A DNA stretch of 64,000 nt from NCBI GenBank assembly GCA_965178125.1, contig OZ237752.1, positions 682,001 to 746,000 of the forward strand. Reading direction: 5' to 3'. A program made the position numbers and the translations under genes. This document shows, in pieces, positions 1 through 64,000 of this stretch (its first letter is position 1; each line of letters opens with the position of its first letter). A model generated the notes under the pieces. It had not been told where the DNA came from and searched no databases. It was given only the letters and a program-made list of their open reading frames with translations. The DNA comes from Bilabrum cf. latius. Lineage: Eukaryota.

Positions 1-3000
1 GCTGCCAGTCTACACGGCGAGGGTAAAGAGGACGAGGACGGACTGGCCACCGATGGTTCTCAAACCGCTGGTATTCTGGGATCGGGTGGTACCGCAGCCC
101 ATGGCGAACTGCACGGCGTGACAGGTTCCCCGAGCATGGAGTCGGAAGCTGCCGGTGTCGGTGAGAGCAAGACTGGAGACGGCGATACAGACTAGGGTGG
201 CCTCAGCAGCGCATCTGCAGCTGCTGCTGTTGCCCTCGTGGATGCGGTGCAAGATTCTGCTGCAGACGCTTCAACCCCCAGATAGGGGAGCGCTGCAGCT
301 GCTGCCATGCAGTTCTTGCCTGGCTGCCAACAAGATAGATCCATGGCAGAGCAGGCTGCGGTGGCGCTTGCGATCGGAAGGTCTGGAGCGATGTCGGGGG
401 GCCCTGGGCTCGAGGACTGGGCGCTATCGGTCGAACTACAGGCTGGCCACAACACTGGGACAAGCAGTGGCGTTTTCCCCACCTCGGAATAGTCAGTGAC
501 AGACGCATGCAGGGACTGCCTAATGGCTTGCCTTCCTGGTGCGGATGCGAGATCGCCGTCCAGTAGAAGCTGTGTGCCTGCTGTGTTGGCTGTCTGCGGC
601 CCAACTATTGCCCCCCTTCTCACCGATGCATCCGTCTGCGAAAGAATTATCGGCGCTGCTACAGCCGCAGTATCGCATGACTGTGGTGGTGAAACCGGCA
701 GCGCGGTCGCCTCCAGCGGCACTCTTGCCCTTGTACAAGCCGCCCTCCAGGCGATTACGTCCGCGGTTAGTCCTATCAACACGGGTGCGCCTGTTCAGTA
801 GAAGGCCGTAGTATTCGCCAATGCACTTGCAATTGCGCTCGGGAGTGCTGTCCTTGCTGCCAACGGTGATGACTCTAGCACGGCTTCCGCATTGGCAGCA
901 ATACCCATGAGCGGGTCGACAGGCATGATCGTGGCCGTGGACGAGGAAGGCACAAACGGACATACCAGCACCGCAAAGTATTTTGCCTTGGCACTAGAGA
1001 TTACAACATGCATTCTTGCCAGCGCGATTCGCAGTGACCCATCAGATGGCGCGGTGTCAGGATTCCCGGCAGTTCCATTGTGCGCCATTGTATGCGCGTC
1101 TGCCGTTGCTTCTTGGCCGAGTGGCAGCGCTCGACACCATACTGCTGCCAGAGTATGTATCTCGGGCTGCAACTCGTTGCGGCGGGCTGGCCTTGCGACC
1201 GCTGTAGGCAAATGCTGCCCTGGTATGGCTTCACAGGCAGCGCTGGCGCTGCTTTCAACTGTTTTGCGGGACGGCTGCAGCGATCTGATGCGCAGCGGAT
1301 CAGCCAGCGAGCTGCTAGTTGGGACTGCGATTGAGCTCCTCAGGGGTATCGCATCCGCACAAGACTTCTTCCCAGTTTCATCTGAAGTTGATCCTGCTGT
1401 CCTGCGTGCGAAGTGGTACACTGCAGCTGTTGATACCCTTACTGCGCTGCCTTCACTGGACAAGGGAGAGCACGAGGCGGTTGTCCATGCGCGCACCCTC
1501 GCAGAACTGGTCCAAACGGCTCCTAAAAGTGCGCCTGAAAGTGCTTCAGCTGCGAAGGCAGCGGCATTCATGGTGTTGTTGAGCCTCTCGGGCGACTCTA
1601 CCCTAGAGCACCTGGGTTGGAAGCTAGCATCTGGAGCGCTTGGAAGCACCGTGTCACCTGCCGCCGTTCAGGTCGGCGCGAGCGCACGGGCAACTCTACG
1701 CCTGGATGGAACGCCAAGCCATCCGCTTGCATCAGCATCCCCAGAGCTGATGGAGGAGCTGCAATCGGCCGTAGCTCGCGCCGTTTCCATGGCCGAGTCG
1801 AGTGCCCGGGCCTCTGTGAATGCCCTCACGGAGGGTTCGGACAGCTCCGATGACGACGAGGACGAGCACGATACAACTGGCAGGTACTCTGCAAGAAATT
1901 CGGTGAGACGCTCGAGCTCAGCTGCGCTGATTACCAAGCTATCTGGTTCCCGTGGCTGGTAGGACAGCTCGAAGCTTCCTGGCGCAGCGAGCGTCTTGGC
2001 TGCATTTGTGAGATCAGTTGCTGGCATGCGCGAGTTTGTTGGACCGATGCACGTGCCTTCGTGGTCTAAGCTCGGCAGCCCCCCGCTCTTCGAGCGACAA
2101 CGTATTCAAGCTAGCGATGATTCCGAGTCCGGTGCTATCCGTTCCATTGAAAACAACTGGCTGGCCGGACTTGCACTGAGCATTGCTACGGAACCACCCA
2201 TCCTGCTGGCTTCTACATCCGCTGCAGAAGGCACTGCAAGCGTTCAAGTTTATTTGCACAAGATCCCGCTCGCCATTCGCAACGCCTGCAGCATTCCACT
2301 GCACCCCGTCGAAGGCACCAGCAGAGCTGCTGCCATGTCCGGGGGCATGCTGCGTGTCGGCGGTCTCCTTCGCTTTGTGCTGTGCGCAGAATCCCCAAGT
2401 GACGACGCTGGTATTGTATCGAGCCTGCGGGTTTTGTGCGCGGGCCAAGCCTTCGGTCTTGAGGAGGAGGAGACAGCTTGCCTTTCGATGCAAACGAGCA
2501 TGCGGGCAGGCTGCAGAGCGGCAACTCTGGCAATGATACCGGTCGGTGCTGAGCTCAGTGATGACAAGCTGCTGCCAATGGTTGCAGGGCACGGCAGGTC
2601 AGGGGGCGCCTCTACAAGGGGCAGCACTCATGACAGTATTGATTCGGATCTTCCCAGGGCGAGGTTTCAAGGCTCGGCCGTGTCGCTTGCAGGGCTCTCC
2701 CTAGCTTCGGGCGCCGAGGTAGCGGCGGCTGGTCGGAAGCAAGGTGGATGTGAGACCCCCTTCCGATTTGCAGTGCGCGTGGCAAGGCCTGACGATGGCG
2801 CCCTCCCGGCCCTAGCAGATTCAGCAGCTGATTGCGCGGATGGGCCCACTGGACTTGAGGCTGCCAGTGCAGAGCTGAACCCTGGAGGTGGAATGGGCGT
2901 GCAACGCTCGGTAATTTTGTTTGCCTCGAGACAAGAAAATTATTTCCGACGGAAACGAGCGGGGCCTAGCTCTGGTTCACCGGGAGCTGGGGACTACTCG

Positions 3001-6000
3001 GGGCACTTGGGCAGGCAATAGGTTTCGGTCGATGTGGACGGATCGATTGAGGCCACTGTAAATCTGGTCCGGGCTACGCTAAAAAAGCATCAAAGCCACT
3101 AGAGGCAGCTCGCCGAGAACGCAGCTGCCATGGGCAGCGCTCCCAGATCGGTGCACTCGGACGCAATGATTGCAGCATCGTGCCGCGAGATCGCTGCCCA
3201 GCTTCGGAGGGAGGGCAGCGCGGTGATTCACAGGGGAAGCCCCAAGGCATGCCGCGACATGGCAATTCGGCTGACAATGAGCGGACTAAGGATCGTTATT
3301 GCGCCTACCTTTACTGCACCCAGCTCACAATTCAACGCGAGGAGCCCTGCTATGATGCACGAGGACTCCGTAGAGCCGAAAATCCCTGCAAACTACCTGT
3401 GGGTGGATCAGTCCAGTGCCCATGCCACAATGTAGCTGGTTGAATTGCTAGGGGGCTGGCTTCCAGCCGATCAGTAGGCTATATTTGCTGAATCGATGCT
3501 GAACGTGGTCGAGTCGTGTCCATTGGGCAAGAGTGCATGCAGCAGAGGTGTCGTGTCTCTGCTTGGTAGGCTCTTGGGTGCTCGCGGCCACGGCTTCCAG
3601 CCCCGCATCGGGGACCCCGTGATGGTAAGGGCTCCTGCTTTCGTTCCGTCGACTGGTGCCGCAACAAATTCCAACCCGGATGGCTGCTGGCCCGCCCTAC
3701 TGGTTGATTTCGACGTTCCAGCCGCGGCAGCGTGCGTTTCGTTGCAACCGGGAGGAGTGGGCGTTTGGGTGCCAGCAGGCTCCTTGTCTGCGATTACCCC
3801 AGCGGATCCACCGTCGCCTCAGTTTGGAGCCCTGGTAGCTGCTCGTCGTCTTCTCTTCAGCTCACACGCCGTGGCTGGTACGAAACTGGCGTAGGCTTGG
3901 ATCGCAGAGGCGCTCAAGACCCTTGATTCTCGCGTGTCGGCCGAAGGAGGGCAGCCAGCCTCCTATTCGTTCTTCTCAGATGACGCAAGCGTTCTCAAGT
4001 CAGAGGGTGCTGCCACGCATATCATGGACACGTCGCTTACGAAGGTGCGGCTTGCGCAAGTGGCTGACGTGCTCGCAGCCATGGCTGAAACAGCTGCGCG
4101 AAGCAGCGACTCTCCATCGCTATCCATCTCATCAGTGCTGCAGGAGTCGGTAGCTCGCAAGCCTGCTGCATGGAACAGTCTTCTTGCTAACGCTGCGGCA
4201 TCCACTGCAGCGAGTGTCGTTGCTGCTGATTTGGAGCTCATAGCGATGCACGGCCCACCCAATGCTGGGTTGGGCGCATGCCCGCCAATCATACAGCAGT
4301 CGCGCCACTAGCGAATTCAAGTCGCGATCGACGATGCTCACCAACCTGCATACTCGTATGGCAGATCGCACCCTCTTCGGCAGGTTTTGCCTCTGCCAAC
4401 TAACCCGCTCGCTGGTCACGGCACGGCTGGCCCTGTCACTCACGACTCCTCTGGCGAAGTTGCGCATCGCATTTAGCAGGCACTATAGGGCCGGGCCAAA
4501 CTAAGCTAGTCTGGAATCGATGGGCCGCAGTCAAACGGGTCATCTGGCTAGCTTCAGACTTATATTGCGAGCTTGGTTGCCGCGCATGCAGCCGTGCAGC
4601 GCAGTGCAATGTCCACACAATGCTAGCATTGGGCTTCACAGGCGGGCTCGCCAGGCAATCCGCAGCGGGTCGACAACGTTAACAACGCCGTGCCAACGGA
4701 TGCCAACGGGCCTCGCCAATGGCTGGCTGCTCTGGAAGAATCGGTCGTTTGGGCGTCCTCTGCTGCATCACTGCCTATGCTTGGTTACATGCCGGCCGAG
4801 CTACGTGTTGAGATAGAGAATGCTTTGGCGTCTGCAGCAAGGGACGGAGATCATACAGCTGAAGCGAATGAAGGTGCTGCGGCCGCTGGTAAGAGTGCGT
4901 TCTTGACACGCAAGCGGGCAGCGCGCCGGAATGCGCCGCCAAACGTACACTTTCGGGGCGAGTCGCTTGGCGTGGATGCACCGCGAGCGTGGCAAATGGT
5001 GGTCGAAGGTGCTGTCGGTCGGCGTTCCAGCTCCGGCAACGTTTCGCTCGTCCCCTGGGCTGCCTTTGCTGGCTTTCACCACCGTGACGAAGACGTTCGT
5101 AGGGGAGAAAAGGTCCCACCAAACTCCAGATCTACCGAACCAGTGGTGCTGTCCACGGCTCTGCCTGTGCCCGTATACGAGACCATTCGAAGCTCGATCG
5201 TTGACCACGATGCGTCTGTCCAATCGGACAAAGAGGCCATTGACAGCTCGCCGACGGTGTAGGAGCCGAGCGCAGTGTACTATTTCGAGGTGGTCGCGGT
5301 GCCCAACCTGCCTCAGGTAGAGGCAGCCGTTGAACGGCAGAAGCAACACAGGCAGCAAAGGGCCATTAGCTCGAGGTCAGGCAGGCCGCAGCCGTTGCAG
5401 TCCCACGAGGCACAGCCTAGAGACGTGCCTGATGTCAAGGTCGGCCTCTGGAGCGAACAGGCCGCTGCACGGAGCAGGCACGGCCTCGAGTGGGGCGAGG
5501 GCTCCGTCGCGTACAACGTTACGACGGGTCAGAAGGAGCGGTTTGTTCCTCTCGCAAGGTGCTCTTCGGCCGCAGGCAAGGCCGGTAAGTCTGCCATATC
5601 TGAGAGCGTTGAGGAGGACGTGGCCTGGGACCAGTCATTCAATGCGTCTGCGGTCACCTCGCTTGCCGACTGCCTGCAGGCCCTAGGCAATGCTGTGCGT
5701 GTACTGGCTCGACTAACCACAAGCCCTCAGTAGGCCGGGAAGGGCGATTCTAGAGCGGCCGCGGGTGCTGCAGCTAGCGGTGTAGGGGAGAGCAAGGAGC
5801 AGGAAGGAGGCGGCGGCAGCAAGGAGGCAGACTCTGACCTGGACGACGGAGGAGATGAAGAGGTCCGGTAGGCAGGGCCAAGCGCCACAGCCGAGGAGAT
5901 AGCCACTGCAGAAAACGCCGTGAAGAAGCTACGCGTAAGGCTGCAGGCGCTAATGCGTGGGATAGGTGAGGGCAGCGAGCCGGTGGAGCCGCTAGGAAAC

Positions 6001-9000
6001 AAGCGGATATGTCTGGAGCTCGGCATGCCTCTCGACGTGAAGGACTTGGAGGGACGAATTATGTGGCGACCAGCTGAAATCATCGGCCTCAAGTTCCAGG
6101 ACGGCCAGGTGATTGGAATGGCCGACAAAGGCGGGAAGCTGGCCTACGATGCTGCACCTCGCGGGCACGTCGAAGAGCCAACAGGGGCCGTCTCACAGGT
6201 TCTTGTGCACTTCAACGGTTGGGAGTCGAACTGGGACGAATGGATCGATGTCTAGGCGTGTGAAGAGAAGCATGCACCTCCTTCTGTTAACTCTTCGAGT
6301 GAATTAGCGTAGATCGACAGGGGTACTGGCTCGGTGGCATCACGAGGCATAGGATCCCCCGTCCGGAGGCGCCCCGATGGGTCCCTTGTGCGTGGCTCTT
6401 CAGGGTCCGCGCTTGGCACGCCACCCCGTCCAGAGACGCATGGCCCTCCGTCACGAAGCACGCCCCGCATTGCGGTGCGTCGCCCGACCGAGGCAGAGCT
6501 GGCCCAGGAGCAGAGGCGACAGCGCAGGCGGCCGCAGCTCAGCGCCGCCCAGGAGCGCCGCATCCTGACGATGCTGCAGCCCATGGGCATCGATTCGTCT
6601 GCCTTGCGCGAAATACTGTCGCAGGGGCGCGAGAGCCAGACGAGAAGGGGCCCCATGGGCGAGATGCTCAGCCGCTTGATTTAGCACGTAGTCGGTGACC
6701 TGGGAGGGGAGGACCTCAAGTCAGAGGAATCGAAGGTTAGGCTCGCGCCCAGGGGGTCCAACACGCCTACCGGGCCCCGGTCCGGCTTCATGAGACGCGA
6801 GCCGTACGGCATTCGCAGGCGGCTCCTGAACCTACCCGGGGAGCACGGGAGCTTGGATGACCTAGTGGCTTACCTGCGGAGGCGTCGTCACAAGTCCACA
6901 GCTCAAGGTATGCACTCACCTGGATTCGTGGATAGTAGTGGTATGATGAACGGCGAAGAGGACGAGGACGAGGATGACGAGGACGAGTGGGAGCGTGACT
7001 CTCCCGCGGCAGGTGACTCTGGCCGGCCAGGGAGCAGGAGCAGCAGCGTCCGCAGCAAGTCGTTGCGATTCGGCGACGGCCTCCTCAGCACAAAATCGCC
7101 TGCTCGCCTAGCACTGCAGGGCGTCCCAAATAGTCCCCCTGTTGGTGAAGACGGGATGGAGCGGCTTGAGGCGCTGCCGCCTGGGGCCACCGTGATTGGT
7201 TGCGCCTGGGATGTGCTTCGTGGGGAGGTTCGGTACGCTGTAGACGGCATGGATCAAGGCGTGGCGTTCCGGGGCGTCTACGGCAGGCTGCACCCAGCCG
7301 TGTCCGTGACCAATTCAATGGTATCAGTGTCTCTTAACACAGGGCAAGGGCCGTTCTACTTCGCCCCACCAGTGCGCCGCGAGACAGGCGATGGACCCAG
7401 CCCCCGTTCCGTGCCTCGCCAGAGCCTCGGATCTCCCGCAGACGCCTCCGCGAGGAGATCATCCCGATCCTCTTCGGGCACGGGCGCAAGCATGGGGCTT
7501 GATGCCATCACCCCGCCGTCAGAAATGTCAGCTACTGACGCGAGGCTGCAGGATCTGCCCCTGGTCATGCGAGACGCCGTGTCAGACATTTTGTCCCTGC
7601 ACGAACGCGCCACGACGAGCCTGCTGCACAGGGTGTCTGGCAGGGCAAAAGAGGTGTCGAGGATAAGGAGAGGTACAAGGTCATTGCGTCGTATTGCAGC
7701 ATCAGACACGGCTCGGAGGAGAAACCTTGCCATGGAGCTGCAAGAATTCCTGCCAGGCGTGGGCATGGGTCACCTAATGCGGCTGCTGCGGCAGTGCAAC
7801 GACAACAAGCAGCACGCGGCCGAAGTGGCCCTGCACCGCGCCGAGCAGATGATGGGCCCGGACTTGGAAGCGGAAGTGAGGGGAGAGGAGGACAAGCAGC
7901 ACATCGTCGCGACGTTTGGCCCTGGTGTCGAAGGAGGCTCTGGTGCTACTGGGGTCCGTTACCTGCACCACAACTCGGGCGCGTTCGGCGGGCGCCCGCC
8001 CCGTTTCCCCGGCCTGAACGGTGTGCTTGTTATAGCCGACCCACCCATGCTAGAGCAGCCGATGCAGAACGCTAGCTAGGCAGAGGGCAACATCGTGCTG
8101 TGCCACAGGGGTCGCTGCACCTTCCTTGACAAAGCCAGGCACGCCCAAGCAGCGGGAGCTGCTGCCATCATCATCGCAAGCGATGACGACACCGTGTTCA
8201 TACCTGATGCTGGCGATGACCCAGCGGATGACGTCACCATACCGGTGCTGATGGTAAGCCGCCCGGAGGCAGAGGTACTCGAGGCTGCAAAGCGCACCAT
8301 TTAGGGGCGGGGAAGAGAAGGACCGATGCTACAAATTTCCATCGGGCTGTATCCGCCAGACGGGACCGTGGAGACTGGCGAGGCAGGAGATGCAGCTGCC
8401 ACGGGTCGGACCCGGGCGAGGACGGGCTCATCTGTTGCAGGCTCTCGGGTCGATGACGAGTGCGATACAGCGGAGGAGGCTGAGGGCGACGCGGTGTGCG
8501 GTCCCGGCCCGTGCGTGCTGTGGTCAGAAGCCAGAGCCGCCGACTTGAGAGCGATTGCATCGCGCCTGCGCCAGGGCAGCGCAAAGGAAGCCCATACGAG
8601 GTTTTCAGCTGGAGCATCGTCACCTGATAGCAGGGTTCTGTCTGCCGCTAGCTATGATGTTCCGCTTAAGGGCGTAGCCACCGCCGACTCGGTGATGCGA
8701 ACTGGGCTGAGGAGGCGGTGGTCAAGTAGGCCGACGCTGAAGGACCTTGGACTGGTGCTACCGCCTGGGCCGGACTACTTTGCAACCAAGGGTGGCATGC
8801 TGCTGCGAGCACCACCAAACACGCTGTGGTCGCAGGACGCGGATGGAATGTCGATTGGAGACACGCGCGTCAAAGTGGTCGGCCCTGGTTACATCCCACC
8901 CGGACAGGTCCCAGAGCGGCTGGGTGCCGACTACCTACACTCGTCACCCGGCGTCATGCTCCGGTCGACGGATGCAATTCTCAAAGCGGCAAATCCTTCT

Positions 9001-12000
9001 CTCCTGAGGGCTGCTGGCGAGGACAGCGACGAAGATGGTGAAGGCATGGCTGACAGCGAGTTCGCTTCGGGCGCTGGTGCTGGGGGTGCCGCAAGCGGTG
9101 CCAGCGCTAGCTCACCGTCGAAGCACGATGCCTTCATTGCCTCAAGGGATTGGCTGACCAGAGGCTACATCGCTGCGCACGGCCACCTGCTACTGGTAAG
9201 CTCCAAGGGAAATCATGGCGCGCCAAGCGGTAACGCTGGAGAAGAAGCTTCACCAATCGTCGGTAGCGTGATTGGCACTCCCCGCTGGTCTCTGCCGCAG
9301 CCTCTGCTACACGTTAGCGACCCCGTTGAGGTCGGTTAGACACAGCAGGATGAGTCAGGTCCGGGCAGCGGCCCAGGGCAAGGTCGCCCCGGGACTGCAA
9401 CATCGAGGTTGTAGGGTGGCGGCAGGCAGTCTCGGAGGCGACAAGCTGAGGCTCAGTGGATGGCTCAAATTCAGCTTCAGTTACAGCAGCGAAGGGTACC
9501 TGAGGTGCTTGCGCAGTAGATCTTCGGATTGCTGCAGTCCGGAGGCGAAAACAACGAGGCGATGGCGCGCGTGCTGCTTCAGGACCATGGCCTGCAGCTC
9601 CCCGCAAGGCCTGCAGTGGAGGATGAGGAGGAACAGAGCAGTGATGCTGGCTCAGAGGCGGCCCAAGGAGCTGCCGGTGGTGGTGCACCAGGCACGCCTG
9701 GTGACGATCACTCGCCGGTTCCTGGCGCTGCGGCTGCGTCCCCTGGCGGCACACGTCCGGTCGGGTCCAGATCTCCAGGCCTCGGCCCCGCAACCCCTCA
9801 AGCACAGCCGTTCGCGTCGCCGACCTTGGGTCCGAACACAGGCTCTGCCCGCATGTCCGGCGGGCCACATCCGCATCCCACACCGTCCCCTTCCCTTCGG
9901 CCGTTCATGTCACCCTCTGGGTCTGCAATGGTGCCTGGCAGCGCGCAGCTGGGTGCATCGCAGCGATAGGCAGCCAGGTCATTCGCGACCATCCACGGTG
10001 CCGATGCAGCGGGCCATGGCTCCTGGCAAGAGGGTAGTGACACGGCAGCCGGAGCTGCGTGTGCTGGCAGTGTCCTTGGCTGGTTTGCGGAAGCTATGTC
10101 AATTTCTCGGGACGATGCCATCGTGTTGGCTGAGCCCAGCGCACAGCACACTGACGCAGAGGATGGGTAGGCAGCCAGTGGTGGTGCAAGTGCTTCAGCG
10201 GGTGAAGCGAGGGGTGCCGCATTTGATGCTGCAGGTGGGAGTTCTGCGCTCGAATCACCTGGAATCGACCGCGAGTCCGCGTTGGTTTCGCGGTCCATCT
10301 CTGCTGCTGTCGGCGCTGCCCTTCGCTCTACTGGCGGGACAGCTTATCGCCTCTTGTCCGGCGGCTTTGATGAGATTTAGCAGAGCTGGGCGTCGCTTCG
10401 ACTAGCTGGTCGCACTCGGGCGGAGCGTCGCTTGGCTCTGTCCCTCCCCTCCGCTTCGAGGGGCTCGCACAGCTCCAGCGATCGCAGAGAGCGAGTCATG
10501 GCTTCGGCAACGGCGCTGGCTGACGAATCGCTCATCACAGAGGCATACGACCTGCAGGTGCTGCGTGCCAGGGTGGCTGGAGGTGGTGCTCCGTCTGCGG
10601 TTCCGCGCTGTTTGAGTGTGGAGGAGCTGAGCCTAGGCCAGGAGGTCATCTTGGCTGTGCCCGACCCTTGCGTGCTAGGACGGCTGGCTGCTCTCCAGAT
10701 TCAGAGTGCGAATAAAGCTGTAGGCCAGCAAGATGAGTCCCTTCTGAGAACGTCTCGAGCAGCATCGCTTCCTACCTAGTGCAACGAAAGCGCCTTGGCT
10801 GGGGCTGGGAAGCGCAGTGGAGTCGCGGATGATGCCCCGTCAGCTGCCTCGTTGATAGCCGACAGCACAAGTGCCGACGGCACTGTGGGCAACGTGCCGC
10901 CGCAGAGCCTGCCCCCGCATGCCCCCGTGCGATCGCTATTCAAGAACGGCCATCTGTATGATGGTCACATTACCAAGATACGGGTGCTGCGAGGACCCAA
11001 CCGCGAGCGTGGTGCGCGACGTATTGCGAGGCAACGGTCGAAGGAAGCTTTCAGGGCTGCGGAGGCGAGAGGCAACAGCTCCTTGGGTGCCTTGCAGGGA
11101 GCCGACGTGCAGGCACCTGCTCGTGGCTGGTGGTTCGCCTACGATGTGAAGTACGATGATGGTGACCTGGAAGAGTACGTCACTCCGGACAGGATGATGC
11201 TGCACTCGGCGAGAACTGATCCGGTCCCAGTGGCCCACATAGAGTTGGGTCGGGTGCGAATCGTGTCCATCGGCCCGGGTGCACAGGCGTAGGAACATGA
11301 CAGCTCGAACGTTCGAAGCGCTATGGAGCGTCGAGACCCGCGAGTTGCCGCTCTGTCCCATGGGCTTGCCCTAGATGCCCCGACTGGTAGTAAGACCCCG
11401 GGGTGGGTGCGGCTGGGTTTACGAGACGGCTTGTCTGGGATGGGTCGCATGTTCGCGGCTGCTGCAGGCGTATCTCGTGCCGGCGCCGGTGCGGGCGGTT
11501 CACAGCACGCAGCGAGCGCTTCGTTCGGCAGCCTGAGCTCCATCCGTTGCAGCGTTGCAGACGTTGACAAGCAGAGCGGCATGGCTCTGGTATGCGCGAT
11601 CGAAGGCAATGGCGGGTCTGTTGGTGCATGGTGGGTGCCTGCACAAGCCTTGCGGCTGCCGGGCAGCTCGTGGACTGCCTGGCCAACCTCCCGGCACGCC
11701 CAGCTGTCCAAGCTGCCTGGAGGGAACGTTCTGGTAAAGGCCAACTTGGGCATGCTGAGGAACGCAGCTCGAGGCGGCTCCACCTCCGCTGTGCATGCTA
11801 TCACCAGCGTGCTCGGCGCGATGCTGCAGCAGCCGTGCAAGCGAGTATCGGAGGTGGCAGATATGGCGGCTGCAGGCAGCGCACTGGATGCGTGCATGTG
11901 GCTGGCGTGCCTTGTAGTGGATGTGAAATCGCCTACAGTTCCTGTCGCAATCGCACCAGGACCTGTGGCGTAGGATGTAATGCGCCTGATTGCTATGGCT

Positions 12001-15000
12001 AGGGCGGCTAGCTGCTGGTCGGGCCTGGAAAACCAGCTGAATTCCTCTCGTGATTCGGCTTTCGCGCGACTCATGTCGCCTGAGACCTTGGTGCAAGTCC
12101 TCCAGCACTGCCCAGATGCCTTAGCAGAGGCGGTGCTTCTGGCAACGGCGGCGTCAGGCACCTCTGCTCGGTCGGTCAACGTAGAGGACACTCACGTCGT
12201 GGCCCAGGCCACTGGTGCACTTCCCGAGGAGTCAAGCGTCGGCCCCGACAACGCATTCGGGCTCCGAGTCATGGAACCCAAGGCACTGCTCTCCCCTCTC
12301 ACGAGCTACTCTGGAGCCTCTGCCTCGGTGGTGATAGAGGTTCGCGGTGGAAAGCGAGGTGTGCACCGCCCCGGGCGTGAGGGCCAGGCGGTCGTTGCTG
12401 TTACCGCGCAGCCACCCCCGGCCTCCATCGTGGTGATCGACGAGAATTCGGGTCCTGAGAGACTGGCGCAGGTCCCCAGACACCCGTCAAAGCGGCTGTC
12501 AAGGCAATTGTACGAGATGGTCAGCAGGGGCCGCAGCGCCAGCGCCACGGTAGCTGCTTTTGGCATCTACGAGGATCGTGATGACAGTGGATCTCAGGTC
12601 CACGGCCGCGTGGAGGCTCTCGATGGGACAGTCGAAGTGTCTGCTCGATTCGTTGGCAGAGCAGGTGCTGGCCTGTGGGCCGCGTTTGGCGAGAGCACGG
12701 ACGACCGCCCAGAATTCGTGGATCTTTGGGCCATACCTGACGGCTGGAAGGCTGCCATGCATGCGTGCAGAGTGCTGCTTGGGCTGCCGAAAGAGCAGCT
12801 AGTTCGGATTGAGCAGGCTGTATTCTCGGTCGTAGAGGCCCTGACTGTGGCGACTGTGGCCCTGCAAGGTAACGTGAACAAGTCAACGAGCAGCGCCTGG
12901 AATGGAGTTGGAGACGATGACTCCGTGCTCGCGCTTCCAAGCGTCGCCAGAGCAGAGGCAATGCACCTTGCGCAGGCCCTGACGAGGCGTCTTAGCGCAA
13001 AATCCAAGCCGCTTTCGTTCTAGAGGCACCACCTGGTGACTCAAGACAGCGAGGCCATGCGAAGCGTCCTCCCACTCTGGTTGGGCAGCGCCGGTGCCAC
13101 AGACGACGGCGACGGCGCTCCGTTCAATTACGTACAGACGGTCGGTGCGCTCGTGGAGTCGGGTAACACGGACATGCTTGCGCTGCTAGGTGCCCTGTCT
13201 CACTCTTGCAGGTCCATCTGTGGTCAAGCCATGGCGGGTTTGACGTGGCCTGGAGATGTGGAGACCCGGCTGGTTGCTCCCGAGGAGCCTGACCAGCAGC
13301 CAAAGGAAGCCTTTGGTTCTTCGGCATCTGTGGACTTGGCAGTACAGGCGGTCCAGGAGGGCCGAGCTGCGAGTAATACGGTTAAGTTTGCTATCCACAG
13401 GGCTGCTAGCGTTCGAAATCTGCTGAACGTGGTCGGCAAGATGCACCGTGCCAGCTCTGCGAGTTCCGCCGGTGCATTGGAGGGAATGCCCATGTGGGTG
13501 ATTGCGCTTGCGGCTAACTTGGCACCTGGTGACGCTGACCTGGTTAGTTCTACTGCAAGAGACTTTGCTTCCGCCTCCGCCTCCTCTTCCGGAGCTGGCG
13601 ACTAGGGCGATGCATCTGAAGTGTGCTGGACGCGTGATATGGACTTGTGCGTGATGCAGCTGGCTCATGCCGTGGCAGAAGCCGTTGCTGATTCGCGTGC
13701 AGATCGTGTGCTGCGTCCTGGGGCCTCCGCTAGCCTGCTGTCATCCACCTACCCAGAGCCATCAGCATCTGAGAAGGCTGCTGCGCTAGAGAAAAGGGAG
13801 GAACAGCTCAACGGGTAGGGTGAGGTGGCGTGGGGCGGGTGGCTGCGTGCGGCAGGCCGCGAGGACTCTGCAGACATTTCAACGGAAGGCCTAGCACACG
13901 CCCTTCCACTGGCACTCAAGCTGCCTGCCAGGGCCATTCACCCAGCCGCGAGTCAGGAACACTACTCGAGCTCATTAGAACGGACCAGGAGGCTTGCCCG
14001 GGAGTGCAGGCTGGCCCTCGCCCGTGTTCTTGGTGTGGCCGCCACTGGCAGTTCCGAGGCGGCGTTGGAAGACGCTCTCTGCGGTGATGAGGCTGTGCAG
14101 TCATTCAAAACCAAATTTGCGGCTCTCCGCGAGGTAAATGGTGCTGAATTGAGCAGGCGGTATCTCGTGCTCAGCACGATTGGGGCCAAGGTATTCGAGT
14201 ACATGCCGGATCTGGTCGCGCTGGGACTCGCGGGGGATTGCAGTGGCCTCTAGCACTGCGCGCTCCCGTACCAGTCAGACGCCTTATTGTCTGACTCATC
14301 CAGCACCTCCACGCGACGATCAGCAACAAAGTCCATTGCTCAGTCTGCCATGTACGCCAGCAGCCTGCACCTCCACTTGAGGCTATCTGGCTCCTTGCCG
14401 GGGGATGATGCGGGCGCACCCACTGGGTCCATTGACCTCCTCCGGCGAATGTTGCCTGCCGACGCAGACGCTATACACGGTGCAATTGGACTGGGTCCGA
14501 GGCACGGCTCGATGCTGTCTCAGCAGCTAGCCAGCGTGCTACCCCTCGGGGCAAGGGAAGGCTGGTGGTCGGCAGCTATGCATGCCACGGCAGTGACTGA
14601 AGCGAGCAAGCGGCCCCTGTTCCGAATCAACCGATTCAAGGCGCACGCGCCTGCTGCAGCCGGTACCAAGAACAGCGTGCTCGGCCAGCTGCTTGGCCAG
14701 TTGCTCAAGATTCACCCGGTGCAGCTGCGAGCAGTGCAGGCGTCCCCCCATCTGCCCTACGAAGTGAAACTCTCCGGGGAGAGGGTGGTCGGAGAGACGG
14801 GGCCTTTCAGGGAGGTGCTGGCCGATCTCTCGCACGACCTGACGCCGCCCTAGCTGGTCACCAAGCTGTCCATCACTGAGATCAGCAAGGGCTCGGATGG
14901 TGACTCAGGACGGGAAGAAGGTGGGCCAGAGGATACGGCGTCCGCGGCATCAGAATCGTCAAGAGCCCAAACCAGCCCTCACCCGCACCTTAGTGCGATG

Positions 15001-16179
15001 GGTCTGTTCGTGGTCACGCCAAACACCTCCTCCAGCTTCGGCCCGCTGCGAGGCACCTGCGTTCCAGCTCCTGGCAGGCGTAGCTCGGCCGATCTGTCCC
15101 TATACCGGGGCGTGGGAAGGCTTATTGGGTCTGTGTTTAGAACAGGCCAGCGGTTGGCTCTCCGATTCCACCCGCTTGTGTGGGCTGCACTGGCAGGGCA
15201 CGAAACGCGGCATTCATTGCATCAGCTTCGAGGCCTCCATGCTCACCTGTCTGATAACGTGCTCGGGCCCATGCTTGCCTGCTCCAGCGAAGATGAGTGG
15301 GAAGACACGTTTGAAGACGCTGGTATCGAGCCCGAGGCAGTGCTGGCGGACGGCACTAAAGTCAATTGGCTTCCGGCACCTCGGGTCCACTAGCAGACGC
15401 GCGGCGGCATGACCTCAAGGGTAGGTGCTTCTGCAGAGTCTAGCGGTCTGGCGCTCCCTTGGGCGGATGCTGCTCGCAGTGTGGTAGAGGCTGCGATAAC
15501 GAAGGAAGAAGAGGGTGGCAGCGTGGGCCCCCCTGGGCAGCCCTCATCGGGCGCCGGCGCATCTGTCACTGTCGAGGCAGGTGACACCGAAGCAACCTCA
15601 CCGGCTGCAGATCCTTCATAGATCACGTTTAGCAACCGAGAGGATTTCTGCGACTGGATGATCCGGACGCACCTCCAGAGTTTCTCTGTACAGCTAGCTG
15701 CGATTCGCCTGGGCTTTCAAGAGGTCTGTCCTGCTGCCACCACCGTAGGCATCAGGGGCCCAGAGCTTGAGCTTGCCGTGTGCGGTTCGCCAGAGGTGGA
15801 CGTTGACATGCTCCAGAGGCACACTGAGTACGCAGGGGGCGCGAGCGACAGGTCTCCTCACGTGCGGCACTTCTGGTCTGTGATGCGCAGAATCTCGCAG
15901 GCCCAACGTCGCGCTTTTGTGAGGTTTGCGTGGGGCCAAGAACGGCTGCCTGCGACTGATGCCGCCTTTGATGCCGCTGGTGTCAGGTTGCGCATTAAAT
16001 CGAGAGAAGAGCCCTACGGGAGCGGTGCTGAGCAGGAGCTTGAAGATGGTAGGCTGCCGCGAGCGGACACGTGCTTCTTCAATGTGGAGCTACCGGCTTA
16101 CTCTTCCGAGGAGCGCATGAGGCAGCAGTTGCTCACCGCCGTGACCATTGGTGCAGGGCTTGACGGGGACACTGTCTAA
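1..16179 (+). CDS. Giant HECT-domain E3 ubiquitin ligase (at least 5392 aa, 5' partial) with split SPRY, Tudor/MBT-like, CUE/UBA-like and PA domains; needs TAG read as sense
   Basis: Track ORFs from 307..492 to 15658..16179 all lie in frame 1. I read the gaps between them and found only TAG (40 in total), with no TAA/TGA until TAA TAA at 16177. HECT motifs: VKLSGERVVGETGPFRE, GLFVVTPN, AFVRFAWGQERLP, LPRADTCFFNVELPAYSSEERMRQQL (catalytic Cys). SPRY: YYFEV...VKVGL and VIGCAWDVLRGEVRYAVDG...LHPAVSV. PA: GNIVLCHRGRCTFLDKARHAQAAGAAAIII. Confidence 0.9.
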
Positions 16180-16908
16180 TAAGGATTTGCAATCTGAGGA
16201 AAAGATGAAGTGACACAACCAAAATTTGCGGTAACCAAATGCTTGCTTTATCAGAAATTAAGTGAAATACATCTGACGACAAGATTCTGGTCCGTTTCAA
16301 TACATTTGATCTGGACATGTCGTTATAATGCTAACGCCGAATGGGGTTCGGTGTTGATGTTGCGATGTATTCGGACACAGGCTCCGGTCTACCAACGCGA
16401 GGTTGCAACCGCCAGTGCGACCAGCAGCTTCCCTCGTCTCCTTCCTTAGGGAAGGGGGCGGGGCAGCGTGGCAGAGGCCGTTCCGGCTCATGCCGTTATT
16501 TTGTTGTGTATATACTGGTGATGCCAGAGTGTACGCGCAACCTAGTCTCATAAACAATCAGACATGGCAAGACCTGACAAAGCTGTGCCTGTGCGCGACC
16601 CTTGACCGGACTGATCGGGGCTGCGAAGAGCACGTGCACTACTTCGCCGAGGAGGAGGGGGTTGGGAGAGTGGGCAACAATTACCCAATATCCGCCCCTC
16701 TCCTGAACACAGAGAGGGTATGCACGTCATCGCAAGCAATCCGTTGGCTCGGTCGCACATTCCCGGTTGCGACCGCCGACGCAGGATTCTCTTATCCGTG
16801 GTGACCACTAGTATGCGTCGGGGTTATCGTTGACCTGCATCGGGAGTCATGTCGACCGACAGCGAGAGGGTGCAGATCGGATGGTTTTGTTGCTGTCCTG
16901 ATCTGGGG

Positions 16909-18846
16909 TTAAGCACTGGTGCCCGGTATCTCCACGACGTCCGATGCGTCCAACTCGATCATCCCCACGCCGCCATCATCTCGCTCTGACTTGTCCTACT
17001 GCTCGAGCTACTCCCTTGACATGTTGCCAGCAAAAGCCGCCAATGCCTCGTCGTGCTTAAGAGCTGCCGCTTGGTCTGCAGACAGCACCGCCGGATAAAA
17101 CGATCTCTGTAACTACTCCTGCACCGATCCAGCATCGTCCTGACCAGTCACGGACAGCACGCCGCTTAGCTGTACCCAGGCAAGCATAGGGACAGCCAGC
17201 CCGCATAAAATGGTACCCATCATTGCGCATACAATTCCAATCTGGTACCCTTCGAGCAGCTCCGAGTTTAATGCCCTGGATATGGGAGCGCTGGCCAGTG
17301 CAAAAATGCCCAGAACGAGGTCAAGCACGGCGGACAGCATGGCAAACCGCCAAGTCCATCCGGCAGCAATCAGGGGCGCATGCAGGCGCCGGATGGTTCG
17401 TACATCAGCTGACGAGGCTCCTTCCTCCAATTCTTTGTTGGACAGGATCCGAGGAAGGCACAGTTTAAGACCTCCACCCAACCATTTGGCTTCCCACGCT
17501 TCGAGTCTGGCCTCGGCACCAGATGCCTTGCTGCCATATCGCGAGGCTGACGAGTACAATGATCGAGAGACCCACAGGGCAAATGCCGCGCCAGCAATGG
17601 CCCCAGCACCCCCCAAACCTAGCACTAGGCAGCCGGACACGGCCAGAAGCATCACTGTCCCACAGCACGTGGAGCACAGCGACATGCAGCACTGAGCAAA
17701 GCACCGCCCGTCATTATCGCATGCAGCGGCAAGCTGTGCCGTTTTGTAGAGTCCCGTGCTGAATGTGAACACGACCAGGAACAAAAAGAAACTCAGCGGA
17801 ACGGAAACGGCTGCGAGTCGAACCAGGAACAAATCCCTCACGATGTTGGCGCTCCGTCGATCTAGCCGTGATTCGATTTTTGTAGAGTTGCTGCCGTCCT
17901 GCCACAACAATCTGCGATCCGGCTACAGGCGAGTAGGGAAGCCATCTTCGATTGAACTGACCGGTAGTGGTATCGCCTGGCTATCAAGGCCAGTCGAGGG
18001 GGCTCCACGAGAAGATTCCAGGGGATCGGGCACCCATAGCAGGCCATCATTGTCGCTATTGCGACTATCAGCAAGCTGGCCCTCGCCGTGGTTGAGATGC
18101 TGTTCTCCACTAGCCGATCGTGGCGTAACTCCCGAGTGGAGGAGCTAGCTAGCACCTGTGTCAAGCACTGGGTCGCCCACAGACACCTCATCAAATGCCA
18201 CCGCGATGTCGTAGTAGCTTGCTCCAACGGCAACCGATAAAAGTAGTGCTCCGCCAGCAGCTAGGCCCGCTCCCACTGGCAGCAGTCCAATGGGACTGCG
18301 TGCCTAAACCCTGGTCTTAGACGCAAACTGCTCGCCGCTAAAGAACCACTGCCTCGGGATCCAATCGTTTCCAATGTGCTGTTTGAGAGCAGTTGCGTGG
18401 GCTGGTGAAGCAACAGCTACGGCTGACGTCACACCGGAAACAATTCCGTGCACCTTTGTCATTACACCGAAGATTGCACTCGCCAGGGCAAAGGCAAAAA
18501 GGACTGCAGACGTTCCAAGCACGCTCTCCGGGGTCCGATCGGTGCTCCCATTCACGACTGCCTCGTTCACCATGCCCACAACTGCTGATAGAATGACAGC
18601 CTGTATAATGATAATGATGCAGGTGTTGAATACGAATCTCGCAACTGTGGCGACGTCCTTGATCGGCCGGAACGACAGTGGGTGATGCAGTCTGAGCTTG
18701 TCGATGGCCTCCCTGTACTGCTCCTTTCCAAACAGACTGAATCCGAGCGGCACACAGCAGTAGAACGCCAAGCACGGTGCAATCTCTTCGTGACGATTCG
18801 ACCACACAACGGCACCAGCAGTGGCAAATAGCTGCGCTAAGAACAC
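16909..18846 (-). CDS. Multipass membrane protein of unknown function; 5' end uncertain, probably with upstream exon(s)
   Basis: ORFs 18304..18846 and 17113..17910 are in one frame joined through TAG codons. The frame continues to TAA at 16911..16909 (6 TAG). It has several long hydrophobic segments (e.g. FVFNTCIIIIIQAVILSAVVGMV, LAAVSVPLSFFLFLVVFTFS). An in-frame TAA upstream of 18846 next to AG acceptor-like sites implies an intron I could not resolve. Confidence 0.7.
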
Positions 18847-19685
18847 GTGGGGTGGGTCAGACGTATCACCTGGAACTTAACTATGGGGAACATAAATAGA
18901 GACATTAAATTCCCACCTACAGGCACAATAGACCAATGAGAAGCCCTTCGAGCCACCTGCAAGGCAATTTATGACACAATTGATGTGGAAATGGCAGGCA
19001 AACTAGAGCAGTTTGGATCTCGAATTGCAGGTGGTCCTTACTACCCTCGCAGTTCTATTCCGTCGAGGTCACGCAGCTCTTGAAATATCCCTTGGGTTGT
19101 CTCTACATACGCAAAATCAATAACAAACCCATCTGCGGGATAGTCAAGCAAGGCAGACTAGCTAAGGGTGCATTTCGATTATCCGCCAGCGAGGCAGACA
19201 TATACCCATACGCATTTCACGCACACAAGCTTGATACAAAGAAGAAGAGCCCAAACGCAAATGATTGCGTTTCTGCAGAGGAGCACTATTCATCGTTTGC
19301 CATAGCTGTGAAACTGTTCTTGCCGTTTGACCTTATGCCACAGTGTGCACGTAACCTGCAACGCGGTTGGACGACCGTGGCATCCAGGCCGGCTAAGGCA
19401 CGAAGCACTACGGAAACATAAGTTATAGTCTTCGCTCACCACCAGATTGTTCTATTCTTCAAGAGTCGCATAAATGCACCCGCACAGGCAGTACTAGCTT
19501 GGGGGGCCATCGACTCCTGCTCTGACGCACCACTGCAAATTGCTGGCTAGCAGTCCGAAGACAGTGGGATCAGCTAAACGGCCAGGCTATTTGGGTGCAG
19601 AAAGACTAGCTAGGGCGCGTGCGTGCAACCTGATAGATTGCAAATGCCTGGCATGTCATTGAGTCACTCGTTGCATTCTCTAGAG

Positions 19686-22600
19686 TCAAGATCCCGACTC
19701 GCTCTGTGCCTGCATGCCACTGCCTGCCTCCCAGCGCGCTAGAAACGAGGCCTCTCGTGGATCACAAACGAGCTTCTCAATCCGCTCCAGTCCTACCCTG
19801 AGCCGCTTCAAGTCGTCGCCATCACCCTCACTCCCCGCGCCAGTCGCACCCGCTACGAGGGCATCGTCGGCGGTCAGGGCGCTAGACATGGCTCGCAACA
19901 ATACCCGCTGCATGGAGGGTTCAGGCAGCCACAGTGCCAGCACATCCACGCACTCGGCAACTTGATTCAGCACAGATTCCACCTTGTTCGATCCGTCCCC
20001 AGCACTGCCATTGGCTCCAGAGGCAGCCTGCCGGGACTTTGCCACGACGGCAGCCACCCACGCAGAGCAAGCTCGTCTGAGCGATGCCTCGAGCGATACC
20101 TGAAGCTCGCTCGCGTCTTCCGATTTGCGCTCTACGTGAGGCAGCCCCTCCTTTAGCAGCGTCAGGATCGGATTGGTCGCGCTCAGGCGCAGCAGGTGTC
20201 CGGGAGCTGAGACCATCTCTGTGACGAAGTGAGAGAGAGCCTCGTACGAGTTGGAGAGATCAAGCTGGGCAGTCGTGGGGCCGCTGGAAGCCGCACGCCG
20301 CCGCCTGGTCGTCGATTCGTCCCCACCTTCAGCCCCAACGGAGACATCAGCAGCTGTCACGTTGCCACCCTGCGCCAGCATGGAACCAACCTGTTCCCGG
20401 ACTCGAAGGAGGTGCGACACCACCAGCAGCACGCTGCCAAAGGGATCCGAGGACTCCATAGTCCGGGCGTCTCGCCGGATCGCCACCTCAACAGCCCGGC
20501 AGATATCCACCGCCAGCCCTGCGAACGACCCGGGTGGAACTGCAGTGTACACGCTGACGAGTGCCTGCAGGCCCCACTGCAGCGCAGGGTGCCAAGGAAA
20601 CCGCTTCTTGCCACTCCGTGGCATCGTCCTCCCAGGTGCTGGAGCAGAGCTGCCCGTCGACTCAGAAGTTCCAGCGCTCCCAGTTGTCCCTGCTGGAGAT
20701 TGCGAGCCGGTCAAAGACGCATCTCCGGCCGCTGACCCGAACAGCTCCCGCAGCGTGGACGTTGACGGGCACTTGGGAGCGAGTGCCACGCCGGAGGCGC
20801 CCGCGCCTGCATCGCGAGACTTGCCACCACTGGCACTGGCACTCGCGCCGTGCCTGAGAAGCGCCTCTCCGATCTGCTCGCTCGTGAAATCGCCCAGCGG
20901 GTCCACTCGACGCGTGTAGAAGAGAAAAACCAGACGCCCTAGGGCATCGGCATGCAGAGCTGCGGCAGACTAGGCCACAGCGTGGTGAACTGCAGCCTCT
21001 ACCGTGGGTATGGCATGTGCTTGCGCACCTGCTCGGCCAGCCACGGTGCTTTTGTCACTGGTAGCGGCATGGCGTGCCAGGGCCCCCTCAGCAGATCTCT
21101 TTGCCTCGTGCAGCACCGATGCAGCGGCCGCCAGATCGTCCAAGTCGTCGAGGAGCACCAATTGGTGCCGCAGCACCGACTGCAGCGCATCGGTGCAGAC
21201 ACTAGAGGTTCCAGCAGCGCAGGCTCCTGCCAGGACGCGGGCCCCATGGCACCCCGCGAGTGGGTCTCCTCTGTCTTCCCCCCCTCCTCGAAACACGCCC
21301 ACCGCAGCATGCATGAGCTGCACCTCGTGCATGGCACTCTCCCTGATTGACTGCATCGCACTCGCGCATGCGCTGGGCATGCCGCTGCCAGCGTCATAGC
21401 CCAGGCTGTGCGCGGCAGGCTGCGCATCTGCGCCGGCGCCGCTTCTGGGCTAGGCAGCGGATCCAGCTGACCGTGAGTTTCCCTGCTGCGGCAAGTGCGG
21501 CTGTACAGCCTACTCTAGCGCACGGGTAGCAAGATCCAGAGCCGCCGGCTGCCTAGCTTCCCACCAGGCAACAGCAACACGCTGCAGGGCGCTAACGGCA
21601 CCTCCCGCCCTCAAACGCGAGTTGCTCTGGGACAGTCCAAGGCCGAGCATCCCTCCGAACAGCTGCATTACATCACCGCCCGATACTCGTGCATCGATGC
21701 TCCTGCCAAAACCTGCCTGTGACAAACGCGCGTCAGCTTTGGCCAGCAGTCCCTACCGGCCGCTGATGCCTCCATACCCTGATTCATCGTCGTCACCGCT
21801 GCTACCTTCATCGTCCCCATCCAAAATACCATCGCCGCCCAGCATGTCGGTGCCCACCAGAGGTGCCTCGCCTGCCGGCCCAAGTCCGCCAGATGGGGCG
21901 AGGGCAGCCAGGCTCAGCCTTGCTGCGGCGCGCTAGGGGGCGCCGGCAAGCGCGTTTGTGGCCCTGACGGCCCCCCTCCGGGCATTCCCAGCACTCGCGT
22001 CGTCTCTGTCTAGAGCTGCTTCTAGCGCGTCTCGAACGGCGAGAAGTCTTGCTTCCTCCACCACGCCTGCTACCGAGGCTTCGTATGCGGGCAGGGTGCA
22101 GAGCGGCACCTGAATCGCCACGGCGGATTCATCCTGTGGGGTGCCATTTGACCTGGTCTGGCTGCGCTGACCCCCCGCTGATTCGGCCCCGATTGTGGCA
22201 AGGCCTGCACCTGCGTGCACCACGCTCCTCCACTCCTCCAGCTGATCCACCATGCGTCCGTTCAACTCGGCCGTGTCACGCAATCCGCGCTCTCCTGGTG
22301 AGTCCGCTGAGCTGCCGCCACCAGCCCACTCGATCGCCTGTGCAACCAGAGCATCCGTGCTTCCCGGACATCGCAGCAGCAACGTGCTCACGGCAGAGCG
22401 CACGCGACTGCTGTCCACGGATCGTCTCGCCTCCTCGAGCTCGCCGTCGCGATGCATTGCAATCCCTGCTATCCCTCCGGTGCCAGAGGCACCAACGCTT
22501 GCGTTCGATCGATCGCCCGAGGACGGCGATTCTCCTGCAGCCCCAGCCAGAGCCAGCGCGGCACCGGTGCGCTGCCCCAGCTGGGAAGCGATGGATGCAC

Positions 22601-23453
22601 AGGCTTTACTTGCCGCATCCCTCACTGCTTCGACTCCACTCTGCGTGAGGTGCAGGAGCACAGTGGCGTACTCTGCGCCCTCTCGGTGCGGCGCGTGCGT
22701 CGACCTTGCCTTTACGGTAGAGGCAACGGGCAGCAGCGCGTGCGACCTCGATCTAGTCGAGAATGCCGATGCCCCAGCCCTCCCTCGGCCGCCAGAGTTG
22801 GCTTGCCTGGTAATCCAGGACTGCACGTCGCGGTGCCACTCTGCTGGCTTCAAATTGCCCGCTTCGCTGCCCATTGCTGGTTTCGGTGGCACCGGTGGAA
22901 GCTCTGGAAGCTTCGATTGACATAATTTCTTAGCCCTGTGAAGGTCATCACCAGGAGCTCGCAAAAGCACAGTTGCTGCAGCCCACTCCGTCCGTGCTAA
23001 CGAGGTGCGATACTCAGGGCTGCATGGATCCAGGGGTGACATTTTCGACTGTCCACGCAGGTGTGTCGCGAGGCGGCTAGCAAGCCAATGAGATCCGCAA
23101 GCTGCTGGCCACAAGGATTGCTTCACTGATGCAAGGGGTAAGATACCAACCCCGGCCGCATGCGCCCCAAGGTGCGCCCAATCGTAGGGAGCGAGAGCAG
23201 CACCGACTCTACGGACAGTGAGATCGAGAGCGTTGGCCCGGGCCTACAGCTACGTTGATTTAGATTGCAAAACATCAGCGCTCGTGCCTCTATCCAGTCC
23301 AGCCGTGGCGGCGATTGTCTCGAACAGTTGAGCCACCTCTGCGGTTCGATCTGATCCAGCTGCTGGCGGCTGAGACCCCACCTTAGATCTGCTCTCATGA
23401 TCAACATACAAAGAAGATTGTATTTTGTCTGCAATCTCACTTGGAAGCACCAT
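19686..23453 (-). CDS. Hypothetical protein (~1255 aa), Ala/Gly/Ser-rich, predicted largely helical
   Basis: ORFs 23250..23489, 21933..23126, 21510..21725, 20970..21380 and 19686..20906 share one frame. The gaps contain only TAG (7). ATG at 23453 (MVLPSEIADKIQSS), TGA at 19688..19686. No family recognised. Confidence 0.7.
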
Positions 23454-23737
23454 GTTGCGATGACACAAGTACGGTGTTGGGCTGGCCAATATAGTCTGTA
23501 ATATACTAAATTAATCGTTACTTCACTTTCAAATTCGAGCAATTAGCGGCTGTCCATTTGTTACATACAAGAATGTCTGGCGCAGCGGTAGTGCTCGATG
23601 ATTTTCGTGTTGTTGTTATATTCATGAAAGTTGGATCTGATCGACCATGCAGGTCTTTGGTGTTCGAGGCAAACTGCCCGGGAGCAGTGACCTCGTTTGG
23701 CCATTTCGGACCCACCCCATATCGATTCTTGGCTAGT
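23454..23737. promoter_or_regulatory. Putative bidirectional promoter between divergent genes
   Basis: 284-nt AT-richer spacer between ATG 23453 (-) and ATG 23738 (+). Inferred from arrangement only. Confidence 0.35.
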
Positions 23738-25714
23738 ATGGCAGTAACCTCTCTTCAAGACGACCTATATGAAGCAATATTCATCAGGTCCGCACTTCTA
23801 GATGCGTGCTGTGCCTGCGGCGTGCGAATTCCAACAGCCGTTCGAGCTGCACCAACTGCAACTGTCAGCGAACGAGGAGCCGACACGGCTGCAGCTCACG
23901 AATGGCTCCCAGATTCCAGTCGCATTGCTCAAAATGCAGCCCAAAGGTTTGAACTCGGCCGTGGGCTATCATCGCTCTGTGCCAGGGCCCCGCTTGCTGT
24001 AGCGAGACCGCATCGAGTGTGGGTGCGCAGCCCTTTGCCGCTGCCGCGGCCAGGCAGCGCCCGAGGACCAGCAGGCCTGTTCCTTGGATCCCTACCAGGT
24101 GTTTTTAACCCTAAAACCATTGCAGCAGAGCCGGGACCAGGTGCAGGCAGCAGCAGCACTGGCACGAGCAGGTATACCAAAGAAAGGCTGCGCCACGCAA
24201 CACCGATACCGCCCAAGGCAGAGCTTTTCGGGCTTGCAGATGCAGATTTCGACCAGGACGCGTCCCTTCTTTCTACATTCGATGACGAGGACATCCCAGG
24301 CACCAGCGCCACGGACCCGCTCACCCACGCAGAGAAGCACAGTATCCCTGCGCGCCACACAACAAACATGCTGCAGGTGCTTGCGCGCGCGGGAGCGGCG
24401 TTGCACGAGGCCCAGTCGATCGGCACTGTGCACCTGCGCGGTAGCCTAAGCGTGGGTAGGCCAGGATCGGGTGAAGCAAGCCCAGCTAGCCAACTAGAAG
24501 CCGACCTGGCACAGAACCAGACTAGAGGCGGCGTGCCAGGTTCAGGCAGCAATCGTGGTATAAGGACCGCAGGGGCAGTTCCAGACTTGGATGTAGCAGG
24601 CAGCACTCGAGTTGCATCTGATGCTGTCCCCATCGATATTGAAGAAGCCGTCGAAAAGTTCCTCGGGCGGACTGAGGTCACCTGTGATCAAGCTAGCGGT
24701 GTTGGTGCTGGTGGCCACCTCGCTGACAGTGACTCGGTAGACGAGGCAGCTGCTGGCGATGGTGGCATCCACGGGCCGATCGGGATCACGTCGTTGTTGG
24801 CGCTAGCACCACTGGAGGACGTTGCTGCTGGATGCGTTGGCACGGATGGAATAGCAAGGATGTGGGTCCGAACAAGAGTCCAAGCGAGTACTAGGGCTGC
24901 ATTGGCACAGCGCGATGGCTCTGCGCTTAGGCGAGGACACGGTCTTGAATCGGCTCGTGCAGCTCATCGCCAGCAACAGGAAGGATCAGAACATGCGTCA
25001 GCTATGGGAAGGCACGACAGTGTGCGTGAAAATGCGCGAAGGGGTGACCAGTCCGCGCATGATCCAGATGCTACGCTGTTAGAGGACCCAGTAATCCAGG
25101 CTGCGGGGAGTGCCAGCACTCGATTTGGCCCGAGCACCGACACCACCGCGAGAGCTGGTGCTGGTGCAGGTCCCGATAGCGATGGTGTTCGTGGTAGCCA
25201 GTGTTCGGCTCCTACTGCAGTCCCCCAACGCCGGCCTACCTGGCGGTCCGTCTGCCTGGAGCACTCGTGCGTGCCTTCCAGGATGCTCGGCGGCGAGCTG
25301 GCTGCTTGCATCGGGGAACTCTAGGCTGCAGGCAGGCTTGCAAGGGAGCATGCTGGGGAAACCATCATGGAACGAGGCGTCGGAAGTGTATCGCTTGATG
25401 GGCCGGCAGGGTCCTAGTGGTCTGAGGGCACCTTGGGCCGCATGGTCAACGCAGCCACACATGACTGGGAAGACGCAGAAACGCCCGGCACGCACTCAGC
25501 ATCAGCACTGTCACCGACCTGGGCATACAAGCAAAAGCTCATGGCCGACGTGCTGGCGATGCGTGACCCGGTGTGGCACCCCGAGTGCCGCAGGGCCGCA
25601 CACGAGCAGTGGAAGAGGGAGGAGTAGGAGCTGGAGGAGGCGCTGCAATCGCTGGCGCGCAGCCAGGCGGAGGTGGAAACTTGGATCTCGCAAGCTGATG
25701 AAGCCCTGGACTGA
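23738..25714 (+). CDS. Hypothetical protein (~658 aa) with C-terminal coiled-coil-like segment
   Basis: ORFs 23558..25324 and 25433..25627 are in one frame joined by TAG (3). Likely ATG at 23738 (MAVTSLQDDLYEAIF). Ends ...EE*ELEEALQSLARSQAEVETWISQADEALD then TGA at 25712. Confidence 0.65.
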
Positions 25715-25956
25715 CTGGGACCCGGCCAAGCGTCACAGCAAAAAAAATGACGAATGCAGATTTAGTTGAGTGCAGTTCATGCAGTGTAAATTTCCCCCCC
25801 CAAGGGCATAGATCTAGCGCCAACCGTACCCGAACACGATAAATTGGGTGAGCTTTCATTTGTAATTGTGTCAGGAATTGGTAATCGGCCAGACTCCCTA
25901 GCGTGCAGACTTCTTCCATTCAAGTTGCTTTGCGATCCTTCGCAGGTGAAAATCGA

Positions 25957-28900
25957 ATGGTCACGATGCGAGCAATGCTAGTTGCCTCAGCGGTAGCTGT
26001 CTTGCAATAGAATTTGGTCTTGGCTACCAACGAGCGTGTGGCTCCAGCTGGATACACGCTGCACAAATCGATGGATACGCATTAGCACGGCGGCGGATTG
26101 TTAATACGAGTCAACAACTCAGATGGCAAGCCATGCGGCCTGTATTACCATGATGAGCCCTGCAATGTCACGTACTTGGCTGATATGTGTACCCAGACGG
26201 CAGGATGCGAGTGCTTCAATACGGATGGCTGGCTGAAGGCCGTTGATTCCTGCGTGGACCTCTTCGGTCTTGCCGACGTTGATACGTACGTCTCTAACAC
26301 TGAGCCTCCATTCGGACCTTTGCCGAAACTCCCCCCTTTGGAAGATCAGCACTATCCTGCAAGCGAAACGGCGGAACGCCGCACCGCTCTCGGGTCGATC
26401 CCGGTGCTCAAAACGATTTCATCAGCTCCAATCGGTTCTGTTCAAAACGACTCGGGTACCGCGACACTCTCCTGTCGTGACACGAGCAGCTCCGTCGTGA
26501 GCGTGGGAGAAGTAGCGTGCGGTTCGTGGACCCTGCGGTCGATCCTGCGTGGTGACGGGTGGGAAAGTGCAGACCCCACTGCGGACTCAGTGGTGCTGGA
26601 GCGCGCGTTCGACAAGTGGAGCATGTTTGCTCGCCTGGGGCTGTCCGGGCGCGTTTCTGCCCTTCGAAACGGAGTCGGATCTGCGTCCAAGCTGGACCAG
26701 CCCAGGTACGACTTCGATTCGTACGACAAGAACTATTTCTTCAACGTGCAGAACAACCCGAAAGATGTCGTTGGGGCAGCGATGCGCAACGCGTCGAGGC
26801 ACGGGGACGAACCTTCCTTCGAAGACTCCCTGCCGTGGCTGGCCCCGCAGCACGACTACAGCCTGCTGAGTAGACCCACCCCGCTCCTCAAGTTCGTCGT
26901 CACACCGTACGGCACGATCAAGATGGCAGACCAGCCGGTGTACGAGCCTGGCTTTCCGGCGACTGACCTGGGGACGGGTCAGGTTGTGTTCGACCCACGG
27001 CAGTGGACAGCCTACTGGCCCGCCGTCAACTACACGGACTACAAGAGCGCTCTGGTGGGCCGTGCATCGCAGGTAGTGTCGGTGCAGTGCTGGGACGATT
27101 CCGCGCAGAAAGGGTTCACTCAGGTTGCGGTCGCACCAACGCTGAATCCCATCCAGCCGGGCCCATCAGCAGAGGGCAGCAGCGGAGATGGCAGTGGAAG
27201 CGGCCCTCAGATACTCATTCGGATCGTGGATGCAAGCAGCCCCGGCGTCGAGCAAGAGCCCATTTACGTGAGAGCTGGAGACACCGACGGCTCACCGGCA
27301 CGGGAGCTCGGGTCTGGCGGCGCTGCGCTGTTCTACGGGAGCGTCTGGAGAGCTGCTGAGGAGGTGGAGCAGGAGCTTGTTGGGAGCTCGCTGGAGGGTG
27401 GCATCGACGAGTCGCAGCAGCAGGTGACGGCCTTCCGGCTGCCGGGGCAGGAAGGCCACAGGTTTGTCGATATGACACGCGCGACGATCGCATCCAGCAT
27501 GGCAATGTTCTGGGGCGCGTGGCCCAACTATGGTTTTGGGCTTGACTACTGGTCCGTCAAGTTGTCCCATGGGGCCTCGCTCCCGCTCACGTCGCTGGCC
27601 CTGTGGGACGCAACCCTTGGCTTTGGCATGGGAGGCGAGGCGATGCGGTACGTGGGGTACTACATGGATTCGTTCATCGAAGCCAATGGGGCCATCAACA
27701 TGAGCGGGTGGAAGGACAGCTGCGTGCTTGCCGACGGCTTTGCCGACTACGGACGGATCATCTCTGCCTTTGCTCAGACCGGCAGGCACGCAATCAGCTC
27801 GGGACAGGGCGCGTGGGTGGACTCGCACATGGACCCGTTCCTTCGCATCGTGAACTACACCATGGTCCTGAGGAAGGAGGCCGTCGCAAAGGCTGCGCCG
27901 GCACCACTGACAGGCATGGTAGTCGGACCTGCAGAGCACGATCTGTGCAGCTGGCTGCACCCCTACTTTGACACCAACGCGTGGATGGCGAGGGGCCTGC
28001 GCGACGCGGGCTTGTTCCTTCGGGAGACTGGCCTGGGCCCCTCTGGGCTGGCAAGCAGCCTTCTTTCAGAAGCCAAGGCGTACTACGGCGACGTGGTCGC
28101 TTCTATCAACGCAAGCATCGTGCAGCTGAACGCAACTGACGGTGCTGCTGCTGGCTCGATCGATGATCCCAACCCCAAGCAGTACCTTCCTCTGTGGCCC
28201 GTGAGCAAATCGCACCCGCAGCCCACGCCGTTTCCCACCATGATCACAGACACTGCGTCTTCCTATGCCAACTTCCGGTTCTGGACCGAGCTGATGCGGG
28301 CAGAGGTGATTCCCGACGAGCTGGCCGGCAACTTGCTCGACTTCAGGCTGGCACGAAAGGGCGCCGTGGGCGGGATCACCCGCTGGAGGGATCATCTGGA
28401 CGACATGCCTGCGGGTGGATACGCCCTCGCAGCCCTCCGTCTTGACCGACTGGCGGACTTCAACACGCTGCTCTCGGGGCACAGCGCGCTGTACCAGAGC
28501 CGTGGCGTGTTCATGGCGACGGAGCAGCTGGGCATCGAGGGGAGCAACAAGAGCGGAGGGTTTCGGGAGTATCTGGCGGCCCCGAGCGAGCGGGATGTTG
28601 ATTTCTGCGTACCCAGCGTGCTTCTGCCTGCCCTCATGACGCAGTGGGCTCTGGTGTACACCCCTGCGGACGCTGATGCGCTGTGGGTAATGAAAGGCAT
28701 GCCTCGTCGGTGGATGGAGCCGGCCGACGATTCGCCATGCAGTGGAGGCACATGCGAGGTGGTGCGAGCCGGGCCCATGATCCATCGGTTCGGGAACATC
28801 ACTTTCTCCGTGAACAGCACCGTGGACGCGCAGGGTCGCCTGACTGATGCTACGGTCTCTCTCCAGCTCGACCTCACCGGCTTCGGATACGTGACGGCTG

Positions 28901-29106
28901 AGGAGGGATCCGGGACGGCGGCTCCCGACATCTACATCCGGCTGCGCGACCCAGCCAAATCCACGGCCGTCAAGACGGTGGTCGCGGTTTCTGGCAGCGA
29001 CCCTGTGGCGAAGCTCGAGGCGGATCCAAGCCAAGAGGCCGTGCTTCTGGTCCCGACCCAGTCCAAGGGCACCTGGACGGGCGCATTGCACGCCACGTTC
29101 CAGTGA
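25957..29106 (+). CDS. Secreted glycoside-hydrolase-like protein (~1049 aa), probable (alpha/alpha)6-barrel catalytic region
   Basis: The 1002-codon ORF has no ATG start in the standard code. Reading through TAG 26008 and 26083 reaches ATG 25957 and gives a signal peptide, MVTMRAMLVASAVAVLQ*NLVLA. It has a Cys-rich N-terminal module, several N-x-S/T sequons and an aromatic/acidic core (WPNYGFGLDYW, ADYGRII, GPAEHD, YANFRFWTELM). Ends TGA. The family call is inference. Confidence 0.6.
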
Positions 29107-29426
29107 GGGTGGGAAGGAGGGACGGAGCGAATGAATGATAGAGCTAGTATTGGCTCGGCCGGTGGGGCTTCTGTGGTGCGGGGCTCCGTGCCTGGCATTG
29201 ATAGCGTGCACGTTGATCTTGTTTGCGTTTGCTTAAATACATGAAACGAATGTGCATTCGGATGTGGCTGTACATAAGCTCGGACCCAACCAGGCAGGTT
29301 AGTTCACCTCATCGTGCACTCCTGGCCTTAGTCCACTAGACTCTGCCATAATCCTATGGATCGCCGACACTACTCACGCTGCAAGTCGCCTGCTGCTGCA
29401 GCTGCGCAGTATCTGGTTTATCGGAA

Positions 29427-30662
29427 TCAGAATTTGATGCCGCTGAGGTCCAGCTCCGCTGGCTCTGCCTCGCTGAAAGGAGCAAAGACGGCATCGATCT
29501 GCTCCTGGGTGATCTCTCCCTCCTTCCACTTGGGCTTCCTCCGCTCCACCACCACGGACTTGACGCCCTCGTAGAAATCGGAGCGGCCGGCGGGGTCCGT
29601 CATCCGCATGGCGACCCGCATCTCCATCTGAAGCAGGTCCTGGAGGCTTTTTCCGGCCCCTCGGAGCAGCTGCTCGCGGGTAACAGCGAGGCTGAATGGG
29701 CTCATCGTTGTGAGCGCCTTGCCAGCCCGACCCGCCGCCTTGGCTACCGAAGGATCCGAGCTGCCCGCTGCCTGGTCGCAGCCTTCCCTCATGGCGTCCA
29801 GGGAGGCACCACTACCGAACGTTCCCTCGATGAACTCGCGCATGCGCTCGCTTGCGACCCCGGCGTCCTCCTCGAGCACCTGCTCGGCGTGCTTGCTCAC
29901 CACGGCCTCCACTAGGGCGTGGTCGCGAGATTCCACCCGAGACACATCTCGCTTCAGGTCTTCAATGCGTTCGCTAGGCACAAAATGAGTGGCTACCCCA
30001 GCGGCTACTGCTTCTTTGCCGGCAAGGCGAGCCCCGGTCAGGCCCAGAAACATGCCAAGGCCGCTCGCCAGCCGAGGACTATTTGCCAGAAAGTACGATC
30101 CACCGACATCGGGGAAGAAGCCGATACCTGTTTCAGGCATGGAAAACACGCATCGCTCGGTTGCAATGCGGAAGCTCGCGTTGATCGAGAGCCCGACGCC
30201 GCCGCCCATCGTGATACCGTCCATGAGAGCAACAACTGGAAGTTGTTTTGTCACCTCCGCCAAGGCAAAATCCAGCTAATACTCCTCCCGAAAGAAATCT
30301 TCTTGAGCCTTTCTGGACACCTGTGCCCCGTCTTCGCCGCCAAGTAATACCTTGATGTCGCCACCTGCGCAGAGCGCCTTCTCGCCAGTGCCGGACAAGA
30401 TAATTGAGTTTGTGGCGCTCTCTGCAAAAGCACCGTTCACTAGCGGTGTCATCGTCCTAATCATTCGCAGGTTGAGTGCATTTAGTGCCTTTGGACGGTT
30501 CAGCACAAATTCCTACGAAGATTCCAGCGATTGTGATAGGATCTCAGGTTCGCGAACACTCGACGAGCACGACCGCGCCGGATAACTCCGGGAAATCAGG
30601 CCAAGCTTGGCATATCTGCCGAGCAACTAATGCATACTGCTGCAGACTCGTCGCACTTGCAT
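29427..30662 (-). CDS. HIBCH: 3-hydroxyisobutyryl-CoA hydrolase, mitochondrial (crotonase family)
   Basis: Motifs LNRPKALNALN, KALCAGGDI, FFREEY*LD, MDGITMGGGVGLS, MPETGIGFFPDVGGSYFL, DFYEGV...PKW. Three in-frame TAG (30629, 30515, 30278). The Arg/Ser-rich N-terminus MQVRRVCSSMH*LLGRYAKLGLISRSY looks like a presequence. Stop TGA at 29429..29427. Confidence 0.9.
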
Positions 30663-30781
30663 TATGTGACGCTTATGAGTGCGAAGGAGGTGTTCTTTCT
30701 GCCGACGTGTGGACTCCGAATTGTGCCCGTCACGTACAGCATGATGACAAACAACAACATCATGATGAGCATAAATCGTGC
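30663..30781. promoter_or_regulatory. Very short (119 nt) putative bidirectional promoter
   Basis: Spacer between the HIBCH ATG (30662, -) and the sulfotransferase ATG (30782, +). Confidence 0.35.
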
Positions 30782-32851
30782 ATGGCAGTCATAAACAGAG
30801 TACCACTTGTAGCGATCGTTTCCCTTGTTCACCTGTTGGTGGTCGTCGTCAGCGGTAGGTTGAGACATTTACTACCGGCGATCCAGCCGCGTCTTCAAAT
30901 AAGCTGGATCGGCATGTTCGGGACGAGACCATTCGCACTGCAAGACAGATCAGGTAGAACTGCAATGTTCATAACCAGCCCGCAAAAAGTAGCTTCGAGT
31001 GCCATCAGTCAATGCTTCGATAGCTTGCCGAGAATGGGGGCCGGCTGTATTGGATACCTGAGGGCTGCGAATAGTTTTGACGGTTCCATGACCTTATATG
31101 GGCACAGCGACTAGTTTAATTCCATTGGAACGGTATGGCGACAGGCACACGCTGCGCTTGGCGAGTCCGGTATGTCTGGCTCCTTGCTGGCCGAGCCAGC
31201 TAGATGGGTGCAGGTCGCTGGCTCGACGCTTTGCCGCAAGGCGGAGCTATTCGCCGTGCATGATTCACACGAATGTTTTGAAATGTTAAAAGTGTTAGTT
31301 TCAAGAGGCGGCCTGCTGAATCCACGCACTGGCATTGCATCCAGTGCTGGCGTTCATGCTGCCTACAGCATCCCGCCGATTCATACCGTCGTGCAGCGGT
31401 TCGAAGCTTGGATCAACCGTACCAGTAGCAAACCCATGCATACTATTCCAGATCAGGAGGTCGCAAGCACCTCTTTAGAAGCTCTGCGGGCGCCCTTGCC
31501 ACCTGTGGTGCTCGTGGGTAGGCATCCAGCCTCCCGGTTTTTGTCTGCTCTTTTGAATAAGGTTGTGTAGGGTGTTCGGTTGGACAGCGCCATACTTCCA
31601 TTGCAAGTCATGAACACAACTCTTGGCATAAAAATAAGAGGATCGGGCCATTTGCTCGGGCTGGGGCAGGCCTTCACCATGGCCTCTATACGAAGGCACC
31701 CATTGGGGCCAAAGGCACACGAATGGCGCAATCGTCACCTACATGCTATCTCCAGCTGTATTGACGAGCATGGTGTGCCTGGAGCTAGAACTCAGCCACC
31801 CACTCGACTAGATGGCGATGCAAGAGGTGAAGTAATTGAGATGGTGACGGGCTTCCAAGCTCCTAACCGAGTGAATGAGTACCTTGCTACTGCCCGTCAA
31901 GCAGTACTGGTCGACAGGCATAAGGCCGCAGAGACGTGGGAATTCGAGCTTAGACGCAGGGGTCAGCAATCAGGTGAAAGCACAGTGGAACCTTGCTTGG
32001 GGGGTTATTGCTACGGCGATCACGATCTGCCCAGCGAGCTTGACGTGCCCCTCGTACCTGAGCTGTAGCCCAGCGCGCTACGGGCCAGATCTGGCTTTAG
32101 CGCTACCCACCCTGAAATCAAATCAGTTGCTGAATCAGCCACCGAGCCCCTCAAAGGGGACCTGTCCCAGGACCCTGCCCTCGTGTGTCTCACCCGAGCG
32201 GCGCTCAAAGCGGTTGCCGAGGGCCTGAACCACAGCCTGGCAGGGGCGCCTGACCGCAGCGGGTTGCAGCCCTGGGCGCTGATCGAGTCGCATTTCTATC
32301 CGCAGCACGTTTAGGTGCGCAATTCGCTGCCTAGGATCATGCACGAGCCCGACGCTGCGAACTGGCTGCCACCGAGCGCGGTCAAGCGGCCGTGGCTGCT
32401 GTCAATGGAGGAGCAGGCGCGGCTCGGTCCGGAGGTGGGCGTGGGCGGGTCGGGTATGCCCGCGTCAGTGGACCTCGTGATGGTGGAAGAAGGGAGGCGA
32501 GAGGCGTTGTGGTAGGGTTTGCGTTCGGCCATCGATCGCCGCTTGCTGGGGCGGGGAGTCGGCAGCGTCGTCCCGGGGGGGGAAGCCGGGCTGCCGCATG
32601 AAAGCGGGGAACTGATCCGGCTCGTGCGCGACAAGCTTGCAGAGTTGGAGGATGTGGCTGTGCGAAAGCGTATGAACCGACTGCGTGAAGGAGAGCGCGA
32701 ACCCGCTGACGCAGAGCACGAGACTGGGTCGTCAGTGCCGAGGGCCATTCGGCTGATCGAGGCAGCTGGACCTGGCGCCGTGAGAGACTTTATGACGGCG
32801 TATGGACAGGACTTTGACTACTTGGGAATTAATCGCCCAGCTGGTTGGTAA
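30782..32851 (+). CDS. Sulfotransfer_2 (carbohydrate sulfotransferase/HNK-1ST-like) family protein, ~689 aa, with N-terminal signal/anchor
   Basis: Five track ORFs in one frame joined by 5 TAG, ending at TAA 32849. Motifs: 5'-PSB-like FITSPQKVASSAI, 3'-PB-like VGRHPASRFLSALLNK, ESHFYPQ (cf. HWxPQ) and C-terminal FMTAYGQDFDYLG (cf. YxxDFxxFGY). Hydrophobic N-terminus MAVINRVPLVAIVSLVHLLVVVVSG. Confidence 0.75.
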
Positions 32852-33437
32852 ATGTTCATGGGAAGGAGCTGCCTGCGTGGATAGTCGACGCGCCGGGATC
32901 GTCGTTGCAACCACGCGCGGCGCGCGCCCTGTGCTGGCGACCGCAGGCACTTGTAAAGTGTGTTGCCTGTAGGCATAGAGAGGCAATGCATGTCACAATT
33001 GAAGGCGATAAAGAGTTGTATTGTATTGTTTGGGCATAGGGTGACATCAGCTTTTTAAACGATCAAGATGCCATAGCGCAAATCAGTGCATTGACGTGCC
33101 GTGTCATTTTAAGTGATACTCAAGTTCAGTGCATTCCTTTGCCGCCACGACGCCGCACCTCTGGGTGAGTCAGACTTGCCACTGCCACAGTGCCAGTGGT
33201 TCTCCTTCTCTGTTGAAGGCCGATCGGCGATCGGCGCTAGCATTGAACATAACCGCCAGTATTTAGAGCCGTGCCAGCACTCTACAACCTCCAACGGCTG
33301 GTTCTATCCTTATACCGCCGTGAATTTGCAGCGAGATGGAGTTGTTTGCTTGTATGTACTGCGGGATGGTGTGCTGTCATTGCAGTGGCCAGGTTTGCGC
33401 GTCCTGTAGGGGCAACCAGCCATCAGATCACGAAAGT

Positions 33438-36400
33438 ATGAGCACATCCAGTGCAACAGGCGATATCATGCATCATAATACACAGGTATCGAGTCGAGGA
33501 GGTTCAGTGGAGCGTCCTACCGGTATGGTGGCTGGCTCACTACGTACCGGGTACTTGTACCCCCTCCTTCAGCAGTAGTAGCCGGCTTTACAGTGGCATA
33601 CGCGCTCCAGTAGTTCATTAGAGAAATCTCATGCAGCACGTATGCCGGACTTCAGACAATTTCGCGAAGTTGCATTTGCCACTCCGACATTCCCGCGTCA
33701 CCCCGCCCCACAGCTTCAACAGCCAATGTCGGCGCGCGGTGAGGATGAGGCCGACCCGCTCTAGGCCCATCATTCTTCTAATGCCCATTCCACGCATGGG
33801 GTTGATACTTGGAGCTTGCAGGATGTCGTGGCTGTGTGCTAGTCGCTGCCCAGTGAGGCTGAGGTCGAGTTTAGAATAGCCCATGCTGTCTCTGTTGGGA
33901 TCAGGCGTCAGAATATCGCTGACTCCATTGCTAGAGAATGTCAGTCACTAGTAGCAGACTTTGACCGCGCAGCTCTAGAGTCGAGGCTGCAGTTGCAGCA
34001 TGGTCTGGCGCGGTACGGCGGGATTCCACTGGCTCTGCAAGCGCACGCAGCGAGGCTGTTTGGCGCAGCCATTCGCTCCGCAGTGCAATGTGCTGGGGCA
34101 ACTCGCCGGAGAAGGACTTCGTCTACCGCTGGTGCTGCTGGTGCTGCTGCTGGTGCTGCTGGTGTGCGAGACGGCGACATGGAAGCATGTCACAGGGACA
34201 TTTCCATCGCATCTTCGGTAGCTAACAGCCTGCCCCTGCCAGTCGCTATGTTCTCTGTACCGAGGCATCACGACCTTGAGCAGCTTGTAGAAGCAAGTAG
34301 ATAGCTTGAGAGGGACAAGGCCGCCGGCGATGTCCTGGACGCAAGGATGGCTCACCTACTCGAGAGCTGCGGTCTGCTCGCGGCTTCCAGAACTGCATAG
34401 CATGGCGCTTCCAGTCCTTCTGATAAGGCGAGTAGCCGCCATGAGTAGGAGCCCACGGATGTTCGAGAAATGGGGCCAGCTGCGAAGTCCGCTCCCGCCA
34501 GAACTGCGGAAACAGCAAATGTCCACTCTGTCGGGGCACGGCCTGACGCCGCACCCAGCCAGGCCGTCAAGATGCTTGAGGCTGGTCTCTCGCGGTACTT
34601 GGTGCACTACAACGATGCAATGGCTTCATTGCTGGGATACAAGATAGATGGGATGCCTCAGGCACTCGTGGGCTCGCACAGACTGCATGCACTCACGACG
34701 TCATCAGCAATTAGTAGCTTGCTGAACCTCAGCCTGTCCACCGAAATGCTCATCAGGCATGCCCTCATACCTTCAGTCGATCTGCTACGATTGGAAGTAG
34801 CAAGCAAAGCCTCAGGTACAAAAGAAAATTCAGCGGGCACGTTCTAGGCAGCAGCTCATGCGCCCGGAAGCACACTTCTGTCCACAGAGGAAGTAAGGCA
34901 GGTCTTCGCCGCTGGGCGCGTTATGCTAGACAGATCTCTCTCTGCAGGTACAAAACAGCCGACCAGCGCATCATCTCGTTCCGGTCCTGGTTCCCAAGTC
35001 CATGAAGACTCATACCACTCATCCACTGGTCCAGGCTCTTCCAAACGAGATGGGACACGCAGCGCCCCACTCCAAGAGGACTGGTACAGCAGGCCTGTCC
35101 CTCTCATGTCTGGTAGAAGCGTCCGGGTGGTACGGGAGAGCAGCGATTTGGTTGGCTAGCTTGTATTTCGTAGCGGTACGGTGTTGTCCAGAACAACAGC
35201 AGCGGCTGTCGCTGGCCTGCAGAGGACGGACCCAGTGGAGGATATGGGGATTCCTGCCAAGGAGAGGCGCAGGGGGAAGATGCCGTTCTTCAATGCAGTG
35301 TTTCCCAACACCCGGCGCGTAGGATTAGAACTGCCTGGTGCTGATGATGGCAATAGTCACCACGATGACGATGACCGAGAACGGGACAGCGGGAGTACAG
35401 CAGGTACTACTCTCGGCGAAGCCACGGTGTCAGTGCTGGCTACCACTGATCCGGACAGCGCGGCTAATTTGCTACAGCCCCAGGAAACCAGGTCAACCCA
35501 AGCGCCTCCTGGCTTAACTGCAGGAGATGACGACCATCAGGCGGACGAGAGTGATCTGAACGTAGCAGGAGGTGACCTTGTCGCGAATAGCAACTGGAAC
35601 AGACTTGGTTGCGTCTGGGCTTGTGAGGCTGGTGCCCTGCAGCACGATGTGTTCGCATTGCTGGGAGAAATGCGCGCTCGTGAGGCTGCCTCAGACGGAC
35701 GCAAAGTGCCTGCCTCGGAGGGTACTGGCGCAAGCTAGCGCCCGGACAGGGTCACGAGTCCCTCTGCGGTAGGCTCAGCCGTGGGGACTGATACTACCCT
35801 ACTGGAGCGCGAGACTGCAGTTTCTAGCAGTAGCGGCAGCCACGACGTCGGCGAACGACGCAATAGCATCTTGGACTTCGGTAGTGCCCGTCAGGTCGCC
35901 TGCAGGTGGGCCTTTCAGGATCGCTCCAACGACGCGATTCGCGCCGCTGCCGCCGCCGCTGCCGCTGCTTCTCCTGCCGCTCCGAGTTTACCCACCGGGC
36001 GTGCTGATCCTATCGTTGGCCGTGCCGCGGGTAAAAGCGATGGGTAGGAACCATCCAGGCCATGTAGCGCTGATTTCGAGTTTTCGCGTGCCATACACAC
36101 CAAGGGCGTTCCAGTGGATTGGCCAGGGCCTGCGACGCAGCTGCTGGACGGAGTTGCGACGATGGGAGCTGCATTTGAGCCGCTTCTGTGGACCACTGGC
36201 CAATAGGCCAGGCGGAAGCTGGGATCAAGCGTGCTAGCTACTGCAAGCGTGAGGCTGCAACAGACATGCCTGGGCCTGTAGCAGTCGCTGCCCGGCGCAG
36301 TCGGTGCTATGACAGGCCTGTGTCCGCGGGTAGGAGATAGTGACGGTAGCATTGGCTTTGGAAAATCATACTCGGGCCTAGAAGCAGATGGCTTAGTGGT

Positions 36401-36602
36401 TTTGCCACACGATTTTGTTCGGGTCCACGACCTGTCTCGGATTGCAGTGCCTGTCGGTTCTCTTCGGCTCGTGTCGATGATTGCTGCAAAGCTGGCAGCT
36501 AGGGCTGTCGTTGAGTACCATCAGGCGCGTGGATCTCGCGCAGCAGCCCGATTTGAGGGGTCGTAGGGTCGAGACGGGCAGTAGGCGAGGCCTGGTGATT
36601 GA
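33438..36602 (+). CDS. Hypothetical protein (~1054 aa), low-complexity; start uncertain
   Basis: ORFs from 33336..33578 to 36309..36566 share one frame. The gaps contain only TAG (15, including CAG CAG TAG TAG at 33570-33581). TGA at 36600. No family recognised. Confidence 0.65.
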
Positions 36603-36851
36603 GAGGCTGAGATACTTGCGTTACCTGCTGAAGGTACGGTGTAGCCATCTTTCGCACTTCGGGTCAATCAAATAGTTTGAATAGATTTGTCACTTAATTT
36701 GTTGCACTTTTGGTACGTTCTATGCAATTTCACGGGGCAAATCACTGTCCGTAAGCTTGCTTAGTAGCGTGCTAAACCAAGTAAAATTAGCTTTTCTCTC
36801 GAATCCCATCTTTGCAAAGCCTTTGTCGGGCTGCAGGCGCCCTAGTGCAAT

Positions 36852-39800
36852 ATGGTTGACACTACTGATAATATTTAGCGCCTTTCCGGAGTGGTGCAGC
36901 AGTTTCTATCGGATGGATTTAACAATGGAGCTACCGAGAGTTTCTAGCAACTCTGTCGGCTGCTTAAATCTGAACTGCTAAATCCATTCGGTGTGCATGG
37001 AGCTGGCGATCATGTGACACCGTAAGCTTTTGTTTTGATTCGATGGATAAGACCTGGTGTCTTCATCACGACCAAGGTGCAGTGCCAGGGCAGCCACATC
37101 GTCTGTTGATCCTCCTGCTGCACATCGCACTTCTGCACGATTCCAAACCCTGCGTTTCGCAGACCTGACGGGGCCCGCCCAAATCGCGAGATCGATCCTA
37201 TGGGTGCAATGCGTGATGAGGTTGCCCGGCGTGCCTTGGTCTAGCTGGAACCGCACGCGGATGCTCTGTTGAAATCAAGCCCACCGTATGCTAGCTTCTT
37301 TGATGGTTGCGATGGTGATGATGGGGCAGAGATTGCGACCAGAATATTTTTCTATAATAGAAGCTTACTTCTTGCCTGCCTAGAAGACATGCTGGAGGGG
37401 TTGGCAGACCTTGGGCTGACAGCAGACAAGCGCGAGGTACTGGTGGACGTCGTGATGAGGCTGGTGGTGAGTTGTAGCGATCTATCCTCTCGTTGTTGCC
37501 CCCTCGAATGCACCTGGTATACAATGAATGAACCCATGAACATTGCTTCGCTCACCCTCGCAGCAACCGCCGCCGTCCAGCGAGTATGGATTCGGGCTCC
37601 CAGTTCATCTCCGTGAAGGCATCATCAAGATGAAGAGGTTGCGAAGGTCTAGAGATCCGCTCGTGGCAGAGCGAGCTCAAGCAGACAGGGTGTCAGCCGC
37701 TCGTTGCCTTGCGTTCCTCTACAGATCCGTCCAGATCACCATCACCTCGCCCTCGCCGTCTGGTGGAGCGAGGCGCCCGGACGGGGGTGAGCTTAAGCAG
37801 CTGATCGAAATCACAAGGTAGGCGTCCAACGAATTGTTCGAAGCTGTGGACCCAGCCGACAAGGAAGACGCCAAAGAGCTCCTTGGGCCGCTGATGGCGG
37901 CGCTTTTCTGCGCCAGTGACGCCCACAGCCCTCGCTTATCGCGACCACTGCCCGGCAGGCCGCCTGCGTACAGGTACGAAGCACTGTCTCGGATGCTCTT
38001 CGTGTTTACGAGCGAGGCTGACATCGGCAAAGAGGTGGGACTCGACAGGCGGCTGGGCCTCTCAACCAGGAAGAAGACCGGGCTGCTGTCAGCCTCCAAA
38101 ATGAACTGGAAGCACGACGCCGCATACGGGGCTCACCTGATCGCGCTGGGTCAGCTGCTGACTGGCATGCACAAGGCAGAAGAAATACTTAGAACGCAAG
38201 AAGTCGTTGGGAGTGCTAGGCTCCTTTTGGATGACGAGTTGACGGACATGGCTGCATCTGGCGCGGGAGCCGATGGAGATGCCGCGGGCGGCCACGCCGG
38301 CGTATTGCGTGCACAGCTGGCGCAGGACCCCCTGGACGTCGCGTTTGATGATGACATAATCAGAGACATTGAAACTAACAGGGAGGAGAAACGGCGCAAG
38401 ATGGCGGAATGGGGTCGCCGCGCGTGCCAGGAGGTTCTCAAGACGGCCATGAGGAAGCAGGGCGTCCGATTCCTGTGCCGGCTCTCGGCGAGGCCAGCAC
38501 TGCGGTGCTCCAAGCTCGCCGGGTCTGTGTGGCCCGAAGCCGTGCATCGCGCCATTGCAGTGTCGCGATGGTGCCATTCCGAAGTCGTCAGCCGTACTCT
38601 GAGGAAGATGGTGCAGCGTACAAAGCAGTCCCGGGCTATTGTGAGCACTTGCGATTTTTGTTGCTGCCGTCGTGCCCTGAGCCTCGCGTTTCTGCTTGCA
38701 GAACGTTTTCCTTTGCGTGTCGTGCCGTGCGTTGTTGTTCCTGATTGCACCGCCTGCAGCCTTTCCCAGTCCCCACAAACTTTCTATTGATGACACCTTT
38801 GTGTTCTGTGGTCGCAGACCTCTTCCATCCAGCGGGAGCTGAACTCCTGCGACTACATCCAGCACTGGGCGGCGCTTCACGCGCAGGTTGCAAGGGCCGC
38901 GCCGCAGCTGGCGTGCTACGCCGTGGATGACGTCGGCTCGCTGGCTCAGGTCGAGTCCTCCCCGGCCTTGCAAGAGGCTCTGGATGCCGCGGAGGATGAT
39001 GTGGACGAGGACCGAGTGATTGGCATGCTGCCGGTAGACCACCGCCTCCACGGCTGGCTGCACTTTGTGGCCCAGTCAGTCGAGTAGGACAGCACCAGCG
39101 GTGCAACTGCGTTCGCTGTCGACGCCGCAGCCGTCGCCACGGGACCTAGGTGCGGAACGACGCGACTCCCAGCGGCCCAGCTGGTGCTGCAGTACCTACT
39201 GGCGGACGCCTCTCACGCCATGGAGGCGGCCATGGACGCCATGAGGCCACGGAAGGCCCTGGAAGCGGTGGCTGACGCCGTGGCACCGGACAGGGCCAAC
39301 GCCGTCTCGGGGGGTGGTCGCGGAGCAGAGGCGGGCCACCTGGGCAATGTCACCATTCAGGCCATGCAGGCTGCCGACGAGAAGCTCAAATCGAGCGCTG
39401 TGCTGTAGCGCATCCTTCCTTCGGCGCGCATCGGAGACGCTCGAAGCTCTGCCGATGCGGCGCTCGCCAACCAAGGAGGCCGAACCCGTTCCACGCAGTG
39501 CCCCGACCACCTGACACTCTTCGGGATGATCGCCTTCCTGCGACGAACTGCCGCTAGCTGCGACCTCACCCAGCTGAGCCGCCGGCGCGACGCTATCAAG
39601 GCTCAGATCGAGCAGGTGGATCCCGACTTCAGGGAGCAAGATTTTGCTGCGGGTGCCGCCGCGGGTGCGTTGGCCAGCAGCGGTACGGGGAGGCATTCGC
39701 TGCCTCGGTTCTCCGACGACCCCGAGCTCAGGCGGCTCCAGCAGGAGCTGCTTCGCATCAACGGCAGGATTGACGCTGTTCGGAACCTGACGGATGCTGC

Positions 39801-42800
39801 GCGGCTCTCCGATGAGACGAGCGAGCGCATCGAGAGCATCCTCGCCCTGCTGGCGGTGCTGGCCTCGGAGCCGCTCTGCCGGTCCGTCCTTATCGCCAGG
39901 TGCCTGGCCCTCGTCCCCCTTCTGATGAACATGATCAGGCTCCCGCTCGACCACGGTGTGAAGGCCGCCGTGCTGCGCATCTTGGCGGTGCTTGCTCGCG
40001 ACTTGAATCTTGTCCCTCAGCTGTGGGTCGCCATCGAGAAGCAGAACCTGCTAGGTGCCAAGCAGATGCGGTCAGGACAGGCCTCCGGAGACGTCGTTGC
40101 TGCGCTAACTGGGATCCGGTCGGAGTTCTACGGTCCCGAGCGCGATGACAATGACTATCGCGCTTCCACGGAGTTCTCGCGGCTGCTGCGAGCCCTGGTT
40201 GCACACCGTGAGGGTCTGAGAATCCCGGCGGCTCTCGGGGCCCCGAGCCCGTTTGCTGGGGCCTGGCCGTACGCTCGATTCACCGTAAGCGAAGTGCTCG
40301 CGACATTTCCGTCACGCGTGTTCGGCAACGAGATCGAGAAGTGGCAGTCGGTCTTCCCGGCTCTGGGCTTCGCATCTGACGTGCTGCGGCGGTATCGCGT
40401 GTGCAGCCCGTCTCCTCTGCAGCTGGCCTGCGACGAAGCCATTGCCACCGGTGCAGGTAGCGACGAGGCGGCGCTCGAGCCTCGGCGGGTTGGTGCCACC
40501 GGTGCATCCAGAGGCGCGGCACGAGGCAGGGACTCGCGCGGTCCGGTGTACCCTGAGTGGGCTGTCCGCTCGGCGTGCGCTAGGCTAGACGTAAAGGATG
40601 CCACCGAGCTCGTCGGCACCGTGACGGGCGACTTCTGCCCCGTGACGCACCAATCGTGGGCAAAGCGGCATTCACGATCCAGGGAATAGTGCCCGAAATC
40701 CATTGGGTACGAAGTGGCTTCGCAACTGCTCAGCAGCACGTCTGCTTTCAAGGCTGTCATCGCCGTGCTGCGCGGCGGGGCCGAGTCCACGGGGCGGTCC
40801 GGGGGAGGCGTCGCCATGGTTGGGGCCGATGCTACCTCCACTACCGCGGCAGCCGGTGTCCCCGATGGCATGGAGGGGGCAGCTGGGCTCGTTTCGCTGC
40901 GCCTGGAGGAGGCAGGCCCTTCCGTGGACATCCGCCACGCAGGTGCCGCGCCTGAACTGGCGAGCAAGGACGACATCGGGTAGGTGGAGAGCGAGACCCG
41001 CATGGAGTTCGGGGCGGGCGAGTCTTCGGACGGCACCGGCAGCCGTTCTAACCCTGCCCTGCAGCGTCTCGAGCAGGACGAGGAGATCTACGACAGAGAG
41101 CGCGTGAGGCAGGATGCCTTGGGCACGCCGGATGAGGACGAAGGGTGGTGGCGGGAACGTTGCGTGCTGTTGGCGCTGCAACTGCTCGAGCAGGCGACCC
41201 GAATCGACGTGGATTTCAAGGACGCATGCACCAGGACCAACTCGTCGACCGAGGCAGCCACGGTGGGCGAGCTCCTCGCAGCGGAGCACGAGGCACTCAG
41301 GCTCATTGCTGGGTACGTTAGCTACCCCTCATGGCTGGAACCGCGCATCTCAGCGTGCGCGCTGCAGCTGCTGGCACGGCTGGTCGTTGGCGAGGGCTCC
41401 CACATAGGTGCAGACATTGCTCTGGATCAGCTGCGAGGGGACGCGGGCTCGTTGCGGAGGGGCATCGCGTCCTGTATCGCCGAAGGGCTGGCAGGGTCAG
41501 AAGAGGCCGATTTGCAGCTGGCGCTAGAAGCAGAGCAGCAGTCCATGATGGAGCTGGGGGCGCAGAACGCTCAGGTGCTGCTCGCTGGATGCCTCGGCGA
41601 CCCGGACGACCCGCCTGGCGCGAGCGGTCTCGTCGATGCTGGCGTTGGTCACGGTACCGGGGTGGGCTTGTGGTCTGCGGATGCGGGTCGAAGTCTTTCG
41701 AACGGAGTGGGCGCGTTCCGGTCGGTGCCTCACGAGGCGAACAGGAGGGCACTGCTGGCTCGTCGTGACGCTGCCCTGTTTCTGGTGGCGAGGCTGCTGG
41801 GAGCTCCCAGGCAAGTGGCCCTGGGCGCATCGTTTGACAACTCGGGTGGGATGGACGAGGCAGGCATTGTGCGAGGCCGCGCTGAGCTGCGGGCTGACTT
41901 GGCGTGCTTGCTGCTGGGCATTCATGGCGGCGAGTCCTCGATGGATGCAGAGCTCACTGGCATTGCAGGGGGTGCGGGCGGCTCCATCCTGGGCTTCTAG
42001 GATCTCGCGGCGCAGCGGCTGCAGACTCGCGACATGCAAGAAGGTGCCCTGCCCAGCATACTCAACTTCCTACATCAGCCAGGCTACCTCGCGCAGCGGC
42101 CACAGACGGCGGAGCAGTGCCTATCAGTCCTCCTCGCACTCAGGCGGAGCCAGAGCCAGCACAGGGCGGTGGACCGGTTCATCGAGCAGTACAGGGTGGA
42201 AGCGGGCTTGAGGATGAAGGAACACACGGACGCATCCGCTGCGTTTGATGACGACTAGGACGAGCTTGAGCTCGATGCAGACGGTATGCGCACGGTGGCA
42301 CTGTACGCAGATGGGAGATTCTTCAGCGCCGCGCTTCTCGAGGCCTTGAGGCTGCCCCCTGCCGGTGCAGGTCCTAGCGCTGGGCTCGAGGAGCTTCGGA
42401 TTGCATCGCAGCGGTCTGTTGCATGGCGAGGATGCGTGACCCTGTGCCTTCAAGGGTGTGCCCTGGACCTCAGGTACCTGAGCCAGCCTATGCTTTCCAG
42501 GCAAAGGGACGTGCAGCGCCTGCTGCGTGGCTTGTTTACGGCCTCCAGTGGCAGTGGTCACAACCTGTTCATGCGGGCGTTCTAGATCGTGAATCTCAAG
42601 GCACCGCCCCCGCCAGAACCCCCAAAGACGTATCTCGTGGCTGCCTTGGAGGAGATCGAGGAGCTCTCCGATGCCAGCCATCTGAAGCAGCGTGCCGGTG
42701 CCTCCACTTTGCTGCAGCTGTACGACCGAAGAATCGCCAACTTGGTGCTGGATGCTTACGTGCAGGTGGCGTTACACCGCGACGATAGCTCTGATGGTGC

Positions 42801-45171
42801 GCTCATTTCGTCCTTTGCTGCAGATGGGGATCGGGGTGATGCTGAAGAAGGTGGGATGGGCGGCATTGGGGTGGACGGGGGAATAGCAGGGATGAACGGA
42901 CCCGCCCCCGAGGCTGCCTGGTACCTTGCAGAAGACGGGGCGCCTCCCTTACACTACAATCAGCTAGTGGCCATGAAGGGCACCAAGCACGCCATCGACT
43001 CGAGGCTGCGTAGGCAGCAGATGGCCCACCGCCGGCTTCACGGGGTCGGCGGCACCGGCCAGAGCCAATCGTCTCACCAGGCGCCTCGAGGAACTACCCC
43101 GCAGATGTTTGTTGCCATGGGGCTTACCGTGGTGCAGGATTCCAACAATCGCTTCATGTCGTTGTTGGCAGACTGCCAGCTGCTGCACGCGTGGCACGCA
43201 GTTTTGCTCACTTCATACAGCGTGCCCCTGTGCAGGCGCATCCTGCAGGTCACACCCGGGCGCGTAGAAGAAGGAATCAGGTCGCTACCTCTGGCCAGAC
43301 GCACCGTGAACTCGCTATGCGGGATGCTGCAGCAGCTCACTGGAGCCAAGGAGGTCATGTCTCCGGTGCTAGAGTACGCCGCATCGGCTGTGTTGACCTT
43401 GTGCGCAGGATTCCGAGCAGCTGCTCAGGACGAGCTGGTGATGCGTCGCGCAGCCTCGCGGCGGATTTCCAGAATGGACGCCAGCGGGGTCGCAGGTCTG
43501 ATGTCAAGAAACGAAGACAGCCTAGGGGGTGGCCCTGCCTCAGCCGCCACGCTCGCAAGCATGTCTCGCGATGAGGCGGCGAGAGCAGTGAGGGGAATCA
43601 CGCAGTTGCTGTGCGCCCCCTTGCGGCCTGGACAGGTGGACACGGGTGCGTCTGGCCCTGCTCGTGGCCAGCTGGCATGCGCCCTTTCCCACATCCTTCA
43701 GCACCTGCAAACCACGCGACCGAACGACGGTGGCTTTCGGGCACCGCTAGCTGGCGATGACCAGTCGTTGCTCGGGATAGAGGGCATGCGGGAAGCCGGA
43801 GAAGCCTTGCTGGGTCTGTCGTCAGCCGGTAGATCGACTCGCCGTGGGGCTGGAGACGATACAGATGGTGGTGGCGATTTTGGCTTTGGTGTAGGCGGCA
43901 ACGGCAGCAGGAGCAACGGCGGGGTTGCCCCTGGCGCTGTCGTGGATCGTGCCGTGATTGCCGCCGCCCGGGGCCACGGGGCAAGCACTGCGGAAGCTGG
44001 CATGCGCGCTGCCCAAGCGCTTGACGGGGCGGTGTCTGCCCTTGCTGACAGCGGAGATGCCTTGTGCATTCGTCTTGCGACCGATTGCCTTGAGGCCCCG
44101 GCCTACGTACCCGGTGAATACGATCGCGCTCCAGACGAGCTGTCGCCCCCGTTGCTCCGCAGCCGCGATGTGTACCTGCATTCGCTTGGCGTAGTGATGC
44201 GCTTTGGAGCCGCGGCCGGAGGTGTGGCGAGGTGGTGCGCTGAACTCGTGCGGCTTGGCATGCCTGCCCAGCTTGTGGAATCGATGCGGACGCTCGACAC
44301 GCTCGAAAGTGGCTTGAGGAAGAGGCTGGCGAGAGCAGGCCACGAGTCATAGCGAGGTGCAGGGCAGCCGTCGGCACAGCGTCGGCGTGTGGACCTTCTG
44401 GAGATTGAGCCCGCTGGCGGTGCTACTGACATGGATGATCTCGATGACGAGGATGACCGCGATGAGCTGATCCGGCAGCACGAGCACATCGCAACCTGCC
44501 TCGATTCCACCATGTGGCTTGCGAGCGAGCTCGCCGCGATCTCGCGCGGGATGGCCAACCAGCTGCTCGAGGCGGATGCACTGGGATGCATCTCGAAAGA
44601 GTCCGCCTGGATGGCGCGTGCGGACCAGATGTCGCTCAGCAGGAGCCTCTTCGATGACGTAGATGCAACCAGCGGCACCGGACAGACCGTGTACAGGATA
44701 CGGACGAGCACGGCAGGTAGGCTGATCTCGCTCCTGCGTCTTGCCGTCTCAATGCTAAGGGCTGGCTAGGGATCCCAGACAGCTGCTCAGCAAGTGGTGC
44801 AGGTTCTCATGCGGCACCAGCAGACCGTGCGGTTCGTCTACTCTGAGCTGGTTGAATCCATGAGGCTGCTAGAAGAGGAGATCGCTGGCGAGGCGTCTGG
44901 TCGAAGAGGGGGCTAGCCTGCTGTGGCTGGAATGGGAAGGGGGCGGGAGTCAAGCAAGTCGCAGCAAGCAGTGGTGGCTGGGCAGCTCCTGTCTTTGGTG
45001 GTAGGCATGACCCTTCGGGCACTCGACATTCGAGAGCTTGCCAAGGCGGCCAGGGTCGTGGCTGGGTCTGAGAGGGATGCTGGGAATGACGGTAAGGCGT
45101 GGGCGGAGCGCACATTGGACCAGGTGCTCCTGTCTATTCTCGGGAGGTCCCTGTACACCCCGGCAAGGTGA
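36852..45171 (+). CDS. NUP205: Nuclear pore scaffold protein Nup205/Nup192; exons 36852-37021, 37163-37466, 37564-38640, 38818-45171
   Basis: Recognisable Nup205-like blocks: GIRSEFYGPERDDNDYRASTEFSRLLRALV, WPYARFTVSEVLATFPSRVFGNEIEKWQ...DVLRRY, PKSIGYEVASQLLSST, AAQQVVQVLMRHQQTV. Three phase-compatible GT-AG introns and about 14 in-frame TAG. The terminal TGA overlaps a GTGAGT, so a short extra exon is possible. Confidence 0.8.
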
Positions 45172-45399
45172 GTGAGCCTGCGGGCAGTCGGCTGAACGGT
45201 CTCAGTTGAGCCATTGATATACCTGCTTGCTTGACCTCTGGTCAGTGGCCACATTTAGCGTATTCATAGGTTGTAGCACTATTTCCGAGCCCCAAACAAG
45301 AATCAGGCACCCTTGGCACTCCTTCAAAGATCGAATCTGAGTTTTCAGCCCAGTGGATCATCCCTAGATCCAAGATGGGTGGGTGCATTTCTAGCCTAG

Positions 45400-48300
45400 T
45401 TACACAAGGTGCGGGGTGCCCGGCAAGTCATGCTTACTGTTCCACTGCTCACTTGCACTGCCATCGATGTCCCGGACACCGCTGCTGCGGAGAGCGGCAG
45501 GCAATGAGCCGTTGGTTCCACCTGAGCTCTCGATGCTTGCCGCGTCTGGACTCGCAGAAGGCACATCGGTGGGTTCTTGAACGTTGTCAGGTTCAGTTCC
45601 CGCAGCAAGCATGCTCGCTGTCTGCGCCTTGGTGCCAACGAGCTCTGATTCAGTCGCGTCGTGCTGGCCGCTCCAGGTGGCTGGCGTGCGCCTCTGGACC
45701 CGAGGACCAGCGGGTGCTTTGCCTGCCTTGGTATCTGCGTAGGTGGTCGAGGCAGACTCACCGGCAAGATCCGATCTGCCCGCAGATTGTCTCCCAAAGT
45801 GGCCGACCCTGGTTGGCCTGCCGCCCAGTCCTGCCGAAGCCATAGACGGTATCCCCGTGTTCGATCGGGGAAGGGGACCGCTGCCTCTGTGAGCCCCAGC
45901 GGTTGCACGGAGCTTGGGAGGAGGATGTAGCGCGGTAGGTGGCAGAACCTGGCTTTCGAGTTGGATCACCTTCCCCCTTCCTCGCAGCATGTCCTCGATC
46001 GTCGCGAAGGCCGGCAGGCTTGCAGACACGTCAAGCGATTCTGGCAGCCTGTGGGCCTGCTGTGATAGGCGGCTCATGCGATTGCGGGCCGCACGATTGA
46101 AAGGAACCTTCCTCATCCAACTTCCATACGACTGCTTCGGAGGCTTGGGCGACAGCACGTACATCATGTCGCTGTCAGCAAGAACGGTAGCCTTGTCAGG
46201 GTTGCAAAACACGTACGGTGCGGACTTTTGCGCTGACGAGGCCTGCTTTGCATGCTGTTCTCCAGCGGAGCTCGAGTTAAACTGCTTGAAGCCGGACGTA
46301 GCGAAGCTTTTTCCTGTGGTAGGGCTATCCAACAAGTCAGCGCGGCTGCCCCTCGGCAGCTCAACATCGCTGTCGCTGCTGCTCGCGCCGTCCTCGTCGC
46401 TCGAATCCATGTATGCGTACTACTAGTACGCATTGCCTGCTCGCTGCGCTGCACCTGCCTCTGAGTATGTAGCTGCATCTCCGTTGGAGTCCTTGTCACC
46501 AGTATCGACCCGCTCTGGACAACTCCGGCGGAGGCCAAAAGCGAGCATATCATGCTGTGCCAGCATCTTCCTCCAGACTACGCCGTACTTGCGGCCAACC
46601 CACGCATCTGGGACCGGAATGAGGTACATTTTAGCGTTGCGCACCCTCGTGATCTGCTCGCGCTACCCCTTGGACCAGGATCGCAGCTGGCGGTCATCTC
46701 CACCAGCCACTAGGCTGTTTAGAATCGAGACAACGTACCGGTTGTAGAAGGCTTGGGACATGAGCACGTCCAGAAATGAGGGAGTAAAGCAGTGGCCCGC
46801 CACGAACGGGGCGCTCAGGAGCGTACCCGAGCTTCCATCCAATCCAGACGTGCTGAGAAACTGGATGTTGTCCTGCTGCGATATCTCCACGACAGCTTCC
46901 CGGTCCGGGACCAGATCGCGAATGAGTCTATAGGCGCAGATCACGTCGGAGTCTACGAGGTAGCCCCCGCTGGCAGAGGGACCCGCTTCTCCGCTTGGTG
47001 CCGCCGCTGGTCCTGCCGCAGCACCGCGTGCAGATGTGGTCCCGTCCGAGCGCGCGGGGGCACTTGACCCGACCCCTCGCCTGGAGGCCAGCAGCACCAC
47101 AGCCAGTGCTTCTTTCACGCCCGCGCGAAGCAGGTCGTGCTTCGCCATGGGAGATCCTCGGACAACGAACACGTCCTGAAACCTCGACGCCGGACCCCAG
47201 GTGTGCGACGGTATGGGCACGGGTGACATCACTACGATGGGCAGGTGGTCCACGAGGTGTGTCGCCCTCAGCGGCTTGACCAGGTGGTAGAGATTGCGGA
47301 CAGCGTCCGAGCATACAATAAGGATGTGATTCCGGATTGGCGGCCGCGCATTGCCGGGATTTGCAGCATTCTGTATCATCGCCCTCTCGAGCGGCCGGAC
47401 GATGTCGCTTCCGTCCGTGGTGTTCTCCAACAGCCGAAGCAGCGTCCTCTTCCGCTTGCGAGCGGCCTGCACCACGCGACGATGAAACTCGTCTGGGGAC
47501 TCTGCTTTCGAAATCGACTGATTGTTCAGAGGACCATCTTCCTCGGATGCGTAGGTAGCGCTGCTCTGCCGCGGCAAGACCTCCGACAGTCGGCTGTGCC
47601 GTGGCCCCTCAGGTGCAGCAGCAGAGAGCGAGCGCGGCATGCTGCGGCCTTGCTCCGCGTCTCTATTCTTCGGACTATTCCCCGTCTCGCCGGCTGCCTG
47701 GTTGTGCTTGGCCAAGCGCCTGGCCCGCCGGTCTTCCTTGAGCTTCTTGCGGGCGTGCTGCACCTGGGACTTGGCCAGGCGGAGCTTGTGGTGCAGCTTG
47801 AGCTCAACTGCAGGAGCAGGACCGCCCCCACCACTTTTGCCCCTTGGTTTTCGATTTTCTCCGTGTATCCAGTCGCGCAGAGCAGTTTTGAACGCCTCGT
47901 CTGATCCAGGCGTCGCTGGCGTTGTGCCGGGAGTGCCTGGCTGGGACGTCCCGCCGGCCACGGGACTGGAACTGGATCCATCGGCTTTGGCCTGGGGCGT
48001 AGTGGGCGTTGGAAACAGGTCGGAAATACTCGCCTTCCTTCTCATCTTGCCTCTTGGGTTGCGCCCGCTCAGATGCTCGAGAGGCGCGATGGATGCAGCG
48101 ATGTCCGCCTCTCTCTTGTCCCTTGCCAAACAGTAGGCGTGTACCAGGACGTTCTAGCTGGCCGGAATGACCATACTGGTGGGACACACGGCCACGATGG
48201 GTTCATCTAATGATGCGTCCATGATATCGACCGCGAACAGTACCACGCCAGCCGTCTCTTCGTAGATGATGCGAGCCGCCGCGGAGAACGTACATCCCCC

Positions 48301-50675
48301 AAACACGCTCGACAGCGGCACGCGGTAGATCTCATACTCTCCTCCCTGCCTGTACTCGTTGGCCCATGCCTTCTCCGCCCCCTCTTCGACGTATCCAGGA
48401 GGAGGGATTCCCATGGCCCCATCGCCGTCTGCGATGGTAGACTTGGTGTCGCCGTCGTCCAACTCGTTCTCTCCGTTCTCGCCGCGGGACGACTCGAACG
48501 AGCCATCGTCGGATGCCACCAGGTTAAACAGCATGGGAATGATGCCGGGGCACAGGCAGCTCTTCGCCAGCAGGTTCAGCTTCATTTCTTGGACGCTGAT
48601 TGACAGGGACATGCTCGCCTTCTCGTTCATGCCTTCGAGGAGGGCCCGCCCGTCCTGATCCGCGCCCACCTGGCCGCCCATCGATCCGAGCTCATGCAGG
48701 GTACCATCCTGGCTATGGGTGCGGATTGCATGCATATCGAGCGAGGGCATGGAACCCATGCGCATGTCGGCCCCCGTAAATGGCTGCCGGCTCTGCGCTC
48801 TGCTTGGGGCCTCCGACTCCATGGTCGGGATGCGTCCGGCGGTCAGGGCAGGCAGCTGCTCGGCATCGCCTGCAGCCCTGGCCAGCGAGCTGATCGACGA
48901 CATGGCGGAGTGAAATAGAACCCTGTTCTCTGCTCGGATGAGCTGCGCACACACGAAAACGTCCCTTCGATTCACCTGGTACACGAACCGCTTCACCGCG
49001 AGGGCTCGAAGGATAGTACTCGAGTCTTCCGCGTCTGGGCTTGGGGCCCACTTGTTGCACATGAGAAAAATGCCTGCCGATTGGGAGGCGCAGGCTCGCA
49101 GGAGATCCGCGTGGGACATCACGTTCCCGTCCAGGTAGGTCACCCCGTTCCGGAACTTTGGGGAGTGGAGCAGCACCTGCAGCTCGGGGGATGGTGACCC
49201 TCGAGCGAGGACCACTGCGTGCCTCTCGTCGTCTCCGTGGTCGTCTGCGAATAGCTCCTCAAGGAAAGCCTTTAAACCAGTGCTGCCCAACCCGCTGATG
49301 GCACCGCAGACGATCACGTGCGGCACTGCGGCAGAGTGCATGTACTTTTGCCTGACGTACACGCTCTGCTTGGACAGCAGCGCAACCAGTCGGTTCGTCT
49401 CGCGGGGCACCTGAAGGAAGACAAACACTAGGGTGACGAGTACTATCATCCTTCCTAGCGTAGTAGCTGGCACAACGTCGCCGTACCCTACGGTAGTGAG
49501 CGTGATTGACACGAGATCTGCGAACAGGGCAGGATGAGGCGGGACGCACGAGGTGGGACTGGTGCTGGTCAGTGCTTGGGCTATTAGCCTACAATCCACA
49601 CTAGGGCCGGCATTGAGCCAGTTACTACGATAGTACACTTACAGAAAGCGTTGTGAATTTGCAGAGGATGAAAACCTCTGTCGTAGGCGTCGTCGTTCAG
49701 CCATGGCTCGTGAGACTCTGCAATCTGGAGAGCCGCCGCCGAAACAAAGGCAAGACTCAGAACCGTAGAAAAGATCACGAAGACCTGCTTTGATATTTCT
49801 GACTAGATGTACTATGACAAGCCCTCCAGCTTCAACACTCGGAGCGCACGCAGCCCCGCGAACGCACGGAGCAGCAGGGACCGTTGCTCCCAAGCGAGCA
49901 GCTTGAAGACAGGCAGCACCGACACTGCGTCGAGCAGCACATGCGGGCTCACGATCAACTCAAACGGTTTTCTCGATAGCATCAAATCAAGTACTAGAAA
50001 CGCTACGAATATGCCAGCGATCACTAGCTCCAACGCGAGCCAAACAACGAACGGCAACGAATCAACGGTCTTGGGGTATGATTCAGCGACGTACAGTGCG
50101 CAGCTCAGCAAGGAGAACAAAACACCCAAAAAATGCAGGCTACGTCCAGCACTAGATGTCAGAATCCACCGCCTAAACTGTTGCATCCATCCTAGCGATG
50201 ATTCGTCAGCTAGCTCCATCGCATCCAAGTCAAAGCTACCAAAGTAGCTCTCTTGGTCCCAGTCTACGCGTAGCGAGCGGCAGAATCTAGTGTACTGGGG
50301 TGGACAGCGAAGTTTTGGTTTGGTAAGGTCAATTTCCAGGTCTTACCTGGTGCATTGAAGTCTGGGAGCACTTGCAGCTGTGATCTGTGGTTGATTTTTA
50401 TGCCACCTGGCAACCCGTCTCGAGGAGTGAAATCCCTTTTGACGTTCGAGCTCCCAAGACGTGGAAGATTTCGGCTGCTGATAACTCGCCTGCTGCTCAT
50501 TTCGAGATGCGAAGTGAGCGCTTCGAGTCGCGAAATGCATAGCTTTACGTGTGACGAGTGAGTGCACAACGACGCAGCACACTGCACACACATACAGTGC
50601 CGTAGACTGAAGATACAGCCATGCAAGGGCAGAAGCAAGAGCGAATTTTCCGTTTTGCGCTAGCAGCAAGGGCAT
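45400..50675 (-). CDS. Calcium-activated BK/Slo-type potassium channel (6TM plus pore plus two RCK domains); intron 49518-49642, probable first intron near 50291-50346
   Basis: Splicing restores the pore HNAFYLVSITLTTVGYGDVVP. S4 is LRAFAGLRALRVLKL. RCK1 has HVIVCG...YLDGNVMSHADLLRA...EMKLNLLAKSCLCPG. RCK2 has NHILIVC...FVVRGSPMAKHDLLRAGV...PFVAGHCFTPSFLDVLMSQAFYN. Six in-frame TAG; stop TAA at 45402..45400. The first exon (possible S0 helix) is less certain. Confidence 0.88.
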
Positions 50676-50753
50676 GCTACGAGCATCAGCAAGCTAGATA
50701 AATAGAAGACTGGCCAAGACAGGGGGGCCGCGGCCCCTCAACGCCAGATCTGC

Positions 50754-52911
50754 TCAACGCCACTGCTAGCTGCCAAGGGGGGCAGAGGAAGACCCAGACC
50801 TCGCGGCTAAACCCCCAGCTCTCGCTGGTGCCCCCCCGCCGCGAGTGATGCTTGAAGCCATGCCAGCAGATGCACGCACTTGAGCAAACACCCCGATCCC
50901 CGCCCCCGCACCGCTAGGACCTGCACCGGCGTGCTGCTGCTCCTGCCGGCCAGCTCCACCCATTTGACCTGCCTGCGGCTGCTGCTGTGCGCTCGTCACA
51001 GGCATGGCTGACAGCCCCACCCCCAGCAGCGCCTCGGCCGCTAGTTGCGCATCGGCTGCGGTCCCACCCCTGCTGCTCAGCACGGGACTGGCACTCGTCA
51101 CACCGGGAGCGCTGGCCGCTTGGCTCGACGACGACGAGGCGGACGAGGATGCAGATGCCGATGCCGCCGGCTGGGGTGCCGACGACGCCTGGCTGCCGGT
51201 GGAAGCAGCGGTGTCCATGCCACTCGCTTGGTGTGACGAGTGCGCCTGGGTACCGTCAGCCCATTGGGCCGCCGACGCTGGAGCGCGCGCGCGTTTCTGG
51301 CCGATGGCGCTGGACTGCCCGGAGGGACCCCCTCGCTGTGCGACCTCCATCGGAGCAGTTGCTCGGGCTGCTTGGCCACCCGCGGGCATTTCTATGCTCG
51401 CTTTCTTTCTCGGGGGCTCGCCCGCCGCGGCGCTGCTCGCTCCCGTGGCCGCGGCGGAGCCACTCGCGTCGTGCCGCTTGGCTAGCCCTGCAAGGTCAGC
51501 TTCGGAATGCGCCCGCTTTTCCATGGTCCCTGCGGCTTTCACGGTTGCAAGCTGCCGGAATCTGTTCTCTGTGCTTGCTTGGGCCAAACCTCTTCTTGTT
51601 TCCGGTGGCAGGACCGACACGAGCCGCTTGTACGTCGTTTCTGTTTGAGTGAGCATTCGAAGCAGCCTGGGGTAGTGGGCGAATTCTTGCGGGTCAACCA
51701 TGCGCCGCATAAATTTACGCTTTGTCAAGAACCCCGTTCTCTTGTCATGTTTCTTGAGAATCTTGCCAAAGCCGCAATAGTTCATAACCGCAAAATTCTC
51801 CAGCATTATTAGCTGCATGTAGAACTCCACGGTTCGCCGCACCAGCTGCACAGTTTCTTCTTTCGGCACGGGAGTTTTCGATTTCTGCGCAATGTAGGGG
51901 AGGTATTTAGCCCGAGACGTAGCGATGCAGTCCACGATAGGTAGGATAGACTATGGAGAAACCTGGTTGCAGTTTGGGTGGAACAGAATGCAAAGAAGTG
52001 CTGCAAACAGCCGCAACAGGTTATCGCAAGTAAGATATTCTGTAGCATAAACTATCGGGCACCGAATGAAAGCAGGAGGGCCGGTCTCGAGGCCTTGACA
52101 AATCCCAGGTGCAAGCCGACCGGAAACGTCGCGCTGACAACGAGCTCCTACACAAACTACATACTGCTTACAGGCAGGCTCAAACAAGATCAATGCCACA
52201 AAATTCCAACTTACCTTTATTCTGTCGGCCTCTACCATCACGTCTTGATACTGGGAAGCCATACCGGACTCTTGCGATAAAAAGAACGCCGATACTTTGG
52301 TTAGCTCGGCACGCAGCTTTGTAAAGAAAGCAATTTCAGTCGGACTTTTAGCTGCACAAAAGAAAGATAGTAAGTATACTGAGCTGGCGACGATACCAGA
52401 AGATGGCTGCGACGGCAACCTCATGGTGCAGCCGGACAATCCGATGGTGCAACTGTTGCAGTTCGAAGCGGCAAGATGCTGCTTCACGCGATGGGCTCCG
52501 GTCGCAGTGGCAGTTATGCACTACAACAGGTCACTCGCTGTAATCAATGGGTCAAGTAGGCTACAGATTCCGGCGTGAATAGATTGTTTCGATAAAATGG
52601 ACGACACGAGACGAGTCTCGCGCTGTCCAGACACTCACCAAGGACCGCAGCAACATCTTCCTCGCTTGCAAGCTCAGGCCTGGCAGTTGGCCTCTCCTAT
52701 ATATCACCTAGAAGCTTTTTCAATCCCTGCGATTTAATGCAATTCACCGGCAATGAAACACACAATTCCTTCCGAGGTGCGGCCAGTTGCTGTTGCGTGA
52801 CTGCTTCAAAATACGCCAAAATAGCCATCGCACCTTATAATCAATCCAGTAATCGTTCCATGATGCGTCTCCTAATTCAGTAGTTCGCTGGAGCAGCTTG
52901 GCAAACTTCAT
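50754..52911 (-). CDS. Stand-alone SPX-domain protein (phosphate/inositol-pyrophosphate sensor); exons 52911-52834, 52726-52639, 52351-52215, 51884-50754
   Basis: Spliced translation: MKFAKLLQRTTELGDASWNDYWIDYK|GLKKLLGDI*ERP...A|KSPTEIAFFTKLRAELTKVSAFF...DRIK|KSK...LENFAVMNYCGFGKILKKHDK. All three SPX subdomains are present, followed by a low-complexity tail. TAG at 52699 and 50768; stop TGA at 50756..50754. Confidence 0.9.
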
Positions 52912-53669
52912 CTTAAGGCTTCGTGGGACCGAATCGCGAAGTGCAACTCCCGCAGAAAACGATGGGCTCGGTCTTCACGTGGTTGCGTTGTGTTTGGAGA
53001 TATCAGATTCAACATTTTGATTCCGAATATATGTAGCGTGCATTGAATAAAAAGTGTATTACTGGCGAAAGCTTGCAAACGCATCTCGACCTCGCAGAAG
53101 CTAAGGAAACGGTCATTTTTGCAGTGAGCCGGCAAAACTCGCTCTCATATGGATCTATTTGGGGATGATGATTTCGACGAAGGTGAGACAAGCACCTGTA
53201 AACCAGTGTGCAAACAAGCACCATAGGGCTGCAACTGCATCGCATCTAGTCCTGCATCTCGACAGCAGGGATTTCTGAGCCAAATCCTGTGGGATTATTA
53301 AGCATATTGTGTTTCTAAGTATAGTCTCTTGGCTGCAACTTACCATGCCTTGTCTTGCATAGAGGCGATATGCCTAGAATTTGGCCTCTTTGCAGTCGGT
53401 GGGAGCTAGTTTATGGACCGTGAAAGCCTAGAATCACTCTTTTGGGTAAATTTTATCACCTTTAACACTAGCAGGTGTAATATTTGGGATCAACTCCATC
53501 TACAAAGACCTCAGCCATAGCTCTACACCAGGACTGGTAAGTTGGGTCGCTGGCACAAGGATCCTCTCCTGTGGTGCCGTCTGACGTGCAATGACCAAAC
53601 ACTTCGGTGAAACAAGCCTTAGCATGTACGATAATCATAGAGTCCATTCAGTAAGCCCAAATTTCGCAG
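52912..53669. promoter_or_regulatory. AT-richer divergent intergenic region shared by the SPX and MYB genes
   Basis: Head-to-head arrangement. Contains a GARP-type AGATTC core at 53005-53010 and a probable intron (GTAAGT near 53537 to CGCAG at 53669) at the 5' end of the MYB gene. Confidence 0.4.
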
Positions 53670-53792
53670 CATGGTGGTGGGATCAACACATCAGAGCTGG
53701 AGCGCACTATTGATGCTGCTGGCGAGCACCAGTCTGAATTCGGCGCAGATCACCTGCGCGATGGAACCCTGACGCCCCCAGATGACCACGGA

Positions 53793-56700
53793 ATGCAAGG
53801 CGAGGATTCCAACCCAGCCATCCCCATGCACCCCGTGGCCATGGGGGAGCAGCCGCAGCTGCAAGGCGGCAGCCAGGGTGCCATGCAGCCCTAGGGCGTG
53901 GTTGCTGTCAGCACAGGGCACGAGATGCCAATAGGTAGCTCTTCGTCCATGGTCCCGTCTTCGGCCTCTTACGCCCAGGCCGTGCCCGCTTCTATGCCTC
54001 TCGCCAGCAGTGGCCATCACGGGCACCAGCACCAGCACCAGCAGCAGCACCAGCAGCAGCACCAGCACCAGCAGCAGCAGTACATGCAGCCAATGCATCT
54101 AGATGGTTTACCGCCGCTTCCTACATCATTGAGCGGATTCGTGGGTGAGGATCCGATGGTTGGTCTGCAGCAGCAGCAATAGCAGCAGCAGCAGTCGCGC
54201 GGCATGCGCCAGAGCCGTTCCAACTAGACGCTCGGTGCTGCGGCTGCAATCCTCGGGATGTCTGAGCTGCTGCAGCAGTCTCACAGCCAGCCCCACGCTT
54301 CGGCCTCCACCTCCTCGTCCTCCTCCTTGTCCGCTTCGGTGGCCTTGACCCAGGGTCAGCAGGGTCAGCCGTTGTTCCAGGCATCGTCAGGGAGTGCAGG
54401 TCCCGCGGGTCTCCTCGCCCATGGGCTGCTTGGGCCAGGCTTGGGCATCGCGGCAAGCACCGCGAGCACCCGATTGCGCCAGGCAGAGGAGGCTACAATC
54501 AACGTGATTAGCGGCCAGGGCACTGGAGATGGTACGAGTGGCGGGAGCGGTGGCGGGGCCGGGGGCAGAAGCAGCGGCCGGCGCGGTGCTGCCAGCAGGC
54601 GCAAGTCAGGGGGGAGGGGAGACGAGGGGTCTGGAGGGGGCAGGGCATCGAGCAGGAAGCGAAGGTTCCTTTGGGACGATCTCCTGCATCGTAGGTTCGT
54701 CGGTGCGATCTTCGATTTTGGCACGCGGCACGCCACTCCCAAGGCTCTCTTCCAGCTGATGCAGCCGGCCCCCTCCCACATGACCTCCGATCACATCAAG
54801 AGCCACCTTCAAAAGTACAGGGCGAACTACGGGAGGTCCAGGGACGCCTTCTTGCTCGAGTACGAGCGAGCGCTGAGGGAGTCGAGGGCGAGGGCGCAAG
54901 AGATCGAGCTGAGGACAGGGGTGACGCCCTTCCCGCCGGGTTTTAGCACCTTCCCGGTGCAGATGCCACCGCACATGCAAAGTGGGGCACAGCCGGCGCA
55001 CAATATGGCAGGTGACCTGCCCGCCTCCGTGCGCGCCACCTTGGAGAAGAGCAAGTCAGGTCCCAACGAGGGAGATTACGGGGTGCAGGCCATCCTGCAG
55101 GGAGGGGCGAAGAAGGGAGCCTCCCAGGGACTAGAGCCACTCACAGTGCAGGATTCCGTGGGACTAAGTGCGATGGGCCGGCAGCAGCAGCAGCAGTCGA
55201 TGGGCAGCTCTGACGATGCTGGAACTTTAGGGAGCAGGTCACGCAGGGGCCCTTCGAGCGCCGCATCGGGGAGGAACACCGCAAGTACAGCTGGTGGCAA
55301 AGGCAAGAGCAGCGGCGTAGGAGGCCCCTCTGTACTGGACCGCACGGGGCAGACAGACCTGCGAGCCCCGGCGCAATCTGCACTTGCTCTGCACTCTGCA
55401 GACGTGCACAGCCGGGCCCTGCACGACCCAGGTGTGCCCCTTGCAGATGCGTGGCAAAGCCTGCAGGGCGGGCTAGGGCCCGCTGAGACCGCTGTGGGTG
55501 CGGTGGACCACGCGTTGGGCGAGTTCATGAAGGCTTCCTCAGAGCAGGGCGGGGCAGGATCAACAGCTGCGGCGGCAGCGGCTGCCATGAAAGCCAGGCA
55601 GGTTGCTGCGATGGCGCAGGCCCGGGTGAAGGAACTGCTGCACCGCATTGCTGCCGCTGCCGACGATCTGGAGGAGGCCACTCGCCGTGCAATCGCCATG
55701 CAGCTGCCCGACGGTGCCGTGGCGCCCTTCCCGCCCCACCTGTACTGCGACCCACTCAGAGCCTCTAGGCTGGCGCAGGAGGACCTGTCCGACGTGGTGC
55801 CCAGGCTTGATGCGGCTGCACTCGCGGGCATATACGGGAACGATTCGCTGCCTGGGGCCAATGAAGAGGGGCAGCGGATTCGCAGCAGCCTTGCTGAGCT
55901 GCCCAGGTCCGTGGCCTGTGAGAGGGCTGGTTCGCAGTCGGGGGCGGTGGGTGCCGGATGGGGCCGGTCGGGCGCGGCGATTCGTGGTGACTTGGCATCG
56001 GCGCAATCTGCAGCCAGGCTTGGCGCCCGCGCGTCAGCAGAAGCAGGGTTGGGGACTCTGCCCATGCTGGGTGCCCTCCCGACCGCCTCGGGTGTCCCTG
56101 CCCTGTCGGCTCCGCCGCCGGGCTCCAACGTGTCTGCCAACGCATCGAGGAGTGCGATCTCTGGATCCGTGGGGACAAGCATGTCTTCCATTAGCGTTGG
56201 CACGTCGACGGCGTCCGGTGGGCAGCAGCAGCAGCAGGCGGGGGTGAGCCCCACGGCGGTGTACGAGGCAGGCAGGATGAGGGATGCTGCCAGGGCTGCC
56301 GTCCCACCGCAGTTCCAGCAGGACTGGCAGCGTCCTGGGGGGCCTTCGAGCGGCAACCCAGAGCAGGCAGCCAATGCAGCCAGGAAGGCGAGTGCCAGGA
56401 TCGGGAGCAAGCGGGCCCGCTCGTTGGAGGGCAAGGCGCAGGCGCAGGGTGGCGGCACCGCGATGCACGGGGACGCGGGGGCGAGAGGCGGTGGTGAGTC
56501 GCCCTAGCACCAGCAAGGCAGCTAGTCGCAGACCAGGCCGCGCGGTGAGTCGCAAGGGACTCTCAAGCTGCCCAACCCGCAGGAGCGCACGGCCGGGTCT
56601 GGCGCAGTCGGGAGCGCCTCGAGCGCAGATGGCACCAGAGCAGGCGTTGCGGACACGCGAGTCACCGTACCAGGGGGGTCACAGGGCAGGGCAGCGAAGA

Positions 56701-58247
56701 AGAGGAAGACGGAGAGCGGCGGCGCGGCAGGGCAGCAGGAGCTGCTCGCCGCCACTGACGGAGGAGAGAGCGTGGCCTCTGACGGCGCGCCGCTCCCGTT
56801 GCATCCCGACGTGCTTGAGGGACTGCAGGGTGCCAGCGATCTGCCGCTGGAAGAATTGTCGAAGCGGATGGCGCGCGCGAGGATGACCCACGCGGTCATT
56901 CGGCAGAGGGCGGAAGGCCAGTTTGTCCAGTACGGCGGCGCGGCGCCCGCGTTCACAGGAGCCGAGGCACCAGACGAAAGGGCTCTGCAGGCGGGCGGCT
57001 TGCAACAGGGCGCTGCTGGGAGCGGCGACAACCCCCTGGGTCACCTCCAGGGGCCCGATCGGGGCCCCAGCTCAGTGGACATGTCTTCTGGAGCAAGTGT
57101 GGCGTCCCGCGAGGGCGCAGAGTCCCAGACACGCCGCGGGGGGCTGGGCCTGGATATGGACGACTCCTCCCAGTCGATGCCATTCGCGACCACCACTGCC
57201 TCCTCCTCTTCCTCCGGGCCGTCGTCTTCCTCTATCCCCTCATAGTCATAGTCGGGACCGTCATCGATGCAGCAGGCCCCGCTGATTTCAGGTGTTGGCG
57301 GGGCAGACGGCCAGGGAACAAGCGGGCCCATCGGGCTGCACAGCCAGGTCGCAGCGGAAGTGCTGCGGCACGTGCAATCGCAAGAACACCACGCAAATGC
57401 TGGCAATGGCGCTGGCAATGGCTCGGCCAGAGGCCAGGACCCGTCGGGGGCCTCGTCTAGGACGGGCAGCGAGCATGGCTCGGCAGCAAGCGGCGCAGTG
57501 CGTGCAACGGCGTCGGTGTCCAACACACTCATGTCTGCCGGCAGCGGCGGCATTCGAGCTGGCGGCAGGGCGCGGGCGCTCTCAATCGGGTCTGACGTGC
57601 TGGGCGATTCGTCGAGCGGACACTACCACCTCGCGGAGCAGTACGCCCCTGGCAGCCCCGTGGCCATGGGAGGCCCCGAGGGGCGTGTGGGCGGGGAGGA
57701 CTAGGGGTCAGGTGAGAGGCACCTGCAGCACCAGCACGATGAATCGCGTCCGGAGGCCCCTCCATCCCCCGTGACCTTGATGCAGGAGTCGGCGAAGAAC
57801 AGCGCGGCCGCAGGCTCTGCTTCAACCTCGCCCACTGAGAGCAGGACAGGAGGCCGGGGGCGGGGCTAGCTGCAGGGCAAAACCGGTCGCGGACGAGGGC
57901 GAGGGCGGGGCAGGGGCAGGGGTAGGGGTCGAGGGGCGAGCGGGCCGGCAGCCCCCGAGGTGCTGGACGACCTGACGGGTCTGGAAGGGTACGCGAAGAG
58001 CAGCGGTGCAGCGGACGAGGAGGAGGACGAAGCCGACCTGTTCGCTTGGCTCGGGTCGGACCCGCAGCCCGGCAGCACTGGCTACGACAAAGACGTGGCC
58101 TGGCAGCTCCCGGCTTAGCCACCGAGCAGGGCAGGCAGCTTGGAGCAGGCCCCCGGGGAGGAACCGGCGGGCCCCAGCGGCCACCAGACTGGCCCCCCCG
58201 CTGCTACTTCGGGCTTCGTGGGTGAGGATGACGATGAGGGTGATTGA
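53793..58247 (+). CDS. SHLQKYR-class MYB (GARP; PHR1/PSR1-like) transcription factor, ~1480 aa; 5' end uncertain (frame open from 53670)
   Basis: Domain RKRRFLWDDLLHRRFVGAIFDFGTRHATPKALFQLMQ...MTSDHIKSHLQKYR. Also polyQ/H tracts, an NLS-like AKKRK, a (GR)8 tract and acidic DEEEDEADLFAWL. Ten in-frame TAG; TGA at 58245. Confidence 0.85.
54024..54194 (+). repeat. CAG/CAC trinucleotide tracts encoding polyQ/H, including CAG CAG CAG CAA TAG CAG CAG CAG CAG
   Basis: Read directly at 54024-54080 and 54168-54194. Confidence 0.9.
57885..57935 (+). repeat. (Gly-Arg)8 coding repeat in the MYB protein tail
   Basis: ggt cgc gga cga ggg cga ggg cgg ggc agg ggc agg ggt agg ggt cga ggg. Mixed synonymous codons suggest the repeat is kept at the protein level. 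Confidence 0.8.
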
Positions 58248-58475
58248 GCGGTCGCTGCGAGATGTGCAGGGGCAGGCAGATGTCCCGTGTGTTGGGGCTG
58301 GGCAATGCGCGCTTACGGGATGGATGGAGCTAGACGGTCAAAAGCTACTCGGGATGCCATGATGTGGGTTCAGGCTAGCAGCTTGCGCAAACAACATAGC
58401 AATTTTCCACTGCATCTGCTTGGTTTCGTATCGGATTGGTGTAGAATGGCATTCGAGGAAAATCGCACCTCTTTT

Positions 58476-60074
58476 TCACAGCTTGCCTAGCCAACCGCGC
58501 AGCTACGAAAGGGCAGATGGTGGAGCCCCAAGGCCCCCTTTAGCGCCCGCCGATGGCGCTCCAGCGTCCCGTCCAGCCACAGCAGCTGCGTAAACCAGGT
58601 GATGCGCAATCGCATACGGGCCTGGTAGGAACTGCACCGGGAATTCGTCTTCATCCGTTGTCTCAGCTTCGGGAGCACTAGCTCGGGTCCCAGCGCTCGC
58701 ACCGCCCCCTGCTTCTTTCTTCCCTTTTGATGGTGGAAGACTCGTGAGGGCTCGGCCTCTTTTCAAGGCACTCAGTGCATCAGCACATGACACCCATCTA
58801 GCGGTTTGCAGCTCGGCTTTGTCCACCGTGATGGTAGGCAAAGCGTGGGTCTTGCTGCTGCTGCCGACGCCGCCTGCTCCGGCCTCAGAATCGGATTTGG
58901 AATCCGGCAGCGCCACTGCAATGCAACCGAGCATGATTTGGCCGTAAGCACCGCGGGAGACGGGCCACGGCTGCGTCTGCAGGATGTGGACGGCGCCCAC
59001 GCGGACACCGGCCTCCTCCAGCACTTCTCTCCTAACTCCCTCTTCCACTGTTTCGCAGGGGTCTAAAAATCCGGCGAGGCATGAATACATGCCCGGTGGG
59101 AATGACTTCTGACGACCCAGAAGCAGATGCTAGCCGTCTGGTGATAGCACCGCCGAGATAACAACAGGGTCTGTCCTAGGGTAGTGCGAGGCACCGCACC
59201 CCTTTGCGGCTACCACCGGCTTACCATCGTCTTCTATGGATGCGCCAAGACCCCCACTAGTAGCAGCAGAGGTGGTGCCATCGGGAGCATCTGGTTTCGC
59301 TGGATCCGGATGTCCCACGCACACTCGCTGCGTCCCGCCGTACCGAGAGGCTGTGCGACCGCCGCATTCGCTGCAAAACCCAGTTTTAGTATGCCACTAG
59401 AGCGTGGACCTGGCTGCGCCCATGAGCTGCAGCTCCTCGAGCGCATGTTGATGCTCATCGCCGTCGCTAGCATCGGCGGCTGCCGACATTTGCAGCATGA
59501 AATTCCTTGCTTGCACGGCACGCAGCTCGACGCTGCTCTTTGCCTACAGTCTGGACAAAATTTCCGATACACATGCTTTGGATGCCTCGCGCGATCTCCA
59601 CTTGACATCTGCGGCGAGGCCAGCACTGGTAGCTGCTGCACGGCGAATACTGGGAAGCCTTGACGCCTCCAGTGCAACCAAATATCCTCCATCAGTGGTA
59701 TCGGCACGGCTCTCTTTTCCAGAAAGCTAACCCATTACTACAAAAGGGGCGGAATTGGGATCTAAGTCCTGCATGCTGGAACCATCGAGACTCTCGCGAA
59801 TTGAAGACATCGAAAATCTGGCCATTCCCTTAGATTTTGCTTCGCATACAGGAGCCAGGTCAGCAAATACAACAACACGAGTCTCTGGATGATCCAAAGC
59901 ATATTGCGTAAAGTCTACGCTGTGGCGACCTGAAGAAGCACCAGCGAGTTTGTCAAGGCTTCGCCTGCTGCCAATGGCAGCTGCAAAAGGAACGCCAGCG
60001 CTGGTGTCCAGGCGCGATGCTGACATGGAAAATTGTCGTAGAACTCGCAGTCCGTGCTGCCCGGTACGAATCAT
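58476..60074 (-). CDS. NudC/NUDT12/NUDT13-family NADH pyrophosphatase (Nudix hydrolase with zinc ribbon)
   Basis: Motifs ARSTL*WHTKTGFCSECG, HYPRTDPVVI, LLLGRQKSFPPGMYSCLAGF, Nudix box ETVEEGVRREVLEEAGV, TQPWP, PGPYAIAHHL. Five in-frame TAG. Likely ATG 60074 with presequence-like MIRTGQHGLRVLRQFSMS. Ends ...WLGKL then TGA. Confidence 0.9.
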
Positions 60075-60368
60075 TCGCAGTAGCGCGTAGCTCGGGTGCT
60101 GACGTGCCACTGGTTCCGGCTCCGGGCTGCCGTCGGTCGGTGGCACAGCATGCAGCATGCTGGCGTGCGTTCCCGTCGCTGTGTGGGGTGATGAGACGCC
60201 ATTGCAGGTTAATGTCAATGGAATGAATTGCAGCGTGTCATGCTTGTGCCTGCAGCCGTACTGAGTTTGTGGGGCGCACAATCATGATGTGGCAAGGACA
60301 GCGTCGGCACACTCATCAGCCAGTGAGCCATCATGCCGCCAAGAGCCGCCAAGCAGTTCCATCCGTAA

Positions 60369-61685
60369 TCACTGCCTGTCATCGTCGCCACCCTCCCCCG
60401 CAGCAGGCGGCCCGTGCACCCCCGTGTACCTCCCATGGAACGGCCCCACCCCAGGCTTGAGGAACCCCCTGTCGTCCGGATTCTCGTCGATCGAGGCCGT
60501 CACGACGTCAATTTCGGGAAAATCAACACTGCGAATCATCAACAAGCAACAATGAAAGCTTACGATTTGGGCGTGGGTGCCTATGAGCCATTCAATGCTC
60601 GCTGTGCATCAACCAGGTAAAGGCAATGCGGCAAGGATCGTAGCGGATAGGATACCAATGATGCTGCTCTTGAGGCGAGGCACCGCAGGCCAGCCAATCA
60701 CAGCCCAACTCAGCATCACCTCACAGCGTATCGGCAACCTGCTCGCTGACAGTCACTGCCACGAGCTTGATGTTGCCCTGCTCCACTCCCCTGCTTTCCA
60801 GGGCACGGATCGTGGCGCGGAGCCCCTCGGGGTTCGCCACGACAGCGTCAATCAGGATGCAAGTGCGGTCGGCGATGTCTTCCGGGGTGTCAATCTTCAC
60901 CACCTTGCCCTACTGGCCCTCATGCAGCACCGTCGCGATGGCTATTCCCGGCATGAGCCGCTCCAGCGCCGCGCGGAGGAAGCTGCGCAGTACGACGGTG
61001 TGCACGGCAATTTTCAGTTCAAATAATTGATAGCAAGGGACGTCAAATCTCCGAAGAGTGGCCAGGCATTGCAATGTATTGGCCGTTCCTAGCCACGATT
61101 GATATCGCAACTTCGGTACACCGGTGGTTGGAACTCTAACCTGCTATCTTTGGTAATTACCACCCCAATAAACTTGTCTTCGTCTTCCAATTCTACGCCC
61201 TGATACTTATTCCCCTCCGGGGTCGTGACAACCACTTCTGATGTATCCATCGAGGCCAGGGCAGTTTCACACAGGATTGTGATCAGCCTATCGGCGAAAT
61301 GCACAAATTTACGCTCTGCAAGGTACACGAACCAGCGTATCCGTTAATAAAGCAGTACTGGCAATGTAAAGATGGCGATATACTGGCAAAAATCTCATTG
61401 CTCACGAGGGGTAGACGCGTCTCTTAATTTAGTCATGAGCAGCTGAATCTGGACATTCTCCGGCTCAAGTACGTCGATGTTTTGGTGCTTTCGCTTCCAT
61501 ATTTCAGCTTTCAATCCATCACCTATCACGCTGCAAGACTCATACGCATCGTCGGTGCTTGATTTGCGGCGGAACCAGTCGCACCGATGGTGGCTGCCAT
61601 CCCAGTACCTCGACGCAACAGACAAAGCCAGGGGTACCGAGGCAATCGCACCAAACGCTGCTCTCCGACAAGCACGGCGGTACAT
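60369..61685 (-). CDS. Uracil phosphoribosyltransferase-like protein, divergent; exons 61685-61406, 61315-61141, 60982-60725, 60528-60369
   Basis: Spliced translation includes LMTKLRDASTPQRKFVHFADRLITILCETALA...VVVTTPEGNKYQG...PEDIADRTCILIDAVVA...RGVEQGNI...FPEIDVVTASIDENPDDRGFLKPGVGPFHGRY. Three phase-compatible GT-AG introns, one in-frame TAG (60912), stop TGA. Confidence 0.8.
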
Positions 61686-61874
61686 GGTTGATGCCAGTTA
61701 ATGGATCGGCGTTGGGTCTGTAAAATTGGACTGGTGTGACGAGTTGGTTCCGGGGGTGACGTGTGTGTGGTGCATCGAATGGAGCGAGAGCGAGAATTGT
61801 TTGAGCATACTGCGGGTAGCTATTAGGCTGCTACGCTAGCGCGAATTAGCATGCCGTCCTCAAGTGGCTTCTCA

Positions 61875-64000
61875 TCACGGCATGTACCCAAGTAGCATGC
61901 CGGCACCGAGTCCGAGCCGCATGCTCCTCGAAGCATCCGCTTGCCCAAACCCCCACAGCACCGGCGGCACCCTCTCACGAGAGGCCTCGAGCACCTGCTC
62001 CCAGGGACCGAGCAGATCCCTCTCCGGGTCTGCATACGCCCAAACATCGCACAGGGCGTGCACAAACCCCGTCACAAACACCCCGCAATCGCACCCGTTG
62101 AGCTGCCGAGGCAGCGCCACCGAGCGCAACCTACTTCCGGTTTGCTCATAAGATCGCCTCGTTGCACGTCGCGACATTGCAGTGCCGTGCACCTCCCGCG
62201 GGGCTTCCTTCGATCCGACGGCGCCTTGCCTTGCGACGGACTCTCTCGCCACCGCAGACGCGAACTCCCGCTCGATCAGGGGGGCCCGCACCCGCCCCCG
62301 CCTCCGCAGCAGCAGCGCTGATTCGTTTCCCGGATTGTCGCGAGTGTTGCTGCTGCTCCTGCCTGCAGTGACCCGCCTGCCCTCCGACCCAACGGCTCCG
62401 CCTGCCAGCGACAGCAGAGACGAGGAAGAGGAGGAGGAGCCTGCAGGAACAGGGCCATTGCCGCCGTGTCCACTGGAACCAGCTGCAACCGCAGCAGCAG
62501 CAGGTGTACCGCTACCGTTGCTTTCAGACGTCTAGGATGGGTCGCTACGGTAGTGCAGCTTCAGGCGGCTGGCAGGTGTGTCCCGTGGCAGAGGCAGCGA
62601 CCCTGCCCAGCGATAGGACATCTTCTTCCACTGCGATGCCTCCATTGGCATGACCGTTCCCGTCGTGTCTTTCGCCACCTTCTTGTCGTGCCACTCGTCA
62701 CATGCCCACCGAATCAGCACGTCCCTGACCCCCCCGTCAGAGCCGCCCAACGAGTCCAGGAAGCAAACGGTGCGGGCCTGCATGTCTAGCACCGCGCACA
62801 CCCAATGCGTATCAGCCTGATTGATAGGGAACACGACCCTTCGCAGTGCAAAGACGTCCGTCGCCTTGGTCCAGCGCTGTACCCTAGAGTAGTCGTAGCC
62901 ATTCCTGCCACCCGTGAGCGCGGTCATGAAGAAGCTGCGGAACACGAAGGCGCCCCCTCGGCGCCGCGCATCCGCCATTGCGGCCTCTGAGGGCTGCGGC
63001 AGCGGCTGCTGATGTTGCTGCTGTTGCTGCTGCTACGCATCCCTGGGCTTCCACCTCGCAGCACCAGCCCCTGTCGTAGACTCGCTATACTCGGTTGCAG
63101 CCCCCTCCGGCACCTTGCTTGCTCCTTGTTCCCTGCCCGGATCCCCGCACATGGCGGCAGCAGCCGGGGTGCTCTGCGCGTCATCCGCTCCAGCGGTGCG
63201 CCGAGCCGCCGGCACGTCCGCAGATGAGCTTCCGCTGCTGTCCCTGGCAGTGTGCCTGGGTCTAAGCAGCGGCGGTGCGTACCACGTACCGTCCACCCGC
63301 CTGGCGAGCTCTTCCAGCTGCATTGCATTGCGGTCCGCAGCGACGAGGGCTCCAAAGATCACGGCTGGGTCGGTGAGCCACTTGCCGGGCAGCAGCCTGC
63401 CATAATCGACGAGGTGGGGGGTGCAGTGCCTGCTGGCACACGCCCTCGCTTTCTTGCCCGCGTCGCCTTGCCGCATCATGTCACCCACTCGGGCTAGCAC
63501 CGCCTGGTTCGCTGGCACCGCGGCTTTCCGTGCGGCAGACAGCACTCCGAGCTTGCGGAGTCGGCGCTTGATGGCTTCAACAACAACTTGTCTGCCGATC
63601 AGCGGGCCAATGTTTTCCGTGCGCGCGAGGGCAAATGCCTCTGCGGCTTGATCGCCAGCTCTCGAGGAAGCTTCGAGTGGGGTTGCAGTTCTGCTCCTCT
63701 TGCGGAGCATCGACAGCAGCCCCCCGCGATGAGTTGCTGTGGACTGTACCAAACTTGCACCCTGGCCTACTTTCGCTAGGGACGGCACTTGGCTGGGAGT
63801 CTGTTGCCGGAATCCGGTCGCTGCAGCCCCGACGGCGTGTTTCATCGCGCTCGTAGCCGCTGCAAGGCCCTATGGGGAGCCCGATCGAGCTACAAATCTT
63901 GTACTTAATCTCAGCAAGGAGTTCGACACATTTGCTTTCACTGAGCTGCCTGGTAGAGTTGGGGGTGTGTACTGTCTTCGTGATTCAAGTAGTTGCTCCG
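61875..64000 (-). CDS. Ulp1/SENP (peptidase C48) SUMO-type protease, 5' partial
   Basis: Motifs LLPGKWLTD, FRSFFMTAL...YSRVQRWTKATDVF, FPINQADTHWVCAVLD...FLDSL and PRQLNGCDCGVFV give His, Asp and Gln/Cys catalytic residues. Three track ORFs are joined by TAG and the frame is open to the window edge. Stop TGA TGA. Confidence 0.88.

What the first reader, a model, noticed from the sequence alone, without database searches (positions are those of the whole stretch)
1..64000. Nuclear genetic-code variant: TAG is a sense codon in all 15 genes
Seen: consecutive ORFs share a frame and are separated only by TAG. The clearest case is 1-16179, with 40 TAG and no TAA/TGA over 5392 codons. About 120 in-frame TAG occur window-wide (hand count). 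They interrupt conserved genes (HIBCH, Nup205, BK channel, SPX, NudC-type Nudix, SENP) with no frameshifts. Established: nuclear codes that separate UAG from UAA are rare. I recall UAG=Gln in the fornicate Iotanema spirale and some phyllopharyngean ciliates, and UAG=Leu in an uncultured rhizarian. Inference: this GC-rich, non-ciliate-looking genome may be an independent, possibly undescribed reassignment.
Basis: partly seen in the sequence, partly recalled or inferred. Interest (0 to 1): 0.96.

Follow-up and report, generated by a model that had tools for sequence, protein, structure and literature searches.

The report
UAG codes glutamine in unnamed eukaryote
This stretch of nuclear DNA comes from an unnamed, GC-rich microbial eukaryote that reads the stop codon UAG as glutamine and keeps UAA and UGA as stops, a rare type of genetic-code change seen before only in a few unrelated protists.

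Summary
With TAG read as sense, 1-16179 is one frame of 5392 codons with 40 TAG and no internal TAA or TGA. Across 16 ORF segments there are 119 in-frame TAG, 0 TAA and 0 TGA in 19,133 codons. Making TAA or TGA sense instead gives no such frames.

The genes are eukaryotic and nuclear: HECT ligase, Nup192/205, BK channel, HIBCH, SPX, NUDT12-like Nudix, Ulp1, UPRTase.

TAG means glutamine. In a 96%-identical relative, 3 of our Nup205 TAG sites are Gln, and its predicted fragments end at two others. A 12-kb metagenome contig from a more distant relative (L001, about 60-70% identity) also has in-frame TAG. Of 29 aligned TAG sites between L001 and the window, 17 face Gln. Gln beats the next residue by 37 ln units; Ser and Leu trail by more than 70.

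Contigs of a second run keep all 40 TAG, and one skips three GT..AG introns. That restores a frame that still needs TAG as sense.

The code matches NCBI table 15, known from Iotanema and some ciliates. The lineage is unnamed and unplaced, and five literature searches found no description. tRNA and eRF1 could not be examined.

The parts
1..16179 (+). Giant HECT ubiquitin ligase gene (5' end cut by the window). 5392 codons, 40 in-frame TAG, ends in TAA.
   Evidence: Pfam SPRY, PA and HECT. Run X5 contigs cover 1-6984 and 6955-16236 with 0 other letters.
16237..16780 (.). Intergenic dispersed repeat.
   Evidence: Mean word depth 740-974 against 13.4 in the flanks in run X1; many short contigs with mismatches.
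16694..19303 (-). Membrane-protein-like gene with three introns. Stop is the TAA at 16909. The likely ATG at 19303 was picked by eye.
   Evidence: Joining the exons as in the X5 contig gives a 754-codon frame only if TAG is sense.
18832..18916 (-). Intron 3 (85 nt, GT..AG). The exon before it ends in an in-frame TAG (18919-18917).
   Evidence: X5 contig skips it; X1 contig is continuous across it. Sequence and frame.
18957..19041 (-). Intron 2 (85 nt, GT..AG). Its removal creates a TAG codon split TA|G across the junction (19043-19042 | 18956).
19133..19224 (-). Intron 1 (92 nt, GT..AG).
19686..23510 (-). 1274-codon ORF with 7 TAG. Weak COG3_C match, below the Pfam cut-off.
23510..25714 (+). 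734-codon ORF with 3 TAG. No Pfam family.
25885..29106 (+). 1073-codon ORF with 2 TAG. Glycoside-hydrolase-like by language-model features only. Its ortholog in L001 (71% identity) has 3 TAG, 2 of them opposite our CAG.
29427..30788 (-). 3-hydroxyisobutyryl-CoA hydrolase (HIBCH) gene with 3 TAG.
   Evidence: Pfam ECH_2, E 2e-97. PDB human HIBCH, E 1e-70. L001 ortholog at 64% identity.
30476..32851 (+). 791-codon ORF with 5 TAG. No family found. Its 5' part overlaps HIBCH on the other strand, so the true start lies further in.
33324..36602 (+). 1092-codon ORF with 15 TAG. No family found. One TAG lies 6 codons before the TGA.
37540..45171 (+). Nup192/205 nucleoporin gene in two ORF segments (37540-38790 and 38794-45171), with 11 TAG. 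The decisive sites are 39406-39408, 40687-40689 and 40981-40983 (Gln in relatives) and 39085-39087 and 41998-42000 (where the close relative's predicted fragments end).
   Evidence: Pfam Nup192..
45400..50342 (-). BK/Slo-type potassium channel gene in two ORF segments (49584-50342 and 45400-49638), with 6 TAG.
   Evidence: Pfam. PDB BK channels, E 1e-31. Homologues.
50754..52634 (-). SPX-domain gene with 3 TAG. One TAG lies 4 codons before the TGA. The upstream part probably holds an intron (judged by eye).
53655..58247 (+). 1530-codon low-complexity, Gln-rich ORF with 10 TAG. One TAG sits inside a CAG/CAA run (QQQQ-TAG-QQQQ).
58476..60281 (-). NUDT12/NudC-like NADH pyrophosphatase gene with 5 TAG. 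One TAG lies 9 codons before the TGA.
   Evidence: Pfam NUDIX. PDB NUDT12, E 1e-39..
60721..61343 (-). Uracil phosphoribosyltransferase-like gene in at least two exon ORFs. One TAG lies inside the matched domain stretch.
   Evidence: Pfam UPRTase: 29.5 bits (above the cut-off of 27) and 25.7 bits (below it).
61875..63998 (-). Ulp1/SENP-type protease gene (5' end cut by the window), with 3 TAG.
   Evidence: Pfam Peptidase_C48.

Best explanation
The window is nuclear DNA of a GC-rich, intron-poor microbial eukaryote whose cytosolic ribosomes read UAG as glutamine. UAA and UGA remain the only terminators. This is the pattern of NCBI table 15.

Shown here: TAG is in frame about once per 160 codons in every gene. 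It makes up about 13% of Gln codons. Between relatives it exchanges freely with CAG and CAA. At least one more distant relative (L001) shares the code.

Inferred, not shown: decoding is by a tRNA-Gln with anticodon CUA, one base away from the CUG anticodon, and eRF1 has lost its grip on UAG. This is what PMC5304391 predicts for this kind of code.
For: 1. TAG is sense. There are 119 in-frame TAG against 0 TAA and 0 TGA in 19,133 codons; the off-frame rates are 0.31% for TAA and 1.45% for TGA. Only TAG-as-sense gives giant frames. Pfam and PDB domains continue across TAG.

2. The TAG are not an assembly error. Contigs of runs X1, X5, X6 and X8 (four studies) match the window with 0 other letters at the TAG sites they cover. 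The only difference inside the HECT gene is at 11312, which is not in a TAG codon.

3. The TAG are neither spliced out nor edited in X5. X5 contigs carry all 40 TAG of 1-16179. Another X5 contig skips three 85-92-nt GT..AG segments of the neighbouring gene. Joining those exons gives one 754-codon frame that needs TAG as sense, including a TAG made by the splice itself.

4. TAG means Gln: fragments of relatives. At our Nup205 TAG sites 205, 632 and 730, the 96%-identical P0130 has Q at 3 of 3 sites. P0131 and P0134 (the L001 organism) have Q at 3 of 3 aligned sites. P0138 has Q at its 1 aligned site. P0135 has A at site 98. In total, 7 of 8 aligned residues are Q. P0132 and P0133 end exactly before our TAG sites 98 and 1069, so the gene caller treated TAG as a stop. 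The Q in P0130 are therefore presumably ordinary Gln codons.

5. TAG means Gln: window against L001. Four orthologous ORF pairs give 29 aligned TAG sites, and 17 face Gln. Of 19 L001 TAG, 14 face window CAG (10) or CAA (4). Of 10 window TAG, 3 face L001 CAG. Gln is only 3.2% of aligned residues, and Gln-to-Gln conservation in the same alignments is 46%. Likelihood from the alignment's own substitution counts ranks Gln first, Lys and Glu at -37.3 ln units, Leu at -72.3 and Ser at -73.3.

6. The relative uses the same code. L001 has frames of 1229, 872, 808 and 438 codons only if TAG is sense (11, 7, 3 and 4 TAG). The three of these frames that are complete at the 3' end stop at TGA; the 1229-codon frame runs off the contig.

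7. Context. Gln is the most enriched neighbour of TAG, at 1.76 times background, close to Gln's own self-enrichment of 1.96.
Against: Only 3 of the window's own 10 TAG sites aligned to L001 face Gln. The others face L (2), P (2), R, M and E.

Against distant homologues, the TAG sites fall in variable columns that do not single out Gln. In NUDT12, Q is 5 of 114 and 2 of 114 in the two columns. In HIBCH the site faces M, K, R, R. In the BK channel the four sites face K, M, P, D.

The neighbour-profile likelihood put Met 0.3 ln units ahead of Gln.

The kind of run X5 is not on record; the tool guesses 'RNA? (probably DNA)'. Persistence of TAG in mRNA therefore rests on the spliced contig, not on a declared RNA library.

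No tRNA gene lies in the window or in L001, and no eRF1 gene is available, so the mechanism is untested.

Three of the window's 16 ORF segments have a TAG within 9 codons of the final stop, so some use of TAG as a terminator cannot be excluded.
Confidence: 0.9

Rival explanations
1. UAG has two meanings: glutamine inside genes, and still a terminator near the 3' end of some mRNAs. This would be context-dependent termination, as described for Condylostoma and Blastocrithidia.
For: Three of the window's 16 ORF segments carry a TAG 4, 6 and 9 codons before the final TGA (SPX gene, 33324 gene, NUDT12-like gene). L001:3845-6463 ends TAG-TGA. At 0.62% TAG per codon, about one such case would be expected in that many genes. 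The observed fraction is close to the usual share of TAG among stops in standard-code genomes (that share is recalled, not measured here).
Against: The same pattern is expected if old TAG stops simply became readable, extending each protein to the next TAA or TGA. No gene in the window needs TAG as its terminator. The HECT and HIBCH proteins end at TAA or TGA where their families normally end. Numbers are small.
Confidence: 0.15
2. TAG is sense but codes another residue: Ser as in Scotinosphaera, Leu as in the rhizarian exLh, or Glu, Tyr or Lys as in some ciliates.
For: Several TAG sit in contexts that would fit other residues: TCA-TAG-TCA-TAG-TCG in a Ser-rich run, TAC-TAG-TAG-TAC in a Tyr-rich spot, and a TAG in the middle of a hydrophobic stretch of the 16694-19303 gene. 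Seven of the 10 window TAG aligned to L001 face non-Gln residues.
Against: Likelihood over 29 aligned sites puts Lys and Glu at -37.3, Leu at -72.3, Ser at -73.3 and Tyr at -77.5 ln units relative to Gln. In relatives' fragments, 7 of 8 residues at our Nup205 TAG sites are Q.
Confidence: 0.04
3. The TAG are not translated. They would be artefacts: sequencing or assembly errors, pseudogenes, unrecognised introns, or U-to-C editing of the mRNA.
For: Some of the 119 TAG probably do lie in introns or before true start codons, because the ORFs are stop-to-stop frames. The upstream part of the SPX ORF is one example (judged by eye).
Against: Decay or introns would bring TAA and TGA too, and there are none in 19,133 codons. 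Four runs from four studies give the same letters. X5 contigs that lack the introns keep the TAG unchanged. A relative about 60-70% identical has its own, different set of in-frame TAG.
Confidence: 0.01

Closest known systems
Iotanema spirale (Fornicata): UAG=Gln, with UAA and UGA as stops (PMC5304391, passages read; also named in PMC11687900)
   Same: The same code pattern in a nuclear genome outside the ciliates. The predicted mechanism is the same: a tRNA-Gln(CUA) derived from the CUG isoacceptor, plus an altered eRF1.
   Different: Iotanema is an anaerobic metamonad known from a transcriptome. This genome encodes HIBCH and a NUDT12-like enzyme, and its best named matches are Platysulcus, Thecamonas, Phytophthora and Mucochytrium, not metamonads. 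Relatedness was not tested with a phylogeny.
Ciliates with UAG-only reassignment to Gln: two phyllopharyngean lineages and Protocruzia tuzeti (PMC11687900, passages read)
   Same: UAG=Gln while UAA stays a stop.
   Different: This window is 55-64% GC, a contiguous 64-kb stretch with long genes and 85-92-nt introns. No ciliate appears among its named best hits. 'Ciliate genomes look otherwise' is my recollection, not a test.
Scotinosphaera (Ulvophyceae): UAG=Ser, with TAA and TGA as stops (PMC8271138, passages read)
   Same: UAG alone is reassigned in a non-ciliate nuclear genome.
   Different: The residue is Ser there. Here Ser scores -73.3 ln units relative to Gln.
Rhizarian exLh: UAG=Leu (PMC5304391, passages read)
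   Same: UAG alone is reassigned. There were 384 in-frame UAG in 71 transcripts, and stops were only UAA or UGA. That is the same kind of evidence as here.
   Different: The residue is Leu there. Here Leu scores -72.3 ln units relative to Gln.
UAR=Gln codes (NCBI table 6: many ciliates, some ulvophytes, hexamitids, Amoeboaphelidium; listed in PMC11687900)
   Same: A stop codon becomes Gln by the same one-base anticodon step.
   Different: In those codes UAA is sense too. Here in-frame TAA is 0 of 19,133 codons, and TAA ends 5 of the 16 ORF segments.

Membership tests
UAG=Gln nuclear code with UAA/UGA stops (NCBI table 15 pattern) | UAG occurs in frame within protein-coding genes | tested here: met
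   119 in-frame TAG in 19,133 codons, 40 of them in one 5392-codon frame. Domains continue across them.
UAG=Gln nuclear code with UAA/UGA stops (NCBI table 15 pattern) | UAG corresponds to glutamine in homologues | tested here: met
   17 of 29 aligned TAG sites face Gln, and Gln leads by 37.3 ln units. 7 of 8 residues at our Nup205 TAG sites in relatives' fragments are Q.
UAG=Gln nuclear code with UAA/UGA stops (NCBI table 15 pattern) | UAA and UGA are not read as sense and end the genes | tested here: met
   0 in-frame TAA and 0 in-frame TGA in 19,133 codons. ORF ends are 11 TGA and 5 TAA. Three TAG-sense frames of L001 that are complete at the 3' end, and its HIBCH ORF, end in TGA.
UAG=Gln nuclear code with UAA/UGA stops (NCBI table 15 pattern) | A tRNA-Gln with anticodon CUA | not testable with these tools
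   No tRNA gene in the window or in L001. No whole genome is held.
UAG=Gln nuclear code with UAA/UGA stops (NCBI table 15 pattern) | eRF1 N-domain changes that weaken UAG recognition | not testable with these tools
   eRF1 is not in the window, and no genome is held.
UAG=Ser code (Scotinosphaera type) | UAG aligns with conserved Ser | tested here: not met
   0 of 29 aligned TAG sites face Ser; -73.3 ln units relative to Gln.
UAG=Leu code (rhizarian exLh type) | UAG aligns with conserved Leu | tested here: not met
   2 of 29 aligned TAG sites face Leu; -72.3 ln units relative to Gln.
UAR=Gln code (NCBI table 6) | UAA is also in frame as a sense codon | tested here: not met
   0 in-frame TAA in 19,133 codons. 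Reading TAA as sense lengthens no frame.
Ambiguous stop/sense codes (Condylostoma, Blastocrithidia type) | The reassigned codon still terminates at gene ends | tested here: inconclusive
   A TAG lies 4, 6 and 9 codons before the final stop in 3 of 16 segments, and L001 has a TAG-TGA ending. No data on where translation actually ends.

The most novel reading that the evidence does not exclude
A previously unrecognised eukaryote clade uses UAG=Gln. It has at least three lineages: the window organism, a relative 96% identical in Nup205, and the L001 organism about 60% identical in Nup205 (58-71% across the four aligned ORF pairs). Two further fragments at 41-50% identity may belong to it. The clade sits outside ciliates and fornicates and may be near the base of the stramenopiles. 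This would be a further independent uncoupling of UAG from UAA in nuclear genomes, in a GC-rich genome. The excess of TAG just upstream of the final stop might be fossil TAG terminators, or a remaining terminator role for TAG.
Probability: 0.45. Interest if true: 0.8.

Novelty: new member of a known kind. Interest (0 to 1): 0.7.

Why it matters
Nuclear codes in which UAG and UAA mean different things are few. The 2024 discussion I read (PMC11687900) lists Iotanema, an uncultured rhizarian, Scotinosphaera, Protocruzia, one oligohymenophorean ciliate and some phyllopharyngean ciliates.

A new case would matter for three reasons:
- It would add an independent data point on how UAG escapes eRF1 while UAA does not. 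This one has long genomic contigs, several sequenced samples and at least one divergent relative.
- Because a genome assembly appears to exist, the tRNA-CUA and eRF1 changes could be read directly.
- Gene callers currently shred these genes. Nup205 of two relatives is stored in the protein databases as fragments that end at TAG sites. The lineage's proteins are therefore mis-annotated wherever it turns up.

Tried and rejected
Distant-homologue columns. These were meant to read the residue at TAG sites. NUDT12 (114 homologues, 2 TAG columns), HIBCH against PDB and BK channel (4 homologues plus 3 cluster mates) all put TAG in variable columns, so they gave no decision.

Giant HECT protein. Only 3 hits, all limited to the HECT domain, and no TAG site was covered.

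Neighbour-composition test. Gln is the most enriched neighbour, but the likelihood ranking was not decisive: Met 0.0, Gln -0.3, His -1.7.

Self-comparison of the window's proteins. No internal paralogues.

tRNA and RNA-family scans. No tRNA in the window or in L001. No Rfam family in the window.

Whole genome. None is held.

Collection scans. A metagenome scan with the HECT C-terminal half found no relative. A scan of prokaryote genome contigs with the Nup205 alignment found none.

Sequencing runs. No RNA holder is listed for the stretch. X5 and X6 are only guessed to be RNA. Parts without cover in X6 and X8 are not used as evidence.

PDB search with one UPRTase-like exon. No hit.

Earlier findings of this scan. 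Nothing on this genome, its look-alikes or its HIBCH. The one word match concerns UGA in another genome and did not bear on this report.

Naming the organism. Cluster look-ups gave no names for the close relatives. Named distant hits are mixed: Platysulcus, Thecamonas, Phytophthora, Mucochytrium, Cavostelium, Protostelium, Achlya. Placement therefore stays open.

Literature. Searches found no paper on a GC-rich non-ciliate UAG=Gln lineage. Supplementary files were not consulted; those of PMC5304391 and PMC11687900 could list further taxa.

Pyrrolysine or selenocysteine-type recoding was considered and dropped, because the sites are Gln in relatives.

Full report
OBSERVATION

Under the standard code the longest frame in the window is 1006 codons. 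With TAG read as sense, 1..16179 (+) becomes one frame of 5392 codons with 40 TAG, and thirteen more frames of 416-2125 codons appear. That long frame has no TGA, and its only TAA is the terminator. The other five frames of the same 16,179 bases carry 6-30 TAA and 52-131 TGA each.

Over 16 ORF segments (19,133 codons) there are 119 in-frame TAG, 0 TAA and 0 TGA. The other five frames of the same segments hold 294 TAA, 778 TAG and 1383 TGA in 95,601 codons. As a control, reading TAA as sense leaves the longest frame at 1006 codons, and reading TGA as sense gives at most 1063.

WHAT THE GENES ARE

Pfam finds the following:
- SPRY, PA and HECT in the giant ORF
- Nup192/205
- Slo-like RCK, BK_channel_a and ion-transport domains
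- ECH_2 (HIBCH)
- SPX
- NUDIX
- Peptidase_C48
- UPRTase
- a weak COG3_C match

PDB sequence matches agree: BK channels at E 1e-31, NUDT12 at E 1e-39 and human HIBCH at E 1e-70.

GC content is 55-64%. This is a eukaryotic nuclear region with at least 16 genes. It is intron-poor but not intron-free.

ARE THE TAG REAL, AND DO THEY REACH THE MESSAGE?

Eight runs from four studies hold the stretch. I laid four of them on 1-20000. The contig of X1 is continuous over 1-16404 and 16694-20000 with 0 other letters.

X5 has contigs over 1-6984 and 6955-16236 with 0 other letters, so all 40 TAG of the HECT gene are present. X5 also has one contig that covers 16694-18831 and then skips 18832-18916, about 18955-19039 (equally well 18957-19041) and 19133-19224. 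On the minus strand these segments read GT..AG and are 85, 85 and 92 nt long.

Joining the exons in that way gives a single 754-codon frame, but only if TAG is sense. One TAG closes exon 3, and one is created by the splice itself as TA|G. The simplest reading is that X5 holds spliced transcripts and that the TAG are neither removed nor edited. The caveat is that X5's library type is not on record and the tool's guess is 'RNA? (probably DNA)'. If X5 is DNA, it shows an intron-less copy instead.

The only base difference inside the HECT gene in any run is at 11312 in X6, and it is not in a TAG codon.

WHICH AMINO ACID?

Distant homologues did not help, because TAG sits in variable columns:
- NUDT12: G/H/A/S in one column and D/N/E in the other; Q is 5 and 2 of 114
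- HIBCH: M, K, R, R
- BK channel: K, M, P, D

The neighbourhood of TAG is enriched for Gln by 1.76 times, similar to Gln's own 1.96, but that test alone was not decisive.

The decisive result came from a full HMMER search with the first 1200 residues of the main Nup205 ORF. It found short predicted proteins from unnamed relatives. Aligned to our sequence, they show the following:
- P0130 (814 aa, 96% identical) has Q at our TAG sites 205, 632 and 730.
- P0131 and P0134 (59% and 53% identical) have Q at 205, 632 and 730.
- P0138 (41% identical) has Q at 632.
- P0135 (50% identical) has A at site 98.

P0132 and P0133 (96-97% identical) end exactly before our TAG sites 98 and 1069. P0133 and P0130 are each listed with a longest contig of 18,578 bases, so they probably come from one contig. 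The gene caller therefore stopped at TAG, which means the Q in P0130 are presumably ordinary Gln codons.

A SECOND ORGANISM WITH THE SAME CODE

P0131 led to L001, a 12,195-base metagenome contig with 56% GC. It too has long frames only if TAG is sense: 1229, 872, 808 and 438 codons with 11, 7, 3 and 4 TAG. The three of those frames that are complete at the 3' end stop at TGA; the 1229-codon frame runs off the contig.

It carries orthologues of four window ORFs in a similar order: the GH-like protein (71% identity), HIBCH (64%) and the two Nup205 segments (58% and 61%). Two window ORFs and one L001 ORF have no counterpart.

In these four alignments, 29 TAG sites are aligned to a sense codon:
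- Of 19 L001 TAG, 14 face window CAG (10) or CAA (4).
- Of 10 window TAG, 3 face L001 CAG.
- The remaining 12 face R, L, P and E (2 each) and K, M, H and D (1 each).
- No TAG position is shared between the two organisms.

Gln is 3.2% of the aligned residues, and Gln is conserved as Gln 46% of the time in the same alignments. So 17 of 29 (59%) is what a Gln codon would give. Using the alignments' own substitution counts, Gln is the best reading. Lys and Glu follow at -37.3 ln units, Leu at -72.3 and Ser at -73.3. TAG makes up about 13% of Gln codons in the window's ORFs.

HOW IT MOST LIKELY WORKS

Shown: UAG is translated as Gln, and UAA and UGA terminate.

Inferred from what is known of such codes (PMC5304391, passages read): a tRNA-Gln with anticodon CUA, one mutation away from the CUG isoacceptor, reads UAG but not UAA, and eRF1 has lost efficient recognition of UAG. 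Neither could be tested. No tRNA gene lies in the window or in L001, and no genome is held.

OPEN POINT

Three of the window's 16 segments have a TAG 4, 6 and 9 codons before the final TGA, and one L001 ORF ends TAG-TGA. That is more than the roughly one case expected by chance. They may be former TAG terminators that are now read through to the next stop. Alternatively, TAG may still terminate in some contexts. I cannot tell which.

WHO IS IT?

The close relatives are unnamed Logan, ENA and JGI predictions. Named hits are distant and mixed:
- BK channel: Platysulcus tardus at 267 bits, well ahead of Thecamonas (136) and Phytophthora (114), behind an unnamed protein at 411 bits that has no TAG break in 1079 residues.
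- HECT domain: Mucochytrium quahogii.
- Nup205: Cavostelium, Protostelium and Achlya at weak E-values.

Two genes lean towards deep stramenopiles, which is a lead and no more. Nothing points to ciliates or metamonads.

COMPARISON WITH WHAT IS KNOWN

The code pattern is known. UAG=Gln with UAA as a stop is reported for Iotanema spirale, Protocruzia tuzeti and two phyllopharyngean ciliate lineages. UAG=Leu is reported for a rhizarian and UAG=Ser for Scotinosphaera (PMC11687900, PMC5304391 and PMC8271138; passages read). Ser and Leu are excluded here, and so is the UAR=Gln code, because TAA is never in frame.

Five literature searches found no description of a GC-rich non-ciliate lineage with this code. 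Supplementary files were not seen.

VERDICT

The residue is now assigned as glutamine. I file it as a new member of a known kind of code variant, carried by an unnamed clade of at least three lineages. Confidence in 'UAG=Gln, UAA/UGA stop' is 0.9. That the lineage is an independent and undescribed case is plausible (about 0.45) but not shown.

Noticed in passing
window 16237-16780: Intergenic repeat. Mean word depth is 740-974 in DNA-like run X1 against 13.4 in the flanks, and it attracts many short contigs with mismatches in all four runs. It looks like a dispersed high-copy element. Rfam finds nothing there.
   Followed up: partly
window 50754-52634 (-), 33324-36602 (+), 58476-60281 (-); L001 3845-6463: A TAG lies 4, 6 and 9 codons before the final TGA in three window genes. 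One L001 ORF ends TAG-TGA. These may be fossil TAG terminators, or a sign that TAG still terminates in some contexts.
   Followed up: partly
window 41671-41673 (Nup205 codon 960, TGG): The 96%-identical relative's fragment P0130 ends at residue 959, and the next fragment P0133 starts at 972. The relative therefore has a stop-like codon, or another break, near a Trp that is conserved between the window and L001. The cause is unknown, because its DNA could not be fetched.
   Followed up: no
window 25885-45171 and L001 1-12195: Partial synteny between the two organisms: GH-like gene, HIBCH on the opposite strand, then Nup205. The window has two extra ORFs in between (30476-32851 and 33324-36602). 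L001 has a different 872-codon ORF there (3845-6463).
   Followed up: partly
window 25885-29106: A large protein with no Pfam family. Its nearest ESM-Atlas clusters are bacterial hypothetical proteins, with GDE_C and MGH1-like glycoside hydrolases scoring 0.89-0.93. It is conserved at 71% identity in L001.
   Followed up: partly
window vs L001, all 29 aligned TAG sites: No TAG position is shared between the two relatives. Three of five Nup205 TAG sites also differ between the window and its 96%-identical relative. TAG and CAG/CAA therefore seem to turn over quickly, like synonymous codons.
   Followed up: yes
window 58476-58520 (C-terminus of the NUDT12-like gene): If the last TAG is read through, the protein ends in Gly-Lys-Leu. 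That resembles the C-terminal peroxisomal targeting tripeptide known for NUDT12-type enzymes; the consensus is recalled, not tested.
   Followed up: no
window 6950-6990: A short acidic low-complexity stretch (GAG/GAC-rich) in the HECT gene. It draws many unrelated contigs and false joints in all runs, so depth spikes to 24-144 there.
   Followed up: no
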